Shown here: positions 1 to 64,000 of the stretch, one piece after another
How positions within the stretch are numbered: position 1 is the first letter of the stretch
Layout: each line of letters begins with the position of its first letter
DNA from: Arthrobacter sp.
GTDB taxonomy: Bacteria > Actinomycetota > Actinomycetes > Actinomycetales > Micrococcaceae
DNA: 64,000 nt
NCBI RefSeq assembly: GCF_031179985.1
Contig: NZ_JAPSHJ010000013.1
Span: 12,710 to 76,709, forward strand
Direction: 5' to 3'
Position numbers and translations under genes: made by a program
The notes under the pieces: model-generated
Databases searched by the model: none
Told to the model about the DNA's origin: nothing
Seen by the model: the letters and a program-made list of their open reading frames with translations, nothing else

Positions 1-447
1 CGAGCTGCGGAAGGTCACACCCTTTTTGTGGATGTTCCGGTAGAGATTGCGGTTAACCGGTTTCATGGCAGCAAGGATGTCCTTGAAATCCGGCTCCAAG
101 TCAATAATCCAACTCAGTTCAGGCTGCTGGTTCGACGGCGCCGGCTCGAGTCCACGACGCCGCAGGAGGGCGTCCGCTTCATCGGACGGAAGCCCCGCGT
201 TGACGGGCTCGATCCGGACACAGACGGCACCGCAGCGCTTGGCCAGCGCCACCAGCGAGGCCAAGGCCTTGTCGAACGACTCCAGAGAATCAGCCACCGG
301 ACCGTACGGCGTGTACAGCACCGCCCCGGCGGGATTCTTCTCTTCGATGGCCAGGAAGCTCCAGCCCGGGCCGGACTCCTCATGCACTGCCCTGCCGAGG
401 GCGCGCTGGAACCCGGCCCACGCAGCGGATTGCAGGAACGACTTCAC
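1..447 (-). CDS. FemAB/FemX-family peptidoglycan interpeptide-bridge peptidyltransferase, N-terminal part (runs off window start)
   Basis: Not in the ORF track. Manual minus-strand translation from GTG at 447 is open to base 1: (M)KSFLQSAAWAGFQRALGR...LYTPYGPV...VCVRIEP...SWIIDLEPDFKDILAAMKPVNRNLYRNIHKKGVTFRS. FLQS..W, PYGP, RIEP and IDL...ll..m....R..i.k..kkGV are FemAB-family hallmarks. Start is 2 nt after the manA stop. Confidence 0.85.
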   Translation of the reverse strand, partial: MKSFLQSAAWAGFQRALGRAVHEESGPGWSFLAIEEKNPAGAVLYTPYGPVADSLESFDKALASLVALAKRCGAVCVRIEPVNAGLPSDEADALLRRRGLEPAPSNQQPELSWIIDLEPDFKDILAAMKPVNRNLYRNIHKKGVTFRSS

Positions 448-449
448 GA

Positions 450-1700
450 TCACGCCCTCAATGCTGTGGTCACGGCAAAAGCACGGGCAGTTTCCGTCGC
501 ACCGGACACTGGATGGATGTTCACAGGCGCCTCCGCTGCGGGCACATATGCACTCCCGCCTCGGCCGAGGTGAAGATCTCCCTTGGGGGAGTCGAGCAAT
601 ACAGAGCCGGAAACTACGATGATCAGGGCCGCCCCGGACTGCGCCACCGGCACCGGCTCGGCCCCTGGAGCAAGCACGACATGCTGCAACTGGAACTCCT
701 TGAACGGCGGGCAGTACAGCTCCTGCCCCAAACCCGACACCTCGGGCGCGAGCATGGGGACCGCAACAGCCGAGAAGTCAATGGTATTGAGCAGTTCCGG
801 GACGTCAATGAATTTCGGCGTCAGGCCACCGCGGAGGACGTTGTCTGACGACGCCATGACTTCGATTCCCAACCCGTGCAGGTAGGCGTGGATGTTTCCG
901 GCAGGAAGATACATCGCCTCGCCAGGGCTGAGCGAAATGCGGTTCAGCAACAAAGAAATCAGCACACCAGGATCGCCCGGGTAATGATCGTTCAGCTCAA
1001 GGGCCGTGGTGAGTTCCTTCTCGTAGGGCTTCTGGATCAAGCCGGCTTTTACGGCGCCGACAAGATCCCCGACGGCGTCGGAAACGTCCTGGCCTCCGCT
1101 GATCAGGCGCGTAAATGCTGCCCTGAGCCCTTCAGGTTCCGGGTTCCCCTTCAAGTCCTCCATCACGAGGCCCAGAACAGCCGGAACGTCCAACGACAGT
1201 TGATCCATGGAACGCGCAACATGCTCCAGCAAAGCGAGGGTGGAGGGAATCGGACGGAATCCGCAAAGTGCCTCGAACGGCGTCAGCGCGAAGATCATTT
1301 CGGGTTTGTGGTTGTCGTCTTTATAGTTGCGTTCCACGGCATTGCGGTCCACGCCGGCAGCTTCCTCCCGGGCAAAACCTTCCCTGGCCTGCCTAAGCGT
1401 GGGATGGACCTGCAGGGACAACGGGCTGTCGGCCGCCAGCACCTTCAGGAGGAACGGCAGCCGGGGTCCAAACTCAGAAGTGCTGGCAGCGCCGAGGTGG
1501 TGCACGGGGTCGTCCGCGATGAGGGAGTCCAGCCTTTGCATACCGCCGTCGGACGTCTTCGCGACGGAAGGGGCGCCGGGGTGGGCGCCGAGCCATAGTT
1601 CGGCTTCAGGTCCGCCGGACGCCGGCCGTCCCAGAAAACCTGCTATTGCCGTCTTCGAACCCCAAGCGTAAGGGCGGAGGACATTCTCAATTTCGTACAA
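450..1700 (-). CDS. manA: Mannose-6-phosphate isomerase, class I
   Basis: YAWGS, AELWLGAH, LPFLLKVL, LSLQVHP, NYKDDNHKPE, HAYLHG, EVMASSDNVLRGGLTPK motifs. Confidence 0.97.
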   Translation of the reverse strand: MYEIENVLRPYAWGSKTAIAGFLGRPASGGPEAELWLGAHPGAPSVAKTSDGGMQRLDSLIADDPVHHLGAASTSEFGPRLPFLLKVLAADSPLSLQVHPTLRQAREGFAREEAAGVDRNAVERNYKDDNHKPEMIFALTPFEALCGFRPIPSTLALLEHVARSMDQLSLDVPAVLGLVMEDLKGNPEPEGLRAAFTRLISGGQDVSDAVGDLVGAVKAGLIQKPYEKELTTALELNDHYPGDPGVLISLLLNRISLSPGEAMYLPAGNIHAYLHGLGIEVMASSDNVLRGGLTPKFIDVPELLNTIDFSAVAVPMLAPEVSGLGQELYCPPFKEFQLQHVVLAPGAEPVPVAQSGAALIIVVSGSVLLDSPKGDLHLGRGGSAYVPAAEAPVNIHPVSGATETARAFAVTTALRA

Positions 1701-1780
1701 AACCAGAAATCCCTATCTGTTGCTGCTTCGTGATGGCTGCATCGTGTGGCCGGCTCACTGACGTCGGCGGCCGGAAGGGT

Positions 1781-3427
1781 CTACAACGGTGCGCACTGGC
1801 CGTTAGTGGCTACGAGCTCGCGGATCGACTGTTCGTCGCCGTTGCGTTTGAACTCATTCAGCAGTTCCGCTGTGATCGGTTGCCCATCGGGCGTCGTGGT
1901 CACCGGTGTGAAGTCCGACGGCGCCGGCGCGGGCTGCGTCAGGGGCACCCCGGTCAGCGGTCCCGCCGCCATGGGCTGACCGCCCGAGGCTGCCTGCCGG
2001 GCGAGAGGTTCGACCATGGTGTCGTCCAGGGCACCAGCCGTCGGGGACGCCTGGCTGCCGAGCAGTTGGCGGACTTTGTCGTGGATGATGCCAAAGTCCG
2101 GGACGGTGGAGAAGGAGGCATTAAAGTCGGGCGGGCCGATGGTCAGGCGGGCGACGTCCTGCCCCTTGGCCTTCACTGCAAGATCCACAAAGCTCCCCAG
2201 TTGGGAAGCCGAGATGTTGGAGTCCACCACCTTGGTTCCGGCCTCAGCGATGTCCTGGAATTTGGACAAGAGAGTAGCCGGGTCCAATTGCTTCAGCATG
2301 GCCTGCTGGACGCATTGTTGCCGCTGGATGCGTGAATAGTCGTCCACAAATTCCCGCGACCGGCCATACCAGAGCGCGTGGTGACCATCCAGATGCTGTT
2401 CACCTGCAGGAATCCATCCCTCAGGCATGCCATGGATCCCGTTCGCCTCGTCCACCATCAGACCGCTCATGGGAACCCACCCTCCGGCCTTGATCCTGAT
2501 GCCGCCCATGGCATCGATGAGCTTGGAGAAGCCCTCCATGTCCACGAGGACGTATGCCTGAACCTTGATGCCGAGGGAGCCCGAGACGGCTTCGAGAGTT
2601 GCCTGTGCACCTGGGTCGGCGACACCGGGATACAGATCCTGGTGTTCATTGGTGACCTCGGTGTTGATGGCGTTGATGAGGCATTCATTGCCGCAGTCAT
2701 AGCCGTCAGGGTAAATCTGGCGCATCGGTGAGTCTTCGCTGAACTGTGCATTCTGCAGGTTTCGAGGGATGGAGATAATGGCTGTCTTGCCGGTTTCGGC
2801 GTCGACGCTGATCACCGACAGGCTGTCAGGACGCCGTCCCGTGCGGTCGGCACCGGCGTCACCGCCCATCATCAAAAAGTTGTACCTGCCCTCGGAGGGT
2901 TCGATGGCGGGCCCTGTTGCGTTGAAAATACTGCCGATGGCGTTTCGGCCGATGTTCAGCAGGTAGGCAGCATAGCCCAGGGAACCGCTGCTCAGGACCA
3001 TGGCAAGTACCAACGCAACGCCGACAGCGGGCCGGACGCGGGGCTCAAGAAGGACCGGACGGATCAGCCTGAGGGTATTGACGAACAAAATGGCCCATCC
3101 CACAGCCAGGGCAACCAGGAGCAGGATGAGAATCAGGGAAGAGACCGGGTTTGTGACAATTCCAATCAACAGCGTCCGGTTCGTGGCTACCAGGACCAGC
3201 ATGAGCACAATAAGCACCCAGGCCGCCAAGGTCACACGCAAGGCACGCCGGCCAAGTCTGCGGTCACCGGCAACAATCTGCGCGCTGCCCGGTGCGAACA
3301 ATGTGAGCAGGATCAGGACGAAGGCACGCTTCGTCCTGACGGGGGCGGCCGCACTGGCGGGATGACGTACCGGGTCCGTCAGGACACCGCCTTGCTGCTC
3401 ATCCCTGTGTAGTTGGGTGTTGGACAT
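1781..3427 (-). CDS. LCP (LytR-CpsA-Psr) family glycopolymer-peptidoglycan ligase
   Basis: Three N-terminal TM helices, then NFLMMGGD..RPDSLSVISVD..ISIPRN..INAIN..VDMEGF..LIDAMGG..LWYGRSR..DDYSRIQRQQ. Start moved to ATG 3427 (MSNTQL) because the longer ORF overlaps purE. Confidence 0.93.
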   Translation of the reverse strand: MSNTQLHRDEQQGGVLTDPVRHPASAAAPVRTKRAFVLILLTLFAPGSAQIVAGDRRLGRRALRVTLAAWVLIVLMLVLVATNRTLLIGIVTNPVSSLILILLLVALAVGWAILFVNTLRLIRPVLLEPRVRPAVGVALVLAMVLSSGSLGYAAYLLNIGRNAIGSIFNATGPAIEPSEGRYNFLMMGGDAGADRTGRRPDSLSVISVDAETGKTAIISIPRNLQNAQFSEDSPMRQIYPDGYDCGNECLINAINTEVTNEHQDLYPGVADPGAQATLEAVSGSLGIKVQAYVLVDMEGFSKLIDAMGGIRIKAGGWVPMSGLMVDEANGIHGMPEGWIPAGEQHLDGHHALWYGRSREFVDDYSRIQRQQCVQQAMLKQLDPATLLSKFQDIAEAGTKVVDSNISASQLGSFVDLAVKAKGQDVARLTIGPPDFNASFSTVPDFGIIHDKVRQLLGSQASPTAGALDDTMVEPLARQAASGGQPMAAGPLTGVPLTQPAPAPSDFTPVTTTPDGQPITAELLNEFKRNGDEQSIRELVATNGQCAPL

Positions 3428-3437
3428 TTTGTGCTCC

Positions 3438-4025
3438 CTAACGGCTGCCCCGGCGGATGACGTTTTCGTCGGAGAACACTTCGCCGGCTTTCTGGCGGAG
3501 GGCCTCGCCCTTGCGGGTGGCGACGTTATTGAGTTCCTGCGCGAATTCCAGCAGCTCACTCCGGAGACGGAGCGCCAGTTCATCGGTCCCGGAGGCGAGC
3601 GTCCGAACCGCGAGCAGCCCCGCGTTGCGGGCCCCACCGATGGAGACTGTCGCGACCGGCACTCCCGCCGGCATCTGCACGATGGAAAGCAGGGAATCCA
3701 TGCCGTCAAGGGTCTTCAGGGGAACAGGAACGCCGATGACCGGCAAGGGCGTCACCGACGCCAGCATCCCGGGCAGGTGGGCGGCACCGCCTGCACCTGC
3801 GATGATGACGCGCAAGCCGCGCTCATGGGCGGTTTGGCCGTAACGGATCATTTCGAGAGGCATCCGGTGTGCCGACACAACGTCCGCTTCAAAGGGGATG
3901 CCAAACTCGGCCAAGGCATCGGCGGCAGCTTCCATGACCGGCCAGTCGGAATCGGAGCCCATGACCAGGCCAACAATGGGAACGGGCTGTGCGGTGCCGG
4001 AAGGAGCCGCAGCTTCGCTGGTCAT
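3438..4025 (-). CDS. purE: N5-carboxyaminoimidazole ribonucleotide mutase
   Basis: [48 protein letters not shown]. Confidence 0.98.
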
Positions 4026-5218
4026 GAGTTCTCCTCGGAAGTTGCAGTTGCCGTCTGGGCAGGACGCCGGCCGTCGCGGATGGTGGCGGCGACCGTCGTC
4101 GCGCGTTCCCTGAGGGACTCAACATCCGCCGCCGAGGCGCCCACCAGGTTGACATGGCCTATCTTCCTGCCCGGACGCACCGCTTTGGCGTAGCAGTGCA
4201 CCTTCGCGGCCGGCTCGACGGCGAGGGCGAGGTGATAGGCCGAATAAAGGTCCTGGTTCTCTCCGCCCAGGAAGTTTTTCATGACCGCCACGGCGCCAAG
4301 GACGTCGGTGGCCCCGAGGGGAAGGTTGAGGACCGCACGCAGGTGCTGTTCGAACTGGCTGGTCACCGAACCGTCCTGGGTCCAGTGGCCGGTGTTATGC
4401 GGGCGCATGGCCAATTCGTTGATCAGGAAACCTGCGCCTACCCCTGGCGTCTCAAACATTTCTACAGCCATAACGCCGGTCACTCCGAGCTCATTGGCGA
4501 TGCGAACCGCCGCCTCTTCGGCGGCCGCCGCCACATCGAGGGACATGCCCTGGGCTGGAGCGATAACCTCGTCACACACTCCGTCCACCTGCACCGTATG
4601 CACTACAGGCCAGGCCCGGGATTCACCATCCGGCGTCCGGGCTACGAGAGCTGAGAGTTCTCTGCTGAAATCGACCTTGGCTTCAGCCAGGAGGGGGTTC
4701 ATGGCGTCGAACCAATCGCTGGTGGCAGCAGCTTCCTCCGGTGTTGCGACAATCCGCACCCCCTTGCCGTCGTATCCGCCGCGAGGCATTTTCAGCACCA
4801 CTGGCCAGCCGGTTTTGTCGCCGAACTCAGTAAGTTCCGCAACATCGTGCACAGCCGCCCACGCCGGATTCGGGAGCTCTAAACGGTCGATGGCGGCACG
4901 CATGACCAGCTTGTCCTGGGCGTTAACCAAGGCGTCCGGTCCGGGTTGAACGTTGACTCCTGCCTCCAGGAGGGCGCGGAGATGCGCAGTGGGGACGTGC
5001 TCGTGATCGAAAGTCATAACGTCAAGGCCGCGGGAGAACTCCAAGAGGGCGTCCAGGTCCTTGTAGTCGCCGACGGGAGCGGTGGGTACCGCTGACACTG
5101 CCGAAACGTCCTCTCCTTCGGCAAGAACGCGGAGTTCGAAGCCGAGGGCGGTAGCTGCAGGGGCCATCATGCGCGCTAATTGGCCGCCGCCAACTACGCC
5201 GATTACAGGAAAAGTCAC
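4022..5218 (-). CDS. purK: 5-(carboxyamino)imidazole ribonucleotide synthase
   Basis: [53 protein letters not shown]; ATGA overlap with purE. Confidence 0.98.
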
Positions 5219-5400
5219 ATGTGCCAGCCTACAGAATGGGGGGCCGGTTGCGGACTTCCACCCCGCCAGGAACGTGTTTTACGCCTCATTCGTCCGCTCC
5301 CTGCGCGTAAATGGAGGATATTCGGAGTAGTCTCCCAGCCTGCCGGGCTAAAATGGACTCTCGGCCCAGTGGCCTAATGTTCATTTAGCCATGGAGGGTC

Positions 5401-5997
5401 ATGTTTTACTCAGTTGCAGAGCGTATCCGGGGGCTTGCCTCGCTCTTCTGGCGCGAGGTAGCCAAGTTCGGTGCTGTGGGCGGTGTGGCGTTTGTCATCG
5501 ACAACGGGCTGACCTATTACCTCATGCACGGTCCAATGATCGACAGCAATGCAAAGGCACGGCTGGTTGGAGCCACTGTCGCAACCATCTTCTCGTGGAT
5601 CGCGAACCGACTCTGGACATTCCGCCACCGCCGGCAGGACAACGTGACACGCGAGTTCATCATGTTCGCGCTTATCAACGGCATCGGCATCGGGATCTCC
5701 ACCGGCTTGACGGCTGCGGCACAGTACGGCCTCAACATCACCGATAAGAACCTCCTCTTCCTGGCAGGAGTCTTTGGCATTCTGGTGGCAACGGTAGTGA
5801 GATTCTTCGCTTACCGGTTCCTCGTTTTCAACAAGGAACTCGATGAAGAGCCGGAGTTCTCCCACGACCACGAGCTCATTGAACTCCACCCGCACGCCCA
5901 CGAGAAGGAAGCAGTCACTGTGCCCGGGCACGATGCCTCGGAAGCGGGGATCCAAAACGCTGTCAAGGATTCGGACGGACCAGGAAAAGCTCTCTGA
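5401..5997 (+). CDS. GtrA-family lipid-linked sugar translocase with an acidic/His-rich C-terminal tail
   Basis: EVAKFGAVGGVAFVID, NRLWTF, four TM segments, RFFAYRFLVF; RBS GGAGG upstream. Confidence 0.9.
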   Translation: MFYSVAERIRGLASLFWREVAKFGAVGGVAFVIDNGLTYYLMHGPMIDSNAKARLVGATVATIFSWIANRLWTFRHRRQDNVTREFIMFALINGIGIGISTGLTAAAQYGLNITDKNLLFLAGVFGILVATVVRFFAYRFLVFNKELDEEPEFSHDHELIELHPHAHEKEAVTVPGHDASEAGIQNAVKDSDGPGKAL

Positions 5998-6055
5998 GTA
6001 CGTCCGTCCACTGACCTGCTCTGAGAGTTGAGCGTCTGTGAGTTGAGCTGCAGTG

Positions 6056-6760
6056 TCAGCTGCCTTGCACGCGCTCGTTGGCGAGGAGCTTGTCCGTAAT
6101 CTCCACATCGGAGTGCACCAGAACGACTGACCCATCCTGCCGCCAGGCTCCCAGGGACTGCATCAGGACCTGCTCCAGCCCCTCGCCGGCCTTCACCAGG
6201 AGCCGGGCCCCGTCTTGATGACTTACGGCGAAGCCGTCAAGCAGATCAGAGTGACGGTACGTGGTTCCATCAGCGGATGTGACGGCCGGGTCCGTCGGAT
6301 CCGGGTCGGTGTGCGACATAAAAACGTCACCATGGGAGCGGACCTCGGCAGCGTAGTCAACGACGCCGGGTGGCAGTTCACCGGGCCAGCGCATGGCCAA
6401 TGCCGGCAGCGGAACCGCAATGACCGCGTCGTAGGTGGCTGAACCTCGTGGCGCTCCGGGCTCGCCGGTGACAAGAAGGTCCGCTTCGCCGTCGTCCAAT
6501 ACTGTGGTCATCCCGAGCTGCCAGGCAGCCAAGGCCAGAATGATCGATTTCCAGTGCGGGGGCAGGTCAAGCCTGAGACGGGAGCCGGGGCCGGCGTCGA
6601 GCTCGTCCTGGAGCAGATTGCTGGTTTTGGCGACCCAATTGTCCAGTACCCGGCCCGAGAGCTCCACACGTTCTGAGTCGGGTCCGTACCAGGTAAGCCG
6701 CGGTGAGGTGGAATGTCCGGAACGCAGGGCTGTCATCAGTTCAGTCGCCGGGATGCTCAT
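6056..6760 (-). CDS. TIGR03089-family protein (truncated acyl-CoA synthetase-like)
   Basis: PRLTWYGPDSERVELSGRVLDNWVAKTSNLL..LPPHW, typical whiB neighbour; start moved to MSIPA. Confidence 0.85.
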   Translation of the reverse strand: MSIPATELMTALRSGHSTSPRLTWYGPDSERVELSGRVLDNWVAKTSNLLQDELDAGPGSRLRLDLPPHWKSIILALAAWQLGMTTVLDDGEADLLVTGEPGAPRGSATYDAVIAVPLPALAMRWPGELPPGVVDYAAEVRSHGDVFMSHTDPDPTDPAVTSADGTTYRHSDLLDGFAVSHQDGARLLVKAGEGLEQVLMQSLGAWRQDGSVVLVHSDVEITDKLLANERVQGS

Positions 6761-7079
6761 GGTTCCCATCTTGCCACGAGCCCTCACGGCGCAGAACCGG
6801 GACCTCGGGCGTTGAATCGAGACCTGCTGTGGGTTTGATCGGAAGGCTTTCCGGGCCTGCCCGAACTGCTGGGAACCTGCTGTGTGATCTCCGACACGTT
6901 CAACGTTACTAACGTTGGTGGTGTTACTTGACCCAGACCGCAACTTTCCCCGGGATTTGGGTAAATGCCAAGAAAAAAAGTCAGCATGCTGTCAAAATCG
7001 TTGCTGCTACGCGGCCTTAACGGAAAATTCCCGGGCGTGGCGCGGCACCGAATCGCGCCTTGTGTTGATTATTATCCCG

Positions 7080-7117
7080 GACACCGCTTGACGCACTGCT
7101 ACTTACACACGTGTAAT
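7080..7117 (+). promoter_or_regulatory. Putative sigma-A promoter of whiB (TTGACG-N18-TGTAAT) with an upstream GACAC box and an overlapping TTACAC-N2-GTGTAA palindrome
   Basis: GACAC 7080-7084, TTGACG 7088-7093, TGTAAT 7112-7117, inverted repeat 7103-7116. Confidence 0.6.
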
Positions 7118-7206
7118 TAGTTATCGAAAGCCCTTGCGCGACTACGTGGCACACAACCGAGTGTCTCAGGATGCAGGCAAGGGCGGAAACATCAGGAAGG
7201 GACGCC

Positions 7207-7752
7207 ATGGGGCAAGCTGAGCGTATCCAGGAAGATGCCGTCGTAGCCGGTCAGGCAACGGCAAAATACCGTTCAAGGGGGGTACCAAGCGACTGGTACG
7301 TGGATCCGGCTGATCCGGATGCCGCGGAACGGTACGACCAGAGCACTAAGGATTCACTGCAGGACCAGGCCACAGCATTTCTGGCCGCACACGAGGCACT
7401 TCTGGAGGGGACCCAGGAGCAGGACGATGATCCTCTTGACCCGCCTATGGAGCTGCAGACGCTCCATTCGGGAACCACCGCCCAGCCTGTCTGGATCGGC
7501 CTCCCCTTAGAGCAAGGCTTCGACGACGAAGGCGAACTCGGATGGCAGACCGATGCGTTGTGCGCCCAAACCGATCCGGAAGCGTTCTTTCCTGAAAAGG
7601 GCGGATCAACCCGTGATGCCAAAAAGGTTTGCGGAGCATGCAATGTTCGCTCTCAATGCCTGGAATACGCGTTGGCGAACGATGAAAGGTTTGGCATCTG
7701 GGGAGGCCTCTCCGAGCGTGAGCGTCGCCGGCTGAGAAAGCGAGCGGTCTGA
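7207..7752 (+). CDS. whiB: WhiB/WhiB2 Fe-S transcriptional regulator with an acidic N-terminal extension
   Basis: CAQTDPEAFFPEKGGSTRDAKKVCGAC..C..GIWGGLSERERRRL; RBS GGAAGG before ATG 7207. Confidence 0.95.
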   Translation: MGQAERIQEDAVVAGQATAKYRSRGVPSDWYVDPADPDAAERYDQSTKDSLQDQATAFLAAHEALLEGTQEQDDDPLDPPMELQTLHSGTTAQPVWIGLPLEQGFDDEGELGWQTDALCAQTDPEAFFPEKGGSTRDAKKVCGACNVRSQCLEYALANDERFGIWGGLSERERRRLRKRAV

Positions 7753-10700
7753 TTCATCAGGACGTACTGGTCACGGCCGTTGTGGTTTCCCACAACGGCG
7801 GTGGCTATCTCCCTCGGACCTTGGCTGCGTTGACGCAGCAAACCCGGCCTGTTGATGCCTTTATTGGCGTGGACACCGGTTCCCGTGACGATTCGGCAGC
7901 GCTTCTGGAAGAAGCTTTCGGGCAGGCGAATGTTGTCTCCTTCAACGGTACAAAAACCGGTATGGGAGGAGCTATCAGGGCCGGCCTGGCTGCTAAGGCG
8001 CCGTGGAATCCGGAGAGCCAAACGGTCAACGAATGGATCTGGCTGCTTCACGACGACGCCGCACCCCATCCTGGCGCCCTTGCCGAGCTGTTGTACGCCG
8101 TCGAACGTGCGCCCTCGGTGACGGTAGCGGGGTGCAAGCAATTGGACTGGGACGCCGGGCGCCGCCTCATCGACGTCGGGCTTTCTACGAGCCGTTGGGG
8201 TGAGCGGCTGACGCTCATTGAGGTTGACGAGCTCGATCAGGGCCAGTACGACGGCAGGACCGATACTTTCGCGGTCAATTCGGCCGGCATGCTGGTGCGC
8301 CGCGATGTCTGGGAGGACCTCAAGGGCTTCGACCCGGCACTTCCGGGAACAGGCGACGACGTCGACTTCTGTTGGCGTAACAGGCTGGCAGGTCACCGGG
8401 TGGTGGTTGTGCCTTCAGCGAAGGTCTTTCATGTGTCCCACCGCCCGCATGCCTTGGGTAATGCCGCGGCGGCGAGAAAGGCACAGGTCTACCTGCGGCT
8501 CAAGCATTCACAACTGTGGAAGGTCCCGGGGCACGCCATCGGTGCATTGCTGGGCAGCCTGTTCAAGGTGGTGTTAAGCCTTGCAGTGAAGGACCCCGGT
8601 CACGGATTCTCCCAACTGCTCGCCACCCTGGTTTCGTTGAGTCGACCGGCTGCTGTACTCCGGGGCCGGCGCGAAGCTGCACGTACCAGGCGTATCCGTC
8701 GCTCCGTCATCAAGGGACTCCAGACGCCCCGCCGCGAGGTATGGTCCCACCGGCGTTCTCTCATGGAAGCGATTGGCTCCCACGATTCCGATGACTCCCT
8801 CTCCAATGATCCTTTGGACGAGCAGCCAAGTGGAGACTCCAGTGATGACTTTGCCGCTCTGACCACAACAAAACGAGGGTGGGTGGGAGCCGGCGCCCTG
8901 GCTGCGGTCATCCTGGCCGCCGTCGCTTCAGTGACGGGGCTGTTGACCCTGTTCCAGGCCGAAGCCGTTTCCGGTGGAGCCCTCCTGCCCGTTTCGTCAG
9001 GTCTTTCCGAGGTCTGGCACCACGCCTCGAGCTGGTGGATAGGACTGGGAGCCGGTATGCCCGGCCACGGTGACCCGTTCGCTTTCCTCCTGTGGGTGCT
9101 CAGCGTCCTCGGCGGTGGCAACGGCAATGTGGTTATTACCTGGCTCGTTTTCCTCGCGATGCCGCTTTCTGGCCTGGCGGCCTGGTTTGCGTCCGGGGGA
9201 TTTACAGCACGCCGAAGGATTCGATTCGTCGCGGCGCTGCTCTGGGCCGGAGCTCCGGCCGTGCAGGTTGCGCTGAACCAAGGCCGTCTGGGCGCTCTTC
9301 TGGCACACGTCATGCTGCCTTTGCTGGTCCTTGCGCTGTTGCGTGCCACAGGCACGGCAATCGGTCATGGCCGGTTCAGTCTTCCCGCAGAGGGGGAGTC
9401 GCGGTTCCGCGAAAATCCGCCCAGCAAGCCAGGAATCAACGGAACTCCCTCCTGGACCGCGGCTGCTGCAGCGGGCCTTGTTTTGGCAGTTGTAACTGCC
9501 GCTGCGCCATCCCTGTTGTTGCCTTCGTGCGCCGTGATAGTCCTGCTGGGCATCATGTTGCGCGGCCGTGGGAGAACCCTTTGGTGGACTCTGCTGCCGA
9601 GTGCTGTCCTCTTCGTTCCTTTCGGACTTTCTTTGCTGGACCGTCCGCGTGCCCTGTTGGCTGACCCGGGACTGCCCCTGGCATTTGATGCTGCCCCTTT
9701 GTGGCAGCAAGTTCTGGGACAGCCCCTGGCGTTTGACGTCTTTGGCGGACTGTCAGGCCTTCCCGTTTTTTCCGGCTACGGCGTTCCCTGGGCTCTGCTC
9801 CTGGCCATCCTTGTTGGCCTGCCCAGTTTGTTGCTGGCCGTGGCGGCCCTCTTTGTGCGCGGTCGCGGCGCTGCCACAGCCCGAACCCTGTGGGTGGCTG
9901 CGCTGATAATTCTCGCGGGAGGCTGGCTGGCTGGCAAGGTTGCCACCGGAGAGTCCACCGGCACTCTGGTGACACCCTTCACCGGCCCGTTTGTTTCTGC
10001 CGCTTCCATTGCGTTTCTGGGGGCAGCGGTTATTGGAGCGGAGAGGCTGTTGGCCGTCTCGGAACGGGTCACAGATTCGCAGGGGAGGCGTGTCGCCACC
10101 CGTTCGCTGGCCATTTTGACAGCTACTATGCTTCTCGCCGGTCCGCTTGCCGGTCTCACTGCATGGACGGCTCAAAACGTCATCCCCCAGGCCGCCGGTG
10201 AAGACGATCCTGAGCAGGGCCAGCCGCTGGGCACGCCAATGCTGATAGCGGCAACCCAACCACGGATACTGCCTGCGACTGCCATCGACCGCGGTGTGGG
10301 ACCGGAACAGACCCGGACTCTCCTGATCAGTACGCAGCAGGACGGGTCCTTCGATGCCACCCTGATGCGCGGCGCGGGGACCACCCTTGATGACCTGTCC
10401 ACCATCGCGGCCGCCCGCAACATCATGGGGGAGCCGGGGGAGGAAACAGTCAGGGACGACGACGCCGCCACAGCCTCCCTCCGTACAGCTGTAGCCACCA
10501 TAGTTGCTGCCCAGGGCGTGGACCCCCGTCCTGAGCTGGAGCAGTTGGGCGTCGGTTTTGTAGTTCTCCGTGCGGCCGACACTGCCGCGCAGCTCACGGC
10601 CAGCAGAATGGATGCCGTTCCTGGGCTTGTCACTGTAGGCCAAACGGACGTCGGCTGGCTGTGGCGGATCAGTCCGCTGAACCAGCCAGTCATCGATGCC

Positions 10701-11099
10701 GCCGACATCGCCCACCGGGTCCGCATCGTTGACGGAAAAGGCGCAACCGTCGGGATGGTTCCCTCCGGACTCGAGTCCGTCGACGTTCCGGTATCTGCGG
10801 GCGAGGAAGGACGATTGGTTGTCCTGGCGGAACGAGCGGATGCCGGTTGGACTGCGTGGCTGGATGGACGACGCCTCACGTCAACTACCTCCGGTTGGGC
10901 GCAGGCCTTTACGCTGCCGGCGCAAGGGGGGCAATTGACCATCCGCTACGAGAATCCGTGGGCATTCCCTTCAGGCCTGATCCAGGCGATTGTCATCGGA
11001 CTGACCATCATTCTTGCCATTCCCGTACCTGCCCGAAGGCTGAACTCCGGCCTTTCACGGGACGAAGGCTCGCTGCGTAAGGAACACCAGAATGCATAA
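7752..11099 (+). CDS. GT2 glycosyltransferase fused to a large multi-TM/extracytoplasmic domain; start uncertain (CTG 7749/ATT 7752 vs GTG 7782)
   Basis: VVSHNGG..DTGSRD..WIWLLHDDA..GDDVDFCWR GT-A motifs, about 12-14 hydrophobic segments, C-terminal GWTAWLDG..GWAQAF. Confidence 0.88.
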   Translation: MHQDVLVTAVVVSHNGGGYLPRTLAALTQQTRPVDAFIGVDTGSRDDSAALLEEAFGQANVVSFNGTKTGMGGAIRAGLAAKAPWNPESQTVNEWIWLLHDDAAPHPGALAELLYAVERAPSVTVAGCKQLDWDAGRRLIDVGLSTSRWGERLTLIEVDELDQGQYDGRTDTFAVNSAGMLVRRDVWEDLKGFDPALPGTGDDVDFCWRNRLAGHRVVVVPSAKVFHVSHRPHALGNAAAARKAQVYLRLKHSQLWKVPGHAIGALLGSLFKVVLSLAVKDPGHGFSQLLATLVSLSRPAAVLRGRREAARTRRIRRSVIKGLQTPRREVWSHRRSLMEAIGSHDSDDSLSNDPLDEQPSGDSSDDFAALTTTKRGWVGAGALAAVILAAVASVTGLLTLFQAEAVSGGALLPVSSGLSEVWHHASSWWIGLGAGMPGHGDPFAFLLWVLSVLGGGNGNVVITWLVFLAMPLSGLAAWFASGGFTARRRIRFVAALLWAGAPAVQVALNQGRLGALLAHVMLPLLVLALLRATGTAIGHGRFSLPAEGESRFRENPPSKPGINGTPSWTAAAAAGLVLAVVTAAAPSLLLPSCAVIVLLGIMLRGRGRTLWWTLLPSAVLFVPFGLSLLDRPRALLADPGLPLAFDAAPLWQQVLGQPLAFDVFGGLSGLPVFSGYGVPWALLLAILVGLPSLLLAVAALFVRGRGAATARTLWVAALIILAGGWLAGKVATGESTGTLVTPFTGPFVSAASIAFLGAAVIGAERLLAVSERVTDSQGRRVATRSLAILTATMLLAGPLAGLTAWTAQNVIPQAAGEDDPEQGQPLGTPMLIAATQPRILPATAIDRGVGPEQTRTLLISTQQDGSFDATLMRGAGTTLDDLSTIAAARNIMGEPGEETVRDDDAATASLRTAVATIVAAQGVDPRPELEQLGVGFVVLRAADTAAQLTASRMDAVPGLVTVGQTDVGWLWRISPLNQPVIDAADIAHRVRIVDGKGATVGMVPSGLESVDVPVSAGEEGRLVVLAERADAGWTAWLDGRRLTSTTSGWAQAFTLPAQGGQLTIRYENPWAFPSGLIQAIVIGLTIILAIPVPARRLNSGLSRDEGSLRKEHQNA

Positions 11100-12873
11100 G
11101 GATGACGACGACGTGGTGCCGCCCCCGGAAGCCCCGGAACTTCCGCCCCTGCTGCCCAAGCGGGACGCTGCACCACGCGTCAAACCTGCGCTGCACAGCA
11201 GGGCTGCGCCGTCCGGGAACGCACCTGGAAAACCGCCCCGCAAGCCCGGCAGGCCCACGAAGAAGCCGGCTAAAGCGGTCAGGGGCGGCAAAGGGTCACG
11301 GTTGAAGGGCTCCGCCAGTACTGTGAAACGTGTCCTGTCGGCTGTGGGCGTTCTGGCCTGTGCTGCCGGCATGGTGACTGCCGCGTCCTTCGTTCCTTCC
11401 GCCTCAGGCGGCAGGCACATTGACGCGCCGCTCACGGCGGTCCCGGCAGGAAGTAAGGTGGAAATCTGCCCGGGACCCGCCCGGCTCCTTGAGGGGACAC
11501 CTGTTGGAACCGATCCTCAGTTCAGCCCTGAATCCGGTACTGCAAACAGCCAGGTTGACGCTGCCGTTTTGAGCACCAGCGCAGGGAAAGTTCCGGAAAG
11601 CCGGTTGGCAGCCCTCGACGGAAAAACTCTGACAGAGGTCTCGAAAGATGCGGAGGGCGCTCTGGCGCAAACGGGTGCTGCCGCTCTCGCGGCCGGTGTT
11701 GTTTCCCAGCGCGACGTCGATGCGGTCAGCGTTCTGAGCGCCGATGCACTCAACAACCAGCAGGCGACCGCCAGCGCAGTCATGAGCTACACAGCTACGG
11801 ACGGAGACCTCCGAGGGTCCGCCGCTGCAGCCTGCCAGGAGCCGGCCAATGATTTGTGGCTGGTGGGGGCAAATACGTCGGTGGGCAGGACAGCGGTCCT
11901 GAACCTGAGCAATGCTTCCAGCACTCCGGCAACCGTCAGCCTGGATCTGTACGGCAAGGCAGGGCAAATCCAGGCTCCTGGAAGCCGGGGTCTGCTGGTT
12001 CCCCCGGGTAGCACCCGTGCCATCGTCCTTGCAGGACTTGCCGCTGAACAGGACAGGCTTGGCGTCCATGTCCGAAGCGTGGGCGGTCCCGTCACTGCAG
12101 TCATCCAACAAAGCGTCCTCCGTGGACTGACCCCGGGTGGTGTGGACTTCATAGCGCCAGGGGCGCCGCCGTCAGCGCGGCAGGTGGTGTCCGGATTGTC
12201 CATTCAGGACCCCGCCGACATCAAATCCCAGACGTCAAAGAGCGGCTATGCGGATGCCGGACCTGCGCTTCAGTTGGCCGTTCCCGGACCGGTGGACGCC
12301 GTGGTGGAGGTCAAGCTCTTTGGACGTGACGGCCAAAAAGCCCTTCCCAACGGAGGTGTGGTCACCGCGAAGGCCGGCTCAGTAACGGAAGTTTCCCTCG
12401 CCGGGGTTCCGGCGGGCCAGTACACGGTGTCAGCCAGCTCTGATGTCACGTTTGCCGCCGCGGCACGGGTAACCCGGGGAACAGCATCGGGTGGAGCGTC
12501 CGACGTCGCATGGTCACCCTCTTCAGCAAGGCTTGGGAGCGAGCATGTGGTACCCGTCCCTCGTACAGGGGAGCGGATTCTCGTGTTCGGGGCACCAGAG
12601 GACCGGGCAAAGATCACCTACACGCCCATCACCGAGGACGGAAAAATCCGTAAAGCCGGCACCGCGGACATTGCAGGGGGCACGACGGCGAGTATCAAGG
12701 TTCCCGACAAAGTGGACGGGGCCGCGGTGCTGGGTTACGTCATCTCCGCTTCCGGTGACCCTGCTTACGGCGCCGTCCTGCTGGGACAGGATGAAGGTAC
12801 TGACGTCTCCGTGGTGGCTTTTGCCCCGGGTGCTGCCGGCCAGGAAGAGGTTCCGGTAACCCTGGGTTACTAG
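11092..12873 (+). CDS. DUF5719-family secreted/membrane-anchored protein
   Basis: Basic/Pro-rich N-terminus, one TM helix, C..P, WLVGANT.VGR, L.LSN, usual partner of the preceding GT2. Confidence 0.8.
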   Translation: MHKDDDDVVPPPEAPELPPLLPKRDAAPRVKPALHSRAAPSGNAPGKPPRKPGRPTKKPAKAVRGGKGSRLKGSASTVKRVLSAVGVLACAAGMVTAASFVPSASGGRHIDAPLTAVPAGSKVEICPGPARLLEGTPVGTDPQFSPESGTANSQVDAAVLSTSAGKVPESRLAALDGKTLTEVSKDAEGALAQTGAAALAAGVVSQRDVDAVSVLSADALNNQQATASAVMSYTATDGDLRGSAAAACQEPANDLWLVGANTSVGRTAVLNLSNASSTPATVSLDLYGKAGQIQAPGSRGLLVPPGSTRAIVLAGLAAEQDRLGVHVRSVGGPVTAVIQQSVLRGLTPGGVDFIAPGAPPSARQVVSGLSIQDPADIKSQTSKSGYADAGPALQLAVPGPVDAVVEVKLFGRDGQKALPNGGVVTAKAGSVTEVSLAGVPAGQYTVSASSDVTFAAAARVTRGTASGGASDVAWSPSSARLGSEHVVPVPRTGERILVFGAPEDRAKITYTPITEDGKIRKAGTADIAGGTTASIKVPDKVDGAAVLGYVISASGDPAYGAVLLGQDEGTDVSVVAFAPGAAGQEEVPVTLGY

Positions 12874-12947
12874 TGCTTCATTGGCACGAACACCGAATTA
12901 TTGCTGCCGGCGTTCGCCATCAGCTGCGAGCTTTTAGACCTGGCGGC

Positions 12948-13508
12948 TCAGTACCGCCGCCGGTAAACGGGGTCCAGTGTCTCGGGCGCCACGCCAAGCA
13001 TTTCTGCCGTATGCTCCACCACCACGTCGTGAACAAGATCCTGCAGCTCTTCCCTGCTGGTGCAGGCCTGCTCCACAACCCGACGGTAAACAGTAATAAC
13101 GGGACCTTCGTCCTCTGCGGCGGGTTCGTAGGAGCCCATGGGCGCGGGAGCAGAATCGGCTACAAGCTGTTCGAGCCCTGGCGGGATTTCATCCACGGCA
13201 AAGCGGACGCCGTCGAGCGGCTTTCCCCAGATATCATGCAGACGCTGGGCGGAATCGAGGACCAGCTCATCAAAGCGTTCGGAGCGGGTGCGGTAACCGG
13301 GCAGGGTTGGAAGCATCAGTTCCCCTCGGAGGCCGCGCCCGTGCCGGTTCCTGCGCCGCTGCCTGAAGCCCTTGCTCACGACGGTTTTGCCCTTGGTTTT
13401 GCCCCTTGCGCTGGTGGCGCTGGAATCCTGAAGGCTGGCGTCCTGCGGGCTGGCGGCCTGGTCAGCCAACCGGACCGTAAAAGCCGGATCGTGGTTCGAT
13501 GACTGCAT
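12948..13508 (-). CDS. Zincin-like metallopeptidase family protein (DUF1025-like)
   Basis: RRRNRHGRGLRG, FDELVLD, ITVYRRVV, DVVVEHTAEMLG..PETLDP; start moved to MQSS (TACAGT-N6-ATG). Confidence 0.8.
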   Translation of the reverse strand: MQSSNHDPAFTVRLADQAASPQDASLQDSSATSARGKTKGKTVVSKGFRQRRRNRHGRGLRGELMLPTLPGYRTRSERFDELVLDSAQRLHDIWGKPLDGVRFAVDEIPPGLEQLVADSAPAPMGSYEPAAEDEGPVITVYRRVVEQACTSREELQDLVHDVVVEHTAEMLGVAPETLDPVYRRRY

Positions 13509-13661
13509 ACACTGACTGTAAACCCGCGGAATGAAATTCGCGACAAAAACGTCGCAGCCACGGCCACTGGATTTATCAGGCGGAACGGCTGGCAAGGCAC
13601 GCGGCAGGCACGGCGCCGCAATGCAAGGAGCCGGGCTGAAGGGGGAGTAGTCTGTGATGTC

Positions 13662-14051
13662 GTGGGTGCAATTCGTCAATGTTCAAGATCAGCCTGCCGC
13701 CAATCCGCGGTGGCCACTTTGACGTACGTCTATGCAGACTCAACGGCCGTCCTGGGTCCTTTAGCCACTTACGCTGAGCCGCATTGTTACGACCTTTGCG
13801 AGCAGCACGCCGGATCTTTGACCGTTCCGCGCGGCTGGGAGGTACTGAGACTGGCAATGCCCACCCATCCACCCCAGCCGGGTCCGGATGACCTCTTGGC
13901 GCTGGCACACGCTGTTCGGGAGGCGGCTTCCCGCCCTTCAGAAAAGGAGCCGTCGCCCGGCCACCGTTCATCCCCGGGCGTCCTTGAAGCTCCCGCTCCC
14001 ACCGAGGGCACCCGCCGGGGACATTTGCGAATCCTCCGCGAACCGTCCTGA
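13662..14051 (+). CDS. DUF3499 family protein
   Basis: RQCSRSAC..AVATLTYVYADSTAVLGPLA..EPHCYDLCEQHA..LTVPRGW. Confidence 0.92.
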   Translation: MGAIRQCSRSACRQSAVATLTYVYADSTAVLGPLATYAEPHCYDLCEQHAGSLTVPRGWEVLRLAMPTHPPQPGPDDLLALAHAVREAASRPSEKEPSPGHRSSPGVLEAPAPTEGTRRGHLRILREPS

Positions 14052-14131
14052 GGGCAACTGGCGGTACGCTTGAAGCTGCAAATCCGTCAGCTAACGGCGC
14101 CCCGCTGCGGCGCCCGCCAGGAGCATCCACC

Positions 14132-14380
14132 ATGCCAAAGATCAGTGCTGAACTGCTGTCTGTCCTGCGTTGCCCCGTAACGGGATCTTCGCTCGTACAA
14201 GAAGGCGACGAACTCGTGTCGACGATGCCAGGGGAAACCGGCGAAATGCTCCACTATCCCATCGAGGATGGCATCCCGCTGCTCTTGCCGCCCGAACTTC
14301 TGCCAGCCGCGACTGCGGCATCGTCGGACCAGCATGACGCAGTCCTTCACACTGCGACTGGGCGCCTGGACGACCACTAA
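14132..14380 (+). CDS. Trm112-family small protein
   Basis: [25 protein letters not shown]; RBS AGGAG. Confidence 0.85.
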
Positions 14381-14457
14381 CAGAACGCCGCGCGTCCTGG
14401 CCCCGCCCGGCCACCAACTTTTCCAGTACATCTTTCCGGCTTTACCAAAGGATCCAC

Positions 14458-15945
14458 ATGACTCTCGACTACAAGGTTGCTGATATTTCCCTCGCTGAGG
14501 CCGGGCGGCACCAAATACGCCTGGCGGAGCATGAAATGCCCGGGCTCATGTCCCTGCGCGCAGAATTCGGTCCCACTCAGCCCCTCAAGGGCGCCAGGAT
14601 CGCCGGTTCTCTGCACATGACGGTCCAGACCGCCGTTCTGATCGAAACACTGACGGCGCTGGGTGCCGAGGTCCGCTGGGCCTCCTGCAACATCTTCTCC
14701 ACCCAGGATGAAGCCGCCGCCGCTGTTGTCGTAGGCAAGGGGACCGAAGATGATCCCCAGGGCGTCCCGGTTTTCGCCTGGAAAGGTGAAACCCTCGAGG
14801 AGTACTGGTGGACCGCCGAGCAGATCCTCACCTGGCCTGGCGCGGACACTGATCCGGAACTGGGACCGAACATGATTCTCGACGACGGCGGTGACGCCAC
14901 GCTGCTGGTTCACCGGGGTGTGGAGTTTGAGGCTGCCGGAGCCGTCCCGTCGGCTGGCGCGGACGATCCTGAGGAATACGCGATTGTCCTGGACCTGCTC
15001 AAGAGGACCCTCACCGAGGATCCGCAGAAGTGGACCAGGATGGCTGCCCGGATCCATGGCGTCAGCGAAGAGACCACCACCGGGGTCCACCGGCTGTACC
15101 AGTTGGCGGAGCAGGGAAAGCTCCTGTTCCCGGCCATTAACGTTAATGATTCGGTTACCAAGAGCAAGTTCGACAACAAGTACGGAATCCGCCACTCCCT
15201 GCCGGACGGACTCAACCGGGCCACCGATGTCCTCATAGGCGGCAAGGTCGCCGTCGTCTGCGGTTATGGCGACGTCGGCAAGGGTGCCGCGGAAGCCCTG
15301 CGCGGCCAGGGTGCCCGTGTCATTGTCACCGAGATTGATCCCATCTGCGCCCTCCAGGCTGCGATGGACGGCTACCAGGTGGCCAGGCTTGAATCCGTGT
15401 TGGCACAGGGTGACATCTTCATTACCACCACGGGCAACAAGGACGTCATCATGGCCGAGCACATGGCGGGCATGAAGAACAAGGCCATCGTGGGAAACAT
15501 CGGCCATTTCGACAACGAAATCGATATGGCCGGACTGGCCCGGATACCAGGCATCCGTAAAGTGGAAATCAAGCCCCAGGTCCACGAGTGGGTTTTCGCT
15601 GATGACTCCTCAGGGGAAGAGAAGGGCCGGTCGATCATTGTCTTGTCCGAGGGCAGGCTCCTGAATCTGGGCAACGCAACCGGCCACCCGTCCTTCGTCA
15701 TGAGCAACTCGTTTGCGAACCAGACCATCGCGCAGATCGAGCTCTTCACGAAGAAGGATCAGCCCGACGGGCAGCGGGAATACGAGAACCTGGTGTACGT
15801 CCTCCCCAAGATCCTTGACGAAAAGGTGGCCAGGCTCCACCTTGATGCCTTGGGAGTTGAACTGACCGAGCTCTCGAAGGACCAGGCTGAGTACCTGGAC
15901 ATCGACGCTGCCGGTCCGTATAAGCCTGAGCACTACCGCTACTGA
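14458..15945 (+). CDS. ahcY: Adenosylhomocysteinase
   Basis: [67 protein letters not shown]. Confidence 0.99.
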
Positions 15946-15950
15946 TGCCA

Positions 15951-15994
15951 GTTCCAGCAATGGCCCCGGACCGATCCGGGGCCATTGCTGGAAC
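15951..15994. terminator. Perfect 20-bp inverted repeat directly after ahcY; likely terminator
   Basis: GTTCCAGCAATGGCCCCGGA-ccga-TCCGGGGCCATTGCTGGAAC; no U-tract. Confidence 0.75.
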
Positions 15995-16134
15995 GGCGCC
16001 ACGCCGGGTGCCGGATCAACGCCGTGGTCTTGGGCTGTTTGGACGTGGGATAAAATTGGTTTGTCGGCAATGCACGCTGGACAGATTAAACGGGGGCTGA
16101 CCATCGGCCTGTCGGGGGACACGGAGAATTTGGC

Positions 16135-17367
16135 ATGACTGAGACCAGGAACCGGAAGACCGGGAAAATCATTGCCGTTGTGGCGATGTGCGCGGCTGTT
16201 GCCGCTGGAGGCATAGGAGTCGCAACCGCTCCCAGCTGGGCCGGCCAGGCTATAGCCTCCGAATCCGCCAGCCCCGTCCGCAACACCCCAGGCCTTGCCG
16301 CACCTGTGGTGAAGGCCGTTGAGCTTGGCGTCACTCCCACCGACGGCGCGCAAAGCGTCAATCCTGCTGCGGCCCCGTCCGTGAAGGCCATCAACGGGCA
16401 GGTAAAGGACGTGGTCCTGGTCCCCGCCGACGGCGGGACGCCTCTTGAAGGTACCCTGAGCGCGGACGGCACCACGTGGACGGCCGTTGACCCCCTTACC
16501 TTCAATACTGCCTACAACTACAGTTTCACGATTGTTGATGAAGCCGGCCGCGAGACCAAAAAAACCCAGACGTTCACCACGGTAGCGAAGGCGAATGAAG
16601 CCGACGCAGCGGTGTACCCGGAGAACGGCGCCACCGTGGGTTCGGGCCAGCCCATTGAAATCGTGTTCAGCGAACCTGTGATCAACAAAGAAGCCATGGA
16701 AAAGGCAGTCACCGTGACGGCCTCTTCCGGGCAGGCAGTTGCCTGGCGCTGGTACTCGGACCAGCGCGTCCGGATCCGGCCGGAAACCTTCTGGGCCTCG
16801 AACAGCAAGGTCTCTGTGGACATGAAGCTGTTCGGCGTGGATTTCGGGAACGGAATGATCGGCAACTTTAACTCCACGGTTTCCTTCACTACAGGGCCGC
16901 AGCGTCTCGCCGTCGTCGATGACATCACCAAAACCATGAAGGTCTACTTTGACGGGCAGCTGGTCAAAACGGCTCCCGTGACCCTGGGCGACCCCGAGTG
17001 GCTTTCACCCACCGGATTTGCCGTCATCATGGAGCAGGAGCGCCATTCAAAGTTCAACGCGGGAAGCATCGGGCTGAAGCCGGGCGACAAGGGCTACTAC
17101 CCGCCGCTCACGGTGGAGTACGCCAACCGGCTGACGTCCTCCGGCGTCTATGTCCATCAGGCACTTGAGTCTGCCTGGGGAGCTGTCGGGCGATCCAACG
17201 TGTCCCACGGCTGCGTGGGTCTCCTTCCGGATGACGCTGCCTGGTTCTTCAACAACATGAAGACCGGCGATGTTGTCCAGACGCTCAACACCGGGGCACC
17301 GGCAGTGGAACCGCTTGAGGGCTACGGCGACTGGAACATCCCCTGGGCTCAGTACGCCCAGCGCTGA
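16135..17367 (+). CDS. L,D-transpeptidase (Ig-like domains + YkuD)
   Basis: Signal/TM, PENGATVGSGQPI, YVHQA..NVSHGCVGL catalytic H-x-C motif, GYGDWN. Confidence 0.93.
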   Translation: MTETRNRKTGKIIAVVAMCAAVAAGGIGVATAPSWAGQAIASESASPVRNTPGLAAPVVKAVELGVTPTDGAQSVNPAAAPSVKAINGQVKDVVLVPADGGTPLEGTLSADGTTWTAVDPLTFNTAYNYSFTIVDEAGRETKKTQTFTTVAKANEADAAVYPENGATVGSGQPIEIVFSEPVINKEAMEKAVTVTASSGQAVAWRWYSDQRVRIRPETFWASNSKVSVDMKLFGVDFGNGMIGNFNSTVSFTTGPQRLAVVDDITKTMKVYFDGQLVKTAPVTLGDPEWLSPTGFAVIMEQERHSKFNAGSIGLKPGDKGYYPPLTVEYANRLTSSGVYVHQALESAWGAVGRSNVSHGCVGLLPDDAAWFFNNMKTGDVVQTLNTGAPAVEPLEGYGDWNIPWAQYAQR

Positions 17368-17375
17368 CCGCGCTC

Positions 17376-18185
17376 CTAGCTGCTGTCCCGTCCGTACGGC
17401 AAGCGGTGAAGCCGTTCTCCGATCCTGTTACTGCGTTCCCGGGCCTTGACCAGGCGGTTCATCTCCCGCTCCCGGCGCTCGGCAAGGACTGCCGCGAGGT
17501 AGTCCTCCGGGTATGTTCCGGGGGGAGGGGCCGGCGCCACATGCTCTGCAATTTCCGTTGCGAGGGAGGCAGCCATGCCAATACGCGAGGCCGGCGCCAT
17601 TCTTCCGGCCTGCCGCATGAACTGGACAGCCCGACGAGCTGAGCCATCGGGAATCCGGCCAATATCAGCCAGAGCCACCCAGGACCGCAGATGAGGTGGA
17701 ATAAACAAGGGCAGAGCCGGCTCGGCAGGTACTCTCCGACGCAAAGAATAGGTACCGGCAAGAATGTCACCGAGGCGTTTGGATTTCTCGTTGAACAGAG
17801 CGACGGCGATTGCCAGGCCGCCAAACGTCAAATAGATCTCGATGAATCCGGTCAATCCACGGATGACGGCGTGCCGGAAGCGGATGGCTCCGCCGTCGTC
17901 GCGCACTATCCGTAGTCCAGTCGCCAACTTACCCAGCGACAGACCGCGCGTCACCGTCTCAATGGCCACCGGGACCATCACGAAGCAAAACACAACGCTG
18001 ACCAGAACGATGGTCCGCATGGCAGCTTCGTCGATTTCGCTCCAGAGGGAGGACATCAGGATGAGGATCAGAATGAACAGCACCACGTTGACCAGAACGT
18101 CGAGCAGCAAGCCCAGGGAGCGGGCTGCGAAGGACGCCGGACGCAACTCCAGGACGACTGCCTCGCCCGTGATGATTGAACTCAA
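17376..18185 (-). CDS. RDD family membrane protein
   Basis: IITGEAVVLELRPASFAAR, GLSLGK..GLRIVRDDGG, KRLGDILAGT. Confidence 0.92.
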   Translation of the reverse strand: MSSIITGEAVVLELRPASFAARSLGLLLDVLVNVVLFILILILMSSLWSEIDEAAMRTIVLVSVVFCFVMVPVAIETVTRGLSLGKLATGLRIVRDDGGAIRFRHAVIRGLTGFIEIYLTFGGLAIAVALFNEKSKRLGDILAGTYSLRRRVPAEPALPLFIPPHLRSWVALADIGRIPDGSARRAVQFMRQAGRMAPASRIGMAASLATEIAEHVAPAPPPGTYPEDYLAAVLAERREREMNRLVKARERSNRIGERLHRLPYGRDSS

Positions 18186-18269
18186 AGCCGGGCCCCATCC
18201 CTATTAGCAAATCCTGACTCAGCAAAGATCCTGATCTTGACAGTCTATTGCGCACGCTAGGGTGGTCCC

Positions 18270-19265
18270 GTGGACATTGATGCGTTTTCTGCGGTCAACA
18301 GTGACAAATGGTCAAGACTTTATGATCTGGCGTATAAACGCAGTTTGACCGGCCAGGAGGCGGACGAACTTCTTCGCCTCTATCAGGTGACTTCGTCGCA
18401 TCTTTCCCTGCTCCGCTCGGTAGCCCCGGAAAGCGGGCTGTCCGCCACTCTCTCCGCGACTCTCGCCCAGGCACGCACCAGATTTACCGGTGCACGTTCG
18501 AACTTTATGGACGACGTCGCGAACTTCTTTGTGATTGCCCTTCCAGCAGCTTTCTACCGTCTCCGCTGGTTGACTCTCTGGTGCGGAATCGCCTTTTGTC
18601 TGGTGGCCGCGGCCTACGCCTGGTGGATCGGCTCCTCGCCCGAAGCCCTCCGGGCTGCTTTTGGCAACGACGAGAGGGTGAGGCAGTACGTGGAGGAGGA
18701 CTTCATCAACTACTACTCCGAGAACCCGGCAGCCTCCTTTGCCGGTGCCGTATGGACCAACAATGCCTGGATCTGTGCCCAGGCGGTGGCACTTGGTATT
18801 ACGGGCTTCTGGGTGCCGATGATTCTCTTCGCAAATGCCCAGGGCGTCGGAGTCGCTGCCGGCGTTTTTGCCTCGGTAGGAAAATCGGACGTGTTTTTCA
18901 GCTACATTCTTCCGCACGGGATGATGGAACTGACGGCGGTCTTCATAGCTGCAGCGGCCGGTCTCAAAATCTTCTGGGCCTGGATCGTCCCCGGTCCCCG
19001 CACGCGGAGCCAGGCGGTAGCCAGGGAAGGCCGCTCGCTGATTACGGTGGCACTCGGGCTTGTCCTGGTCCTGTTTGTTTCCGGAATAGTGGAGGGTTTT
19101 GTGACGCCGAGTTTCTTGCCTGTGTGGGCAAAACTGGGAATCGGTGCTGCAGTACTGGCCGGCTACTGGCTCTACGCCCTTCTGCTTGGGAAGAAGGCTT
19201 ACCAGTCGGGCGCACGCGGGGATCTGAATGATCAGGATGCCGGGTACTCCGAAATTACCGCTTGA
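18270..19265 (+). CDS. SpoIIM-family (DUF95) membrane protein
   Basis: MDIDAF..W.RL, VWTNNA, ILPHGMMELTAVFIAAAAGL, SGIVEGFVTPS. Confidence 0.92.
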   Translation: MDIDAFSAVNSDKWSRLYDLAYKRSLTGQEADELLRLYQVTSSHLSLLRSVAPESGLSATLSATLAQARTRFTGARSNFMDDVANFFVIALPAAFYRLRWLTLWCGIAFCLVAAAYAWWIGSSPEALRAAFGNDERVRQYVEEDFINYYSENPAASFAGAVWTNNAWICAQAVALGITGFWVPMILFANAQGVGVAAGVFASVGKSDVFFSYILPHGMMELTAVFIAAAAGLKIFWAWIVPGPRTRSQAVAREGRSLITVALGLVLVLFVSGIVEGFVTPSFLPVWAKLGIGAAVLAGYWLYALLLGKKAYQSGARGDLNDQDAGYSEITA

Positions 19266-19403
19266 TCCTTTTGGCGTGTGGCCTGCAGCAGGGCGCGACC
19301 GCCACCGGGGCGTAATCGTTGCCGGAGCGTAATGGTCTCGGAAGGGGTGGCATCTCGCCGGGCGGAAGCCCCTAACGGTAGGCTCGTCAGGAGATAAGTA
19401 GCG

Positions 19404-20726
19404 TTGCCCATTCCCCCGACAGGTAACGCGGAGCCCTACGGAAGCGATGCAGCAGTGACTGAAAAGACACCCACCCCTCCTAACCGCCAGGATCACCATC
19501 TTGATCCCTCAGCGGATTCCGACGAGCCCGCGTTCGACTGGATGAAGCCGGCCGCTCAGGCATCTCCAGTGCAGGCAACTCCGGCCCAGGCATCTCCAGC
19601 CCGGACAACGCCGGCAAGCGCAGATCCGGCAAAGGCTCCTGGCGGTAGTGGAGCCAGTGGCACACCAAAGACCGGCGACCCCGTAACGGGCGGATTGCCT
19701 CAAGCGGGAAGCAGGGCCGATCGTAAGGCAGCCGAGTCTGCTGCCGAGCCTGCCACGCCAGGTAAGGGCAGCGCGCCTGCCAACGGTGCCGCCACTGCCA
19801 ACGGCGCGGCCACTGCCAACGGCGCGGCATCAGGCAAGGGCGGCGCGCCAAGCAAGGCCGGGTCACATTTCCGGGAGCCCCTGCCCACCTCCGCACTGCA
19901 CGTCCGTCCTCCTGAGGAAGAAGTACAGCGCAGGAATGCGGAGCGGGAACAGGCGGCGAAGTCCAAGCCCGTGTTGCCCCGCGTTATGCAGGTGGCACTG
20001 GCAGTTTTCTACCCCGTCATTCTCCTGGTCCTCGCTGTCCGTGCTGTCACTAGCCCATTGTTCCTGTGGGTGGAGTACAACAGGCCCGGGTTCCCGGGCG
20101 ACGGATATGGCTTCAGCACTGATGACCGGATGACGTACGGTTCCTACACTGTGGACTACCTGGGGAACTGGGCCGGCCCGAGGTATCTCGGCGAACTGGT
20201 AAACCGCAGCGGGGACCAGCTGTTCAAAGATGGCGAGGTCAGCCACATGGCCGACGTCAAACTCGTGATCCTGTCAGCTTTCGGTGCCGGGATTCTGCTG
20301 ACGCTGCTGAGCATCATCGCCATCATCTACCTTCGCCGCCGCAGCACCGGGGGAGTACGCCGCGGATTGTTTGCAGGGGCCATCGTCACCCTGGTGATCA
20401 TCATCGGTCTCGGCGTGTTGGCGTTTCTGGGCTGGGAACAGTTCTTCACCGAGTTCCACCGGATATTCTTCGCCAGCGGATCCTGGACGTTCGCGCTGGA
20501 AGACACACTCATCCGGTTGTTCCCCGGCCAGTTCTGGATAGATGCAGGGATCGTCATCGCGGCCCTGGTCCTGCTGACAGCTATCATCACCTTGATCCTG
20601 ACGTGGCCGACCCGCAAACGCCGCGGACTGGTTTCGGAAGATAAGCCCGCTGCAAGCGAAGTGGATGACACGGCGGGGGCGGCGGATCCCAAAGCGTCAG
20701 GAAAAGGCGCCTCGGTGGTCTCCTAG
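19404..20726 (+). CDS. TIGR01906/DUF1461-family membrane protein with a long low-complexity N-terminus; start uncertain
   Basis: EVSHMADVK, WEQFFTEFHRIFF..GSWTF...DTLIRLFPGQFW. Confidence 0.85.
   Translation: MPIPPTGNAEPYGSDAAVTEKTPTPPNRQDHHLDPSADSDEPAFDWMKPAAQASPVQATPAQASPARTTPASADPAKAPGGSGASGTPKTGDPVTGGLPQAGSRADRKAAESAAEPATPGKGSAPANGAATANGAATANGAASGKGGAPSKAGSHFREPLPTSALHVRPPEEEVQRRNAEREQAAKSKPVLPRVMQVALAVFYPVILLVLAVRAVTSPLFLWVEYNRPGFPGDGYGFSTDDRMTYGSYTVDYLGNWAGPRYLGELVNRSGDQLFKDGEVSHMADVKLVILSAFGAGILLTLLSIIAIIYLRRRSTGGVRRGLFAGAIVTLVIIIGLGVLAFLGWEQFFTEFHRIFFASGSWTFALEDTLIRLFPGQFWIDAGIVIAALVLLTAIITLILTWPTRKRRGLVSEDKPAASEVDDTAGAADPKASGKGASVVS
19557..19616 (+). repeat. Four imperfect 15-bp tandem units (QASPV/QATPA/QASPA/RTTPA)
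   Basis: caggcatctccagtg caggcaactccggcc caggcatctccagcc cggacaacgccggca. Confidence 0.8.
19779..19832 (+). repeat. Three 18-bp tandem units (ANGAAT x2, ANGAAS)
   Basis: gccaacggtgccgccact gccaacggcgcggccact gccaacggcgcggcatca. Confidence 0.9.
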
Positions 20727-22432
20727 ATCCAGGACGGCATCCACATCCGGAACCGCCATTGCTGGTAGGAAATGACCTCGGCGGTCCACACCGGATAGAA
20801 AAAGGCGGACAAAAGCACGGCGCAGACGAGGAACAGCGCCACGAAGTAAAGACCCGACCTCCGCCTGAGCAGGCTGTCAGTGCGCTTGCCGAGCATCAGG
20901 CCCAGGCAATAGACCAGGGCCAGAACCAGGAACGGCTCGAAGGACACCGCATAGAAAAAGAACGTGGTGCGCTCCGGGTAGAGGAACCAGGGAAGATAAC
21001 CGGCAGTAATGCCGGCAAGGATGCCTCCTGCCCTCCAGTCCCGTCTGCCCGCCCACCAGGACAGCAGAATCACGACGGCGATTGCGGCACCCCACCAGAT
21101 CAGCGGGTTGCCCACGGAGAGTATGGCTGAGGTGCAATTCGGCCCATCACAGCCGGGCGTTCCGGCTTTGGGCGACTCGTAAAAGAACGAAGTGGGCCGT
21201 CCCATGACCAGCCATGTCCAGGGACTGGCCTCGTACGGATGATCCGAGCTCAGTCCCTGATGGAATTTGTAGGCTTCAAGGTGGTAGTGGGCCAGTGACC
21301 GGGCCCATCCCGGCAGCCAGCCCCACTCGCTGGAAGGATGGGTGTCCGCCCACCGGCGGTAGTAGGCGTCTTTGGAGAGCAGCCAGCCCGCCCACGTTCC
21401 CAGATACACCACTGCCGCTACGGGGACGGTGCCAAGGAAGGCAGGGATGCCATCCTTGATGATCCCGCCGCTGATCCAGCCGCGGATTCCCGCGACGCGC
21501 CTGGCATTGAGGTCCCAGAAGACCGTCAGCAAGCCGAAGGCTGCAACGAAGAAGAGGCCCGACCATTTGGTGCCCACGGCCAGCCCAAGGCATACGCCGG
21601 CAGCGACGCGCCACCAGCGGACACCCAGCCAGGGACCGGACAAGAGATCGATGGTGGTTGGCCTGCCGTCTTTGGTGGCTGCCGCCTGCCTTCCCAGCCG
21701 CACCGCCAGCCGTCGTCGGCCGTCGTCGCGGTCCATCAGCAGGGCGCCGAAAGCGGCAAGGATCCAGAACATCAGGAAAATATCCAGCAGTGAGGTCCTG
21801 GACATGACGAGGTGGTGTCCGTCGACCGCGATCAGGATTCCCGCCACAGCTCCCAAGGCCAGGGAACGAAACAGCTTCTGTGCAATAAGGGCGATCAGGA
21901 ACACTGAGAGGGTTCCCGTGAGGGCGGCACCGAACCGCCAGCCGAAGGGGTTATCCGGGCCGAAAAGCCACATTCCTGCAGCAATCATCCATTTGCCGAC
22001 CGGCGGATGGACCACATATTCGGGGGTGTCCAGCAGCACTCCCGGGTTCCCGGCGTTGAAGGAATCGTTGGCTTTGTCCGGCCAGCTCCGTTCATAGCCA
22101 CTGATCAGGTATGAATAACCGTCTTTCACATAGTAGGTCTCATCGAAGACCAGGCTCCGGGGTGAGTCCAGGCGGACGAACCTCAGGACCCCGGCAATGG
22201 CTGCTGTCAGGGCGGGAATCAGCCAGTACCAGAGGCGGAGCGACGGCGGGTAGTCCCGCCAGCTCTGGATCTCCCCGATCAGCCGTTGCCTCAAGGAATC
22301 AGGAGTAAAGGCTTCCGAGGGGCGGGCGATCCAACGGTGACCTTCCAGGTTGCGGCCGCTGCCAAGGGGTGTTGCGGCTGGTGGAGCCGCCGGTTCGGCC
22401 TCGACGGGCTGCTGCAGGGAGGTCTGAGTCAC
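20723..22432 (-). CDS. pmt: Protein O-mannosyltransferase (GT39/PMT)
   Basis: VFDETYY, VVHPPVGKWMIA, FGWRF, SRTSLLDIFL, TKWSG, HPYEASPW, FFYA. Confidence 0.93.
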   Translation of the reverse strand: MTQTSLQQPVEAEPAAPPAATPLGSGRNLEGHRWIARPSEAFTPDSLRQRLIGEIQSWRDYPPSLRLWYWLIPALTAAIAGVLRFVRLDSPRSLVFDETYYVKDGYSYLISGYERSWPDKANDSFNAGNPGVLLDTPEYVVHPPVGKWMIAAGMWLFGPDNPFGWRFGAALTGTLSVFLIALIAQKLFRSLALGAVAGILIAVDGHHLVMSRTSLLDIFLMFWILAAFGALLMDRDDGRRRLAVRLGRQAAATKDGRPTTIDLLSGPWLGVRWWRVAAGVCLGLAVGTKWSGLFFVAAFGLLTVFWDLNARRVAGIRGWISGGIIKDGIPAFLGTVPVAAVVYLGTWAGWLLSKDAYYRRWADTHPSSEWGWLPGWARSLAHYHLEAYKFHQGLSSDHPYEASPWTWLVMGRPTSFFYESPKAGTPGCDGPNCTSAILSVGNPLIWWGAAIAVVILLSWWAGRRDWRAGGILAGITAGYLPWFLYPERTTFFFYAVSFEPFLVLALVYCLGLMLGKRTDSLLRRRSGLYFVALFLVCAVLLSAFFYPVWTAEVISYQQWRFRMWMPSWI

Positions 22433-22486
22433 GTGCCCATGCTACCTTTTACGGCTGTACTCCTTGGCGGCAGTACGCTGGTTGAT

Positions 22487-23407
22487 GTGGATCCTCAACT
22501 CAGCACTTCTCCCCTCAGCCCTGCGCCAACGGACGCACCTGACGCAGCCCACGAACCAGGGGGCGGAGCCGGCGGCGCAGGCCGTGTCGTACTGGCGGCC
22601 ACGCCCATCGGAAACGTGGGGGACGCATCCTCAAGGCTGATAGAGCTGCTGAGTACCGCGGACATCGTCGCTGCTGAGGACACCAGGCGCCTGCACCGTC
22701 TCGTCCAGAGTCTGAACATTACCGTCGCCGGCCGGATCATCAGCTACCACGAGCACAACGAAGCCACAAAGACAGCAGAGCTTCTTGACCATGTGAAAAC
22801 GGGTAAAACCCTGGTGATGGTTACGGATGCCGGCATGCCGTCCGTCTCAGATCCTGGCTTCCGGCTGGTGGAGGGAGCGGTTGCCGCAGGGCTCACCGTG
22901 ACGGCTGTTCCAGGCCCGTCCGCAGTGTTGACTGCGCTGGCCCTGTCCGGGTTGCCTACGGACAGGTTCTGCTTTGAAGGCTTTCTGCCCCGCAAATCGG
23001 GGGAGCGTGCGTCCCGGCTCGCTGAGCTCGATCAGGAGCGCCGGACCATGGTGTTCTTCGAGGCGCCGCACCGGCTTGAGCCAATGCTCCGTGCCCTGCA
23101 CGAGCGGTTTGGCGCTGAACGGCAGGCGGCCGTCTGCCGTGAACTCACCAAGACGTATGAGGAAGTGATTCGCGGGACCCTGCGCGAGTTGTTGGAGTGG
23201 GCCGAGACCCAGGACGTCCGGGGGGAAATAGCTGTGGTGGTGGGCGGGGCACCGGAAAAAACGCCCGGACAGCCCGAAGACCATGTTGCCGCAGTAAACG
23301 AATTGATTTCCCAAGGTATCCGTCTCAAGGAAGCAGTGGCAGCTGTTGCTGAGGACGCCAGGGTCAGTAAACGTGAGCTGTATTCGGCGGTGTTGGCTGC
23401 GCGCTGA
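22487..23407 (+). CDS. rsmI: 16S rRNA C1402 2'-O-methyltransferase
   Basis: LAATPIGN..AAEDTR..SYHEHN..DAGMPSVSDPG..PGPSA..FEGFLP..RELTKTYEE; start moved to leaderless GTG 22487. Confidence 0.95.
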   Translation: MDPQLSTSPLSPAPTDAPDAAHEPGGGAGGAGRVVLAATPIGNVGDASSRLIELLSTADIVAAEDTRRLHRLVQSLNITVAGRIISYHEHNEATKTAELLDHVKTGKTLVMVTDAGMPSVSDPGFRLVEGAVAAGLTVTAVPGPSAVLTALALSGLPTDRFCFEGFLPRKSGERASRLAELDQERRTMVFFEAPHRLEPMLRALHERFGAERQAAVCRELTKTYEEVIRGTLRELLEWAETQDVRGEIAVVVGGAPEKTPGQPEDHVAAVNELISQGIRLKEAVAAVAEDARVSKRELYSAVLAAR

Positions 23408-23430
23408 CTGCTGTGCAGATGCACAGCAGT
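23407..23430. terminator. Hairpin directly after rsmI
   Basis: ACTGCTGTGC-agat-GCACAGCAGT perfect 10-bp stem. Confidence 0.55.
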
Positions 23431-23546
23431 AGCCGCTTCGCACAGTGCGCAATTTCGTAGACACCCCTGAGAACCGGGCAGTACGGTGGCAGTAATCCAG
23501 CTTCTGGCTGAACCACCCAAACCCAACTGCTGACGAGGGAGTCATC

Positions 23547-25046
23547 GTGACTGTCACTGCACACCACACTGTAACCGCGGAGCGTGAGCGCGAGTTGCTG
23601 TCCTCTGTTCCTACTGGTCTTCTGATCAATGGCGAGTGGCGTCCGGCTGCTTCCGGGAAGACGTTCGACGTCGAGGATCCCTCCACCGGGAATACCCTCG
23701 TCAGCATCGCTGACGCCGGTCCCGAGGATGGCGCGGCAGCACTTGATGCCGCCGCCGCTGCCCAAGAATCCTGGGTTAAGGTTCCTGCCCGTGAGCGCGG
23801 CGAAATTCTGCGCCGCGCGTTCGAGCTTGTGACGGAACGCGCCGATGACTTTGCACTGCTGATGACCCTCGAGATGGGCAAGCCACTGGCCGAAGCGCGC
23901 GGCGAGGTCACCTACGGTGCAGAATTCCTGCGCTGGTTCTCTGAGGAAGCAGTCCGGGCTTTTGGACGCTATTCAGTCTCCCCTGACGGAAAGTCCCGGC
24001 TCCTGGTCCAGAAGAAGCCGGTAGGGCCTTGCCTGCTGATCACGCCGTGGAACTTTCCGCTGGCCATGGCTACCCGAAAGATCGCCCCGGCGGTCGCTGC
24101 CGGCTGCACCATGGTGCTCAAATCTGCAAACCTTACCCCGCTGACCTCCCAGCTCTTTGCAGCAGTCATGATGGAGGCAGGGCTCCCGGCAGGCGTCCTG
24201 AACGTCATCCCCACCTCGACGGCAGGCGCGACCACAGGTCCCCTGATCAAGGACTCCCGGCTCAGGAAGCTCTCCTTCACCGGCTCCACTGAGGTTGGCC
24301 GCCGTCTGCTCTCGGACGCATCGGAGAACGTCCTCAGGACGTCCATGGAGCTCGGCGGGAACGCACCCTTTGTGGTGTTCGGGGATGCCGACGTCGACGC
24401 AGCAGTCGCTGGCGCAATGCTCGCCAAGCTGCGGAACATGGGTGAGGCTTGCACTGCAGCCAACCGTTTCATCGTGCACGAGTCAGTGGCTGATGAGTTC
24501 GCGGAAAAGTTCGCGGCAAAAATGGCCGACATGACCACAGCGCGTGGAACCGAAGAAAACTCGAAGGTCGGCCCGCTCATCGACGCCAAGAGCAGGGACA
24601 AGGTGCACGAACTTGTGTCCGACGCTGTTGCTGCCGGAGCAGTCACGGTAACGGGCGGCGCACCGGTAGATGGACCCGGCTACTTCTACCAGCCCACCAT
24701 CCTCAAGGGCGTCACGGAGGGCACCCGCATCCTGTCCGAGGAAATCTTCGGACCGGTGGCCCCGATCATCACGTTCGATACCGAAGACGAAGCCGTCCGT
24801 CTGGCCAACAACACCGAATACGGACTCGTGGCCTACGTATACACGAGGGACCTCAACCGCGGTATTCGGATGGGAGAACGCCTCGAGACGGGAATGCTGG
24901 GCCTGAATGCCGGCGTCGTCTCCAATGCCGCAGCTCCCTTTGGCGGTGTGAAGCAGTCCGGCCTCGGGCGGGAAGGCGGCCTCGAAGGCATCGAGGAGTA
25001 CCTCTACACCCAGTACATCGGCATTGCCGATCCCTACGCCGGATAG
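23547..25046 (+). CDS. gabD: NAD(P)-dependent succinate-semialdehyde dehydrogenase
   Basis: ITPWNFP, FTGSTEVG, MELGGNAP, GEACTAANR, EEIFGP, PFGGVKQSGLGREG. Confidence 0.88.
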   Translation: MTVTAHHTVTAERERELLSSVPTGLLINGEWRPAASGKTFDVEDPSTGNTLVSIADAGPEDGAAALDAAAAAQESWVKVPARERGEILRRAFELVTERADDFALLMTLEMGKPLAEARGEVTYGAEFLRWFSEEAVRAFGRYSVSPDGKSRLLVQKKPVGPCLLITPWNFPLAMATRKIAPAVAAGCTMVLKSANLTPLTSQLFAAVMMEAGLPAGVLNVIPTSTAGATTGPLIKDSRLRKLSFTGSTEVGRRLLSDASENVLRTSMELGGNAPFVVFGDADVDAAVAGAMLAKLRNMGEACTAANRFIVHESVADEFAEKFAAKMADMTTARGTEENSKVGPLIDAKSRDKVHELVSDAVAAGAVTVTGGAPVDGPGYFYQPTILKGVTEGTRILSEEIFGPVAPIITFDTEDEAVRLANNTEYGLVAYVYTRDLNRGIRMGERLETGMLGLNAGVVSNAAAPFGGVKQSGLGREGGLEGIEEYLYTQYIGIADPYAG

Positions 25047-25098
25047 CCCCTTTCCGCGCCGGCTTCACGTGCCTGGCGTTCCAGCCAGCCTTCCTTTG

Positions 25099-27606
25099 CT
25101 AGCCTTCCCTGACACGGCGCAGGCCGTCGCGCGTCCTTACCAATGTTCGTGCGGCGGCCCGCCGCCAGACGCCAACGTTCCGGGAGACTGCACGGAACGG
25201 CGTGCCGAGGGTGGACAGCCAGCGATCCATCACGGCAGGCGGGAGCCACGATGCCCGGAACCTCACCAACCGCCGTGCATTAGCCCGCAGGGCAGCGATG
25301 ATCAGGTCTATCCGCGCGGCGGCTATTGCCGCAGGAGTTCCGCCGGGCCGGGACTCGCCGGGTGCAGCTTGTGACCGCAGGGGCCGCCCATACTCCCGGC
25401 GCTCGAAATCCTGCACCAGGGAATCAACTGCCCGATGGGCTGCACCGTCCCTGCCGTCTTCCTCGCCCAGCGCTCCTGACCGGCGCAGGCGGGCGGAGAA
25501 ATGCCGGGGAGTCTCACTGGGCCGTGGCGGTACACCGTAATCAATTGCCAAATCGCGGAGCTCGGCCCAGGACTGCAGTGCAGCGTCGTCGCTGGCCGCA
25601 GGTCCCGGCCTCAGCCGGCGGGACCGCAGCCCCGTGCGAATCAGCCGCGGCGAAGCCAGAAGCAAGCCGAGCAGAAGTACGCCCAAGCCACCATAGAGAA
25701 CCGGCAGCAGCTGGAAGCCGGCAGCCCCAGCGGCCCCGCCGCCGGGAAGAGGCACGGGTGCGGTGCTGGGAAGCGGTGCGGCGCTGGCAGCGCCTGACGG
25801 AATCAGGTCGTCATTGTTCTGGTTCGTACTGGCACCGCCGGAGATGCTTGTCTCCGAGGCGTAAGCGGGAACCACTCCGCGTGAGGGAGTCGGTTCGAAG
25901 GGAACCCAGCCCAGGCCTTCGAAGTACAGCTCTGGCCACGCATGCGCATCCCGGGCGTCCACCTCATACTCAGGCACGGCACCCTGCCCTGCCAGCGAAA
26001 CTGTCTGTCCGGTTGGCCTGCCGGGGGCATAACCCACGGCGATACGGCTGGGGATACCCTCAAGCCGGGCCATGACAGCCATCGCGGACGCATAGTGGAT
26101 GCAGTAGCCGCTCTTTTGGGCGAGGAAATCGGCCAGGACGGACAGCCCGTTGCCGTCATAGCCACCCTGGACGGGAGATTCCAGGGAATAGGTGAACTCT
26201 GATGAACGAAGGTATCTCTGGATTGCCAGGGCCTTGGAATACGATGTGTTGCTTTCCCTGGTAATTGTGTCGGCCGTGGTCCGGACGATGTCCGGAACCC
26301 CTGCCGGCGGGCGGATGAAATCATCTGAAATCCCCCGTACAGGAGCGGACGACCTGGCCAGCAGGTCTACTGTCAAGGTGGGCATGCTGGAGACCACCAC
26401 GTACTGCTGGCCCCGGGAATTGGTGTCAACGCCCTTGATGCTCAGTGTGGAAGGATCCCAGCTCCACCTGCCATCCAGGCCGTTCACACCGGCAGGTGCA
26501 TACGGCACAGGAAGATACGGGCTGGTGAATTGCCCTGCATTGATGACCGTAATGCTGCGGGCCATCTCGGTGGCGCTGATCTCGTAGCCCGGATCCAGCC
26601 TTGCTACGCCTCCCCGGCGCGTGTCATCCCGGTCATCAGGCGCCCACGACTCTCCGTCAAACCGATCCACCGTTACTGATCTGAGGTACAGCGGCGAGGT
26701 GGCCGTGGAGGCATACGTAATCCGTCCCTCCCCGGTCGGGCTTCGAAGGCTGTTGCCCAGGCTGATCATGGGGTTGAGGCCGCTTGATGAACCCCATGGG
26801 TTCAGGCGCGAGCCTTGGGGGAATGTGCCCCTCTCAAACCCTGGAATCAGTGGTTGAAGCAGGAGTGTGGCAAGGAGCGCCACACCGCCTGTCATGGCCG
26901 CCCGTTTGAACTGCCCCGGATTCCTGCCCGCTCCCGCCTGCAGCCGGTTGGCTGAGAACCACTGGCTGCAGCCCACGATCATCAGGTAGCCAACGGCGGT
27001 GACGATGAATGCCGGAAGCCCGACGCTCTGGGGCTTGATCATTGCCGGAACCACCAGGACCGCAAGCAATCCGAGACCGCTCGTGGCGGGCATTCCGAGG
27101 GGGACGGCAAGCGCATCGACCAGAATTACCACCAGCCCCAGAACAGCGCAGGTCACCAGTACGATGCCAACGTTGGGGGCGACGGGGGCACTTTCGGCGA
27201 GGACTGTTTCCGTGGCCCTGCGCACGTACAGGCCCAGCATATCCATCGTTTCGCCGGATGGAATGAATCCTGCGATGCTGTTCCTGCGGAAAAAGGTGAA
27301 GGTCAGAATAAGGACCAGGGAGACGAAGCCGCCTGCGGCAACCAGCAGCGGTTGGGCCCGGGCCGCGCGCAGCAACGCCATGGCAGCCACCACAACAACC
27401 ACGGTGGTCACGACGGGAATGTACCAGGCCCAGCCACGCAACACCCCATTAAGTGATAACGCGGCGCCACTCACGGCCAGCGCCACGGCTGCCGCCATCG
27501 CCCACGGGTAAGGGCCTACACGGCGGGGGGCACCTTGTCGGGGGTCGGTTGGAGCCAGGACAAGTGCAGGTGCTGAGGTGTCTGTCCGCTGGGGCGTCAT
27601 GGTCAT
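25099..27606 (-). CDS. TgpA-like transglutaminase-domain membrane protein (DUF3488 + TGc)
   Basis: N-terminal TM bundle; GYCIHYASAMAVMAR..RIAVGY..DAHAWPELYFEGLGWVPFEPTP (Cys-His-Glu triad). Confidence 0.93.
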   Translation of the reverse strand: MTMTPQRTDTSAPALVLAPTDPRQGAPRRVGPYPWAMAAAVALAVSGAALSLNGVLRGWAWYIPVVTTVVVVVAAMALLRAARAQPLLVAAGGFVSLVLILTFTFFRRNSIAGFIPSGETMDMLGLYVRRATETVLAESAPVAPNVGIVLVTCAVLGLVVILVDALAVPLGMPATSGLGLLAVLVVPAMIKPQSVGLPAFIVTAVGYLMIVGCSQWFSANRLQAGAGRNPGQFKRAAMTGGVALLATLLLQPLIPGFERGTFPQGSRLNPWGSSSGLNPMISLGNSLRSPTGEGRITYASTATSPLYLRSVTVDRFDGESWAPDDRDDTRRGGVARLDPGYEISATEMARSITVINAGQFTSPYLPVPYAPAGVNGLDGRWSWDPSTLSIKGVDTNSRGQQYVVVSSMPTLTVDLLARSSAPVRGISDDFIRPPAGVPDIVRTTADTITRESNTSYSKALAIQRYLRSSEFTYSLESPVQGGYDGNGLSVLADFLAQKSGYCIHYASAMAVMARLEGIPSRIAVGYAPGRPTGQTVSLAGQGAVPEYEVDARDAHAWPELYFEGLGWVPFEPTPSRGVVPAYASETSISGGASTNQNNDDLIPSGAASAAPLPSTAPVPLPGGGAAGAAGFQLLPVLYGGLGVLLLGLLLASPRLIRTGLRSRRLRPGPAASDDAALQSWAELRDLAIDYGVPPRPSETPRHFSARLRRSGALGEEDGRDGAAHRAVDSLVQDFERREYGRPLRSQAAPGESRPGGTPAAIAAARIDLIIAALRANARRLVRFRASWLPPAVMDRWLSTLGTPFRAVSRNVGVWRRAAARTLVRTRDGLRRVREG

Positions 27607-29099
27607 CGGTCTACTCCTGCTCCACGCCGTACATCAGCGGCCGCGGTGGAGCCTGCGGCATCGCCCTCATCGAATGAGACCCAGGCTGCGGGCAGGGACG
27701 TAGTTGCCTTGACCGCGATGGCCCGCCAGCCGCCAAGCCGCAGGGCTTCCAGTGCATCATGGGACGCCTCGGGATGATCGGTGATGACGATGGCGAAGGC
27801 GTTGGCGCCGAAGGCCGCTGCCTGCGACAGCGATCGGGCTTCCTGCAGGGTAACCTTTCCCAGGATAGCCAGGAGGGGTCCCCGGAGGCGGTGGGCGGAA
27901 AGTTTGTCGATCAGCCTGGTGTCAAATGCGCGGGGACCGGACTCGGCCAGGAGAGAGTTTTCCCGGGCGTCCCGGTTTTCCCGCTTCTCGCCATCCGTGT
28001 CACTCTCCCTGCGGTCACCATTTCTTCTCTCGGTGTCCCCTCGACCGGAGTTTCGGCGGATGTGGTGGGAACCTGAAAGCTGGATTGCTGCGAGGCTTTC
28101 CGCCACGGATTGCAGTCCGGCGGCTCCGTTGAAGTCCTCAGACTCCGGTTCAGGTGCCGAAGGGGAGTGAAGGAAGGCAGGATCCCCGTGCGCATCAAGG
28201 AACCGAAGCACATAGTTACGCTCAGCGAGGTGCGTGCTGATGGACATTGCCGCAGTAACGGCCCATTCAAAGCTGTCGCTGGTGACGAGTTCCTGGCCGG
28301 AGTCTCCGTGTGCTCCACTGAAGACCGAACTAAGAGCGTTGTGGAAAGCGGTGTACCTCTGATCGAGAATGATGGTGGCTTCCGGCGTCGTGACTGATTC
28401 CTCCTGCCGCACCATCAGCTCGCCATGGCGCGCTGTCGCTGCCCAGTGCACCCTCCGCATGGGGTCACCGTGGCGGTACTCCCGTGTCATGACGTCGTCG
28501 TCACTCGGATTGGCCCGGATCCGCGTGGCAGTCACTCCGTCGCTGCCGCGCGCACCCGCGAGTCCGGTAATGGGAAGTTCGACGGCGGCGGGCGTCACAG
28601 TGAGCGTGTCGCCGTCGTCTATGGAATGGCGATGGAGGGAGAGTCCAAAGGGATCACTGAATTCCGCTGTGACCGGGCCGATGGTGAATTGGCCGCGCTT
28701 CCCGGACCGCAGATGGTACTCGTAGCGGCTGGTTCCGCCGACTGCGGAGCGGGCAGGGAACCGGAACGCCGGGGACTCCCCGAACCGCGGCGGAAGTTTC
28801 TCCTCCATCATCACAACACCCGCGCCTGCCCCGGTCCGCGCCACGGCAAGCCTGACGGTTGAGGTGGCGGAAGTTTCAACCGTGGAGGGATTGAACTCCC
28901 GGTAGACCTGGAACCTCGGCTTCAGGATCCTGATTCCGAGCAGCGCCATCAGCGGCAACAGGATGAGCAGCAGCGCCAAGGTGAGGAGATCGCGCCGCCC
29001 CATCACTTGCGCGAGCAGGAGCGCCAGAACGCCGGCGGTCAGGAGGCCCCAGCCGCGGGTACTGAAAATGTGTTTGGGAAGGTGATCAAGGACAGCCAA
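27603..29099 (-). CDS. DUF58 (vWA-like) protein
   Basis: STRGWG, LRSGKRGQFTIGP, REYRHGDPMRRVHWAATARHGELMVRQEE, FEWAVTAAMS. Confidence 0.93.
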   Translation of the reverse strand: MAVLDHLPKHIFSTRGWGLLTAGVLALLLAQVMGRRDLLTLALLLILLPLMALLGIRILKPRFQVYREFNPSTVETSATSTVRLAVARTGAGAGVVMMEEKLPPRFGESPAFRFPARSAVGGTSRYEYHLRSGKRGQFTIGPVTAEFSDPFGLSLHRHSIDDGDTLTVTPAAVELPITGLAGARGSDGVTATRIRANPSDDDVMTREYRHGDPMRRVHWAATARHGELMVRQEESVTTPEATIILDQRYTAFHNALSSVFSGAHGDSGQELVTSDSFEWAVTAAMSISTHLAERNYVLRFLDAHGDPAFLHSPSAPEPESEDFNGAAGLQSVAESLAAIQLSGSHHIRRNSGRGDTERRNGDRRESDTDGEKRENRDARENSLLAESGPRAFDTRLIDKLSAHRLRGPLLAILGKVTLQEARSLSQAAAFGANAFAIVITDHPEASHDALEALRLGGWRAIAVKATTSLPAAWVSFDEGDAAGSTAAADVRRGAGVDR

Positions 29100-29111
29100 C
29101 GTGCGTACCTG

Positions 29112-30236
29112 CTAACTGCGGTTCCGCAGGGTTTGCCCCGGATCCAGTCCGCGTTGGCCAGCCAGCCTCGGCGCGGAGAGGGCAACATTCTGTTCGACCG
29201 GAATTCTGGCGAGGATTCCCCGGATCACACTTTGCGGGCTTTCGCCCGTGCTGGCAGCTTTCCGGTCCAGGATGATCCTGTGCGCGAGAACCGATTCGGC
29301 AATGCCCATCACATCATCCGGAAGAACAAAGTCCCTGCCTTCCAGCGCGGCTGTGGCCTTGGCGGCCCGCAGCAACTGAAGCAGGGAGCGTGGGCTCGCG
29401 CCGAGGCGCAGAAGGGCGCTTTCCCGGGTGGCCCGCCCGATGGCAACTGTATATTCCTTCACCGCCTGGGAAACGTAAACCTGCTGCACGGTGGTGATCA
29501 TTGCAGCGACGTCAGCCGCCGTAACCACAGCTGAGACGTTGGCCAGGGGAGAGGTCGCCTGATGCGTCTCCAGCATCTCTATTTCGGAGTCTTTATCCGG
29601 GTATCCCATGGAAATCCGTGCCATGAACCTGTCCCGCTGCGCTTCGGGAAGGGGGTAAGTTCCCTCCATCTCGATTGGATTTTGAGTGGCTACCACCATG
29701 AACGGCTCATCCAGATGGTAGGAATCCCCGTCCACCGTGACCTGGTGCTCTTCCATGCACTCCAGAAGTGCCGACTGGGTTTTGGCTGATGCCCGGTTGA
29801 TCTCATCGCCGATCACGATGTTTGCGAACACCGCTCCCGGCCGGAACTCGAAAAGCCGTGAGGCCTGGTTGTAGATGGATACGCCCGTGACGTCCGAGGG
29901 CAGTAGGTCCGGGGTGAACTGAATGCGGCTGACGGAACAGTCAATGGTGCGCGCCAGCGTCTTGGCCAGGAGCGTCTTGCCAACCCCCGGCACATCTTCC
30001 AGCAGCAGGTGGCCTTGGGCCAACAAAACGGTCAGGGCGAGCTTGGCGGCGTCTGCCTTCCCGTCGATCACAGTGTTGATCGCCGTCAGGATTCGCTCGC
30101 TGGCAGCGTGGAAGGCCTCGGCCCGCATCGCTGCGGGCCGGTGTCCGTTCACGTGCCCGGCAGTTGCCGCAGCAACAGCCAGGCCCTGCCTTTCGGCAAG
30201 CGCTTCATCTACGGTGATGTGTCGCTGGGGGTCCAT
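29112..30236 (-). CDS. MoxR-family AAA+ ATPase
   Basis: HLLLEDVPGVGKT, RIQFTPDLLPSD, DEINRASAKTQSALLE, ATQNPIEMEGTYPLPEAQRDRF; start moved to MDPQR (RBS GAAAGG). Confidence 0.96.
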   Translation of the reverse strand: MDPQRHITVDEALAERQGLAVAAATAGHVNGHRPAAMRAEAFHAASERILTAINTVIDGKADAAKLALTVLLAQGHLLLEDVPGVGKTLLAKTLARTIDCSVSRIQFTPDLLPSDVTGVSIYNQASRLFEFRPGAVFANIVIGDEINRASAKTQSALLECMEEHQVTVDGDSYHLDEPFMVVATQNPIEMEGTYPLPEAQRDRFMARISMGYPDKDSEIEMLETHQATSPLANVSAVVTAADVAAMITTVQQVYVSQAVKEYTVAIGRATRESALLRLGASPRSLLQLLRAAKATAALEGRDFVLPDDVMGIAESVLAHRIILDRKAASTGESPQSVIRGILARIPVEQNVALSAPRLAGQRGLDPGQTLRNRS

Positions 30237-30398
30237 CGGCAACCTTTCAGCCCTGGGGGAACTCGACGGGACGGCTGGGACAGCCGGCGCCCGCCAACGG
30301 GTGTGTGCCTGTCTTGGTACCAGACTACTAACACAACTGCCGGGCCTAACAGAGAGTTCCGGGTAAATCTGGGGACATCGCCCGGTTAAGGTAGAGGA

Positions 30399-31286
30399 AT
30401 GCTCAACCCGCTGACTCCCGTGCCCTTCCGTGAGCCTGGCAGCGACGGTTCCGGCAGGCACGGCTATCCGCCCGCGCCCGAACCGCTCCCCGTACCTGTC
30501 ATGGACAATCACACGCATCTGGATTTCCGTTCCGGATCCCTGACGGTGGACGCCTCTGCCGCCCTGGATGCGGCTGCAGCCGTTGGAGTCCAAGGGGCTG
30601 TCCAAGTGGGATGCGACCTTGAGTCCTCACGGTTTACGGTTCAGGCAGTGGAACGGGATTCCCGCCTCCTGGGCGCCGTGGCGATTCACCCCAATGACGC
30701 ACCCGAGTATGCCCGAAAAGGGGAACTCGAGGATGCCCTTTCGGAAATAGAAACGCTTGCTTCGCACCCCAGAATCCGTGCCATCGGCGAGACGGGGCTT
30801 GATTTCTTCCGTACGGAGGGGGAAGGCCTTGCCCATCAGCGCTACTCCTTCCGGCGCCACATTGATATCGCCAAGCGGCTGGACCTCACGCTGCAGATTC
30901 ACGACCGCGACGCCCATGACGACGTCGTTCAGGTGCTGAAGGAAGAAGGGGCCCCGTCCCGGGTGGTTTTCCACTGCTTTTCCGGCGGCGAGGACCTCGC
31001 GCGAATCTGCAACAACGAGGGCTGGTACATGTCCTTCGCCGGGACGCTGACCTTCAAGAGCGCCCGCGATCTCAGGAGCGCCCTTGCCATAGCCGAACCG
31101 GACCGGGTGTTGGTTGAAACCGATGCCCCTTACCTGACCCCGCACCCGTTCCGTGGCCGCCCGAATGCGAGCTACATGATTCCTTACACCGTCCGCGCGA
31201 TGGCGGAATTGACAGGCTCCGAGCTGTCCGGACTGTGCTCCGGAATTGCTGCAAATACCCTACGGGCTTACGGCTCCTGGGTGTGA
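30399..31286 (+). CDS. tatD: TatD-family deoxyribonuclease
   Basis: DNHTHLD, AVAIHPN, AIGETGLDF, LQIHDRDA, FHCFSG, VETDAPYLTP. Confidence 0.95.
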   Translation: MLNPLTPVPFREPGSDGSGRHGYPPAPEPLPVPVMDNHTHLDFRSGSLTVDASAALDAAAAVGVQGAVQVGCDLESSRFTVQAVERDSRLLGAVAIHPNDAPEYARKGELEDALSEIETLASHPRIRAIGETGLDFFRTEGEGLAHQRYSFRRHIDIAKRLDLTLQIHDRDAHDDVVQVLKEEGAPSRVVFHCFSGGEDLARICNNEGWYMSFAGTLTFKSARDLRSALAIAEPDRVLVETDAPYLTPHPFRGRPNASYMIPYTVRAMAELTGSELSGLCSGIAANTLRAYGSWV

Positions 31287-31347
31287 ACGGCTGCCCTTCC
31301 TGAGGGGACGCTGGCTATACCGAGTATGCAAAATTCTTGGTGGCTTT

Positions 31348-31366
31348 ATAACGCTTCGGTTACAGT
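31348..31366 (+). promoter_or_regulatory. Possible OmpR-family (MtrA/GlnR-like) direct repeat ATAAC-N6-GTTAC overlapping a TACAGT -10 element upstream of rpfB
   Basis: ATAACgcttcgGTTACAGT; 11-bp spacing of GTNAC-like half sites. Confidence 0.35.
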
Positions 31367-31580
31367 GGACAATTATTAGCCGGGGTCGGGGAAGGCCTTC
31401 GGATAATTCACTGGTCTCCGCGCCGCACCGTTCGCGCGCGCGGGGAGCTCAAGTGTGGCGGCGCACAGGCGTGCTGCAAGCTTTCGGACATCGTCCGGCT
31501 TTGCCCTGAGGGCAATCGAGTTTGCAACAGGCGTGTGCGTTATTCCCCGTGCCCGGATGGTTCAAAAGTTACGGGCAATC

Positions 31581-32738
31581 GTGGTCAAACTATTCACTTC
31601 CGACGGCAAGCTAAGCGTCGTCAAGGTCGGTACACAGCTTGTGGTGCTTGTTGCACTCGTTCTGGGACTCGTGGCCTTTGTCGGCAACAACAAAACAATC
31701 ACCTTGAACGTTGACGGCCAGGTAAGCTCCGTCCAGACATTCGGAGGCACCGTTGGTCAAGTGGTAAAGGCCGCCAAGGTGGAACTGCAGGCAGCAGACC
31801 GTGTATCCCCCTCGGCGGATGCCATGGTTGAAAACGGCTCAGTCATCAACATCAACCGCGTCAAGGCAGTGAAAATCAACCTGGACGGCGCGGAAAAGAC
31901 TGTCAGCACCACTTCTGCAAACGTGGAAGGCCTCGTCACCGAGCTTGGGGTTGCCAGCTCATCCTCCGTGTCTGTTCCGAAGGATTCGCAACTGGCTGTG
32001 TCGGGATCAATTGTCACTATCTCCACGCCGAAGAACGTGAGCATTGTGGCAGACGGCAAAGCGAGCAAAACCACCACCACAGCTCCCACCGTCGCTGACG
32101 TTCTCGAGGATGCCGGCATCGTCCTCGGCGCAAGCGACCGCAGTTCACAGCCCGCTCACGCGCCGGTTGTAAGCGACATGGTCATCAAGGTTTCCCGGGT
32201 TGACGCCAGCAAGACCGCCACCACCTCCGAAGAGATCCCTTTCGAGACCCTGTCTTCGGAAAGCGCTGACCTGCCTAAGGGAGAGAGGAAGGTCACCCAG
32301 GCCGGCGCCGCCGGCAAGGTTGACAAGACCTTCAAGCTGGTTCTTGTTGATGGACGCGAAGCCTCCCGGACCCTCGTCTCCGAGAACGTCACTTCCCAGC
32401 CCGTCACTGAAAAAGTGACTGTAGGCACCAAAGTGGCCGCGCCTGTAGCGGCCCCGGCCGGCACCAGCACCGGGGCAGCGGCTCCGGCAATGATGAATGA
32501 AGCGATGTGGGACAAGATCGCCCAGTGCGAGTCCGGTGGAAACTGGTCCATCAACACCGGGAACGGCTACTACGGCGGACTTCAGTTCGATATCCAGACC
32601 TGGATCGGTTCAGGCGGCGGGGCCTACGCGTCAAATGCAAGCCTGGCAACAAAAGCCCAGCAGATCGACATCGCCAACCGCGTCTATGCGCAGCGTGGAC
32701 TCCAGCCTTGGGGTTGCGGCTGGGCAGCCTCCAGCTGA
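31581..32738 (+). CDS. rpfB: RpfB-type resuscitation-promoting factor (DUF348 x3, G5, lytic transglycosylase); alternative start ATG 31557
   Basis: TM helix, three ubiquitin-like repeats, G5 (TQAGAAG..V.VGT), WDKIAQCESGGNWSINTGNGYYGGLQF..QGLQPWGC; tatD-rpfB-rsmA-ispE order. Confidence 0.93.
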   Translation: MVKLFTSDGKLSVVKVGTQLVVLVALVLGLVAFVGNNKTITLNVDGQVSSVQTFGGTVGQVVKAAKVELQAADRVSPSADAMVENGSVININRVKAVKINLDGAEKTVSTTSANVEGLVTELGVASSSSVSVPKDSQLAVSGSIVTISTPKNVSIVADGKASKTTTTAPTVADVLEDAGIVLGASDRSSQPAHAPVVSDMVIKVSRVDASKTATTSEEIPFETLSSESADLPKGERKVTQAGAAGKVDKTFKLVLVDGREASRTLVSENVTSQPVTEKVTVGTKVAAPVAAPAGTSTGAAAPAMMNEAMWDKIAQCESGGNWSINTGNGYYGGLQFDIQTWIGSGGGAYASNASLATKAQQIDIANRVYAQRGLQPWGCGWAASS

Positions 32739-32801
32739 CGAGCTCAAGCAAGTAAAGAAGGCAGGTCCCTTACCGCAGCTGACCACAGTGGTAATGGACT
32801 C

Positions 32802-32836
32802 AAGGCCGGGCCGGGATCCATCCGGGCCCGGCCTTT
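32802..32836 (+). terminator. GC-rich hairpin between rpfB and rsmA
   Basis: AAGGCCGGGCCGGGA..TCCGGGCCCGGCCTT, one mismatch, short T run. Confidence 0.55.
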
Positions 32837-32886
32837 CCCGTCTCCACGGCCACGGCCGGCCTGGCCTGGCGGGATAGGATACCTAG

Positions 32887-33777
32887 GTGACTGAACCGAC
32901 TCCCGCTACGCCCGGCACCGCGGCGCCCGCACCCCTTTTGGGCGCCTCCGACATCCGCAGGCTTGCTGAGGAGATCGGGGTCCGTCCCACCAAGACCCTC
33001 GGTCAGAACTTCGTCATTGACGGAAACACCATCCGCCGAATCGTTTCTGTGGCCGGTATTCATGCTGATGAAACAGTGCTTGAGGTTGGCCCGGGACTCG
33101 GCTCATTGACCCTGGGCCTGCTGGACGCAGCCAAAGCCGTTGTCGCCGTCGAAATTGATCCTGTGTTGGCGGGAAAACTGCCGGAAACCGTGAATGCGTG
33201 GCGTCCCCACGCGGCCGATGACTTCCACCTGGTACTTGCGGACGCCATGAAGGTGACAAGCCTGCCGGTGGAACCGACCGCGTTGGTGGCCAACCTGCCA
33301 TACAACGTGGCGGTACCCGTGGTGCTTCACCTCCTGCAGCACTTCCCAAGCCTTCGGCACGGTCTGGTGATGGTCCAGGATGAAGTGGCAGACCGTTTGG
33401 CTGCCGGCCCTGGCTCGAAGACCTACGGCGTGCCGTCCGTGAAGGCTGCCTGGTACAGCAGCATGCGGAAGGCCGGCGTGATCGGCATGAACGTTTTCTG
33501 GCCTGCTCCGAAGATCAGCTCGGGCCTCGTCTCCTTCACCCGCCGGGAAGCCCCCGTGACAACGGCCACCCGGGAACAGGTGTTCGCAGTCATAGATGCA
33601 GCGTTCGCGCAGCGCCGCAAAACCCTGCGAGCTGCCCTCGCCGGATGGGCCGGAAGCGCGGCGGAAGCCGAACGGTGCTTGCGGGCGGCAGGCATCGACC
33701 CTTCAGCGCGCGGCGAGGTCATAGATATCACCGCCTTTGCCAGGATCGCGGAAGCCCATGCGATCCAGGGAGTGTGA
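32887..33777 (+). CDS. rsmA: 16S rRNA adenine dimethyltransferase (KsgA)
   Basis: [43 protein letters not shown]. Confidence 0.98.
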
Positions 33778-33834
33778 GTCCCTGTGCCCCGGTCTTTCTT
33801 GGAGCGCCGCCCTGCAATGCCATAGCTTGGACTC

Positions 33835-34797
33835 ATGAACGCAGTGAGAGGGCGCTTTGCAGCACGTACTGTTCGGGCCAAGGCTCCGGGCAAGGTCAAC
33901 GTCTCACTGGGTGTAGGACCCCTGCGGGAAGACGGCTATCACTCAGTCGCAAGCGTTTATCTGGCTGTTTCCCTCTATGAAGAAGTAGCTGCCACCAGTA
34001 CGGCAACCCCTGGGATAACAGTCAGTATTGCCCCGGCCAGCACTTTGGACCTTGACGACGTGGACATTCCCCTCGACGAGCAGAACCTTGCCTACAAGGC
34101 TGCGGCGATCATGGCCGATGTGTCCGAGCACTCTACCGGCGTGCATCTGGAAATCACCAAGCGGGTACCTGTTGCGGGCGGAATGGGAGGCGGTTCTGCC
34201 GATGCCGCAGCCACCCTGGTGGCCTGCGACGCTCTGTGGAACAGCGGACTTTCCCGTGACGAACTCGCTCATCTGGCGGCTGAGCTTGGCGCCGACGTAC
34301 CGTTTTCGCTGCTCGGCGGAACGGCTGTGGGGCTCGGGGTGGGCGATGAACTCTCTCCCGCCCTCGCCAAGGCGCAAACGGACTGGGTGCTTGTAACAGC
34401 GGATTTTGGCCTGCCCACTCCTGAGGTTTTCCGGACCCTGGATAAGTTGCGCGATGCGGAAGGACTTCCGGTTGAGGAGCCCACCGCCGTCGATCCAAAG
34501 ATCCTCAAGGCACTGCGGAGCGGAGACGCCGACGCCCTTAGCCGCGTAATGGTCAATGACCTGCAGCGCGCCTCGTTTGAACTGGCGCCCGGGCTGCGGG
34601 ATATCCTTGGACTCGGTGAATCCCGTGGTGCCATCGCCGGCCTCGTGTCCGGCTCCGGTCCAACGGTGGCGTTGCTGGCACATAATCCTGCTGCGGCAGA
34701 AGGCCTGGCGGAAGATCTTCGCCACCATGGCCTCAATGCCCAGGCTGTCCATGGCCCTGTACACGGTGCGCGCATCATCTCCGATACGCTCCTTTAG
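33835..34797 (+). CDS. ispE: 4-diphosphocytidyl-2-C-methyl-D-erythritol kinase
   Basis: APGKVNVSL, GYHSVASV, KRVPVAGGMGGGSADAA, LGADVPF, NDLQ, VSGSGPT. Confidence 0.97.
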   Translation: MNAVRGRFAARTVRAKAPGKVNVSLGVGPLREDGYHSVASVYLAVSLYEEVAATSTATPGITVSIAPASTLDLDDVDIPLDEQNLAYKAAAIMADVSEHSTGVHLEITKRVPVAGGMGGGSADAAATLVACDALWNSGLSRDELAHLAAELGADVPFSLLGGTAVGLGVGDELSPALAKAQTDWVLVTADFGLPTPEVFRTLDKLRDAEGLPVEEPTAVDPKILKALRSGDADALSRVMVNDLQRASFELAPGLRDILGLGESRGAIAGLVSGSGPTVALLAHNPAAAEGLAEDLRHHGLNAQAVHGPVHGARIISDTLL

Positions 34798-34841
34798 TAG
34801 CTTTTGACAGTTTTGACCTTTTCCTAAGAAAGCAGTTCCCA

Positions 34842-36668
34842 GTGGCACACCTGCTCGGCGGCGAGAACCTCTCGGTCTCGTATGCAACCCGCACCGTCCT
34901 CGACGGCGTTACCCTCGGCCTCGAGGAGGGCGACCGGATCGGCATGGTGGGGCGCAACGGTGACGGCAAATCGACCCTGATGCGGCTTCTTTCGATGCGC
35001 TCCACCCCCGATTCAGGCCGGGTGACCAAGCGGGGCGACGTCAATGTGGGCTATCTGGACCAGAGTGATGTGCTCGACGGCGACCTGACGGTGGGGGCCG
35101 CCATAGTGGGGGATCAGGCCGACTACGAGTGGGCCCGCAACCCCCAGATTCGCGAAGTCATGGGAGGACTCGTCTCCGACGTCGACTGGCACGCAAACGT
35201 CCACGCTCTTTCCGGCGGCCAAAAGCGACGGGTAGCGCTGGCCAAGCTGCTGATCGAAGACCACGACGTCATCATGCTTGATGAGCCAACCAACCATCTC
35301 GACGTCGAAGGCGTCGCCTGGCTCTCGCGACACCTCAAGACCCGGTGGCGGGTCAACCAGGGCGCGTTCCTGGTGGTTACCCACGACCGTTGGTTCCTTG
35401 ACGAAGTCTGCACCAAGACCTGGGAAGTCCACGACGGTATCGTGGATCCGTTTGACGGCGGCTACGCCGCCTACGTATTGGCCCGCGCCGAACGCGACCG
35501 GTCCGCTTCCGTGATGGAAAGCAAGCGGCAGCAGCTCGTTAAAAAGGAACTTGCCTGGCTGAGGCGAGGTGCACCGGCCCGGACCGCCAAACCCAAGTTC
35601 AGGATCGAAGCGGCCAATGAGCTGATCGCCGACGTCCCTGAGCCCCGGGATTCGATGGCACTGAGCAAGATGGCCACCGCCCGCCTGGGCAAGGACGTTT
35701 TGGATCTGGAGAATGTCACCCTGGACTTCCTGGGCGGGCAACCCGGCCAGAAACTCTTCGACAACATCACCCTGCGGCTGGCTCCCGGCGAGCGGCTGGG
35801 CCTGGTGGGCGTGAACGGCGCCGGAAAAACGACGCTCCTGAAACTGCTCAATGGAGAGATCCAGCCGACGTCCGGAAAGGTCAAGCGCGGCAAGACAGTT
35901 GTCACGGCTGTTTTGACCCAGGAGGTCAAGGAGCTCGACGACGTCGCCGACCTTCGCGTCATTGAGGTGATTGAGCGCGAAAAGCGCTCCTTCAACGTGG
36001 GCGGCAAGGAATTCACAGCCGGCCAGCTCGTGGAGCAGTTGGGCTTCACCAACCAGAAGCAGTGGACACCAGTGCGCGACCTCTCGGGTGGAGAACGACG
36101 ACGTCTGCAGCTCCTGCGGCTGCTGGTGGGCGAGCCCAATGTGCTCATGCTGGATGAGCCCACCAACGACCTCGATACCGATACCCTTGCAGCCGTCGAG
36201 GATGTCCTCGACGGCTGGCCGGGTACCCTGGTTGTGGTCAGCCACGACCGCTACCTGCTGGAACGCGCCACCGATCACCAGATGGCACTGCTGGGCGACG
36301 GCAAGATCCGCGCCCTGCCCCGCGGCGTGGATCAGTACCTGGAACTGCGGGAATCGGCGCTTGCAGGTTCCACCATCACAGGAGGCGGCAATCCCGTGAT
36401 CGCTGCAAGCGGCAGCACCGCTCCGGCGGCCCCCGGTGCGTCCGAAGCTGAGAAGCGGGACGCCCGCAAGGCCAAGAACAGGATCGAACGCCAGCTGGGC
36501 AAAGTCAGCCAGCAAGAGGAAAAGATCCACGCCCAGATGGTTAAGAGCACGTCCGATAACGACTTCGACTCCATGGCTGAGCTCAACAAGAAGCTGAAGA
36601 CACTGGCCGACGACCGGGAAGCCCTCGAGCTCGAATGGCTCGAAGCCCTGGAAGTCCTCGGAGAGTAA
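34842..36668 (+). CDS. ABC-F family ATPase (Uup-like)
   Basis: Two ABC domains (GRNGDGKS/LSGGQ/LDEPTNH; GVNGAGKT/LSGGE/LDEPTND), no TM, C-terminal coiled coil. Confidence 0.95.
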   Translation: MAHLLGGENLSVSYATRTVLDGVTLGLEEGDRIGMVGRNGDGKSTLMRLLSMRSTPDSGRVTKRGDVNVGYLDQSDVLDGDLTVGAAIVGDQADYEWARNPQIREVMGGLVSDVDWHANVHALSGGQKRRVALAKLLIEDHDVIMLDEPTNHLDVEGVAWLSRHLKTRWRVNQGAFLVVTHDRWFLDEVCTKTWEVHDGIVDPFDGGYAAYVLARAERDRSASVMESKRQQLVKKELAWLRRGAPARTAKPKFRIEAANELIADVPEPRDSMALSKMATARLGKDVLDLENVTLDFLGGQPGQKLFDNITLRLAPGERLGLVGVNGAGKTTLLKLLNGEIQPTSGKVKRGKTVVTAVLTQEVKELDDVADLRVIEVIEREKRSFNVGGKEFTAGQLVEQLGFTNQKQWTPVRDLSGGERRRLQLLRLLVGEPNVLMLDEPTNDLDTDTLAAVEDVLDGWPGTLVVVSHDRYLLERATDHQMALLGDGKIRALPRGVDQYLELRESALAGSTITGGGNPVIAASGSTAPAAPGASEAEKRDARKAKNRIERQLGKVSQQEEKIHAQMVKSTSDNDFDSMAELNKKLKTLADDREALELEWLEALEVLGE

Positions 36669-36692
36669 GCAAGCGTCGGGGGCCCGGGCGGG

Positions 36693-37379
36693 CTAGTCCT
36701 CGCTGTGGAGCTCTGGTTCCTTTTGCAGGCCTGTCAGACCGTTCCAGGCCAGGTTCACGAGGTGGGCGGCTACTTCGCGTTTGTCCGGCTGCCGGCTGTC
36801 CTGCCACCACTGCCCGGTCATTGCCACCATGCCCACCAGCATCTGGGCGTACATTGCGCCATCCGCCGAGCTGAAGCCGCGGCGGGCAAATTCGTCGGCA
36901 AGGATATGCTCCACGCGTGCAGTGACATGGGAAAGCAAGGTGGAGAAGGCGCCCTCCGGCTGGGACGGCGGCGCGTCGCGCATCAGGATTCTGAAGCCGT
37001 CCGTCCGGTCCTCGATATAGGTAAGGAGGGCCAATGCGGCACGTTCCACCAAAACCCGGGGCTTGGCTTCCTCGGTCAGGGCTTCATTGATGGACGCCAG
37101 GAGGATGCGGAACTCACCTTCCACCACTTGCGTGTAGAGGCCCTCCTTGGATCCGAAGTGCTCATAGATGACCGGCTTGGATACACCTGCAGCCGCAGCG
37201 ATTTCCTCAATCGTGGTTCCATCAAGGCCTCGGACCGCGAAAAGCCCGCGTCCCACTTCAATCAGCTGGGTGCGCCGCTGCAGACCTGTCATTCGGGAGC
37301 GCGGGGTGTGGCGGGGGTCCCCGGCCGGCGTGCCGGTGGGGTTCTGCGCCCCGCGGGGCATGCCTGCGCTCTTGCTCAC
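36693..37379 (-). CDS. TetR-family transcriptional regulator
   Basis: RMTGLQRRTQLIEVGRGLFA..TTIEEIAAAAGVSKPVIYEHFGSKEGLY; start moved to GTG 37379 because the longer ORF spans the tRNA. Confidence 0.93.
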   Translation of the reverse strand: MSKSAGMPRGAQNPTGTPAGDPRHTPRSRMTGLQRRTQLIEVGRGLFAVRGLDGTTIEEIAAAAGVSKPVIYEHFGSKEGLYTQVVEGEFRILLASINEALTEEAKPRVLVERAALALLTYIEDRTDGFRILMRDAPPSQPEGAFSTLLSHVTARVEHILADEFARRGFSSADGAMYAQMLVGMVAMTGQWWQDSRQPDKREVAAHLVNLAWNGLTGLQKEPELHSED

Positions 37380-37501
37380 TGCTCCATCATGCCCTATAAG
37401 GCGTGGTGGCCGGGGGAGGGTTTGGGGTGCTGAGTCGCGTGTGCGCCGACGTTCATGGCAGAATTGATTCTCGTGCCGCGGGGCTTCACCCCGAGGCGCG
37501 G

Positions 37502-37573
37502 TCCGCTCTGGTGTAATGGCAGCACCCCGGCCTTTGGAGCCGTGGAGTATAGGTTCGAATCCTATGGGCGGAA
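37502..37573 (+). tRNA. tRNA-Gln (UUG), CCA not encoded
   Basis: Acceptor TCCGCTC/GGGCGGA with U1-A72, D-arm GTG/CAC, anticodon loop CT-TTG-GA, T-arm ATAGG-TTCGAAT-CCTAT; usual position upstream of glmU. Confidence 0.95.
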
Positions 37574-37746
37574 CTGCCGCAGTAGCCGGGTTACCGGAAA
37601 CCCGGGCCGGTATGAAAGCGTGTCCAGTAGGATGATCTTGATGCCGCGACCGGACTGCAGCTCCGGATCGCATGCCGCATCATAGGCCAGCACGAAGCAC
37701 ACTGAACGCGCGATCCACTGAGCAATCTAGCAAGGAGACTCTGTAC

Positions 37747-39237
37747 GTGAGCCCCGTAAATACTGGTCCCGCCGCCGTGATCGTCCTGGCTGCAGGTGCC
37801 GGTACCCGGATGAAATCGCGCACACCAAAAATCCTTCACGAAATTGGCGGACGTTCGCTTGTGGGGCACGCCCTCCACACGGCCCGCTCCGTCAACCCGA
37901 AGCAGCTGGCTCTGGTGGTCCGCCATGAACGTGATCTTGTCGCTTCCCACCTGAATGAGCTGGATCCTTCCGCGTTGATCGTGGATCAGGACGAACTTCC
38001 CGGCACTGGCCGCGCAGTCGAAGTTGCCTTGGAGGCCCTGGACAGCACCGCGCCGCTCACCGGAACTGTTGTAGTCACTTACGGGGATGTCCCGCTCCTG
38101 ACCGGGGAACTGCTCTCCGACCTGATTTCGGTCCACGAATCGGAGGGAAATGCTGTCACTGTGCTGACGGCTGTACTCGAGGACGCCACAGGTTACGGCC
38201 GGATTCTCCGGGACCTCGATGGCACAGTCGCAGGGATCCGCGAACACAAAGATGCTTCCGACGTCGAGCTGGGCATAAAAGAGATCAATTCCGGAATCTA
38301 CGCCTTCGACGCTGCGGTCCTGCGGGATTCATTGCGCCACATCACCACGGACAATGCCCAGGGCGAGAAGTACCTCACCGATGTCCTCGGTCTGGCCCGG
38401 GCTGCAGGCGGACGCGTGGCGGCGGTGGTCACCTCTGACCGCTGGCAGGTTGAAGGCGCGAATGACAGGGTCCAGCTCTCCGCGCTGGGTGCGGAGCACA
38501 ACCGCCGCATTGTCGAGGCGTGGATGCGCGCAGGAGTCACCGTTGTTGACCCCGCGACGACCTGGATCGACTCGACCGTGATGATTGAGGAAGATGTGCG
38601 GCTGCTGCCCAACACCCAGCTTCACGGCGCCACGCACGTGGCGAGGGACGCCGTGGTCGGCCCCGATACCACGTTGACCGACGTGACCGTGGGGGAGGGC
38701 GCCACCGTCGTCCGTACCCACGGCTCCGGGGCGGTTCTTGGAGCCGGTTCGAACGTCGGGCCGTTTACCTACCTCCGTCCTGGTACCGTCCTGGGTGAGA
38801 CGGGCAAGATCGGCGCGTTCTACGAAACCAAAAACGTCACGATCGGACGCGGCTCTAAACTTTCCCATCTTGGTTATGCCGGTGACGCTGAGATCGGTGA
38901 AGACACCAACATCGGCTGCGGGAACATCACCGCAAATTACGACGGCGAGAAAAAGCACCGCACGGTGATCGGCTCCGGTGTACGGACAGGTTCAAATACA
39001 GTTTTCGTGGCCCCTGTCGAGGTAGGCAACGGCGCCTACACCGGAGCGGGTGCCGTCGTGCGGCAGAACGTTCCCGCCGGCGCACTGGCACTGTCGCTGG
39101 CCAAGCAGCGCAACGCCGAAGGCTGGGTGGCGGCAAACAGGCCAGGCAGCGTCTCGGCAAAGCTGGCGGAAGAAGCAGCCCACCGCGAAGATTCCTCAAA
39201 CACTCCGGCATCAACAGAAGAGGGCAAGCAACCATGA
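37747..39237 (+). CDS. glmU: Bifunctional UDP-GlcNAc pyrophosphorylase/glucosamine-1-P acetyltransferase
   Basis: LAAGAGTRMKS, GTGRAV, YGDVPL, EINSGIY, GEKYLTD, hexapeptide repeats, TANYDG; RBS AAGGAG. Confidence 0.98.
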   Translation: MSPVNTGPAAVIVLAAGAGTRMKSRTPKILHEIGGRSLVGHALHTARSVNPKQLALVVRHERDLVASHLNELDPSALIVDQDELPGTGRAVEVALEALDSTAPLTGTVVVTYGDVPLLTGELLSDLISVHESEGNAVTVLTAVLEDATGYGRILRDLDGTVAGIREHKDASDVELGIKEINSGIYAFDAAVLRDSLRHITTDNAQGEKYLTDVLGLARAAGGRVAAVVTSDRWQVEGANDRVQLSALGAEHNRRIVEAWMRAGVTVVDPATTWIDSTVMIEEDVRLLPNTQLHGATHVARDAVVGPDTTLTDVTVGEGATVVRTHGSGAVLGAGSNVGPFTYLRPGTVLGETGKIGAFYETKNVTIGRGSKLSHLGYAGDAEIGEDTNIGCGNITANYDGEKKHRTVIGSGVRTGSNTVFVAPVEVGNGAYTGAGAVVRQNVPAGALALSLAKQRNAEGWVAANRPGSVSAKLAEEAAHREDSSNTPASTEEGKQP

Positions 39238-40214
39238 CCGAAATTACGGCGCGCGGCGAGAAGAAGCTGGTACTCGCTGCTGGGCGGGCCCATCCCGACC
39301 TTGCCCGCGAGATCGCCAAGGAGCTCGGCACAGAACTGCTGCCAGTTGACGCCTATGATTTCGCGAACGGCGAGATCTACGTCCGCGCCGGCGAAAGCGT
39401 TCGCGGTACCGATGCGTTCGTTATCCAGGCGCATCCCGCTCCGCTGAACAACTGGCTGATGGAGCAGCTGATCATGATTGATTCGCTGAAGCGGGCTTCC
39501 GCCAAACGCATCACCGTGGTTTCCCCGTTCTACCCGTATGCACGGCAGGACAAAAAGGGCCGCGGCCGCGAGCCCATTTCGGCCCGCCTGATCGCAGATC
39601 TCTACAAAACGGCCGGTGCCGACCGCATCATGAGTGTGGATTTGCACACTTCCCAGATCCAGGGGTTCTTTGACGGCCCTGTGGACCATTTGATGGCCAT
39701 CCCGCTCCTGGCCGACTACATCCGCACCCGCGTCGACGCTGAGAACATTACGGTGGTCTCCCCTGACACCGGACGCGTGCGCGTTGCCGAGCAATGGGCG
39801 GAACGCCTCGGCGGCGCACCGCTGGCTTTCGTCCACAAGAGCCGCGACCTGACTGTGCCCAACCAGGCGGTCTCCAAGACCGTCGTGGGCCAGATTGAGG
39901 GCCGGACGTGCGTCCTTATCGATGACATGATCGACACCGGTGGTACCATCTCCGGTGCAGTGCAGGTCCTCAAGAACGCCGGGGCCAAGGACGTCATCAT
40001 CGCAGCCACCCACGCCGTATTCTCTGATCCGGCCGCACGCAGGCTCTCTGAATCGGGGGCGCGTGAAGTTGTGGTCACCAACACCCTGCCGATCACCGCC
40101 GACAAGAGTTTCCCGCAACTCACAGTGCTCTCCATCGCACCGTTGATTGCCCGGGCCATCCGCGAAGTGTTCGACGACGGATCGGTGACAAGCCTGTTCG
40201 ACGGCAACGCCTGA
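39234..40214 (+). CDS. prs: Ribose-phosphate pyrophosphokinase
   Basis: FANGEI, PFYPYARQDKK, DLHTSQIQGFF, VSPDTGRV, IDDMIDTGGT. Confidence 0.98.
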   Translation: MTEITARGEKKLVLAAGRAHPDLAREIAKELGTELLPVDAYDFANGEIYVRAGESVRGTDAFVIQAHPAPLNNWLMEQLIMIDSLKRASAKRITVVSPFYPYARQDKKGRGREPISARLIADLYKTAGADRIMSVDLHTSQIQGFFDGPVDHLMAIPLLADYIRTRVDAENITVVSPDTGRVRVAEQWAERLGGAPLAFVHKSRDLTVPNQAVSKTVVGQIEGRTCVLIDDMIDTGGTISGAVQVLKNAGAKDVIIAATHAVFSDPAARRLSESGAREVVVTNTLPITADKSFPQLTVLSIAPLIARAIREVFDDGSVTSLFDGNA

Positions 40215-40313
40215 GCGCGGTCGGCAACAATTTCCCGGCTATTGGCACAAGCCGGCGGCGGGCCCGTTTTCAGGAATCGGGCCCGACGCTGGTAAACTTC
40301 TTGACGATACCTT

Positions 40314-40446
40314 GGCGAGGGAGAGCGGCCGTTAGTTCCGGTAACTTACGGATCAATACCGCAGTCTCCGTTATCGACTGGGTCTGAATCTCCTTCGTGA
40401 AGGGTAGCCGCAAAAGGCTGGCCGGCGTTGAAGGTCGCAACAGACC
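40314..40446 (+). ncRNA. Candidate structured 5' leader of rplY
   Basis: Nested stems GGAGA/TCTCC, GCGG/CCGC, CCGT/ACGG, AGTT/AACT, then GGTCTG/CAGACC and CCTTC/GAAGG; TAAACT -10 at 40293-40298. Confidence 0.45.
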
Positions 40447-40488
40447 TCCGCCCTTGCTGAACACAATTTAGCCTTCAAGGAGATCGAC

Positions 40489-41082
40489 ATGTCTGAGCAG
40501 AAGCTCGCAGCAGAAGTACGCACCGAATTCGGCAAGGGCTTCGCCCGCCGCGCACGCATGGCCGGCCAGATTCCCGCCGTCATCTATGGACACGGTGCAG
40601 AGCCGATCCACATCACCCTCCCGAGCAAGGCCACCACGCTCGCTGTCCGCAAGGCCAACGCCCTGCTTTCCCTGGACATCAACGGCGACGTTCACCTCGC
40701 CCTGGTCAAGGACATCCAGCGCGACCCAATCAAGCAGATCATCGAGCACATTGACCTGCTGACCGTCATCAAGGGCGAAAAGGTCACCGTCGACGTCCCC
40801 GTCCACGTGACCGGCGAGCTGGCTCCGGGCAACGTCTACAACCAGGAACTCACCGTCATCTCCCTTGAGGCCGAGGCAACCCACCTGCCCACCGCCGTCG
40901 AGGTCGACATCGAAGGCCGCACGGCCGGCGAGCACATCCACGCATCGGACCTGGTTCTGCCGAAGGGCTCCGTCCTGCTGGCCGACGCCGACGCACTCGT
41001 GGTCCACATCTCCGAGGCCACCGAGTCCGCTGAAGGCGAAGAGGCTGAAGCCGGCGAGGCATCCGCCGCTTCCGCCGAGTAG
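40489..41082 (+). CDS. rplY: 50S ribosomal protein L25/Ctc
   Basis: RTEFGKGFARR..IPAVIYGHG..KDIQRDP..HIDL..VDVPV; acidic tail. Confidence 0.97.
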   Translation: MSEQKLAAEVRTEFGKGFARRARMAGQIPAVIYGHGAEPIHITLPSKATTLAVRKANALLSLDINGDVHLALVKDIQRDPIKQIIEHIDLLTVIKGEKVTVDVPVHVTGELAPGNVYNQELTVISLEAEATHLPTAVEVDIEGRTAGEHIHASDLVLPKGSVLLADADALVVHISEATESAEGEEAEAGEASAASAE

Positions 41083-41099
41083 CACAGGCAAGTTAAAAA

Positions 41100-41131
41100 C
41101 AGTGGCCGGGTCCGGGCGGACCCGGCCACTG
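41100..41131 (+). terminator. Intrinsic terminator-like hairpin after rplY
   Basis: CAGTGGCCGGGTCC-gggc-GGACCCGGCCACTG perfect 14-bp stem, preceded by an A run. Confidence 0.75.
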
Positions 41132-41228
41132 CCGTTTCCCGGCGCCGTCCTGACCCTGCATTGCTTTCGCGGGCACTCTCTGGCTTGCGTTGCAAAAACA
41201 GGGCGTTCGCCAACCTAGGATGGATTTC

Positions 41229-41813
41229 ATGACTGAGACGTGGCTGATAGCAGGCCTTGGAAACCCGGGACCCGGGTACAGCCGCAACAGGCACAACGTG
41301 GGCCAAATGGTCCTGGACGAACTTGCAGCCCGTCTGGGCGGCACCTTCAAGACGCATAAGGCGAGAGCCCAGGTTTTGGAGGGCCGGCTGGGCCCCGGGG
41401 GGCCGCGAGTGGTGCTGGCCAAGCCCCTGAGCTACATGAATGTCTCCGGCGGTCCTGTCTCCGGCCTGGCCGCGTTCTACTCAGTGGATCCGGCGCACGT
41501 TGTTGTTGTCCATGACGAGATTGATATTCCCTTTAATACAGTCAAGCTGAAGCTCGGTGGCGGGGAGGGCGGGCACAACGGCCTACGGGACATTTCGAAG
41601 GCGCTGGCTACCAAAGATTATCTGCGGGTGCGCGTAGGCGTAGGCCGCCCGCAGGGTCGCATGGACACGGCAGACTACGTCCTGAGAGATTTCTCGACGA
41701 CGGAAAAGAAGGATCTCCCCTTCCTCGTGGATGAGGCCGCCGACGCCGTCGAACTCCTCGTCAGGGACGGCCTGACAGTCGCCCAGCAGAAATTTCATCC
41801 GGCCAAAGCATGA
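41229..41813 (+). CDS. pth: Peptidyl-tRNA hydrolase
   Basis: [44 protein letters not shown]. Confidence 0.98.
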
Positions 41814-42024
41814 CGTCCGGCAGGTCGCGGAGCGGCCTTTGTCAGGGCAAGGAGTACGTCCCTTTCAGGGGCGTGACGGGACGGCGTCGGAATGCGCAAT
41901 TCTTGATGAAATCTAGGTGCCAGCTGCCCTGTTTTACAGTCGGGGCCACGGGGTAGTCTTGCTCGTAAGCGGGGGAAGGCCAGAAAAGCCTTATACCCGC
42001 CACGCGGGACGTAAGGAAAAGTTC

Positions 42025-44763
42025 ATGTCAATCGAGCCACTCAGCTGGGGACGTGGGTCTACTGGTAGCGCGCTTGCTGATCCAGTGACGTTTGCCGGTC
42101 CGGACGAGCATCAAAAATGGTCACTGCCGGCACGAAGCGCTGATCTCGGCCACATCCGCGCCGCCCTGACAGACGCCGATTCCCTGGGCGTTGTCATCAC
42201 CGGGGCACGCGGGGTGGGGAAGTCTTCACTGGCCAGAACCGCTGTCATGGAATTGGGCTCCGAAGTCTTTACCCTCCAGCTGCGCAACACTTTGGCCGGC
42301 TCAAAGACTCCGTATGGCTGCCTTGCATTTCTCCTCGCCCGCCTGCCGCAGGCCGCCATGGGATCGCCCACCGCTATCCTCCAAGGCATCACTTCCCTCA
42401 TCCGGAACGATGCCGGTGGACGGGAGTGCGTCATAACGCTGGACAGTACAGCCAGCCTGGATGACATGAGTGCCGGGGTGCTGCTGAACATCCTGCTGAC
42501 ACGCACTGCGAGGATCATCGCGATTGCCCCGAACATCAGCGATCTGCCGGCTGATTTCCACTGGCTTTTGACGGAGCGGCGGCTCACCGAGGTCCGCCTC
42601 GAGAACCTCAACGAACTGCAGACCAAGCAGGTGCTGCTCTCCTTGCTTGGCCATCGTGTTTCCTCCTCGCTCGTGAGTACCTTCCACTCCATCGTTGGCG
42701 GCAACCCCATGCTCCTGAAGGCACTTGTGGCCGAGCAGCAACTGGCGGGGAACCTTATCCTTTCCGACTCGGTATGGACGCTGCGGGACAAAGTGGTTCT
42801 CGACGGCGGCACCGGGCTCGATGACATCGTCCGCTCCCGCTGGATGCGCGAAACCCCCGAGACACGGGCAGTCATTGAAATGTTGTCCTGCGCGCGGACT
42901 GTTTCCCTGGCGAGGCTGACGGGCGTGTTCGGCACGGACATCATTGCTGACATGGAAGACGCAGGGTTGTTGAGCGTGGCCCGTTCCGACAACCGCTGGG
43001 TGACCCTCAGGGAACAGTACCTCGGTGATGTGGTGCGGTCGTGGCTGAGCGTCGCGCGGCGAAGGGAGTTGCGGACCAAGCTCCTGGGCGACCGTGAGCC
43101 GGACGTCTCGCATATGACACTCGAAGAGCTCATAGGGTTCGCGGCGTGGACCCATGAATGCGAGGCCGAACTGCGGCCGCCCGTCGCGCTGGCGGCAGCT
43201 GAGGCGGCCAATCAGCTGTTCGATCCGAGGTTTGCTCTCACCTGTGCCGGCAGCCTGAAAAAATCGGACGACGAATGGGTGGCGGGGCAGCGCCAAAAGG
43301 CGGCGTCCTGTCTGCTCCTGGATCTTCCGCTGCAAGCCATGGCGGCCCTCGACGACATCACTCCGGCTCAACTGCAGGAACTCGCTGACCTGGACTTCGC
43401 TGAAGTTGTTGCTGCCAAATGCGACGTGATGGTGTGGTTGCCCGAACATAAGAGCAAGGTGCCCGAACTCCTGGGGCAGGCACGGGAGCGCCTCGGAGTG
43501 AAGCGCGGCACCAGGCTGTCCTGGCCCGATCCGCTGGCAGCGGCCGCTAACAGGATCAGCCTGAGTGAATTCGAATACCATGCCTTCACAGGAAATTTTG
43601 CCAATATCGTCCAGGACCTCGAAGAGGCGGCCGACCCCCAGCTGAACAATGATCTCTGGTTCAGGATGCAGTCGGCCATCATCCTCATGGAAGCCCTTTC
43701 AACCATGGGCCGTGAGATGGATGCCCTGCAGCTCATGCGGATGCTCGGCGGCCAGCTCTCTGACGCCGGACACATCGTGGGTCTTCGCGAAAAGTTCTCG
43801 ATCCGGGCATTTACCGTGCTGCTTCAGGCAGGCAGATGGCGGCAGTGCCTCGACCTCGTCAACCCTCCCAGGTCCCAGGACGCCCGTGGCCTCGCATTCC
43901 GGACGTCCGCTTCAGAGTTGTCCACGGGACTTGCCTACGTCTATTCGGGACGCGGAGCCATTGCCCTGGAGTCCCTTCTTTCCTCCGTTGCACAGCTTGA
44001 GCTTCGGCCCGTCATGAACACGCTCCAGGCTGCCTATGCGGCAACGGCCTTTGCCTATGCCCAGATTGGCGACGCCGGCCAGGCGCGCAAGTACCTTGAA
44101 AAGCTCCGCACGTCCCGGGGCGAATGTACCTTCGCCATCAGGACAGTCACCAACTTCTGTGCAGACATGGCAGGCCGGTGGCTGGGGGACGGCGATGCAA
44201 CCAACAGGCTACTGGCCTCCGCACGCGAGGACATTGTCGAGGGCAGGTTTACGCTGGCCGGAATCAGTCTCCTCGGTGCAACTGTGAACGGTTCAGAGGA
44301 CGACTTGCGCCTTCTCGAAACCGTAGCGGGGCATCGGCAGGGCCCGATGGCCGAAATGTCGAGGCTCATAGCAGTGGGCACCCGGACAAAGAACGCAAAA
44401 GTCCTGCTCGCCGGAGGTGAGCTCGCCGCATCAATGGAGCTCGACGTCGTCGAGGCACGTTGTGTGGCCCTTGCTGTTGATTTTGCCCGGATGGCCGGCG
44501 ACTCAACCTCTGCCCGGACTGCGCAGGCACGGCTGGACCATCTCTCCTCCACGGTCAGCAGCCTGCCCATTGTCCCCAGCAGCGGAAGTCCACTCCTTAC
44601 CGCAAGGGAACGGCAGATAGCGCGCCTGGCGGGGCGGGGCACCTCCAACCGTGACATCGCCCAGGAGATGGGCGTCTCGGTCCGCACTGTCGAGGGTCAC
44701 CTCTACCAGGTTTTCACTAAGCTTGGCGTAACCTCACGGGGTGATTTGCCTGGACTCGTCTAG
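42025..44763 (+). CDS. Large NTPase-LuxR (LAL/MalT-like) regulator, copy 1
   Basis: Walker A GARGVGKS, GGNP motif, C-terminal LTARERQIARLAGRG.SNRDIA..SVRTVEGHLYQVFTKLGV; start moved to ATG 42025 (after TAGTCT -10). Confidence 0.92.
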   Translation: MSIEPLSWGRGSTGSALADPVTFAGPDEHQKWSLPARSADLGHIRAALTDADSLGVVITGARGVGKSSLARTAVMELGSEVFTLQLRNTLAGSKTPYGCLAFLLARLPQAAMGSPTAILQGITSLIRNDAGGRECVITLDSTASLDDMSAGVLLNILLTRTARIIAIAPNISDLPADFHWLLTERRLTEVRLENLNELQTKQVLLSLLGHRVSSSLVSTFHSIVGGNPMLLKALVAEQQLAGNLILSDSVWTLRDKVVLDGGTGLDDIVRSRWMRETPETRAVIEMLSCARTVSLARLTGVFGTDIIADMEDAGLLSVARSDNRWVTLREQYLGDVVRSWLSVARRRELRTKLLGDREPDVSHMTLEELIGFAAWTHECEAELRPPVALAAAEAANQLFDPRFALTCAGSLKKSDDEWVAGQRQKAASCLLLDLPLQAMAALDDITPAQLQELADLDFAEVVAAKCDVMVWLPEHKSKVPELLGQARERLGVKRGTRLSWPDPLAAAANRISLSEFEYHAFTGNFANIVQDLEEAADPQLNNDLWFRMQSAIILMEALSTMGREMDALQLMRMLGGQLSDAGHIVGLREKFSIRAFTVLLQAGRWRQCLDLVNPPRSQDARGLAFRTSASELSTGLAYVYSGRGAIALESLLSSVAQLELRPVMNTLQAAYAATAFAYAQIGDAGQARKYLEKLRTSRGECTFAIRTVTNFCADMAGRWLGDGDATNRLLASAREDIVEGRFTLAGISLLGATVNGSEDDLRLLETVAGHRQGPMAEMSRLIAVGTRTKNAKVLLAGGELAASMELDVVEARCVALAVDFARMAGDSTSARTAQARLDHLSSTVSSLPIVPSSGSPLLTARERQIARLAGRGTSNRDIAQEMGVSVRTVEGHLYQVFTKLGVTSRGDLPGLV

Positions 44764-47461
44764 CGGCCGCGTTCCGAAGTCAGGCTCGGTGAACCGGCAG
44801 CTGACCGGACGCCGGGAGACGATGGAACGCGTCTGCCAGACGATCCTCAACAAAACCAGCCAGGCAGTTTTTCTGATCTCCGGCCCCGGGATCGGTAAGA
44901 GCGCCTTGGTCGAAGCAATCAGTGAACGGCTTACCCGGGACATGAATGTCCTGCGGATCCATGGAAGTTCGTCGCTGGCCAAGGTTCCCTTCGGCGTTTT
45001 GGCGCCCTATACCTCCGGACTGTCGGCGGAGGACGCCGTGTCTCCCGTCGCTGTTCTGAGGTCTGTCTGGTCCTACTTCCAAAAACTCCGCTCAGCCAAG
45101 GACGGCCCGCTCCTGCTGGTGGTCGACGACGCCCATCACCTTGATGACGCCACTGCAAGCATTGTCGTTGACATGGTTTCTGCGGGCTGGGCAAGTGTGC
45201 TGGCTACTGGCCGTTCCCGGCCGGGCCTTCCTGCTGCGATGAACCAGCTTTGGTACGACGGACTCGCGGACCGGATCGATCTCCGGCCGCTGACGCAGGA
45301 GCAGGTGGCGGAAGCGGTGGCCCATGCCCTGGAAGGCATCGTCCCTGAAAGTACTGTGCAGGCTCTTTGGGCAGAATCAGGGGGTAATCCCTTATTGCTG
45401 GACTGCCTGCTGAATGACGCTATCGAGTCTGGATCCTTGGTGAAGCGGAACAGCATCTGGCTGCTCCTGGGCTCCTGGCCGTCGGGTGGACGTAAGCTCA
45501 CCGACGTCGTAGCGAAGCAGCTGCAGCGCAGGAGCGCTGAGGAGCAGGAGGCACTGAAGCTGATTGCGCTCTCTGAGCCCGTTCCACGAGGACTTATCGA
45601 AGAAGTGTGCGGTGCTCCGGCTGTCCGTTCCCTCCTGGAACACCAGCTGGTCCGGGAGTCAACAGGGGGGTCGGCCGAGCTGAGGCTGTGGTATCCCAGT
45701 TACAGCGGAGCCATTCGCCGCATGGTCTCAGCATCAAGAAGCCTCCACTTGCGCAAACAGCTGCTTCAGCATGCAGATCACCACCCCGCCACGGCCGAGG
45801 GAATGCTGCGGATGGTCAGCTGGTCACTCGAATGCGGAGCCGAAGTGCCCGATGCGGAATTGCTGGAGGCATCCGTCCTGGCCGCCAGACTGTTCCAGGA
45901 CTCGCTGGCACTGGATGCGGCCGCCCGGATCCGTGACCCCGATCTCCGCCAACGCGGGCAGGTTGCCATGGCCAGGGCCCACTACAATCGGGGCAGCTAT
46001 GAGGAGGCAGCCAGGCAGCTGGATCTCCATTTTGCTGCGGACGGGGAACCTGCACGGAACCCCGGGGATGTGCTCCTCTGGGCCTGCACCCACGCCGCTT
46101 TGGGGCACATTCCGGAGGCGTTCCTCGAAGATGCCCGGCGACTCCTGGACATTAACGGCCATGCTGCCAAAACGGGGGAACTGTCGGACACCTCGGGCAG
46201 CGAGATGCGGCACTGGATCGTCTTGGAACTCTTCGCTCTGAGTGCTGCTGCCGATTACCGGTCGCTGGGCAAATACCTGGATGAATTCGAATCCCTTCGG
46301 CCAGGAGAGGATCTGAGTGGAGGGTCGCCGGCCAGACGGGCTTTTATGCTGGCCATGCGGTCAGAAGTGCTTCGTTCGGAGGGACGGCCCCAGTCGGCGG
46401 AGAACATCGCAGCTGAAGCTCATGCACTCCTCACCGCGGACGGCAGCGAACTCTTCTTCTTCCCTGAGTTTGTGCTCCATCGCCAGCTGGGTGCAGCAAT
46501 GTCCGCCGGACATTGGATAGCAGTGGAGGACTACCTCGGAGCGTATACAAGGCAGCGAAGCCATGCATTGGTCACCTTCGGGGGGACCGTGCAAAGCTGG
46601 CGCGGCCTTTCCCTCCTGCTGCGGGATACGCTCGATACGGCGGGGGCATATCTGCTTCCGGCCGTTGAAGCCCTGCGGGAGAACGACCCGCTTGGCCTGT
46701 TGCCGGTGACTCTCGCGGCGGCGACTTACGCCGCTGCCAGGACGGGAGACACAGTGCAAGCCCGGCGTCTCCTTCAGGATTTTGATTACCTCGAGACCCC
46801 CGGGAGGGGTTTCGACGCCGAGTACGCCCGGATTTTTTCTGCTGCAAGCACTGACGTTCTACGGGGCGGGGATGGCGGCCCGATTACTTTGCTGGCACTT
46901 CTTGATGACCCCTCGGTGGTGTCGTCGCCAGGCGCGGAGCTTTTGATCCACGCTGTGGCCGCGGAACTGGGCCATCACGGCGACTACTCCCGGATTGCCA
47001 GCCTGACAGAGAATATGGAAGGCTCCTGGGCCGGTGCTTGGCATAAGTTTGCCGCCGCGCATCTTTCAGGCACCGCTGCGGACTACCTGGAAGCAGGAGA
47101 AGCTGTGCACGCGGCCGGACTGATACGGGTTGCACGGAACCTGTTTGCAGCTGCAGCTGACCGCTACGGCACTGCCGGCGATCGGCCCCGCTCACGGGAG
47201 GCAGCGGCCCGCAGGGATGATTGTGATCGGGAACTTCGAGTCACTATTGACATTGGGGCGGCCTCCGAGTCGTCCTCCGGAGTCCAGCTGACGCGGCGTG
47301 AGCGGGACATCGTTGTCCTGGCGGTCGAGGGGCTGACTGACAGGCAAATCGCGGACAGACTCATGGTTTCGGTCCGAACCGTTGAAGGGCACCTTTACCG
47401 CAGCTATGCCAAACTTGGCATTCGCGGCCGGGATCAGCTCGCTTCTGCCGTTCGCCTCTGA
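44741..47461 (+). CDS. Large NTPase-LuxR regulator, copy 2
   Basis: GPGIGKS, LVVDDAHHLD, SGGNP, LTRRERDIV..TDRQIA..SVRTVEGHLYRSYAKLG. Confidence 0.93.
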   Translation: MICLDSSSGRVPKSGSVNRQLTGRRETMERVCQTILNKTSQAVFLISGPGIGKSALVEAISERLTRDMNVLRIHGSSSLAKVPFGVLAPYTSGLSAEDAVSPVAVLRSVWSYFQKLRSAKDGPLLLVVDDAHHLDDATASIVVDMVSAGWASVLATGRSRPGLPAAMNQLWYDGLADRIDLRPLTQEQVAEAVAHALEGIVPESTVQALWAESGGNPLLLDCLLNDAIESGSLVKRNSIWLLLGSWPSGGRKLTDVVAKQLQRRSAEEQEALKLIALSEPVPRGLIEEVCGAPAVRSLLEHQLVRESTGGSAELRLWYPSYSGAIRRMVSASRSLHLRKQLLQHADHHPATAEGMLRMVSWSLECGAEVPDAELLEASVLAARLFQDSLALDAAARIRDPDLRQRGQVAMARAHYNRGSYEEAARQLDLHFAADGEPARNPGDVLLWACTHAALGHIPEAFLEDARRLLDINGHAAKTGELSDTSGSEMRHWIVLELFALSAAADYRSLGKYLDEFESLRPGEDLSGGSPARRAFMLAMRSEVLRSEGRPQSAENIAAEAHALLTADGSELFFFPEFVLHRQLGAAMSAGHWIAVEDYLGAYTRQRSHALVTFGGTVQSWRGLSLLLRDTLDTAGAYLLPAVEALRENDPLGLLPVTLAAATYAAARTGDTVQARRLLQDFDYLETPGRGFDAEYARIFSAASTDVLRGGDGGPITLLALLDDPSVVSSPGAELLIHAVAAELGHHGDYSRIASLTENMEGSWAGAWHKFAAAHLSGTAADYLEAGEAVHAAGLIRVARNLFAAAADRYGTAGDRPRSREAAARRDDCDRELRVTIDIGAASESSSGVQLTRRERDIVVLAVEGLTDRQIADRLMVSVRTVEGHLYRSYAKLGIRGRDQLASAVRL

Positions 47462-47592
47462 CCCGTCATCAGGTCGGGAACCACCTGTCCATGCAGAGAC
47501 AGTAATGTTCACAACTACTTGTTTTTTTCGGTGGCAAACAAGCGAGGCATGAGTACACCTGTTCTTCCTACTTCGGCAACTACTGGGAAATG

Positions 47593-47607
47593 GAGTACTT
47601 CGTACTC
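47593..47607. promoter_or_regulatory. GAGTAC-N3-GTACTC palindrome, candidate operator upstream of LuxR copy 3
   Basis: Perfect 6-3-6 inverted repeat; extra (C/G)TACT half sites nearby; TAAGTT -10 at 47631-47636. Confidence 0.45.
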
Positions 47608-47679
47608 GTGTCCATGGTCAAGGACTTTCGTAAGTTGGGGGTTAGCACGGGCCCCTAACGGGATACGAAGGACTTCACC

Positions 47680-50373
47680 ATGATTCATTCAGACGCCGCC
47701 ACTCTCCCCGGCCTCAGACGCCCACAGGTTTTGCAGGGCGAGCACGTCCCCAACGGCATGTCGGCGTACTGCAGAAAGCCCTTGGTGGATGAGGTTCTGG
47801 CGGCTCTGGCGCAGGGCCAGAACCTCGGCGTGGTCTTGGTGGGGACCTACGGGACAGGAAAGACCTATCTGGCGCGGCAGGCGCTCGATCGACTCGACGG
47901 GCAGGCCTTCGTTGTTCAAATCCGGGGGAGTTCCGCCGCTGATGCCATGCCATACGGCGCCCTGAGTTCGTTGTTGTGCGAACTGGATGAAGACCTGGTC
48001 ACCAGCCCATTGGCCGTACTCAGGGGAATAACGCAACTTCTGCGGCGCAGGGCGGACGGAAAGAGCATCCTCGTGTTTGTGGACAACGTCCAGGACCTCG
48101 ATGAACTTGCCGCAGTGGTCCTCACCCAGCTGGCGGCCAACGGAACGGTGCAGCTCGTCGTCACCTGCCAGGATCTGCCCAAGGCTCCACGTGGGATCGT
48201 GGGGCTGTGGAAGGACGGATTGTTGCACCGCGTGGATGTACGCCCCTTCAGCCAGCCGGACGTAGCGCAGTGGCTGGAAGCAACGCTTGGCGGACCCGTA
48301 TCATTGGCCTGCAGCGAGGTGCTGTACAACGCCAGCGGCGGGAACCCACGCTTTCTGGAAGCCATCCTGCACGAGCAGACCCGGGCGGCCACTCTGGTGC
48401 ATTCCGACGGCGTCTGGGTGCTGACGGGCAAGCCGCTTGCTTACAGCCGGACCATGACAGATACGGTCTTCACTGCCCTCAGTTCCATTTCCGCTGCTGA
48501 GAAGCACGTGACCGAAGTGCTGGCCTTGGCGGGAACCCTGACCCTTGACCATCTCATCAGCGTCAGCGATCCGGCGGCCATTGATGCCCTGCAGCAACGC
48601 GGGTACCTCACCGTAGTGCACGGCGATCCATCGTCGGTTTCCCTCACGAATGCGCTGATGGCCAACGTTGTCCGCAAAGAAGTACCGGCAGGCCGGAGCA
48701 GGGAACTCCTCGCCGGCGTCGTTGCTTGTGCAGATTTCTCCGTTATGCCCCCGTCAGCAGAATTATCCCTGGCCGCATGGGCAGCTGATTGCGGAATGCA
48801 ACTGGAGGCAGATAAGGCTCTCTACGCTGCAGGGCTGGCCAACCGTGCAGGAAACCCGGCCTTGGCCCTCCGCCTCATCGACTTGCTCCATGACCCGGCA
48901 GGGCGGGTTGCAGCTGTGGCGGAAAAGATCAGGGCACTCATCGGGTTGGGTGAGCTGGTGAAGGCGAGGAACCTCGCTTTGGACCCTGCCGCCGTCGCCG
49001 AAGCGCCCTTGAGGCGCTGGGTTGACATCATGCTGCTCCGAAGCGCATTGCTGTGCTCCGATGACAGACCGGAGGCAGATCCGCGTGCGCCGCTGGACGA
49101 AGTCCATGCCCGGCTAAAAGCGGAGGAATCGGGTTCAGACCCTGATGCCCACGGTCTGTTGGATATGCGCGAGGAGCTTTCATTGGCCCAGGCGCAGGTT
49201 GCCGTCCATGATGGCCGGTACCGGGAGGCTCTTTCAGGCCTGACGCGTCTCGTTGATGGTGCGCCAAGCACTGAAGGCCGCACGCTGGCCGCGAGCTTGC
49301 TTGCCGCCCTGTTGGCTCTGACCGGGCGCGGGGCCGAGGCATCATCGCTGATGAGGTCGGTACGGGCGTCGCGCTCAGAAATCGACGTACCGCTGCCTAT
49401 GCACACCTTGCCTGCCTCTGCCCTGTTGGGGTTGCTGCCGGCAGCGTCTACAGCCCACGACGCCGCGGCAGTTGCAGCCGGGTCCAACATCTTCCTGGCG
49501 GCACACGGCGCCACCTCACGGGAGCTTGGAACAGGTGTTCTGGACGCCTACTGCGGACGATCCGAACAGGCTCTGGAACGATTGATCCCCGCCCTGAGCC
49601 AGCTGAAGCAACTGGATCCGGACAGCACGTCCGCATTGGGAGCAGCCTCCATTGCCTACGCGTACGCTTTGCTGGGCGAAAAAGACCTTGCCTTGGAATA
49701 CCTGCAAACGAGCCAGCGGGAGCAAAAACGGACCTCGAGATGGGTACTGAGCGTCTGCTCCTACTTCCAGCTGCTGACCTCCGCTGAACTCGCTTCGAAG
49801 GAAAAGGCAATCGTGCGCCTGTTCGGGCTCGCGGATGAAGCCCGCAGCAGGCACGCCACCGCCCTGGAGCTGATGTTCCTGAGCGCAGCCGTGCGGTTGG
49901 GCAGTAACGGCGGGACTGAGCGCCTGGTGGCGGTTGCGTCCAGCGTCCAGAGCACTCTTGGCCGGCAATGCGAAGCGTATGGAACAGGAGTTATCAAGCG
50001 GAACAGTTCCGCGCTCCTTGAGGTAGCCAGGGAGGCCGCTACCGCAGGAAATGTGGTCTTCGCCAGGGACGCTGCTCGGGCAGCCCTCAAAATTGCGAAC
50101 GATGCTTCTGACAGGAACGCTATCAGGGCCGCGCAGCAGCTGATCCGGGGAGGTGCGCCGGCAGCAGCTGGAGGCGGACACGCGTCCCTGGGGGAGGGGC
50201 AACTGACGGCCCGCGAACATGAGGTGGCAGCCATGGCCGCCGCCGGTGTGAGCAACAAAGACATCGCAGCCAAAATGCATATTTCGGTTCGTACCGTTGA
50301 GGGCCATCTTTACCAGATTTACGGCAAGCTGCAGGTGACCTCACGGGCCGAACTCAGGGAATCATTTGCATAG
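47680..50373 (+). CDS. Large NTPase-LuxR regulator, copy 3
   Basis: GTYGTGKT, VFVDNVQDLD, SGGNP, LTAREHEVA..SNKDIA..SVRTVEGHLYQIYGKL. Confidence 0.93.
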   Translation: MIHSDAATLPGLRRPQVLQGEHVPNGMSAYCRKPLVDEVLAALAQGQNLGVVLVGTYGTGKTYLARQALDRLDGQAFVVQIRGSSAADAMPYGALSSLLCELDEDLVTSPLAVLRGITQLLRRRADGKSILVFVDNVQDLDELAAVVLTQLAANGTVQLVVTCQDLPKAPRGIVGLWKDGLLHRVDVRPFSQPDVAQWLEATLGGPVSLACSEVLYNASGGNPRFLEAILHEQTRAATLVHSDGVWVLTGKPLAYSRTMTDTVFTALSSISAAEKHVTEVLALAGTLTLDHLISVSDPAAIDALQQRGYLTVVHGDPSSVSLTNALMANVVRKEVPAGRSRELLAGVVACADFSVMPPSAELSLAAWAADCGMQLEADKALYAAGLANRAGNPALALRLIDLLHDPAGRVAAVAEKIRALIGLGELVKARNLALDPAAVAEAPLRRWVDIMLLRSALLCSDDRPEADPRAPLDEVHARLKAEESGSDPDAHGLLDMREELSLAQAQVAVHDGRYREALSGLTRLVDGAPSTEGRTLAASLLAALLALTGRGAEASSLMRSVRASRSEIDVPLPMHTLPASALLGLLPAASTAHDAAAVAAGSNIFLAAHGATSRELGTGVLDAYCGRSEQALERLIPALSQLKQLDPDSTSALGAASIAYAYALLGEKDLALEYLQTSQREQKRTSRWVLSVCSYFQLLTSAELASKEKAIVRLFGLADEARSRHATALELMFLSAAVRLGSNGGTERLVAVASSVQSTLGRQCEAYGTGVIKRNSSALLEVAREAATAGNVVFARDAARAALKIANDASDRNAIRAAQQLIRGGAPAAAGGGHASLGEGQLTAREHEVAAMAAAGVSNKDIAAKMHISVRTVEGHLYQIYGKLQVTSRAELRESFA

Positions 50374-51718
50374 CTGACGGAGTCCGACGGAGACTGAGGG
50401 CATCCATGATGGCGGCAACGGCTGCATCCACGCCGACTTCAGCCGTGTTGATGACCAGATCCGCATCAGCCGGCACTTCATAGGGCGAGCTGATTCCGGT
50501 AAATTCCGGAATCTGGCCAGCCCGGGCCCGTGCATAGAGTCCTTTCCTGTCCCGCGCTTCGCACACACTCAGCGGAGTGGACACATGGACCAGGATGAAG
50601 GAGCCCGCCGGAGCCATCGCCCGCACTTCCCGTCGGGTGGAATCAAACGGCGCAATGGGCGCACACACGGCGTCGCCCCCGGAAGCAGCAATCAGCGAAG
50701 CGACCCAGCCGATACGGCGGATGTTCGTTTCCCTGTCCTCCTTTGAGAAGCCGAGCCCCGACGAAAGCAACCGACGGACATCGTCGCCATCGAGTAGTGT
50801 CACAGTCCTCTCACCTGCCGCCTGCAGCCGTTGCGCGAGGGCTCGGGCGATGGTCGATTTTCCCGATCCTGAGAGCCCGGTGAAGAAGACGACGCTACCC
50901 GTAGTGCTGCCTGCCCCCGTGTTGCCCGATACCGGGTGGGCGGGGAGTGACTGGCTTGGGATTGACTGGTTTGGCATTGCCTGGCTTGGACGATGGCCGA
51001 AGCGCGCATGGTCGATGCCGGCCTGTGGCTCATCCGGGACTGTGAAGTCCAGAAGTACATTGGCGCCAAGGTTTCGGAAGACGAGCTCCTGGATCAGCTC
51101 GTCCTCCCGATTGCCCGAACGGGCCGGCGACCGGAGCACCAACAGCCTGGAACTGGAACCGGGAACTTCAGCGGCGCATTGCTCAAGGACAGTCATCAAC
51201 TCCAGCGCTGTATACCGCCCGTGCTGCTGCGGACCGGTAACAGCCACCAGGCAGAGGTCTGCGTTGCGGCTTGCGGCGACGGAAACTGCGCGGGCCATCT
51301 GGGCTGCCAGCGGGGGCTTGGAGAAGGCGGACACAACGAACTTCCGGCCAGCAGCGGAAGCCAGTGGTTCTGTTATGCGCAAGTGTCTGAGAGGCGGATG
51401 CTCTGCTGCCTTAAGCGGGCTCAAGGCCCCTGCGAGGTAGATTCCCGTCCCCGGAGCTGACTCGAAGCCGGAAACTGTCAGGAGGGCCAGGGGGGTGCCG
51501 TCCGGATCGCATAGCAGCAGCGCAGATTCCCGTACGGCGCGTTCGCCCACCGAACGGGGCAGCAACAAGGTCACCGCGGTGGGCCAACGGACCGGAACAC
51601 TGGAGGGCAGGCAGTATCCGTGGGCGGGAGCGTACAAGCCACCCAGAAGGAGCTCAAGCTCATCCAAGGCACCGTCCGAAAGTACGTGCCACGGAAGGGC
51701 GCCCGCATGGGGGGTCAT
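50354..51718 (-). CDS. cysC: Adenylyl-sulfate kinase with an N-terminal degenerate Sat-type ATP-sulfurylase region
   Basis: C-terminal FFTGLSGSGKST, LLDGDDVR, GFSKEDRETNIRRIG, CEARDRKGLY, FTGISSPYEVP; N-terminal LDELELLLGG.YAP..CDPDGTPLALL PUA-like segment. Confidence 0.9.
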   Translation of the reverse strand: MTPHAGALPWHVLSDGALDELELLLGGLYAPAHGYCLPSSVPVRWPTAVTLLLPRSVGERAVRESALLLCDPDGTPLALLTVSGFESAPGTGIYLAGALSPLKAAEHPPLRHLRITEPLASAAGRKFVVSAFSKPPLAAQMARAVSVAASRNADLCLVAVTGPQQHGRYTALELMTVLEQCAAEVPGSSSRLLVLRSPARSGNREDELIQELVFRNLGANVLLDFTVPDEPQAGIDHARFGHRPSQAMPNQSIPSQSLPAHPVSGNTGAGSTTGSVVFFTGLSGSGKSTIARALAQRLQAAGERTVTLLDGDDVRRLLSSGLGFSKEDRETNIRRIGWVASLIAASGGDAVCAPIAPFDSTRREVRAMAPAGSFILVHVSTPLSVCEARDRKGLYARARAGQIPEFTGISSPYEVPADADLVINTAEVGVDAAVAAIMDALSLRRTPSAMQMIP

Positions 51719-52689
51719 GGCTGCCTCTCCATCGAGTGGAGGGTGTGAGTTGCCGATGGTGCTGCGCTGCGGCGTTGGCGCATCTCGCTCGTGGCCAGGG
51801 CGGGAAATCCTTTCGAACGCCGAATGGCCATCCAGACGAACGGCGCCACCAGGACTGCTCCTGCCAGTAATATGGCTGTGGGGAGCGTGTCCACTCCCAG
51901 CATTTTCAGGCCGGAGGCAAACAGGACCACTGCAAGCGCCCTGCGAATGAATCCGCCGTTAAGTCGGCTCGAGAGTTGTGCACCCAAAAAGACGCCCGGC
52001 ACGCTTCCGAGGATCAGGGGAAGCGTCAGTTCGAGGCTGAGCTCACCGAAAAGGGAATGACTGACGGCGGCGGCGGCCACCAGGGGGACAGCCTGTACAA
52101 GGTCCGTTCCTACCAGCTGACCGGCTTTCAGCCCCGGATAAATCATCATCAGCCCGATGATAATGAGTGAACCGGAACCCACTGACGTCATCCCGACCAC
52201 CAGACCGCCGAACACGCCCAGGACTATGGTTACCAGGGGGCGGGCGGATATCAAGGGACGTGCGTGCGGAAGACCGGTGCCCTGTCCGCTCCGGCTTTTA
52301 GCCCGCTCCTGGAGCCTCAGGTACGCCCGGACTGCCAGGAGGCCAGCGGCAAGCAGCAGGGCCGCTCCCAGAGCTGTTTTAACTGTCGTCTGAGCGGCAT
52401 CTCCTGGTCCCAGCCATTTCAGGATCAACACACCGCTGAAGGCTGCCGGGACAGAGCCAATTATCAGCCACTTCACGAGCTCAAGGTTGACGGTGCCGCG
52501 GCGGAGGTGGACTGCCGATCCAACAGGTTTCATGACAGCGCTCGCCACCAGATCACTGGATACCGCAGCCAGGGGCGGAACCCCAAAAACCAGCACGAGT
52601 ACAGGAGTCATCAGCGCGCCACCACCCATGCCGGTAAGACCGACCACTATTCCCACGCCGAAGGCGGCGAACACCAGCATCATGTCCAT
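51715..52689 (-). CDS. TauE/SafE-family (sulfite/sulfate) permease
   Basis: VGLTGMGGGALMTPVLV, AVSSDL, GMTSVGSGSL, LVGTDL.QAVPL, GSVPGV.LGA; start uncertain. Confidence 0.92.
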   Translation of the reverse strand: MDMMLVFAAFGVGIVVGLTGMGGGALMTPVLVLVFGVPPLAAVSSDLVASAVMKPVGSAVHLRRGTVNLELVKWLIIGSVPAAFSGVLILKWLGPGDAAQTTVKTALGAALLLAAGLLAVRAYLRLQERAKSRSGQGTGLPHARPLISARPLVTIVLGVFGGLVVGMTSVGSGSLIIIGLMMIYPGLKAGQLVGTDLVQAVPLVAAAAVSHSLFGELSLELTLPLILGSVPGVFLGAQLSSRLNGGFIRRALAVVLFASGLKMLGVDTLPTAILLAGAVLVAPFVWMAIRRSKGFPALATSEMRQRRSAAPSATHTLHSMERQP

Positions 52690-53115
52690 AAGAGCAGATT
52701 TTGTCACTGCAGGGACCCGCCGGAAATGCGTAGGGGCGGTAGGGAAAGGCAGTACTTTCGGCGGGGGAACAAGTAGTGTCTGCAGCGCTTTCCACAACCC
52801 GGGCGGCGCCGGGCAGACCCGCTCACAGCGCTTCGAAACACTAAATCAGAAGCTCGGCAGAACCAACAGGTAGTTCCCGGATCCACTGTGCCGGCAGACA
52901 GGTAATAGCGGCCCCCGAGTGCGTAAGCAGCCCCCCAAAGACGAGTATGGGCTACCCATGTGCGCCAACGCCGGCCCGCCTACGCTTTTGGTATCAAGTC
53001 ATCCACGCACCGGGTCCGAAGCAGGTCTCACAATGCGCACCAGTAACCCTTTTTCCCCTTTCCTTCCGGTCACTCCCGAAATCGCCCCGCACAGCAATCT
53101 GCGGGTCCCCAGGAC

Positions 53116-53177
53116 GGGGCCGACGGCGTTGAAGTCTTCTGAGACCAAGACTTCTCCCCCCAGTCGTCGTCGGCCCC
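53116..53177 (+). other. Strong two-part hairpin in the 5' region of the polysaccharide operon
   Basis: GGGGCCGACGGCG..CGTCGTCGGCCCC (13 bp, one G-U) enclosing GAAGTCTT-N8-AAGACTTC. Confidence 0.6.
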
Positions 53178-53210
53178 CCAAGCTTTACCCGGCCCGTTAG
53201 GACGGCCCCC

Positions 53211-54758
53211 ATGAGTCCATTGGACGAATCCGCTTTCATGGGCCCGGGCCTGAAACTGGGCCCACACCCGCACAGCTACCCGGAACGTGGCAGTTCACGC
53301 CTCGAGCAATCGAGCCAGCAGACCAAAACCACAGGCCTCAGATGGGCCGGCCGTTACCAGCGGATTCTGTTCCTGTCGGATGCGCTGGTGCTGGCCGTTG
53401 TTGCTGCTGCCGCCCAAGTGGGCAGATTTGGCTTTGACGACAGAGACGTTACGGTCGGATTTTTCGAAGTCGCCTACACCTACCTCTCCATCGGGATCGC
53501 AGCCGCCTGGATGGTGGTGCTTGGTATTTACCGCACACGTGATCCCCGGGTAGTGGGGGTTGGCGCCGAAGAGTACAAGCGCGTCATCAGCGCCACCGTC
53601 ACCCTGTTGGGGCTTGTGGCAATTCTTTGTGCAGTCCTCAAAATTGACGTGGCCAGAGGCTACTTCGCGCTCGCCTTCCCGTTAGGGATCGTGGGGTTGA
53701 TCTCCTCGCGCTGGATTCTGCGCCAGTGGCTCACCAAGCAACGGACATTCGGGCATTATTTGTCGCGCGTCATCGTCCTGGGCCGTGGAAAGGACGTCCG
53801 CTACGTCATCAACCAGATCCAGAAAAAATCAGGCGCTGCATATGAAGTGGTGGGCGCAGCGTTGCCACACGCGGAGGAAAGGGAATTCCTCATTACCGGA
53901 TCAGGTCCGGTTCCTGTGGTGGCCACCGTGGGCACAGTCGTGGAGGCGGTTGAGCGCCTTGAGGCGGACGCCGTGATTGTGGCAGGACCGGTCAAGGGCG
54001 GCAGCAAGTACGTTCAACGGCTGGGTTGGAAGCTGGAGGAATCCGCGACGGAACTGGTGCTGGCCACCGGGTTGACGAACGTGGCCGGCCCCAGAATCCA
54101 TTCCCGCCCGGTTGAGGGACTTCCGCTGATGCATGTGGAGCTTCCACGCTACTCAGGAGCGAAGCACGTCCTCAAGAGGCTCCTGGACATTGTTCTCTCC
54201 GCTATGGCCTTGATCGTCCTGCTTCCTGTTTTCGCGGTCCTCGCATTCCTGATCAAGCGGGACAGTGATGGCCCTGTGATCTTCCGTCAGGAAAGGATTG
54301 GCCAGGGCGGCAAGAAGTTCCTGATGTACAAGTTCCGGTCAATGGTGCAGACGGCCGAGGATGACCTTGCCGGACTTCTGGACCAGAACGAGGGCTCCGG
54401 TGTCCTGTTTAAGATGCGTCATGACCCACGCGTCACGGATGTCGGACGCTGGATGCGCAAATACTCGCTCGACGAACTGCCCCAATTCTGGAATGTGCTG
54501 CTGGGGGACATGAGCCTGGTAGGCCCGCGGCCGCCTCTGCAGCGGGAAGTGGATGGCTATAAGGCCCGTGTCCACAGGAGGCTTTACATCAAGCCAGGCC
54601 TGACAGGAATGTGGCAGATCAACGGACGGTCCGAGCTCAACTGGCAGGACAGCATCCGACTGGACCTCTACTACGTCGAAAACTGGTCACTTGCCGGCGA
54701 CATCATCATCCTGTGGCGGACCGTCAAAATGCTCATCAACCCACAGGGAGCGTACTGA
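53211..54758 (+). CDS. Priming polyprenyl-phosphate sugar-1-phosphate transferase (WcaJ/CpsE/WbaP family)
   Basis: N-terminal TMs, CoA_binding_3-like region, [76 protein letters not shown]. Confidence 0.96.
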
Positions 54759-55678
54759 TGAAGGGCATTCCGATCGATGTGACGCGGCTGACTTTGCTCG
54801 GGGAAATCGCAGCCGTTGCCGGGTCCAGGGCCGATGAAGAGCTGGCGCGCGAGCTGGCCACCGTCGCTGGATCGATGTTGCTCGCCTTCCGGGAATCCGC
54901 GGATGGGGCCGGCTTAGCTGCAGATGAACTGCGTGCTCAGGGTGACGCACGCGCCCAGAAACTGCTGAGCAAGGCCCTGCTTCAGCACCGGCCAGATGAT
55001 GCCGTCCTCTCTGAAGAGGCACCTGACGATCCGGCCCGCCTGTCCGCCCACCGGGTGTGGATCATCGACCCGTTGGACGGAACCAGGGAATTCGCTGAGG
55101 GTCGAAGCGATTGGGCTGTGCATGTTGCGCTGCACTCCCACGGGAGGTTGACCGCTGGAGCGGTTGCCGTTCCCGCATTGGGTTACGTCACTGGCCGCAA
55201 GGACGGGCTATGGGTACGGAAACCCGGCCGGCAGCTTCGAATCGCTGTTTCCCGGTCCCGGCCTCCCCAACTGGCGGAAGCCGTGGCTGGACGACTTGGC
55301 GCAAAACTCGAGCCGATGGGGTCAGCCGGGTACAAAACCTGCGCCGTTATCAGCGGGGAGGTAGATGCCTACCTGCATTCGGGCGGCCAGTTTGAGTGGG
55401 ATTCAGCGGCACCGGTTTTCGCTGCGCGCCAGGCTGGATTGCACGCCAGCCGGGTGGACGGTTCGGAGTTGCTGTACAACCAGAAGTCGCCGAGCCTGCC
55501 TGATCTGCTGATTTGCCACCCAGATATTCGCGACATACTGCTGGTGGCCATTGCGGACGTTCTGAAAGATCCGTCCGGCAGAGGTTCTTTGGCCCAGCGC
55601 GCATCAGGAGAGCGTTCATCAGGACAGCGTCCGTCCGGACAGTCCCGCTATGGGAACGCACAGGACAGGAGAGGCTGA
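54758..55678 (+). CDS. cysQ: 3'(2'),5'-bisphosphate nucleotidase (PAP phosphatase)
   Basis: VLSEE, VWIIDPLDGTREF, DWAVHVAL, VSRSR, MGSAG.K, GQFEWDSAAP; TGATG overlap. Confidence 0.93.
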   Translation: MKGIPIDVTRLTLLGEIAAVAGSRADEELARELATVAGSMLLAFRESADGAGLAADELRAQGDARAQKLLSKALLQHRPDDAVLSEEAPDDPARLSAHRVWIIDPLDGTREFAEGRSDWAVHVALHSHGRLTAGAVAVPALGYVTGRKDGLWVRKPGRQLRIAVSRSRPPQLAEAVAGRLGAKLEPMGSAGYKTCAVISGEVDAYLHSGGQFEWDSAAPVFAARQAGLHASRVDGSELLYNQKSPSLPDLLICHPDIRDILLVAIADVLKDPSGRGSLAQRASGERSSGQRPSGQSRYGNAQDRRG

Positions 55679-56595
55679 TGACTCCCAAAGATCGGCCCAA
55701 GCGCAGGCTGACGCAGCTCGAAGTGCTGGAGTCGGAGGCGATCTTCATCATCCGCGAAGTGGTCGCCGAGACGGACAATCCGGCGATGCTGTTCTCCGGA
55801 GGCAAGGACTCCATGGTGATGCTCCATCTCGCCGTGAAGGCCTTCGCCCCAGGATCCGTGCCGTTTTCCCTCCTTCACGTGGATACCGGGCACAACTTTC
55901 CGGAAGTTCTGGAGTTCAGGGACCGCTGTGTAGGTAAGTACTTGCTGAACCTCGTGGTGGCCTCTGTCCAGGACGCATTGGACCGCGGCATAGTTCACCA
56001 AGAACCGAACGGCTCGCGCAACAGAATCCAAACGCCTGTGCTGCTCGAAACTGCGCAGAAGAACGGGTTCACCGCATTGCTGGGCGGCGCACGCCGGGAT
56101 GAAGAAAAGGCCCGTGCGAAGGAACGTGTATTTTCGTTCCGGGACGAGTTTGGGCAGTGGGATCCGAAAAACCAGCGCCCCGAGCTGTGGAGCATCTTCA
56201 ACGCCGAGGTCCACCAAGGTGAAAGCATCAGGGTGTTTCCGCTCTCCAACTGGACCGAACTGGACGTCTGGGACTACATCCGCCAAGAGGGCATTGATCT
56301 TCCGTCGATCTACTACGCGCACGAGCGGGAAGTCTTCGAACGCGGGGGCATGCTGTTTGCGGCCAACGAATTCTGCAGGCCTAAAAACGACGAGCCCACG
56401 TCAGTGCAAAAAGTCAGGTACCGGACAGTCGGCGATGCGACCCTGACGGCTGCTGTCCGCTCCGATGCCGACACCGTGGACAAGGTGGTAGCTGAGATAG
56501 CAACCACCCGGATCACGGAGCGCGGTGCGACCCGGGGAGATGACCGCGTCGGTGCAGCGGCCATGGAGGACCGGAAGAAAGAAGGCTACTTCTAA
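55678..56595 (+). CDS. cysD: Sulfate adenylyltransferase subunit 2
   Basis: LESEAIFIIREV, FSGGKDS, HVDTGHNF, GGARRDEEKARAKER, PELW, RVFPLSNWTE, RYRTVGD, MEDRKKEGYF. Confidence 0.98.
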   Translation: MTPKDRPKRRLTQLEVLESEAIFIIREVVAETDNPAMLFSGGKDSMVMLHLAVKAFAPGSVPFSLLHVDTGHNFPEVLEFRDRCVGKYLLNLVVASVQDALDRGIVHQEPNGSRNRIQTPVLLETAQKNGFTALLGGARRDEEKARAKERVFSFRDEFGQWDPKNQRPELWSIFNAEVHQGESIRVFPLSNWTELDVWDYIRQEGIDLPSIYYAHEREVFERGGMLFAANEFCRPKNDEPTSVQKVRYRTVGDATLTAAVRSDADTVDKVVAEIATTRITERGATRGDDRVGAAAMEDRKKEGYF

Positions 56596-57842
56596 TGGAT
56601 CTCTTGAGATTTGCCACGGCGGGATCCGTAGATGACGGCAAGAGCACCTTGATCGGACGGTTGCTCTATGACTCGAAATCCATCTTCACGGATCAGCTTG
56701 AATCCATTGAGCGGACCAGCCGGGCCATGGGTTCGGACTACACGGAACTGGCGTTGCTCACTGACGGGTTAAGGGCAGAACGTGAGCAAGGGATAACCAT
56801 CGACGTCGCCTATAGATACTTTGCTACGGCTAAGCGGAAATTCATCGTGGCGGACACACCCGGACATATCCAGTACACACGGAACATGGTGACCGGGGCA
56901 TCCACCGCCGACATGGCTATTATGCTCGTCGATGCGCGGAAGGGGCTGCAGGAGCAAAGCCGGCGCCATGCATTCCTTGTCTCGCTGCTGAAAGTGCCGC
57001 ACCTGGTGCTTGCCATAAACAAGATGGATCTCGTTGCCTGGTCTCAGGACGTCTTTGAGGATATCCGGCATGACTTCGTGGAATTCGCCGCCAAGCTCGA
57101 TATTCCTGACCTGACGGTCATACCGCTTTCCGCCCTCACCGGTGACAACGTGGTGAGCCGCTCAGAGAATATGCCCTGGTACCAGGGAACGTCGCTGATG
57201 ACCCATCTGGAGAACGTTTACATAGCCAGTGACAGGAATTTGGTGGATGGCCGGTTCCCTGTCCAATACGTGATCCGGCCCCATTCAAACCGCTTCCCCG
57301 ATTACCGCGGGTACGCGGGGAAGATCGCCGGCGGAGTCATGCGCATCGGCGATGAGGTGGTGGTCCTGCCCAGCGGGCTTCCGTCGCGCATCGCCTCGAT
57401 CGAGTCCGCAAGCGGACCTGTCAACGAAGCGTTCGCTCCAATGTCCGTCGTCGTGCGGCTCGAGGACGACATTGATATCTCACGCGGGGACATGATTTGC
57501 AGACCGCACAACCAGCCAAAAGTCTCGCAGGATATTGACGCGATGATCTGTTGGATGAGCGAGGAGCCCTTGCGCCCGGGCCAGAAGCTGGTGGTCAAGC
57601 ACACCACACGGCGGGCGCGGGCACTCGTCAAGGACGTGCAGTACGAACTGGACATCAACACCCTGCACCGCAACGAACAGGCGGAGGAGCTCAAGCTCAA
57701 CTCCATCGGGAGGGTTCGGCTGCGCACCACCATTCCGCTTCTTGCGGATGAGTACCACCGAAACAGGGAAACAGGCGGCTTCATCCTCATTGATGAACAC
57801 TCCCTGCGAACAGTAGGCGCGGGGATGATCCTGTCCGTCTGA
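56595..57842 (+). CDS. cysN: Sulfate adenylyltransferase subunit 1 (GTPase), no fused CysC
   Basis: TAGSVDDGKSTLIGRLL, DGLRAEREQGITIDVAYRYF, DTPGH.QYTRNMVTGAS, NKMD, RFPVQYV, TGGFILID..TVGAGM. Confidence 0.97.
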   Translation: MDLLRFATAGSVDDGKSTLIGRLLYDSKSIFTDQLESIERTSRAMGSDYTELALLTDGLRAEREQGITIDVAYRYFATAKRKFIVADTPGHIQYTRNMVTGASTADMAIMLVDARKGLQEQSRRHAFLVSLLKVPHLVLAINKMDLVAWSQDVFEDIRHDFVEFAAKLDIPDLTVIPLSALTGDNVVSRSENMPWYQGTSLMTHLENVYIASDRNLVDGRFPVQYVIRPHSNRFPDYRGYAGKIAGGVMRIGDEVVVLPSGLPSRIASIESASGPVNEAFAPMSVVVRLEDDIDISRGDMICRPHNQPKVSQDIDAMICWMSEEPLRPGQKLVVKHTTRRARALVKDVQYELDINTLHRNEQAEELKLNSIGRVRLRTTIPLLADEYHRNRETGGFILIDEHSLRTVGAGMILSV

Positions 57843-57895
57843 AGCATCCGCCGGTACGTCACCGGCTCGTCAAAGAAACGTGGAGAAACGAGACG

Positions 57896-58399
57896 ATGAG
57901 AACAGCCAGGTATGGTGTCCGCAATCATCCCGTTGCGCCCGGAACCGAGAGGATTCTGCTGGTTGGATCCAGCGGCGGCCATCTCGCGCAATTGCTGGCC
58001 CTTGAACCCTGGTGGGCGCACCAATCGAGGGCCTGGGTAACCTTCAAAACGCCCGACGCCGAGTTCGGCCTGCGGAATGAGCAAGACGTCACTTGGGCAT
58101 ACTCCCCAACCACCCGGAACATCCCGAACCTGCTGCGGAACTCAAAACTGGCGTGGTCATTGATGCGGCAGTTCCGTCCAACCGTGGTGATCTCGACTGG
58201 AGCAGGAAGCGCCCTGCCCTTTTTTGCCCTTGCGAAGATGATGTCCACCACAACTGTGTACATAGAAGTTTATGACCGGGTAGACAGCCCCACGCTCACC
58301 GGAAGACTGTGCCGGCCATTTACCGACCTGATGTTGGTCCAGTGGCGTGACCAGCTGGGACTCTACCGTGACGCCCATGTACTGGGGAGACTGCTGTGA
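57896..58399 (+). CDS. Alg14/PssD/CpsF-family glycosyltransferase N-half (acceptor-binding)
   Basis: LVGSSGGHLAQL, WVTF..PD, PTTRNIPNL, VVISTGAG.ALPFF, VYIEV.DR..PTLTGRL, VQW. Confidence 0.93.
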   Translation: MRTARYGVRNHPVAPGTERILLVGSSGGHLAQLLALEPWWAHQSRAWVTFKTPDAEFGLRNEQDVTWAYSPTTRNIPNLLRNSKLAWSLMRQFRPTVVISTGAGSALPFFALAKMMSTTTVYIEVYDRVDSPTLTGRLCRPFTDLMLVQWRDQLGLYRDAHVLGRLL

Positions 58400-59691
58400 A
58401 CGAGGCTCCAGTACATGGCCAGCCGGACAATGCCTCCACTCCGAGAAGCATCAGTGTTCTTGTGGGTACTGACCATCACGAGTTTTCCCGGTTGGTCGAC
58501 TGGGCTGATGGTTGGGCAACCGAACATCCGCAGGACAAAGTCACGGTGCAGTTCGGCCACAGCCGGGCACCCGCTTCTGCCGAGGGGCACAGCTTCATGT
58601 CTCCTGCCGCGCTCGCCGAACTCATGGCCACGAGCGACATCGTTGTTGCGCATGGCGGACCTGCCACTATCTCCGGGGCGAGAGCTGCGGGGCACGTACC
58701 GCTGGTGCTGCCAAGGGATCCGGCCCTGGGAGAGCATGTTGACGATCATCAGCAGCGGTTCGCGAGCTGGTCCGCCCAGAGATCGTTGGTCACCAAGGTG
58801 GTATCGGTGCCGGAGCTGCAGGAACGGGTCTCGGCCTTGGCAGGGGAAGGTTCAGGGACCAAGAGCGGAAACCTCGATGGAGCGCGGCAGGGCGACGACG
58901 CGGCAAGCCACCTTCCGCTGCTCCTGGCGAAGGCGAGGACTGCAACCAACCGAGCCACTCCAGGCGCCCCCGTGGTTTTGTACGTCTCCGGCGCAAGTGC
59001 GGCGACGTCGTCGTACCTTTCCGCCCTCAGCCGTGCAGAAGGCGCCGTGATGCTGGGGGATATCGGGCAGCTATGGGAGCAGGGCATAGTCAAAAACGCC
59101 GGCTGCGCCTGCGGGGCGCCTTTTTCCTCCTGTCAGTTCTGGCTTCGAGTGGGGAAGGAGGCCTTTGGAGGCTGGGATGATGTGGACGTCCGCTCCATCA
59201 AACGGCTGGGGGAGTCCGTCAGGTCTGCTGGAAAACTGATGCTGGGGGTCCTGCCCTTTGAACCTCCGTTGCTCCGCCGACAGCTCGCTGAGCACTCGTC
59301 GTACTACCTTGCTCTGTTCCGGGCAGTGCAGGACATCACCGGCGGGAAGGTGCTGGTGTGTTGCGGTGCGGACCCTGTTCTGGCTTTCGCCTTGAGCCAC
59401 AACCGTGAAATTGATGTGCGGATTCTGTATCTGGCTGGAAGGCCGGGCCGGCCAGTGATCAGCGACGACGTCCCCGGTTCGTTAGCCGCGAGATGGCTGT
59501 CCTCGAGGATGGGGGCACAATTCCTCAGGATGCGTCACGTTCCCCGCGCCGTCATCGGGCGCAAGCGTTATCTGAACGACCCCTTGAAAGCACTGCACTC
59601 GGTGGGCCGAAAACTCGAGCTCCCCGATTCCTGGCCCGTTCAAGGCGCTCCCCAGGAGTTCCATCCCCTTCTGCGAGAGGACCTGCCGTGA
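58396..59691 (+). CDS. Fusion: Alg13/PssE/CpsG GT28 C-half plus a degenerate sulfotransferase-like domain
   Basis: VLVGTDHHEFSRL..VQFG..VVAHGGPATI..PR....GEHVDDHQ (PssE); from aa ~193 VVLYVSG..GDIGQLWEQG..CACGAPFSSCQFW..AFGGW..YYLALFRAVQDITGGKVLV. Confidence 0.8.
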   Translation: MNEAPVHGQPDNASTPRSISVLVGTDHHEFSRLVDWADGWATEHPQDKVTVQFGHSRAPASAEGHSFMSPAALAELMATSDIVVAHGGPATISGARAAGHVPLVLPRDPALGEHVDDHQQRFASWSAQRSLVTKVVSVPELQERVSALAGEGSGTKSGNLDGARQGDDAASHLPLLLAKARTATNRATPGAPVVLYVSGASAATSSYLSALSRAEGAVMLGDIGQLWEQGIVKNAGCACGAPFSSCQFWLRVGKEAFGGWDDVDVRSIKRLGESVRSAGKLMLGVLPFEPPLLRRQLAEHSSYYLALFRAVQDITGGKVLVCCGADPVLAFALSHNREIDVRILYLAGRPGRPVISDDVPGSLAARWLSSRMGAQFLRMRHVPRAVIGRKRYLNDPLKALHSVGRKLELPDSWPVQGAPQEFHPLLREDLP

Positions 59692-60596
59692 GCACGGTGT
59701 CGGTGATCATAGCCACGCGGGACCGCCCCGAGATGCTCAGGGAGGCGATCGCGGCGGTCGCTGGCCAGGCCTTCGACGGCGAGATTGAAATCATCGTGGT
59801 TTACGATCAGTCAGCCCCGGACACCTCACTCCAAGCATCAGAGGGCACCAGGCGTGTCAGGGTGATCAGCAACTCCCGCACCCCCGGCCTGGCAGGGGCC
59901 CGCAACAGCGGAATCCTTGCTGGCACCGGAGACTATGTGGCCTTTTGCGACGACGACGACTACTGGAAGCCCGGAAAGCTCGCGGCCCAGGTCAAACGGA
60001 TGGAGACCGATTCCGGCGTCGAGTTTGTCACGTGTGGAATTTCAGTACAGTACGACGGCGTCACTCACGACCGCCCGCTGGGCAGGGACATCGTGACCTT
60101 CGATGAACTGCTGCGGGACCGGCACACGGAGCTGCACCCCTCAACCTTTTTGATGCGGCGTTCAGCGGCAATCACTGGTTTTGGACTTGTGGACGAAGAG
60201 GTTCCCGGCGGATTCGGCGAAGACTACGAGTTTCTGCTCCGGGCCGCAAAATCCCACTCGATTGCCCATGTTCGTGAGGTTCTGGCGGTGGTTCGCTGGG
60301 GTGGACAGTCATTCTTCTTCAGGCGCTGGCAGACCATGTCCGACGGGCTGTCCTGCCTGCTCGACAGATTCCCGGAATTTGAAACTACACCTGCCGGCTC
60401 TGCCAGGATCCGGGGGCAGATTGCCTTCGCGAACGCCGCTTTGAAGAACCGGCGGATTGCCCTCCTGTGGGCAGTGTCGGCCTTCAGGCGCAACCCCCTT
60501 GAACTGAGAGCGCCGCTGGCAATCGCCGTCGCCGCCGGGGTGCTGTCCCCGGACAGGGTGATGGTTGAGCTGCACAAGCGGGGGCGGGGAATCTAA
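59688..60596 (+). CDS. GT2-family glycosyltransferase
   Basis: VSVIIATRDR, VVYDQS, GLAGARNSG, AFCDDDDYW, EDYEFLLR; GTGA overlap. Confidence 0.93.
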   Translation: MSTVSVIIATRDRPEMLREAIAAVAGQAFDGEIEIIVVYDQSAPDTSLQASEGTRRVRVISNSRTPGLAGARNSGILAGTGDYVAFCDDDDYWKPGKLAAQVKRMETDSGVEFVTCGISVQYDGVTHDRPLGRDIVTFDELLRDRHTELHPSTFLMRRSAAITGFGLVDEEVPGGFGEDYEFLLRAAKSHSIAHVREVLAVVRWGGQSFFFRRWQTMSDGLSCLLDRFPEFETTPAGSARIRGQIAFANAALKNRRIALLWAVSAFRRNPLELRAPLAIAVAAGVLSPDRVMVELHKRGRGI

Positions 60597-60639
60597 AACG
60601 CGGAATCTTAGACGTGGCAGGATCTTCGCGGCGGACTAC

Positions 60640-60674
60640 AAGAGGCGGCAGGAGCATTGCTCCGGCCGCCTCTT
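60640..60674. terminator. Hairpin between convergent operons, possibly bidirectional
   Basis: AAGAGGCGGC-a-GGAGC-att-GCTCC-g-GCCGCCTCTT. Confidence 0.6.
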
Positions 60675-60699
60675 CCCTGTCCACGAAGCCAACTGTCAG

Positions 60700-61779
60700 T
60701 CAGTATCCAAACACCCGTTCCACCACACGTATCGAGGCCTGTCCATCGTCCAGCGGGCAGAAACGTGAGACGAAGGTCCGGTACCGCTCTGCATTGGCGC
60801 GGTGGCCCTCCTCCAGATTGCTCAAGGCGGCGCCCAGGGATTCGGTGTCCGTCACGATGGTTCCTGGCGCCCACTCCTCGTAGTCGTAGTACAACCCACG
60901 AACATTGTCCCGGTAGCGGGCCAGGTCGTAGGGGAAGAGAACTATTGGCTTTCCGGTGACTGCAAAGTCAAAAATGGCTGAGGAGTAGTCCGAGACCATC
61001 ACATCTGCCGCCAAATAAAGTTCGGCGATATCCGGGTAATTGCTGACGTCGAGAGTAAAGCCGTCGCGGCCAGGCGGCGCGCTCTTCACCACGCTGTGCA
61101 TGCGGTTGAGGATTACTGTTCCGGCAGGTGTTGTCTTCTGCAGCAGATCCAGGTCCAAGACCCCGGGATCCGTGAATTTCCCGTCTGGATGGGGAGAATC
61201 ATCGCGCCATGTGGGGGCGTTCAGGACCACCAGGGCGGAAGGATCCAGCCCAAGCTCCTTGCGTACTTCTTCCCTGATCCTTGGCGCTTCGGCCGACTTA
61301 AGGATGTCGTTACGAGGGTAGCCGGTTTCCAGCAACTCCCCATCAAATCGGAACGCACCCCTGAGAATGTCGGAGCTGCTGGGAGCTGGGGAGAGCAGGT
61401 AGTCCCATTTTTTGATGTCCCGTTCAAGCCGCTTCTGATGGGCGGCAGCGCCTGGGTAAGTCCTGAACTCCTCGTCGAAACCAATGGTCTTGAACGGGGT
61501 ACCGTGCCAGGTTTGGAGATACCTGACCCTTGGACCTTTGACCAGGTGTTTGCTGACGACATCATTGCTGATGAGGTAGTGGCAGCTGTACAGCCTCGCA
61601 AAGTACTCCGGGGTGTGCCGACGCACCCTGGCTACGCCGTCAGGCAAGCGGGTTGATTCGTCCGCCACCCAAACCAGTTTCAGATCGGGGCGGAGCTTTT
61701 GCAGGGCCTCGGAAATGGCCCGGGGGCTGTCAGCGTATTTTCCACGCCAGCTTTCAAAGAGAACGGTTTTCTGTTTCAT
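60700..61779 (-). CDS. TagF/TagB-family CDP-polyol:glycopolymer phosphotransferase
   Basis: FESWRG.YADSP, QTWHGTPFK.IG.D, GYPRND, APTWR, RMH, SDYSSAIFDF, CP.DDG.AS; both catalytic-type His motifs present. Confidence 0.92.
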   Translation of the reverse strand: MKQKTVLFESWRGKYADSPRAISEALQKLRPDLKLVWVADESTRLPDGVARVRRHTPEYFARLYSCHYLISNDVVSKHLVKGPRVRYLQTWHGTPFKTIGFDEEFRTYPGAAAHQKRLERDIKKWDYLLSPAPSSSDILRGAFRFDGELLETGYPRNDILKSAEAPRIREEVRKELGLDPSALVVLNAPTWRDDSPHPDGKFTDPGVLDLDLLQKTTPAGTVILNRMHSVVKSAPPGRDGFTLDVSNYPDIAELYLAADVMVSDYSSAIFDFAVTGKPIVLFPYDLARYRDNVRGLYYDYEEWAPGTIVTDTESLGAALSNLEEGHRANAERYRTFVSRFCPLDDGQASIRVVERVFGY

Positions 61780-63407
61780 ATCTCGTTCCTTTCAGGGGAA
61801 GGGGAGTCTTTTCTCGAGAGAATGGTTTTTAGTGTCGGCAGGCGCAGCTTCCCCCGCCAGAGCCACAGGAGAAACGCATACGCCGCACAGCCGGCTGCCA
61901 GGACGCCGAAGAACTCCCCCAGGTGCGTCCGCTGCAGCAGACTCAGGGTCAGCAGCGGGATTCCGAGGCAAGCCACATTGGCCACCGCTACCAGTGCCGA
62001 CCGCCAGCCGAATGGGTCCATGGCGAGGAGCTTCTTGACCCTCTCGAGAGTCAGTAAGTTCTTGAGTAAAACGGCGATGCCCCATGCAACCGCAGCACCG
62101 ACAATTCCCCACAGCGGAATGAGGATCAGGCAAAGACCGATATCCGCCGCCAAAGTAGTCAATGCAATCCAAAGACTGGTCCGGCTGCCGCCTGCCATCA
62201 ACAACAAGGTGTCCAATGGCCCGGCAGCAACGCCTGCAAGCATGGCGATACTCATCAGAATCACCACCGCTCCGGCACTTTCCACGTTGTAGCCTGCGCC
62301 GAAGATCATCAGGTAGAAGCCGCCCGCTGCCCCTGTGACCATGTAGAGCGGCCAGGCTACGGCCATGCTCCACGCTGTCGAGATCCGGAAGACGTCAGCC
62401 GCATCCGCATGGCGCCCTTTTGCAAGGAGTTGGCTGAACCGGGGTTGCAGGACCTGTTGAATTGCTTGGGTGGCGAACTGGCCCAGGGCCACGAACCGTG
62501 TTGCCGCTGTGTAGAGCGCCGCATCCTGCACAGACAGCAGGGCGGCGATCAGGATGATGTCGGAACGCTGAAGCAGGATCTGGCAAAGACGCGCAATTCC
62601 CCGCGGCCAGGTGAAACCCCAGAATTCCCGACGGACCATCGCGCGGTCATTCAGCGGCGCCGTGTGGTGATCAATACCGCGGCGGCGAAGCATTCTGCGG
62701 AAGATCAGGACCGATACCACGCCTGCAATGGCGTACGGGGCAACCCATCCGGCGGAGAGCAGGAGCACTCCGCCGCCAGCCAGGGCAGCCAGCCAAACGC
62801 TCAGCGGCTGCAGCATAGTGCGCAGGAACTTGTCGATCAGGACGGTGCTGCGTACCGTTCCGAAAGAGCGGGCACCTGCCAACGAAAAATCACCCCAGGC
62901 GGCCACCGGCAGGAGCAAGGCAAACATCAGCAGGACCAGGGAGCCTTGGGGAGTGTCCAGGCCGATCAAAGGTGCCAGTTGGCCGGCCAGAAGGGCAGTT
63001 CCCAGCGCCAGCACCAGGCTGGTCAGCAGGACCGGACGGAGGGCGACTGACAGACATTGGGAGATATCAGCAGTGCGGCCAGTCGCCTCGTACCGGAGCA
63101 TAAAGCGGGCCAGCCCGCTTTCAGTACCCAGGGAGGCGGCACCCAGCAATATCAGAAACGCAGATGATGCTGCGAAGAACATACCGGCAGTGGCCTGGTC
63201 ATAGAGTTGGGTGACCACCACGATGAGACCGAAGCCGAAAACCGCGGAAACGGCTGCCCCGAGGAGGTTGAACACTCCACTGCGTGCAATATGCGATAGC
63301 TGGGCGTCGACCGCTTCAGTGTTCGCCGCTTCACTGCCCACGAGCACTGGCACTGCTGGAGGCGACTGGAACTTTGGCAGCGGCGGGTCCCTCTGCTCCA
63401 TTTCCAT
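61776..63407 (-). CDS. Wzx-type (MOP superfamily) oligosaccharide flippase
   Basis: IARSGVFNLLGA, about 12-14 TMs, RSDIILIAAL..ALYTAA.R, LLLMAG, NL.LIP.WGIVGAA. Confidence 0.9.
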   Translation of the reverse strand: MEMEQRDPPLPKFQSPPAVPVLVGSEAANTEAVDAQLSHIARSGVFNLLGAAVSAVFGFGLIVVVTQLYDQATAGMFFAASSAFLILLGAASLGTESGLARFMLRYEATGRTADISQCLSVALRPVLLTSLVLALGTALLAGQLAPLIGLDTPQGSLVLLMFALLLPVAAWGDFSLAGARSFGTVRSTVLIDKFLRTMLQPLSVWLAALAGGGVLLLSAGWVAPYAIAGVVSVLIFRRMLRRRGIDHHTAPLNDRAMVRREFWGFTWPRGIARLCQILLQRSDIILIAALLSVQDAALYTAATRFVALGQFATQAIQQVLQPRFSQLLAKGRHADAADVFRISTAWSMAVAWPLYMVTGAAGGFYLMIFGAGYNVESAGAVVILMSIAMLAGVAAGPLDTLLLMAGGSRTSLWIALTTLAADIGLCLILIPLWGIVGAAVAWGIAVLLKNLLTLERVKKLLAMDPFGWRSALVAVANVACLGIPLLTLSLLQRTHLGEFFGVLAAGCAAYAFLLWLWRGKLRLPTLKTILSRKDSPSPERNEI

Positions 63408-63999
63408 TCTTCTTGCTGCCCGCCATCAGATTGCCGGAAGTCTTGGCGGGACGCGTCCTGGCCGGTTCCAAAACCACGGCTCCAAGCAGGTTCACGGATA
63501 GCTCCCGGCAGACTTCAACAGAACTGTTAAGGTCCGTGACCTTGGTAGAGCCATAGGCGATCTCAACAATGACGGATTTGAAAGTACTCGCCAACAGCTG
63601 GGCATTGGGGCTGAGCATAGGACCAGTGACGACCAGCACAACGTCTGCACGGTGCGCCAGCGAGCCAATCACCCCGATGAGCCGGGGGGTGACCCGGTGC
63701 TGTGCAGAGCCTGCTTCCCGGGAACCGCTGCCCAGGACCTGAAGCGTGGGTGACAGGCTCACCAATGTTTCGTCAACGGCGATATTCTCGTCCAGGAGGT
63801 CAGCCAGGCCTGGATAATCTGCCCGGACCAAGGGTGGCATGACCAGGCGGCCCGTCGTGTCTACAACGAGTGTCTTGATCCCTGCCTCTGCAAGCGACCA
63901 GGCGATTGAGACTGCAGAGAGCGGCTGCGCTGCGTCTTTACCGGCAGTACTCAACAGGATGACATTGCTCCGGTGAAGCCTGGTGAAGTCCAGGACGTT
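63331..63999 (-). CDS. Wzc/CpsD-like (BY-kinase fold) C-terminal domain, degenerate; gene begins beyond the window
   Basis: Frame open to the window edge (NVLDFTRLHRSNVILLSTAGK..); SIAWSLAEAGIKTLVVD, PGLADLL, L.VL.SG, DVVLV..GP, VIVEI..G.T, NLLGAVV. Confidence 0.75.
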   Translation of the reverse strand, partial: NVLDFTRLHRSNVILLSTAGKDAAQPLSAVSIAWSLAEAGIKTLVVDTTGRLVMPPLVRADYPGLADLLDENIAVDETLVSLSPTLQVLGSGSREAGSAQHRVTPRLIGVIGSLAHRADVVLVVTGPMLSPNAQLLASTFKSVIVEIAYGSTKVTDLNSSVEVCRELSVNLLGAVVLEPARTRPAKTSGNLMAGSKKNGNGAEGPAAAKVPVASSSASARGQ

Positions 64000-64000
64000 G

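Follow-up and report, generated by a model that had tools for sequence, protein, structure and literature searches.

An Arthrobacter polysaccharide locus with a constrained PAPS module, a TagF-like enzyme and a degenerate sulfotransferase-derived domain

Does a polysaccharide locus that carries a complete set of sulfate-activation genes also encode the enzyme that would use the activated sulfate? The question arises in a 64-kb stretch of Arthrobacter DNA (hereafter the window), in which an initial annotation had read a self-contained pathway to a sulfated, probably phosphate-containing cell-surface polymer. All the genes it named (the cys set, tauE, a priming sugar transferase (PGT), PssD, PssE, GT2, TagF-like, Wzx and Wzc-like genes) were found where it had placed them. 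On the forward strand PGT, cysQ, cysD, cysN, pssD, pssE and GT2 are translationally coupled, tauE and cysC lie on the opposite strand, and a convergent operon with the Wzc-like, Wzx and TagF-like genes comes next. The junctions reported earlier were confirmed from the sequence as TGATG (PGT/cysQ), TGATG (cysQ/cysD) and TAATG (cysD/cysN). Between the convergent operons, a 17-nt inverted repeat without a U-tract (60640-60674) is a candidate bidirectional terminator hairpin; a scan for consensus intrinsic terminators returned nothing. On the other side, the 3' end of cysC overlaps convergently by 20 nt that of a LAL-type regulator gene (47680-50373, forward strand; AAA_16 and LuxR/GerE HTH by Pfam), the last of three paralogues in tandem (41917-44763, 44741-47461 and 47680-50373). 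Its orthologue occupies the same position in all the relatives of the window's own, TagF-bearing type (L001, L003, L004 and L008), with a dN/dS of 0.07.

The embedded PAPS module is present and intact. CysC (50354-51718, reverse strand) is a two-domain APS kinase, in which a degenerate ATP-sulfurylase-like domain of about 270 aa precedes a kinase domain that spans aa 272-441 (APS_kinase match at aa 274-424, E 6e-57; TIGR00455 188 bits, above the cut-off); both domains align with the closest PDB match, the two-domain APS kinase of Thiobacillus denitrificans (3CR8). The start of cysC overlaps (ATGA) the stop of the gene of a TauE/SafE (TSUP, DUF81) permease (51715-52797, reverse strand; PF01925 E 1.8e-42), which probably begins at ATG 52689 (324 aa). 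This permease is a probable sulfate importer; CysZ, a TSUP protein of C. glutamicum, is a sulfate transporter (PMC1266029, PMC5840216). The forward-strand genes encode a CysQ-type 3'-phosphoadenosine-5'-phosphate (PAP) phosphatase (54758-55678; Inositol_P E 7e-32), the ATP sulfurylase small subunit CysD (55678-56595; TIGR02039 420 bits, cut-off 396.6) and the GTPase subunit CysN without a fused kinase (56595-57842; TIGR02034 574 bits, cut-off 336). The phosphatase is of the M. tuberculosis type, with M. tuberculosis CysQ as the best PDB match (5DJF, E 4.9e-61) and a score under the cut-off of the NCBIfam CysQ model. Pfam scans of all large ORFs upheld the earlier statement that the 64-kb window has no cysH or sulfite reductase, CysD being the sole PAPS/APS-reductase match. 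C. glutamicum and M. tuberculosis assimilate sulfate through an APS reductase, without CysC (PMC1266029), and therefore the cysC-cysQ set points to sulfotransfer.

The remaining genes support the earlier reading of repeat-unit polysaccharide assembly by a Wzx/Wzy-type locus. The large PGT (53211-54758, forward strand; Bac_transf E 8e-70, CoA_binding_3, TIGR03025 427 bits, above the cut-off) is a predicted polyprenyl-phosphate hexose-1-phosphate transferase that would prime the repeat unit; its sugar was left without assignment because the WbaP and WcaJ models scored below their cut-offs. A two-part glycosyltransferase follows. Its membrane-anchoring subunit is PssD/Cps14F/Alg14-like (57896-58399, forward strand; Alg14 E 1.5e-10; PssD model NF041549 105.8 bits, cut-off 110), and its PssE/Cps14G/Alg13-like catalytic half, the nucleotide-sugar-binding half of the GT-B fold, forms the N-terminal domain of a fusion protein (58396-58950, forward strand; Glyco_tran_28_C E 3.5e-9; PssE model NF041548 under the cut-off). 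The AF2 model of that domain has a pLDDT >90, and its Foldseek matches are C-terminal halves of GT-B enzymes. The GT2 glycosyltransferase (59688-60596, forward strand, 302 aa; Glycos_transf_2 E 1.5e-25) starts at a GTG overlapping the stop of the fusion (GTGA) rather than at ATG 59493; its relatives are also called at 302 aa.

On the reverse strand, the TagF/TarF-like CDP-glycerol glycerophosphotransferase (60700-61779) consists of the catalytic domain only (Pfam Glyphos_transf E 6.8e-96, full length). It aligns with S. epidermidis TagF (3L7I) at E 2e-72 and keeps both catalytic histidines, H92 and H228 corresponding to H444 and H584 of TagF; the predicted phosphate in the polymer is well supported by this enzyme. 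The start of its gene is overlapped (ATGA) by the stop of that of a multi-TM Wzx-type (MOP family) flippase (61776-63407, reverse strand; likely start near 63347, 523 aa), which had no Pfam match of its own; the orthologues in L003 and L008 match Polysacc_synt/Polysacc_synt_3. The gene of the Wzc-like polysaccharide co-polymerase (63331-64000, reverse strand) runs off the window, which holds the C-terminal 222 of 546 aa; a full-length orthologue lies at L001:14957-16597. Its BY-kinase domain is degenerate (it resembles CapB weakly, E 0.08, and has AGKDAGQ in place of the Walker A motif GAGKS), and no C-terminal Tyr cluster was found in the protein. The Wzy that the initial annotation advised looking for beyond 64 kb is seen there in relatives, as a Wzy_C-PCP fusion (745 aa) just past the window's end.

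The ORF read as PssE (58396-59691) encodes a fusion of 431 aa, the last 245 of which are sulfotransferase-derived (58951-59691, forward strand; Sulfotransfer_3 homology, C-terminally truncated), a feature overlooked earlier. This domain had no Pfam match even at E 10; relatives of the fusion bear PF13469/PF00685, and an HMM built from intact sulfotransferase domains of such fusions detected the window's domain at E 4e-40. In alignments, including one by MAFFT, the GxGRSGSTL, VVDSSKH and LHLVRDxRxVAYSW motifs and the C-terminal HxVAGNPMRF segment are lost. The three missing blocks, read as PAPS-binding and catalytic motifs, are the PAPS-binding 5'-PSB and 3'-PB and the DSSKH block; with all three gone, we consider the domain a pseudo-sulfotransferase which, judged from its sequence, is unable to bind PAPS canonically. 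The residues in place of the motifs vary even among close relatives. The domain is nevertheless constrained (dN/dS 0.14-0.18 within the TagF-type lineage) and confidently modelled (AF2 pLDDT 84, with weak matches to P-loop-kinase/sulfotransferase-like folds). We infer a conserved pseudoenzyme that may serve for scaffolding or binding.

No other candidate came from the searches. Pfam detected no sulfotransferase family match among all large ORFs of the window, nor in the 10-kb flanks of the locus, the downstream side included, in six TagF-type lineages. Assemblies of one 93%-identical TagF-type isolate had no contig with at least 80% nucleotide identity to the sulfotransferase gene of sister clusters, a weak result that covers that family only. 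The sole sulfotransferase-like sequence in the locus is thus the one without all three conserved blocks. Since the locus has no working sulfotransferase, any sulfation would need one encoded elsewhere, and the pathway does not stand as self-contained. The initial annotation had named as contrary evidence the absence of a PAPS-consuming enzyme near the locus or in the genome; near the locus, none was found.

A comparison across actinobacteria covered 61 distinct full-length related loci and revealed a family that almost always bears sulfotransferases, with at least one intact gene in 55 of them. Among the 17 loci with at least three PAPS genes, 13 had a sulfotransferase, and the four without it were exactly those of the TagF type. 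TagF occurred, among all fetched loci, only in those without a sulfotransferase, and a further TagF-type lineage, L090, showed the same pattern. That locus, of Paenarthrobacter sp. Z7-10, also contains an ABC importer of the SsuA-like, sulfonate type together with an Rrf2 regulator. Four sister clusters (L007, L011, L013 and L014) match the window in their left half, degenerate fusion included, and carry a standalone sulfotransferase 4-5.5 kb downstream; the fused domain, equally degenerate there, is therefore not their sulfotransferase. The right-hand module of the sister Arthrobacter clusters is different, with the standalone sulfotransferase and its own Wzx, PCP and Wzy (the right-half Wzx proteins of the two cluster types are remote relatives, E 4e-38 vs 2e-230 within the type), and TagF occupies the place of the sulfotransferase. 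The cysQDN/cysC module is also embedded in sulfotransferase-bearing polysaccharide clusters of several actinobacterial orders, and thus its ancestral role would be sulfation.

The PAPS genes are under strong purifying selection. Within the TagF-type lineage, dN/dS was 0.03-0.06 for the APS kinase domain (0.22 for the CysC N-domain), 0.05-0.09 for cysD, 0.03-0.05 for cysN and 0.12-0.15 for cysQ, a span of 0.03-0.15 with dS reaching about 0.9. Moreover, cysC, cysQ, cysD and cysN are intact in six of six TagF-type lineages, whose fusion proteins share as little as about 50% identity. On the other hand, tauE is deleted in the close relatives L001 and L002 (window positions 51760-52603 absent) and, with other boundaries, in L003; this double loss may mean that constraint on the sulfate module is somewhat relaxed.

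We give about even chances to the following explanation as a whole: a glycerol-phosphate module has replaced the sulfating one in a derived sulfated-polysaccharide cluster, and PAPS is used by a sulfotransferase encoded in trans. In the left half, common to the sister clusters and comprising the sugar-transfer and PAPS genes, the PGT would put hexose-1-phosphate onto undecaprenyl phosphate, the PssD/PssE pair would add the second sugar and GT2 presumably the third. The permease would import sulfate, CysDN and CysC would make PAPS, and CysQ would remove PAP. That PAPS is still made is suggested by the intact, coupled and constrained genes; its consumer would be the sulfotransferase outside the locus. 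The exchanged right half would comprise the TagF-like enzyme, the different Wzx, the dead-kinase PCP and the Wzy-PCP fusion beyond the window. Due to the TagF-like module, the polymer very probably carries glycerol phosphate, although the CDP-glycerol source of the host was not seen; a TagD-like cytidylyltransferase adjoins the cluster in Arthrobacter sp. H14-L1. That it carries sulfate, as proposed earlier, is possible but somewhat doubtful: the intact, constrained PAPS module and the sulfotransferase-rich family speak for it, the locus without a working sulfotransferase against it. The trans-encoded enzyme is deduced from selection alone, no PAPS-consuming enzyme having been found, and the repeated loss of tauE and the additional genes of L090 (compatible with a general role in sulfur metabolism) also count against this explanation.

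The same L090 genes, and the lack of a sulfotransferase in or near the locus, would suit a housekeeping function of the cys genes, with PAPS feeding a PAPS-type CysH, CysQ detoxifying PAP and the polymer unsulfated. E. coli assimilates sulfate in this way, by CysDN, CysC, PAPS reductase and CysQ (PMC1266029), and an essential assimilatory role would explain the purifying selection equally well. We nevertheless hold it unlikely given the module's ancestral link to sulfation, the CysC-free APS reductase route of characterised actinobacteria and the lack of cysH and sulfite reductase in 64 kb. In addition, a separate sirA-cysH-cysDN cluster is usual in Arthrobacter genomes. Still less probable is a self-contained pathway in which the fused domain, acting non-canonically, or an unrecognised sulfotransferase of the locus transfers sulfate. 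The coupling of the PAPS module within the glycosyltransferase operon, the constraint and predicted fold of the fused domain and the wealth of sulfotransferases in the family are consistent with it; the lost blocks with their unconserved substitutes, the standalone enzymes of the sisters and the negative Pfam searches argue against it. Decay of the whole PAPS module after loss of the sulfotransferase module, to which the independent tauE deletions and the degenerate fused domain could be ascribed, is largely refuted by the selection data and the intact genes of the six lineages, and we give it very little credence.

As judged from gene content, the window's locus belongs to a widespread family of predicted sulfated-polysaccharide clusters in actinobacteria that still awaits experimental characterisation. 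For a tecogalan-like gluco-galactan, the product brought up by the initial annotation, the sulfotransferase-type Arthrobacter clusters of Soil763, Hor0625, YAF16 and STN4 would be better candidates.

The polysaccharide locus at 50354-64000 comprises three transcription units, as delineated by the ORFs of the window and their Pfam matches. On the minus strand, the gene of a TauE/SafE (TSUP) permease (51715-52797, likely start 52689) and the gene of a 454-aa CysC (50354-51718) overlap by ATGA. On the plus strand, seven genes follow one another without real gaps: those of a large polyprenyl-phosphate sugar-phosphate transferase (PGT, 53211-54758; TIGR03025, 427 bits with a cut-off of 295.55), CysQ (54758-55678), CysD (55678-56595), CysN (56595-57842), a PssD/Alg14-like protein (57896-58399), a 431-aa PssE fusion protein (58396-59691), and a GT2 enzyme (59688-60596). 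Their junctions are, in order, TGATG, TGATG, TAATG, a 53-nt gap, GTGA, and GTGA. The third unit, on the minus strand and convergent with the second, encodes a TagF-like enzyme (60700-61779; PF04464), Wzx (61776-63407), and a Wzc-like co-polymerase, of whose gene only the 3' part (63331-64000) lies within the window. A 17-nt inverted repeat (60640-60674) separates the convergent operons; a scan for consensus terminators and promoters in this interval gave no match. Genes were found as long ORFs supported by Pfam; at 62% GC, a GC3 filter had no discriminating power. CysD, CysN, the APS kinase domain, and the priming transferase (PGT) all scored above curated NCBIfam cut-offs. The gene identities, coordinates, and TGATG/TAATG couplings proposed in the initial annotation were borne out, as was the absence of cysH and sulfite reductase genes; Pfam scans of long ORFs in the 64-kb window detected neither of these and no sulfotransferase.

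The remainder of the window is occupied by housekeeping genes (manA, an LCP protein gene, purK, genes of AdoHcy hydrolase, L,D-transpeptidase, PMT, and MoxR/DUF58/TgpA, then rpf, ksgA, ispE, glmU, prs, and rplY), followed by three tandem LuxR regulators of the LAL type. These three paralogs (948, 906, and 897 aa, each with an AAA_16 ATPase and a LuxR/GerE HTH domain) lie at 41917-50373 on the plus strand, where they separate rplY from the polysaccharide locus. There is a 23-nt overlap between the first and the second, and the third shares 20 nt with the 3' end of the convergent cysC. Elsewhere in the window, at 7782-12873 (plus strand), a DUF5719 protein is encoded after a 1105-aa GT2 protein whose long C-terminal part has multiple TM segments. 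A dip of the AT skew at 8-10 kb (-0.24) was considered as a separate element and rejected, as it corresponds to the transmembrane-rich coding sequence of this GT2 region.

The CysC protein has the architecture of the two-domain APS kinase of Thiobacillus denitrificans (PDB 3CR8, E 1.1e-66), with both domains aligned. Its N-terminal domain is ATP-sulfurylase-like (PF01747 only at E 0.013) and even more degenerate than that of 3CR8, with no catalytic HxxH and with FSKPPLAAQMA where 3CR8 reads QPMHRAQ. CysQ was closest to the PAP phosphatase of Mycobacterium tuberculosis (Rv2131c; 5DJF, E 4.9e-61). Compared with the M. tuberculosis supply (CysDN-CysC and CysQ), in which CysC is fused to CysN, the CysC of the window is a separate protein. 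Also, unlike the M. tuberculosis and T. denitrificans sets, the PAPS set of the window sits in a polysaccharide operon. The TSUP family of TauE includes the sulfate permease CysZ of C. glutamicum (PMC1266029, PMC5840216).

The 431-aa protein encoded at 58396-59691 had initially been called a plain PssE. The PssE call holds for residues 19-150, which form the Alg13/PssE half of a split glycosyltransferase; a degenerate C-terminal domain derived from a sulfotransferase had been overlooked. Residues ~186-431 gave no Pfam match even at E 10. Among 5.8 billion proteins searched, distant full-length homologs of the fusion have Sulfotransfer_3/Sulfotransfer_1 (PF13469/PF00685) at exactly that position, and an HMM made from the intact fused domains matched the C-terminal domain of the window protein at E 4e-40. 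We observed in the alignments that the 5'-phosphosulfate-binding loop, GxGRSGSTL in intact relatives, is replaced by GASAATSSYL, with the residues differing in each close relative, and that the DSSKH block is replaced by LVCCGADP. The 3'-phosphate-binding block (LHLVRDxRxVAYSW, with the R...S motif of intact relatives) is reduced to LYLAGRPGR plus a deletion, and the C-terminal HxVAGNPMRF segment is absent from the truncated domain. These losses are a feature of the Arthrobacter/Paenarthrobacter clade. The degenerate domain has retained a CxCG..F..C.FW..GK.AFGGW element as well as ALSHNREID.R.

The AlphaFold (AF2) model of the C-terminal domain had a pLDDT of 84 and a pTM of 0.82. Foldseek searches with this domain alone returned only weak matches (E 1e-3 or worse, TM 0.35-0.45), in which adenylate kinases were mixed with TPST2, Stf9, and Stf0; with the full-length fusion model, the matches were dominated by the glycosyltransferase half. 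When PDB sequences were searched with a profile of the fusion alignment, only marginal glycosyltransferase matches came up. The dN/dS of the domain was 0.14-0.18, a sign of purifying selection. From its motifs and its conservation, the domain is best described as a conserved pseudo-sulfotransferase. Similarly to the window pair, PssD/PssE of Rhizobium leguminosarum and Cps14F/Cps14G of Streptococcus pneumoniae are two-gene split glycosyltransferases (Alg14/Alg13-like) that act on the lipid-linked first sugar right after the step of a Bac_transf primer. The window pair matches NF041549/NF041548 below the equivalog cut-offs (105.8 vs 110 and 54 vs 120), and its Alg13-like half, in contrast to these pairs, bears the extra pseudo-sulfotransferase domain.

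A single scan, in which the fusion alignment was run against species-representative genomes, produced 80 loci; these were annotated by profile searches together with the loci found earlier. At least one sulfotransferase, either as an intact fused domain or as 1-4 standalone genes, was present in 55 of the 61 distinct full-length loci. Seventeen loci had at least three PAPS genes in their flanks; 13 of these carried a sulfotransferase, and the remaining four were exactly the TagF-type loci, i.e., clusters that, like the one in the window, have a TagF-like gene and no sulfotransferase. With the window and Paenarthrobacter sp. Z7-10 counted, there are six TagF-type lineages. The TagF-like gene was found in no other annotated locus; the TagF-type loci form one related group, and the perfect association of TagF with the lack of a sulfotransferase has to be read as one event, not as statistics. 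Every TagF-type relative is flanked by a LuxR regulator of the LAL type, whereas the sulfotransferase-type sisters have none within 10 kb of their loci.

The sister Arthrobacter clusters, in strains Hor0625, YAF16, Soil763, and one MAG, have in common with the window the tauE-cysC pair and the PGT-cysQDN-pssD-fusion-GT2 operon, the degenerate fused domain included. Their right half contains a standalone sulfotransferase, a distant Wzx (E 4e-38 vs 2e-230 within the TagF type), and a PCP that differs from the window's; Wzy is encoded there by a gene of its own. The sister sulfotransferases belong to a large family with 63-89% identity across Arthrobacter, Paenarthrobacter, and Nocardioides among the best 120 of 2,925 matches. 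A wider set of sisters (Soil763, Hor0625, YAF16, the Nocardioidaceae locus L009, and L006 of an uncultured actinomycetote) has the same fusion architecture, the left half being orthologous in the Arthrobacter members, and carries 1-3 standalone sulfotransferases and/or an intact fused domain and no TagF. In the window cluster, by contrast, TagF is present, the Wzx, PCP, and Wzy are of another set, and a sulfotransferase is missing. One exchange of modules, in the common ancestor of the TagF-type clade, would explain this most simply.

The Nocardioidaceae member (L009:17325-21254) adjoins pth-rplY-prs-glmU, and the window cluster comes after glmU-prs-rplY (window 37672-41082); this common neighborhood therefore identifies the glmU-prs-rplY site as an old hot spot of variable polysaccharide loci across actinobacterial orders. 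The cluster family occurs in Arthrobacter, Paenarthrobacter, Nocardioides, Catellatospora, Nocardiopsis, and many uncultured lineages. By this comparison, actinobacterial Wzx/Wzy clusters built on a PssD/PssE-sulfotransferase core, often with their own PAPS supply, make up a large and conserved family. Six loci of uncultured Actinomycetota (L005, L006, L017, L018, L021, and L022) have an intact PssE-sulfotransferase fusion with up to three more sulfotransferases and large PKD/Malectin surface proteins, with no PAPS genes within 10 kb; these clusters probably make heavily sulfated polymers. Our literature searches found neither an experimental characterization of the sister PssD/PssE-sulfotransferase clusters nor any paper on the family.

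The gene that distinguishes the TagF type encodes a protein matching PF04464 at E 6.8e-96 over 355 of 367 positions. It aligns with the full-length catalytic domain of TagF of S. epidermidis (PDB 3L7I) at E 2e-72, and residues H444 and H584 of TagF, the catalytic histidines, align with H92 and H228. The window enzyme (359 aa) differs from TagF in lacking the N-terminal half; it is also encoded in a Wzx/Wzy heteropolysaccharide operon, whereas TagF/TarF belong to ABC-type teichoic acid operons. Given the catalytic domain alone and this operon context, we infer that the enzyme probably adds glycerol phosphate to the repeat unit rather than polymerizing poly(GroP). In Arthrobacter sp. H14-L1, a TagD-like glycerol-3-phosphate cytidylyltransferase fused to a Gfo/Idh/MocA oxidoreductase is encoded directly after the cluster (L004:19258-20610), a possible supply gene for CDP-glycerol or a modified CDP-alditol. 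No TagD-like gene was found in the window, nor at that position in three other TagF-type loci (L001, L003, and L008).

The initial annotation described a Wzx/Wzc type of assembly. The PGT and Wzx parts of this description hold: the Wzx of the window had no Pfam match, even a threshold of E 10 yielded nothing useful for it or for the PCP fragment, and an exact-protein lookup of Wzx returned no record, while its orthologs (E 2e-230 to 0) match Polysacc_synt/Polysacc_synt_3, making it a flippase of the MOP family. The Wzc part does not extend to the BY-kinase motifs. In the 93%-identical relative L001, the full co-polymerase (546 aa, L001:14957-16597) has the PCP topology with a degenerate CapB-like domain (CapB similarity E 0.08); its Walker A reads AGKDAGQ instead of GK[ST], and there is no C-terminal Tyr cluster of the kind that defines a BY-kinase (Wzc). 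Judging from these motifs, the co-polymerase is apparently a second pseudoenzyme at the locus.

Relatives whose contigs share 93% and about 85% nucleotide identity with the window carry the same cluster, and so do, according to their genomes, Arthrobacter sp. H14-L1, Paenarthrobacter sp. DKR-5, and Paenarthrobacter sp. Z7-10; these sequences allowed the region past 64 kb to be followed. Past Wzx, the order of genes is the 546-aa co-polymerase and then a 745-aa protein (L001:16682-18919, minus strand), the next gene beyond the window end. It was found in all TagF-type loci and combines an O-antigen-ligase/Wzy_C-like membrane domain with a PCP/Wzz-like C-terminal domain that includes a coiled coil and ends in a TM helix. 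After it comes the TagD-like/Gfo fusion in H14-L1 and a giant PKD-repeat protein in the other relatives. A Wzy-like candidate, albeit with a weak Wzy_C match, is thus present in the flanks of the relatives; the intact sulfotransferase that had also been looked for beyond 64 kb is not, as Pfam searches of the downstream flanks detected none within 10 kb in the six TagF-type lineages. The sequencing runs that contain the window (X1-X8) are complex metagenomes, and the GTDB species-representative genomes searched do not include the species of the window, the best match being 52% identical. In isolate-like assemblies of the 93% relative, a search for the one sister sulfotransferase family found no match to its gene at an identity of at least 80% at the nucleotide level; these assemblies match the sister locus solely on the cluster-bearing contig, which is weak evidence against a further copy of that family.

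With no sulfotransferase in the window or in the 10-kb flanks of its relatives, and with a fused domain devoid of the PAPS-binding motifs, the claim of a self-contained sulfation pathway had to be dropped. As far as sequence tells, no recognizable enzyme of the locus can sulfate. The first reading holds in part, for the PAPS module in a Wzx/Wzy-type cluster and for the predicted phosphate. The module could be a decaying relic. Selection on its genes contradicts this reading. Between the window and the 93% and about 85% relatives, the dN/dS values were 0.03-0.06 for the APS kinase domain, 0.05-0.09 for cysD, 0.03-0.05 for cysN, and 0.12-0.15 for cysQ, at dS up to about 0.9; the values for the PAPS genes are as low as those for the glycosyltransferases. 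All four genes, cysC, cysQ, cysD, and cysN, are intact in six of six TagF-type lineages. With dN/dS at 0.03-0.15, the relic reading was rejected as scarcely credible. The permease gene had another fate. It was deleted twice with different end-points: window positions 51760-52603 (844 bp) are missing in L001 and L002, the 93%-identical relatives, near position 4192, and a larger replacement in L003 (3878-4440) covers about 51447-52849 of the window, with the adjoining cysC intact. Low dN/dS and intact genes, with tauE lost twice, thus indicate that selection has kept PAPS synthesis long after the sulfotransferase was replaced, and that the dedicated permease is dispensable. In Z7-10 (L090:1168-4410), whose cluster is otherwise identical to the TagF type, the stretch from tauE to the PGT gene has gained an ABC importer of the SsuA/NMT1 type (binding protein, ATPase, and permease) together with an Rrf2-family regulator; this insertion fits a dedicated sulfur supply or a tie to general sulfur metabolism alike.

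If the PAPS genes are maintained, they could serve housekeeping or sulfur assimilation, a reading that we consider unlikely. Assimilation in C. glutamicum and M. tuberculosis follows the APS reductase route, for which CysC is unneeded (PMC1266029). By analogy, finding cysC together with cysQ in an actinobacterium would suggest that its PAPS serves sulfotransfer. Alternatively, sulfate could be transferred within the locus by non-canonical means. Such sulfation would explain why six lineages retain a constrained PAPS module with no canonical sulfotransferase beside it, yet we regard it as improbable. The concrete routes that we can name, an active site rebuilt on the PssE pseudo-domain (perhaps with the APS/PAPS-binding N-terminal domain of CysC) or a TagF-like enzyme using an adenylyl-sulfate donor instead of CDP-glycerol, seem very improbable; if true, either would be a new class of polysaccharide sulfotransferase. 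The locus is filed not as a sulfated-polysaccharide cluster, for which only half of the hallmark is present, but as a sulfation-derived cluster in which the sulfotransferase was replaced by a glycerophosphotransferase, with an orphaned, living PAPS module and a pseudo-sulfotransferase domain.

Taking the observed gene identities, motif loss, synteny, and selection as a basis, we infer the following course of synthesis. Sulfate would enter via TauE or other transporters; CysDN and CysC would make APS and then PAPS, and CysQ would remove PAP. The PGT would place a hexose-1-phosphate on undecaprenyl phosphate, PssD/PssE would add the second sugar and GT2 the third, and the TagF-like enzyme would add sn-glycerol phosphate from CDP-glycerol. 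Wzx would then flip the unit, and the Wzy-PCP fusion together with the dead-kinase PCP would polymerize it and control chain length, probably with LCP-mediated attachment to the wall afterwards. The presumed consumer of the PAPS is a sulfotransferase with its gene outside the locus. Because the TagF-like match reaches E 2e-72 with both catalytic histidines conserved, the polymer very likely contains glycerol phosphate. Sulfate on it is a serious possibility, if not the favored one.

Animals, algae, and cyanobacteria are well-established producers of sulfated polysaccharides, and recent work has added a few marine Gammaproteobacteria. The co-occurrence of PAPS genes and sulfotransferases in a polysaccharide cluster has been named the hallmark of their synthesis for Vibrio sp. 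KMM 8419, whose polysaccharide has a proven structure (PMC11641403). Of this hallmark, the window cluster has the PAPS half, with ATP sulfurylase and APS kinase coupled and under purifying selection, and lacks the sulfotransferase half. In Vibrio sp. KMM 8419 and Cobetia marina KMM 1449, too, a polysaccharide cluster holds cysD, cysN, and cysC for PAPS supply, there as second copies, but with three intact sulfotransferases, ABC (Kps) export, and a chemically proven sulfated product (PMC11641403). The window cluster is instead of the Wzx/Wzy type and has an extra CysQ and TauE permease and no intact sulfotransferase. Synechan of Synechocystis, made by the cyanobacterial xss cluster, is a proven Wzx/Wzy-dependent sulfated extracellular polysaccharide (PMC8205485). 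The actinobacterial wps-1 cluster of Actinoplanes missouriensis, also Wzx/Wzy-dependent, was proposed in 2026, as the first hint for actinobacteria and without chemical proof, to make a sulfated EPS, and the same paper still calls actinobacterial sulfated polysaccharides an untested possibility (PMC13390465). Two sulfotransferases belong to wps-1, but PAPS genes have not been reported there and a PssDE pair is lacking (PMC13390465), and the window shows the opposite composition, PAPS genes without a sulfotransferase. As for tecogalan, mentioned in the initial annotation, the literature searched gave one reference-list citation of an antiangiogenic Arthrobacter polysaccharide (1989, in PMC2191722), an entry that ties no gene to it. 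If any cluster of the family makes a tecogalan-like product, the sulfotransferase-bearing sisters are better candidates than the window cluster.

The window cluster is thus a natural variant in which a sulfating module was swapped for a glycerol-phosphate module and the PAPS supply was kept. It cautions that a sulfated product is not to be inferred from PAPS genes alone, and it offers a clean case of a pseudo-sulfotransferase domain maintained by selection on a glycosyltransferase. Soil isolates with the TagF-type and the sulfotransferase-type clusters form matched pairs for asking if sulfate and glycerol phosphate can replace each other as anionic decorations. The specific puzzle of the window variant is that its PAPS module lacks a sulfotransferase nearby. 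The cluster family as a whole makes the question whether actinobacteria produce sulfated wall or capsular polymers directly testable.

Follow-up and report, generated by a model that had tools for sequence, protein, structure and literature searches.

APS kinases that carry an N-terminal sulfurylase-like domain (SLD-APSK) constitute a known type of enzyme, with structures solved from Thiobacillus (Gay 2009) and Entamoeba (a 2026 preprint). Tbd_0210 from T. denitrificans (TdAPSK, PDB ID: 3CR8; Gay, Segel & Fisher 2009) combines a Sat-like N-terminal domain devoid of sulfurylase activity with an active APS kinase; according to later papers, stabilisation of the hexamer has been put forward as the role of its SLD. 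The APS kinase of E. histolytica (EhAPSK; PMC6715247; bioRxiv 10.64898/2026.04.02.716029; PDB IDs: 23vk and 23vl) consists of an SLD plus a kinase domain (KD); deletion of the SLD cuts kcat ~100-fold, and the domain activates the kinase through contacts in trans (bioRxiv 10.64898/2026.04.02.716029). The functions proposed for the SLD are that of a hexamer scaffold in Thiobacillus and that of a kinase activator in Entamoeba. The oligomers associated with this type are a hexamer or a W-shaped dimer.

Related arrangements occur elsewhere. The Sat-CysC protein of Aquifex aeolicus (PAPS synthase, PDB ID: 2GKS) has the same domain order as the Arthrobacter protein considered here and a homologous kinase. 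Fungal Sat from Penicillium chrysogenum (PDB IDs: 1I2D and 1M8P) is also a two-domain protein of the Sat/APSK type with one pseudo-enzyme domain; there the dead kinase-like domain is the allosteric site for PAPS, whereas in the Arthrobacter protein it is the sulfurylase-like domain that is dead. In mycobacteria, CysDN provides APS and CysC provides PAPS for sulfated envelope products, and assimilation proceeds via APS reductase (PMC4373884).

Domain architecture of the Arthrobacter SLD-APSK

The window, the whole stretch of 64,000 nucleotides of Arthrobacter sp. DNA analysed here, contains an SLD-APSK gene at 50354..51718 on the minus strand. The open reading frame, first picked out in a sequence-only reading as an APS kinase with a dead Sat-type domain, is real and its translation has 454 aa. 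As read from this translation, the protein consists of a dead ATP-sulfurylase-like domain, a flexible linker and a kinase whose activity is predicted. The host is a soil actinobacterium.

The first part of the SLD (~residues 1-118; 51365..51718, minus strand) corresponds to the PUA-like domain I of Sat by profile alignment to domain I of 3CR8 and of yeast ATP sulfurylase (ATPS); it contains most of the invariant SLD residues and is modelled with a pLDDT of ~90-97. The second part (~residues 119-228; 51035..51364, minus strand) represents the leading half of the catalytic domain of Sat, which is HUP/Rossmann-like, according to VIA-align and to an alignment (A4) of the SLD-APSK with five intact Sat-CysC proteins, in which QTRNPMHRAH is present, and the Thiobacillus long form. 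Four β strands and three helices are seen in the model of this part, which stops where the GRD loop would be and, in A4, includes the degenerate active-site stretch FSKPPLAAQMA (residues 132-142; 51293..51325, minus strand). It is followed by a disordered linker rich in P, S, A, G and Q (residues 229-271, 43 aa; 50906..51034, minus strand; pLDDT ~32), which differs in sequence and length across the family and occupies the place where Sat has the remainder of its catalytic domain and domain III. The APS kinase domain (residues 272-445; 50384..50905, minus strand) is delimited by PF01583, TIGR00455 and its similarity to the kinase domain of 3CR8. The model of the full-length protein reaches a pTM of only 0.51, so it does not define how the domains are placed relative to one another.

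Homology of the front domain and integrity of the kinase

Homology of the SLD to Sat domains I and II is genuine, the resemblance being far above chance. As single-sequence searches are weak (Pfam ATP-sulfurylase, PF01747, E 0.013; phmmer to 3CR8, E 1e-3; no match to PUA_2 in the N-terminal part), the comparison required a profile built from the family and a structural model of the isolated domain. The profile (17 sequences, residues 1-228) matches 3CR8 with E 6e-23 and yeast ATPS with E 9e-15. For the AlphaFold model of residues 1-228 (pLDDT 90.8, pTM 0.86), the best 33 Foldseek matches are all ATP sulfurylases (E 2e-12 to 3e-6). VIA-align relates the model to 20 ATP sulfurylase entries at Z 14.9-18.4 over 212-221 aligned residues (e.g., 3CR8 at Z 18.4, yeast ATPS at Z 18.2, and Aquifex 2GKS at Z 16.6), and the next fold class, that of the universal stress proteins, reaches Z 7.4 only. 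Residues 5-228 of the model pair with residues 29-291 of yeast ATPS, ending at the GRD loop; the part with the Sat fold comprises the PUA-like domain I and, of domain II, the first half only. The claim of the sequence-only reading that ~230 N-terminal residues resemble the PUA plus catalytic region of Sat-CysC holds as to homology, in profile and in fold, but of the catalytic domain only the first half exists here. The motifs that reading quoted, DELELLLGGLYAP and LCDPDGTPLALL, were found at residues 19-31 and 69-80.

The kinase domain is well preserved. Pfam APS_kinase (PF01583) matches residues 274-424 at 6e-57, and TIGR00455, at 187.9 bits, clears its cut-off of 138.7. In the PDB, the whole protein matches 3CR8 best, in two stretches with an overall E of 1.1e-66, and 3CR8 is also the best match for each half; its kinase domain aligns with the kinase stretch at 208 bits (E 1.8e-60). 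The P-loop GLSGSGKST (residues 281-289, nt 50852-50878), already reported as intact, the LDGD motif and the RDRKGLY lid are invariant in the family. Both sequence features of the TdAPSK/EhAPSK type, a motif-less N-terminal Sat-homologous domain and an intact C-terminal kinase, are thus present in this protein. No other protein of the genome, which is 96% complete, matches APS_kinase.

Loss of the sulfurylase motifs and truncation of the domain

The active-site motifs of Sat, QXRN (Q195-N198 in yeast) and HXXH (H201-H204), were taken as defined in PMC6607087; one sequence with an internal stop (L076) was left out of the alignments. In A4, the residues aligned with QXRN are F-S-K-P / S-K-P-P, and Q, R and N are all absent from the family consensus at this position; those aligned with HXXH are L-A-A-Q / A-A-Q-M, without a histidine. 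The replacement of FQTRNPxHRxH by FSKPPLAAQ (residues 132-140), pointed out before, is borne out; the intact sequence at this place is FQTRNPMHRAH. At the place of VGRDHAG the SLD stops with LLDFT, and there is no GRD ahead of the P-loop. The SLD-APSK has neither the PFR motif nor the rest of domain II: this entire segment is deleted, with the disordered linker in its place. Intact Sat-CysC proteins (L017, L035, L057, L058, and L071) keep QTRNPMHRAH, VGRDHAG, PFR and full domains II and III. With the four active-site motifs missing and those of the kinase intact, the earlier view of a dead sulfurylase domain is upheld: by comparison with active enzymes, an active ATP sulfurylase (Sat, EC 2.7.7.4) appears to be excluded for the SLD, and the dead domain presumably cannot make APS.

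The Thiobacillus form and the SLD-APSK have in common a deletion of ~25 residues from domain I, as judged against intact Sat. The Thiobacillus SLD is, however, of full length (~350 aa, domain III included) and retains Q and R of QXRN as well as the first H of HXXH, whereas the Arthrobacter SLD is shortened and has lost all four motifs. About 100 residues of 3CR8 (264-366), following the GRD loop, are unmatched in the SLD-APSK and give way to the 43-aa linker; the complete SLD of three domains (I, II, and III) seen in 3CR8 is lacking, and the protein is therefore classed as a short variant. EhAPSK also places a non-functional sulfurylase-like domain, without the substrate-binding loop, ahead of an active kinase. 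It differs in being a eukaryotic mitosomal enzyme with an SLD construct of 317 aa, and the sequence similarity of the two SLDs is marginal (E 0.04-0.1).

Conservation and distribution of the short form

What is new here is this shorter SLD-APSK form, which constitutes a clade in Micrococcaceae and Nocardioidaceae. Across this clade of actinobacterial proteins the SLD is kept as a well-folded unit under selection. Among 30 family members, 23 SLD residues are invariant, with invariant columns at L18-P38, D71-L77 and E106-R114; F132 is the only invariant residue in the catalytic remnant. The mean pairwise identity is 43% for the SLD vs 66% for the kinase domain, and the dN/dS ratios are 0.20 and 0.13, respectively, as estimated from one usable, more distant pair with dS ~1. 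No stops were seen in the SLD-APSK among 13 genomes, and family searches yielded no kinase-only derivative of the clade.

The distribution is narrow. Strong APS-kinase matches were found in only 16 of the 201 sampled family genomes; another genome of this sample (G131) has a weak P-loop match only. A search of 1.84 billion representatives gave just 29 matches at E <= 1e-3, including two false positives (P0053 and P0054), which are Ig-repeat proteins (Big_9/cadherin-like) matching via a repeated DPDGDPL motif. In a quick, unrooted tree with SH-aLRT support, in which the labels long and short are crude for rows outside the main clade, Nocardioidaceae short forms fall in the same clade as the Micrococcaceae ones, and the Thiobacillus form clusters with intact Sat-CysC rather than with the Arthrobacter clade.

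Gene neighbourhood and a probable supply of PAPS

Upstream of the SLD-APSK gene lies a permease of the TSUP/TauE family (51715..52689, minus strand, the longest ORF extending to 52797; Pfam TauE, 1.8e-42). The two genes overlap by ATGA, indicating translational coupling, with GGAGAGG as the ribosome-binding site, and the permease adjoins the kinase gene in 8/10 relatives. The TSUP family includes the sulfate transporter CysZ of C. glutamicum (PMC5840216), and the permease is likely to have a role in sulfate uptake.

A divergent operon on the plus strand begins with a priming polyprenyl-phosphate sugar transferase (53211..54758; Pfam Bac_transf, 8e-70), present in the loci of six of the ten relatives. 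The next gene encodes a CysQ-like 3'(2'),5'-bisphosphate nucleotidase for PAP removal (54758..55678, plus strand; Pfam Inositol_P, 7e-32; TIGR01331, 7e-29, below the cut-off), and a TGATG overlap joins it to its neighbour at each end, the transferase gene included. It is followed by CysD2, a second sulfate adenylyltransferase small subunit (55678..56595, plus strand; NF003587, 3.6e-132; TIGR02039 above the cut-off), and by the GTPase subunit CysN2 (56595..57842, plus strand; 415 aa). In agreement with the sequence-only reading, CysN2 lacks a CysC domain: TIGR02034 matches end to end (positions 1-406 of 406, 1.5e-172) with no kinase domain, and the model of the CysNC fusion, NF004035, is covered at positions 23-431 of 632 only, with 677 bits vs a cut-off of 715. 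The SLD-APSK gene matches the latter at positions 458-629 only. CysN2 is ~48-50% identical to CysN of the assimilatory type, both having been compared with the loci of relatives. The cysD-cysN pair lies 4 kb from the SLD-APSK gene; adjacency of cysQ, cysD and cysN is kept in 10/10 relatives, and in all ten the SLD-APSK gene stands beside cysQ-cysD2-cysN2. In mycobacteria, by contrast, CysC is fused to CysN, whereas here CysN2 is separate and the kinase bears the Sat relic.

As the genome contains no PF01747 Sat, CysDN is the sole candidate source of APS; the sequence-only reading likewise had APS made by CysDN. A sir-cysH-cysD-cysN assimilation operon is located on another contig (C30), with its own CysD beside CysH; this CysH carries the CC...CXXC...ECGLH cysteines of an iron-sulfur (APS-type) reductase. 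Cysteine synthesis would thus be independent of the module in the window, which appears to serve sulfation and not sulfur assimilation. Glycosyltransferases, TagF and the only sulfotransferase of the genome share the contig with the SLD-APSK locus, as a glycopolymer cluster. The sulfotransferase is 16.5 kb from cysN2, outside the window, and its tie to the PAPS module consists in co-location only. The gene set probably makes PAPS for a sulfated cell-wall polymer; a literature search on such polymers of Arthrobacter returned nothing relevant.

The reading preferred here, with a probability of roughly 0.8, is that the dead-SLD-linker-kinase protein is the only APS kinase of the cell and part of a self-contained PAPS supply module. 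Sulfate would enter via the co-translated TSUP permease, CysD2/CysN2 would convert it to APS with GTP hydrolysis, and the SLD-APSK would phosphorylate APS to PAPS. The latter could be used by the sulfotransferase of the same glycopolymer cluster, and the by-product PAP would be cleared by CysQ. The conserved arrangement of TSUP-kinase and cysQ-cysD-cysN also marks Micrococcaceae glycopolymer clusters likely to produce sulfated cell-wall polymers.

Possible roles of the sulfurylase-like domain

By analogy with the two characterised homologues, the SLD is probably an oligomerisation scaffold and/or an activator touching the kinase domain of a partner subunit, a contact in trans that the linker, being long and flexible, would permit. 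The scaffold role may not transfer, as the deleted part of the SLD may hold the hexamer contacts of TdAPSK. The roles suggested in the sequence-only reading (structure, oligomerisation or regulation) agree with the published proposals, and the comparison with fungal Sat as a mirror image, made there as well, is already in the literature. Beyond that reading, the architecture proves to be known already, the relic to be truncated, and the module to be presumably one for sulfation. A literature search pairing "sulfurylase-like domain" with APS kinase gave nothing relevant.

A tentative and on balance doubtful extension is that the truncated SLD represents a minimal functional core whose conserved PUA-like surface suffices for activating the kinase in trans or for docking it onto CysD2N2; the result would be a non-covalent sulfate-activating complex of independent origin from Thiobacillus and Entamoeba. 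As to the function of the SLD in general, the natural short version, reduced to domain I plus the front half of domain II, narrows the part that is needed and offers a convenient construct.

It is unlikely that the SLD is a docking module for CysD2/CysN2, forming a putative non-covalent sulfate-activating complex that passes APS straight to the kinase and would replace the mycobacterial CysN-CysC fusion in this job. The constant position of the gene beside cysQ-cysD2-cysN2, the absence of a fused CysC from CysN2 and the concentration of invariant residues in the PUA-like domain, suggestive of a conserved surface, would fit. However, intact Sat proteins conserve the same residues, which may be structural only, and the roles proposed for the characterised homologues act inside a homo-oligomer. 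Docking is compatible with the main explanation.

Still binding of APS, PAPS or sulfate by the SLD as an allosteric sensor, the reverse of fungal Sat, is very unlikely. The half-domain retains a HUP/Rossmann-like nucleotide-binding fold (universal stress proteins being weaker at Z ~7), and fungal Sat is a precedent for a regulatory pseudo-domain; but QXRN, the phosphosulfate anchor, and the substrate-binding GRD loop are both lost, PFR, the gate to the adenine site of the active enzyme, falls in the deleted half, F132 alone is invariant in the catalytic remnant, and the SLD of EhAPSK is reported not to bind substrate. Most improbable of all is a functionless relic heading for loss, since the truncation, the lower identity of the SLD and the variable length of loops and linker are outweighed by the confident fold with 23 invariant residues across Micrococcaceae members, the same short form in Nocardioidaceae within one clade, a dN/dS of ~0.2 in the SLD and the lack of kinase-only derivatives in the searches above.

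In annotation, the clade should be called adenylyl-sulfate kinase and not bifunctional Sat/CysC or sulfate adenylyltransferase, the names under which some sources list its members.

An APS kinase with a Sat-homologous N-terminal domain

The open reading frame at 50354-51718 on the reverse strand encodes a protein of 454 residues, comprising a sulfurylase-like domain (SLD, residues 1-228), a linker (229-271) and an APS kinase domain (272-445). Pfam APS_kinase matches residues 274-424 (6e-57), and the protein passes TIGR00455 with 187.9 bits against a cut-off of 138.7. Three kinase elements do not vary among 30 family members: the P-loop (281-289), LDGD and the RDRKGLY lid. Across its own 96%-complete genome, this gene provides the only APS kinase match, and PF01747, the Sat catalytic family, has no match at all.

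The sequence-only reading had likened the N-terminal region to Sat, and the strings it quoted all occur in the translation at the positions given. As a single sequence, the SLD yields marginal scores (E 0.013 for PF01747 and 1e-3 for PDB ID: 3CR8, the Thiobacillus denitrificans enzyme TdAPSK). When 17 proteins translated from the genomes of relatives were combined into a profile of residues 1-228, it matched the 3CR8 SLD (E 6e-23) and yeast ATP sulfurylase (E 9e-15), the match spanning domain I plus the N-terminal half of domain II. With an AlphaFold model of the SLD (pLDDT 90.8, pTM 0.86), all of the first 33 Foldseek matches are ATP sulfurylases; VIA-align gives Z 18.4 for 3CR8 (rmsd 3.1, 218 residues aligned) and 18.2 for the yeast enzyme, and HUP folds such as the universal stress proteins form the next class (7.4). 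The profile and structure tests settle that the N-terminal domain is a true Sat homologue, bearing out the proposed resemblance.

Loss of the sulfurylase motifs

Four motifs (QXRN, HXXH, VGRDHAG and PFR) define an active ATP sulfurylase (PMC6607087). The window protein was aligned with five intact Sat-CysC proteins (QTRNPMHRAH, GRD), two Thiobacillus-type long forms and other short forms. The QXRN/HXXH position is occupied by FSKPPLAAQMA, and at the VGRDHAG position the SLD terminates with LLDFT; the PFR region, the remainder of domain II and domain III have no counterpart in this alignment. The structural alignment is consistent with this end point: residues 5-228 of the model correspond to yeast residues 29-291, which places the end of the SLD at D291 in the GRD loop. 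In place of the approximately 100 residues that follow in 3CR8 (264-366), the window protein has a P/S/A/G/Q-rich linker of 43 residues (pLDDT ~32). A domain I segment of about 25 residues present in intact Sat is also absent, the same deletion being found in the Thiobacillus form. The earlier description of the domain as a dead Sat therefore stands, all four motifs being gone, and their loss is a strong argument from sequence that the SLD cannot make APS.

In some Arthrobacter homologues (e.g., A. zhaoguopingii proteins), a surface loop between the last strand-helix pair of the SLD is enlarged (columns 245-280 of the family alignment A1). Two homologues (P0038 and P0036) carry tandem GSGPA-type repeats there in differing copy number, and in three others (P0032, P0035 and P0039) it is enlarged by low-complexity insertions of other kinds.

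The SLD-APSK architecture itself is known. It has been described for T. denitrificans Tbd_0210 (Gay et al. 2009) and for the Entamoeba histolytica APS kinase, EhAPSK (PMC6715247; bioRxiv 10.64898/2026.04.02.716029), and the contrast with fungal Sat, made also in the sequence-only reading, has already been drawn in that literature. The window protein differs in its shortened SLD, in the loss of every motif remnant and in its consistent pairing with a CysDN/CysQ/TSUP module dedicated to it in glycopolymer clusters of actinobacteria. No description of the short SLD form was found in a literature search that covered few subscription journals.

Retention and possible role of the SLD

The SLD is kept. 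Among 30 family members, 23 of its positions are invariant, mostly in the PUA-like part and the AEHPPxRxLR stretch, and no interrupted copies were seen among 13 genomes. Sequence pairs average 43% identity in the SLD versus 66% in the kinase domain, and dN/dS is 0.20 and 0.13, respectively, in the single pair close enough for codon analysis (dS ~1).

A positive role of the domain is suggested by analogy with its homologues. The SLD of TdAPSK is proposed to stabilise the hexamer, and removal of the SLD from EhAPSK lowers kcat approximately 100-fold through lost contacts in trans; the long disordered linker of the window protein would permit such contacts. Docking of the SLD onto CysDN, or sensing of a ligand by it, appears less likely than such a role in support of the kinase.

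Gene neighbourhood and proposed pathway

A TSUP/TauE permease gene and the kinase gene share an ATGA, in which the stop codon of the former overlaps the start codon of the latter; a ribosome-binding site (GGAGAGG) precedes the kinase start. Since the TSUP family includes the C. glutamicum sulfate transporter CysZ (PMC5840216), sulfate uptake is a reasonable guess for the permease. A divergent chain of four genes encodes a priming sugar transferase, CysQ, CysD2 (55678-56595, forward strand) and CysN2 (56595-57842, forward strand), with TGATG/TAATG overlaps. The kinase gene adjoins cysQ-cysD-cysN in all ten related Micrococcaceae loci; TauE is present in eight of them and the priming transferase in six. 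Downstream lie PssE-like, GT2 and TagF-like genes. The PssE-like glycosyltransferase half (58396-59691, forward strand) contains Glyco_tran_28_C at residues 19-150 and scores below the NCBIfam PssE cut-off; its C-terminal extension of about 280 residues has no Pfam match.

The only sulfotransferase-domain frame of the genome (L008:16613-17803, i.e., contig C83:86612-87802, forward strand; Sulfotransfer_1 3.8e-12, Sulfotransfer_3 3.6e-13) is located 16.5 kb beyond cysN, about 10 kb past the window end. Its first ~140 residues lack a domain assignment, and upstream of it are genes for a cytidylyltransferase-oxidoreductase fusion and a PKD-repeat protein. A second cysD-cysN pair follows the sulfite reductase gene and cysH in a canonical assimilatory operon on contig C30 (L009:5039-9940, reverse strand; 477-aa CysN), after which comes an NMT1-type binding-protein gene. 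CC, CXXC and ECGLH cysteines mark the iron-sulfur APS reductases within the CysH family. As the contig C30 CysH has these cysteines, cysteine synthesis should not need PAPS.

Gene content and synteny point to the following route as the most likely: APS would be made by CysD2N2 and converted by the window kinase to PAPS, which a sulfotransferase would spend on a cell-wall glycopolymer, while CysQ would clear the by-product PAP.

Directly adjoining the kinase gene are three tandem regulators (41917-50373, forward strand; ~900-950 residues each), all of which combine an AAA_16 NTPase domain with a GerE/LuxR helix-turn-helix at the C-terminus. The third converges on the kinase gene and runs 20 bp into its 3' end. 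Six of ten relatives have comparable arrays flanking the locus, and a seventh has partial copies.

Distribution and phylogeny

Among 1.84 billion cluster representatives, the SLD has 29 matches at E <= 1e-3, two of which are false. In an indexed protein collection, approximately 40 clusters match the SLD; their names are adenylyl-sulfate kinase (Arthrobacter, Paenarthrobacter) or, depending on the source, sulfate adenylyltransferase. Of the named proteins, that of Arthrobacter sp. R4-81 comes closest, with 93% identity across the SLD residues scored in this search (1-235). The SLD occurs in 12 of 200 sampled genomes of the same family and in none of nine of the same genus. The APS kinase gene is accessory, as strong matches are limited to 16 of the 201 genomes searched, including its own.

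In a quick maximum-likelihood tree, which is unrooted and gives no order of events, 44 short forms, including those of Micrococcaceae and Aeromicrobium, constitute one clade (SH-aLRT 99). Intact Sat-CysC, the Thiobacillus long form and other actinobacterial forms fall on the opposite side. An otherwise intact-type Sat-CysC (QTRNPMHRAH, GRD) from a Geminicoccaceae MAG (L076:266-1987, forward strand) has one internal stop codon and may represent a pseudogene or an assembly error. A Sat-CysC from a Myxococcota MAG (L020:10001-11698, forward strand) has QTRNPMHRAH and lacks the GRD tripeptide ahead of the P-loop, which may reflect an intermediate stage of decay or a variant loop. Within the family sample, APS_kinase scores best (1.8e-70) at G006:C18:12149-12598 on the reverse strand, inside a 679-aa open frame that the SLD query did not match. 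This frame may be a CysNC-type fusion, in which case it would constitute a second kinase architecture in the family.

Follow-up and report, generated by a model that had tools for sequence, protein, structure and literature searches.

The window (the whole stretch of DNA that was analysed, 64,000 nucleotides) contains a polysaccharide locus of the Wzx/Wzy type with a Bac_transf priming enzyme. We identified the following genes.

50354-52680, minus strand: APS kinase (cysC; 454 aa, of which the N-terminal domain resembles a sulfurylase) plus a permease of the TauE family, both transcribed away from the operon
53211-54758, plus strand: priming sugar-phosphate transferase (Bac_transf, by domain match), first gene of the operon
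54758-57842, plus strand: cysQ (PAP phosphatase-like), cysD and cysN, between the priming transferase and pssD; frames abut or overlap; dN/dS (omega) 0.03-0.15
57896-58399, plus strand: PssD/Alg14-like partner subunit (167 aa; Pfam Alg14, E 1.5e-10; NCBIfam PssD, E 2.5e-30)
58396-59691, plus strand: PssE-type glycosyltransferase half with a degenerate sulfotransferase (ST) domain, whole reading frame (431 aa)
59688-60596, plus strand: GT2 glycosyltransferase (302 aa), translationally coupled to the PssE-ST frame
60700-61779, minus strand: TarF-like glycerophosphotransferase (Pfam Glyphos_transf, E 7e-96; NCBIfam TarF, E 7e-76)
61776-63347, minus strand: Wzx-like flippase (523 aa)

The PssE-ST frame begins at a GTG that overlaps by 4 nt (GTGA) with the TGA ending the upstream PssD/Alg14 gene, and its own TGA in turn overlaps the GTG at which the GT2 gene starts. 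Purine-rich ribosome-binding sites lie 5' of both the PssE-ST and the GT2 starts. An earlier reading, made from the sequence alone, had called the frame intact and coupled to both neighbours, and the start/stop overlaps at the two junctions agree with this. The GT2 is fused to PssE-ST in one relative (P0129, a triple fusion) and to PssE in another (P0116); the triple fusion suggests that PssE-ST and GT2 are functionally linked. The host of this polysaccharide-locus gene is a soil actinobacterium. A search for RNA evidence of expression found the sequence in soil and rhizosphere metagenome DNA runs only.

Within the protein we distinguished the features below; the dead clade is the group of Micrococcaceae homologues, including this one, in which the PAPS-binding and catalytic motifs are absent.

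58447-58851, plus strand: PssE/Alg13 (Glyco_tran_28_C) domain, aa 18-152; HGGPAT and EHVDDHQQRF motifs invariant
58852-58965, plus strand: helical linker, aa 153-190, poorly conserved (AF2 helix 160-182 at lower pLDDT; omega 0.06-0.36)
58966-59688, plus strand: degenerate sulfotransferase (pseudo-ST) domain, aa 191-431, homologous to STs by hhalign, HMM and tblastn
58987-59013, plus strand: former 5'-PSB loop, aa 198-206; SGASAATSS instead of GxGRSGSTL
59104-59133, plus strand: retained Cys cluster, C237-x-C239-x6-C246
59164-59175, plus strand: retained FGGW motif, aa 257-260, kept in the alignment of homologues
59359-59370, plus strand: former DSSK motif (site of the catalytic Lys), aa 322-325; CCGA in this protein
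59395-59421, plus strand: SHNREIDVR block, aa 334-342, conserved in the dead clade
59431-59457, plus strand: former 3'-PB motif, aa 346-354; LAGRPGRPV instead of LVRDxRxVA, followed by a deletion
59662-59664, plus strand: His423, the sole conserved residue of the shortened C-terminal tail

The first ~150 aa had been described from the sequence as a clean Alg13/PssE domain. Pfam PF04101 (Glyco_tran_28_C) matches aa 19-150 with E 3.5e-9 and 37.4 bits, above the cut-off of 22, and the NCBIfam PssE model also matches (E 1.5e-14). The latter score (54 bits) is under the equivalog cut-off of 120, so this half is a family member and not an equivalog or orthologue of the characterised enzymes. A Foldseek search with the full-length model returned, among its top 50 matches, nearly all GT-B C-terminal domains (MurG, CalG and UGT cofactor domains). 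With the Pfam threshold passed, an Alg14/PssD-type partner gene adjacent, nucleotide-sugar-binding motifs present and a GT-B C-terminal-domain fold predicted, we assign the gene product as the nucleotide-sugar-binding half of a split glycosyltransferase, its predicted partner being the upstream PssD/Alg14 protein. Adjacent genes for Alg14-like and Alg13-like (Glyco_tran_28_C) subunits are also found for PssD/PssE of Rhizobium leguminosarum, Cps14F/Cps14G of Streptococcus pneumoniae and Alg14/Alg13 of yeast, and both matching domains are present in PssD and PssE-ST of the window, whose genes are coupled. Unlike all of these, the PssE half here has an extra ST-derived C-terminal domain of ~240 aa.

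Even at E<=10, no Pfam family matched the last 273 aa, precomputed Pfam annotation of the dead clade lists PF04101 only, and a PDB sequence search with the C-terminal domain alone returned nothing. Homology was thus shown via relatives. The domain aligns with intact ST domains in hhalign (probability 100%, E 1.8e-50, 225 columns), an HMM built from intact ST domains scores it at E 6e-42, and stand-alone STs match positions 58954-59625 in tblastn (E 4e-33 to 1e-23). An unbroken series of homologues leads from intact to dead ST forms. The profile of the intact fused domains in turn matches solved STs of the Sulfotransfer_3/_1 type, namely OLS ST (4gox, 6e-11), TPST1/2 (~4e-9) and CurM ST (2e-8), with matches that cover the catalytic Glu as well as the PSB loop and 3'-PB region; a profile of the dead clade matched no solved ST at E<=10. 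These comparisons identify the C-terminal domain as a sulfotransferase homologue. The Sulfotransfer_3 pattern had been placed from 58972 onward, and that position is V193 of VVLYVSG, so the coordinates were exact.

An AF2 model of the domain only (pLDDT 85.6, pTM 0.86) has a predicted strand-helix order that fits the sulfotransferase / P-loop-kinase-like alpha/beta fold. Profile comparison and a structural search had both been proposed as checks on this domain. The former gives clear ST homology, but the structural matches are weak: Foldseek with the domain-only model retrieved TPST2, Stf9, Stf0 and NMP kinases with E of at least 2.6e-3 and TM 0.40-0.45, the best ST match being TPST2 (E 1e-2, TM 0.45) and none falling under E 1e-3. 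A chance resemblance of a region that is not ST-derived, for which the absence of a Pfam match and the mixing of weak Foldseek matches with nucleotide kinases might speak, is already refuted by the tblastn, HMM and hhalign scores and by the continuous series of homologues.

Alignment with intact relatives shows every substitution that the sequence-only reading had quoted for the lost PAPS-binding signatures. GGxGRSGSTL of the PSB region has become VSGASAATSS, VVDSSKH of the DSSK region has become LVCCGAD, and LHLVRDxRxVAxSW of the 3'-PB region has become LYLAGRPGRPV, after which there is a deletion. The C-terminal HxVxGNPMRF motif and ~55 aa are cut down to EFHPLLREDLP. The PSB-loop positions, 100% conserved across the 87 intact relatives, vary among members of the dead clade. 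The catalytic Glu position (E222, after beta2, aligned to the GE motif of TPST) is Asp here and D, E, N or Q across the dead clade, most members of which have a replacement, and the catalytic Lys of DSSK (K325) is Ala here and variable in the clade. Relative to TPST1/2, CurM ST and OLS ST, the domain lacks the PSB loop, the catalytic Lys, the Arg/Ser of the 3'-PB and the C-terminal segment. In terms of sulfotransferase family membership, the ancestry is present and the Pfam match, PSB loop, 3'-PB motif and catalytic Glu and Lys are absent.

Around 40 positions that are at least 85% conserved in intact domains are lost in the dead clade, while the Cys/His/FGGW block is kept. The Cys cluster, also reported as retained in the earlier reading, is invariant or nearly so across 116 homologues. 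His423 is conserved in 100% of the dead clade and 94% of the intact clade, and is likely, judging from the alignment, to be the fourth ligand of a candidate Cys3His site. We know of no CxC-x6-C...H cluster of the kind found in this PssE-ST subfamily among solved STs. Across the dead clade the SHNREIDVR block has an invariant N336 and nearly invariant S334, R337, E338 and I339; its D340 and R342 also occur in active relatives. Because close intact relatives (e.g., P0123) have SHNRD, the SHNRE block is poor evidence of a new function.

PssE-ST fusions that look active are common among Actinomycetota. The loss of motifs is all-or-none: PSB, DSSK, 3'-PB and GNPMR are present together in 87 of the 116 aligned homologues and absent together in the other 29. 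Intact fusions are ~480-540 aa long and the dead clade ~420-450 aa. In a tree of the glycosyltransferase domain (neighbour-joining, without support values) the dead form is a monophyletic Micrococcaceae clade nested within the intact fusions. Some related dead forms are shorter or have no Cys cluster (P0046, P0096). A second, independent set of dead fusions occurs in Nocardioides, with another ST of the same subfamily ~9 kb away. Intact Actinomycetota fusions share the architecture of the window's protein, with PssD upstream, GT2 downstream and often cysQ-cysD-cysN and cysC; unlike the window's clade, they retain all PAPS and catalytic motifs. Three ancestral-like loci (L029, L039 and L040) share the window's set of genes (BacT-cysQ-cysD-cysN, PssD, PssE-ST and GT2), and L029 also has cysC and TauE. 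The fused ST is intact in all three and is the only homologue of its ST subfamily detected there. The domain descends from the active-looking fusions, and four features went missing together in one Micrococcaceae clade: the loop for the 5'-phosphosulfate, the motif for the 3'-phosphate, the catalytic Lys and the tail at the C-terminus.

The genes cysQ-cysD-cysN are embedded in the operon and cysC is nearby; all are conserved and under purifying selection, which argues that PAPS is still used by something. We surveyed for stand-alone STs with the subfamily HMM, with Pfam and with phmmer, for which seven Pfam-confirmed STs of related loci served as queries. Neither the 64-kb window nor the ±10 kb covered in its closest relatives showed a recognisable active ST, and the only ST-like sequence in the window's locus is the pseudo-ST domain. 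Proteins of 523, 545 and 736 aa without a Pfam match were considered as hidden STs and rejected, being Wzx-like, Wzz/BY-kinase-like and Wzy/PCP-like, respectively. The N-terminal 270 aa of the APS kinase were likewise rejected, as they are weakly ATP-sulfurylase-like. In sister lineages (loci L018, L094 and L095) a canonical stand-alone ST adjoins wzx, whereas in the window's lineage the slot after wzx holds the TarF-like glycerophosphotransferase instead. In the sister lineages, sulfation would be carried out by this separate enzyme, and in the window's lineage the polymer would probably be decorated with glycerol phosphate. For this locus, the earlier suggestion that the domain ties chain elongation to sulfation is questionable, given the lack of a recognisable active ST and the TarF-like gene in the ST slot.

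A related possibility is that the domain is a docking platform for an ST encoded elsewhere in the genome, so that sulfation of the nascent repeat unit would stay linked to the PssD/PssE step. The retained PAPS genes, the same-subfamily ST near the independent Nocardioides dead fusions and the stand-alone ST at sister Micrococcaceae loci are in keeping with such a role. However, a search of the 58 kb upstream and the 10 kb downstream of the gene revealed no ST, and strains of the window's subclade are absent from the 120 closest homologues (at least 62% identity) of the sister lineages' stand-alone ST. We consider a docking role rather unlikely.

Since the operon makes PAPS (cysD, cysN and cysC, with cysQ to clear PAP) and has no recognisable ST, sulfate transfer in the window's lineage could conceivably be done by a protein not yet known as a sulfotransferase, although we regard this as quite improbable. 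The candidates might be the dead domain itself, via a rebuilt site, or another protein of the cluster, such as the TarF-like transferase using PAPS or APS.

If the first of these were correct, the domain would still be the cluster's sulfotransferase and would bind PAPS (or APS) in a non-canonical site. It does share a coupled operon with conserved PAPS-making and PAP-clearing genes, and neither the 64-kb window nor the loci of the closest relatives have another recognisable ST. In the ancestral-like loci the fused ST appears to be the sole one, and a few polar positions (D326, N336, R337, E338 and R294) are conserved specifically in the dead clade. Yet the domain has none of the canonical PAPS contacts and no catalytic Lys, and the former PSB loop and 3'-PB segment are unconserved even inside the dead clade, unlike a rebuilt binding site. 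Part of the clade-specific SHNRE block is already present in intact relatives such as P0123. Moreover, the dead clade includes sister members that have a canonical ST as a separate gene, which implies that the fused domain was already inactive in their common ancestor. A rebuilt site is therefore very unlikely.

The pseudo-ST domain evolves faster than active ST domains, yet is under clear purifying selection. Pairwise Nei-Gojobori omega is 0.10-0.22 for the domain compared with 0.035-0.06 for the glycosyltransferase half (dS 0.2-0.9, unsaturated); the domain's range is similar to that of cysC and cysQ of the same operon. No frameshift or internal stop occurs in any of the six orthologues compared. 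The sequence-only reading had named neutral decay in orthologues as the outcome that would count against it, and the low omega and intact frame show no such decay. A neutral remnant heading for deletion, whose apparent conservation reflects recent common ancestry, would account for the rapid divergence (where glycosyltransferase domains are 0.6-0.7 identical, ST domains are 0.36 identical in the dead clade and 0.62 in intact fusions), for the poorly conserved tail (aa 351-431) and for the shorter or Cys-less related forms. This explanation is largely refuted, and we give it little credence, because of the omega values at that dS, because the frame is intact in every member of a genus-level clade whose species are only ~40-50% identical, and because >20 positions, the Cys/His set included, are invariant in the dead clade.

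Our preferred reading, to which we give a probability of roughly 65%, is that the PssE half of a split glycosyltransferase is fused to an ST-derived domain that is no longer enzymatic and is kept as a non-catalytic module. The earlier term pseudo-sulfotransferase appears apt, as all PAPS-binding and catalytic signatures are gone and the domain is not decaying neutrally. The domain probably does not bind PAPS, and would survive as a module needed by the PssD/PssE enzyme. Its role is most likely non-catalytic, as structural or glycan-binding support for that enzyme, to judge from the motifs lost and kept. One possibility is a folded body, probably stabilised by zinc, on which the lipid-linked glycan is held or which assembles a complex with PssD and the coupled GT2.

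SULT4A1 is an atypical cytosolic sulfotransferase without known activity. Like it, the pseudo-ST domain has enzyme ancestry, is missing catalytic and cofactor residues and is retained by selection. Unlike SULT4A1, it is bacterial and is joined to a glycosyltransferase half that looks active, and its degeneration is far more complete. Homology to an enzyme family with loss of catalytic and cofactor residues, together with retention under purifying selection, places the domain among pseudoenzymes, a concept treated in general elsewhere (PMC5106787).

Sulfated-polysaccharide loci of the Wzx/Wzy type include synechan xss of Synechocystis (PMC8205485) and the wps-1 cluster of Actinoplanes missouriensis (PMC13390465), both with glycosyltransferases and sulfotransferases; the Actinoplanes study proposed sulfated EPS in actinomycetes. 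Only stand-alone STs, and no PssE-ST fusion, were reported for these two loci; the window's locus differs from them in having PAPS genes and no recognisable active ST. Our literature search found no description of PssE-ST fusions, bacterial pseudo-sulfotransferases or sulfated Arthrobacter polymers. The sequence-only reading had not known this architecture as described; this holds as far as the papers found are concerned, but active-looking fusions are common, so the novelty lies in the dead clade and its context and not in the fusion alone. In genomes and MAGs (e.g., of Catellatospora, Mycobacteriales and Nocardioidaceae), PssE-ST fusions are annotated merely as 'glycosyltransferase' or 'sulfotransferase'.

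Bacterial sulfated polysaccharides have been little studied beyond cyanobacteria, and their proposal for actinomycetes is recent (PMC13390465). The locus family described here suggests direct coupling of a split glycosyltransferase and a sulfotransferase in many Actinomycetota. It includes what appears to be a bacterial pseudo-enzyme domain kept by selection, with widespread active-looking relatives for which we found no description in the literature. The loci fall into a natural series of three states: the fusion active, the fusion dead with a separate ST present, and the fusion dead with a glycerophosphotransferase in the ST slot. Cultured strains are available for the states, with Arthrobacter sp. 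H14-L1 and Paenarthrobacter sp. DKR-5 and Z7-10 in the window's subclade and Arthrobacter sp. Soil763, STN4 and YAF16 on the stand-alone-ST side. The series is a system for asking what a pseudo-ST does for a glycosyltransferase, what uses up PAPS in a cluster without a recognisable ST, and how anionic decorations (sulfate versus glycerol phosphate) are swapped in evolution.

We put at about 0.65 the probability that the C-terminal domain of the ORF at 58396-59691 (+) is a non-catalytic pseudo-sulfotransferase domain under selection. The ORF (431 aa) was confirmed. Its GTG start, with GGGGAGA 6-12 nt 5' of it, overlaps the TGA stop of a 167-aa upstream gene (GTGA), and its TGA stop overlaps the GTG start of a downstream GT2 gene, itself preceded by GAGAGGA. 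The intact frame and the coupling to both neighbours described by the sequence-only reading are thus confirmed. The upstream gene product resembles Alg14/PssD (Pfam E 1.5e-10; NCBIfam PssD E 2.5e-30), and the ORF itself has a Glyco_tran_28_C/PssE-like region at residues 19-150 (Pfam E 3.5e-9; NCBIfam PssE E 1.5e-14, under the equivalog cut-off). The glycosyltransferase half belongs to the PssE/Alg13 family without being an equivalog of characterised enzymes, and the PssE half of this split glycosyltransferase looks intact. Compared with solved protein sequences, the whole protein has no significant match (best E 0.12). Foldseek matches of its full-length AlphaFold2 model (pLDDT 86.9) are almost all GT-B C-terminal domains.

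No Pfam family was identified in the remaining 273 residues, even at E<=10. A search of 5.8 billion proteins returned 123 matches. The ~20 nearest (417-487 aa; Arthrobacter and Paenarthrobacter strains and metagenomes) have PF04101 only. The next ~90 (480-540 aa) are PssE-sulfotransferase (ST) fusions carrying PF04101 and PF13469 (Sulfotransfer_3), frequently also PF00685. Stand-alone STs from the match list align to window positions 58954-59625 (tblastn, E 4e-33 to 1e-23), and the ORF scores E 6e-42 against an HMM of intact ST domains (model positions 4-165). A profile (A4) of the dead clade, i.e., Micrococcaceae fusions lacking PAPS and catalytic motifs, matches the intact-domain profile (A3) with a probability of 100% (E 1.8e-50, 225 aligned columns). 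The intact profile finds solved STs (OLS ST 4gox, 6e-11; TPST1/2, ~4e-9; CurM ST 4gbm, 2e-8; SULT1A, 2e-6) in alignments spanning the 5'-phosphosulfate-binding (PSB) loop, the GE catalytic motif and the 3'-phosphate-binding (3'-PB)/C-terminal region; the dead-clade profile finds no ST among solved structures at E<=10. When the window's domain was used in an exhaustive HMMER search, 2281 cluster representatives were recovered at E<=1e-3 (741 at E<=1e-10), mostly stand-alone proteins of 310-340 aa. Tandem ST-ST proteins also occur, including homologues P0121 and P0122 (655-665 aa), each with two intact-looking ST domains.

In the domain-only model (pLDDT 85.6, pTM 0.86), five strands and helices alternate as expected. 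Foldseek matches of this model in the PDB include STs but are weak, with none below E 1e-3: TPST2 (3ap3; E 1e-2, probability 0.99, TM 0.45) is accompanied by Stf9, Stf0, tick TPST and adenylate/guanylate kinases. The predicted fold is compatible with the sulfotransferase/P-loop-kinase class. It is sequence homology, not structure, that identifies the domain as a descendant of Sulfotransfer_3-type enzymes. It should not be classed as a sulfotransferase, since four defining features were looked for and are absent.

Alignment with intact relatives confirmed the loss of PAPS-binding signatures proposed from the sequence. In the window protein the PSB loop GGxGRSGSTL has become VSGASAATSS, VVDSSKH has become LVCCGAD, and the 3'-PB motif LHLVRDxRxVAxSW reads LYLAGRPGRPV, with a deletion after it; at the C-terminus, HxVxGNPMRF and ~55 residues are reduced to EFHPLLREDLP. 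The four signatures are jointly lost in 29 and jointly kept in 87 of 116 aligned homologues. The core dead clade (24 cluster representatives) has lost ~40 positions at which intact domains show >=85% conservation. These include G199, G201, R202, S203, G204 and T205 of the PSB loop; E222 (which lines up with the catalytic Glu of TPST), H225 and R229; D322, S324 and K325; H345, R348, D349, R351 and S356 of the 3'-PB; and the RYE and GNPMR blocks. The fused domain is an ST homologue that lacks PAPS and catalytic motifs. A rebuilt nucleotide site is argued against, since the former PSB and 3'-PB segments are unconserved even within the dead clade.

Residues kept in both dead and intact groups are G221, W227, C237, C239, G240, F243, C246, W249, G253, A256, F257, G258, G259, W260 and D264, and, further on, G316, A330, L333, D340, R342 and H423. 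The best-kept part is a family-specific insertion (aa 221-264) that lies after the first two strands and before the central helices; what has gone is the nucleotide site. Retention of the Cys cluster was also noted correctly from the sequence. Because its three Cys (C237, C239, C246) are invariant and H423 is the sole conserved residue of an otherwise free-drifting tail, a putative structural Cys3His metal site is suggested.

The pseudo-ST domain is not decaying. In pairwise Nei-Gojobori comparisons with three close relatives (95, 87 and 81% identity; dS 0.17-0.9), dN/dS (omega) is 0.10-0.22 for aa 191-431 (0.10-0.18 for the core, aa 191-350; 0.12-0.30 for the tail), a range like that of cysC (0.13-0.17) and cysQ (0.12-0.15) of the same operon. 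The glycosyltransferase half gives 0.035-0.06. No stop or frameshift occurs in the six orthologues compared, and all dead-clade proteins recovered are full length. The domain is therefore under purifying selection, yet constraint is relaxed: at glycosyltransferase-domain identities of 0.6-0.7, dead-clade members share an ST-domain identity of 0.36, intact fusions one of 0.62.

In a neighbour-joining tree of the glycosyltransferase domain alone (without support values), the core dead clade forms one monophyletic group within the intact fusions. A few further dead forms (P0044/45, P0046/96, P0110) branch outside it, which suggests independent losses. A scan of species-representative genomes returned 80 loci (L-handles). 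Those of the dead clade include Arthrobacter sp. H14-L1, YAF16 and Soil763, Paenarthrobacter sp. DKR-5 and Z7-10, and MAGs; in all of these cysQ-cysD-cysN lies directly 5' of pssD, preceded by a Bac_transf priming gene wherever the contig extends to it, with cysC and a TauE permease nearby where the contig extends that far. In two more dead-clade loci, L094 (STN4) and L095, the cys block lies on the other strand. Intact-fusion loci L029, L035, L039, L040 and L026 have the same gene set in a different arrangement, and in L029, L039 and L040 no homologue of this ST subfamily was detected besides the intact fused ST. This is likely to be the ancestral state, with sugar addition by PssD/PssE and sulfation of the product by the fused ST. 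PssE-ST-GT2 (P0129, 761 aa, L013 10001-12286), PssE-GT2 (P0116) and PssD-PssE (P0117) fusions support a functional unit.

Nocardioides MAGs (L022, L024, L025, L047) hold a second group of PssE fusions with a degenerate ST domain, with no cys genes nearby and another ST of the same subfamily ~9 kb downstream, in some cases sharing an ORF with a GT2-like segment. Among intact proteins, the nearest relative of the dead domain is P0123 (42% identity), in which ALSHNRDIDLR is already present; this protein is a stand-alone ST (L012 10001-11167) in an Arthrobacter sp. H14 EPS locus that also carries a wzx-linked ST.

The PAPS pathway is conserved at the locus (pairwise omega 0.03-0.17):

53211-57842, + strand: cysQ, cysD and cysN, inside the EPS operon
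50354-52680, - strand: cysC and TauE, divergent from the EPS operon

The pathway is complete, yet no recognisable ST is present in the 64-kb window. PAPS may be used by an ST encoded elsewhere in the genome or by an unrecognised sulfate-transferring enzyme, or the cys genes may now serve general sulfur assimilation. In close relatives L010 (~3400-4830) and L011 (~4150-4800) the TauE gene is deleted (only ~45 codons of the window's long upstream-extended TauE frame, 51715-52797, still match) and the neighbouring cysC is intact over 454 aa, a hint that these relatives can do without part of the sulfate module. The APS kinase (50354-51718, -; 454 aa) has its kinase domain at aa 272-444; its N-terminal 270 aa are weakly ATP-sulfurylase-like (PF01747, E 0.013) and may be a second degenerate domain of the module.

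We surveyed STs using phmmer with seven Pfam-confirmed STs from related loci (the 64-kb window; +-10 kb in relatives). Sister dead-clade lineages L018 (Soil763), L015 (YAF16), L017 (MAG), L094 and L095 encode a canonical stand-alone ST (~296 aa; PF00685/PF13469; motifs GTKRGGTTS and LLRDPVERAYSH), which directly adjoins wzx where neighbours are annotated (L018, L094, L095). The wzx-ST pair also occurs in intact-fusion loci L007, L008, L012 and L013. In the window's subclade (window, L010, L011, H14-L1, DKR-5, Z7-10), the gene after wzx encodes a TarF-like glycerophosphotransferase (Pfam E 7e-96; NCBIfam TarF E 7e-76):

Window 60700-61779, - strand: TarF-like glycerophosphotransferase, slot directly after wzx
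L018 15398-16288: stand-alone ST, corresponding slot
L094 2861-3745: stand-alone ST, corresponding slot
L095 2138-3031: stand-alone ST, corresponding slot

Neither phmmer nor tblastn found a trace of the sister-lineage ST in the window or the loci of its subclade, and no subclade strain appears among that ST's 120 closest homologues (>=62% identity). Since the TarF-like gene holds the slot of the canonical ST, this looks like a swap of anionic decoration from sulfate to glycerol phosphate.

Pfam-less cluster proteins were rejected as hidden STs, being Wzx-like, Wzz/BY-kinase-like and Wzy/PCP-like. The Wzz/BY-kinase-like protein (63331-64000, -) runs past the window end and is full length in L001 (14936-16573, 545 aa). 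It has an odd Walker A region (STAGKDAAQ instead of GK[ST]) and lacks the C-terminal tyrosine cluster, and may be a pseudo-kinase chain-length regulator. Also past the window end, L001 16686-18896 (-) encodes a 736-aa protein with a Wzy-like polymerase region (Wzy_C, E 4e-5) and a C-terminal part that, by eye only, is polysaccharide co-polymerase-like. Directly 5' of the cluster (41917-50373, +) are three successive large regulators (~900-950 aa; AAA_16 ATPase and GerE/LuxR HTH), the last syntenic in all close relatives.

The STs described for the bacterial sulfated-EPS clusters of synechan (PMC8205485) and Actinoplanes wps-1 (PMC13390465) are stand-alone, whereas here the ST-derived domain is fused to PssE. 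Pseudoenzymes in general have been described (PMC5106787). In the literature searched we found no description of a PssE-ST fusion, in agreement with the sequence-only reading, or of a bacterial pseudo-sulfotransferase, although absence there is not proof. The pseudo-ST domain would no longer bind PAPS and would persist because PssE needs it. It may stabilise PssE, mediate assembly with PssD and the coupled GT2, or hold the lipid-linked glycan, with the insertion at aa 221-264 possibly shaping the acceptor side.
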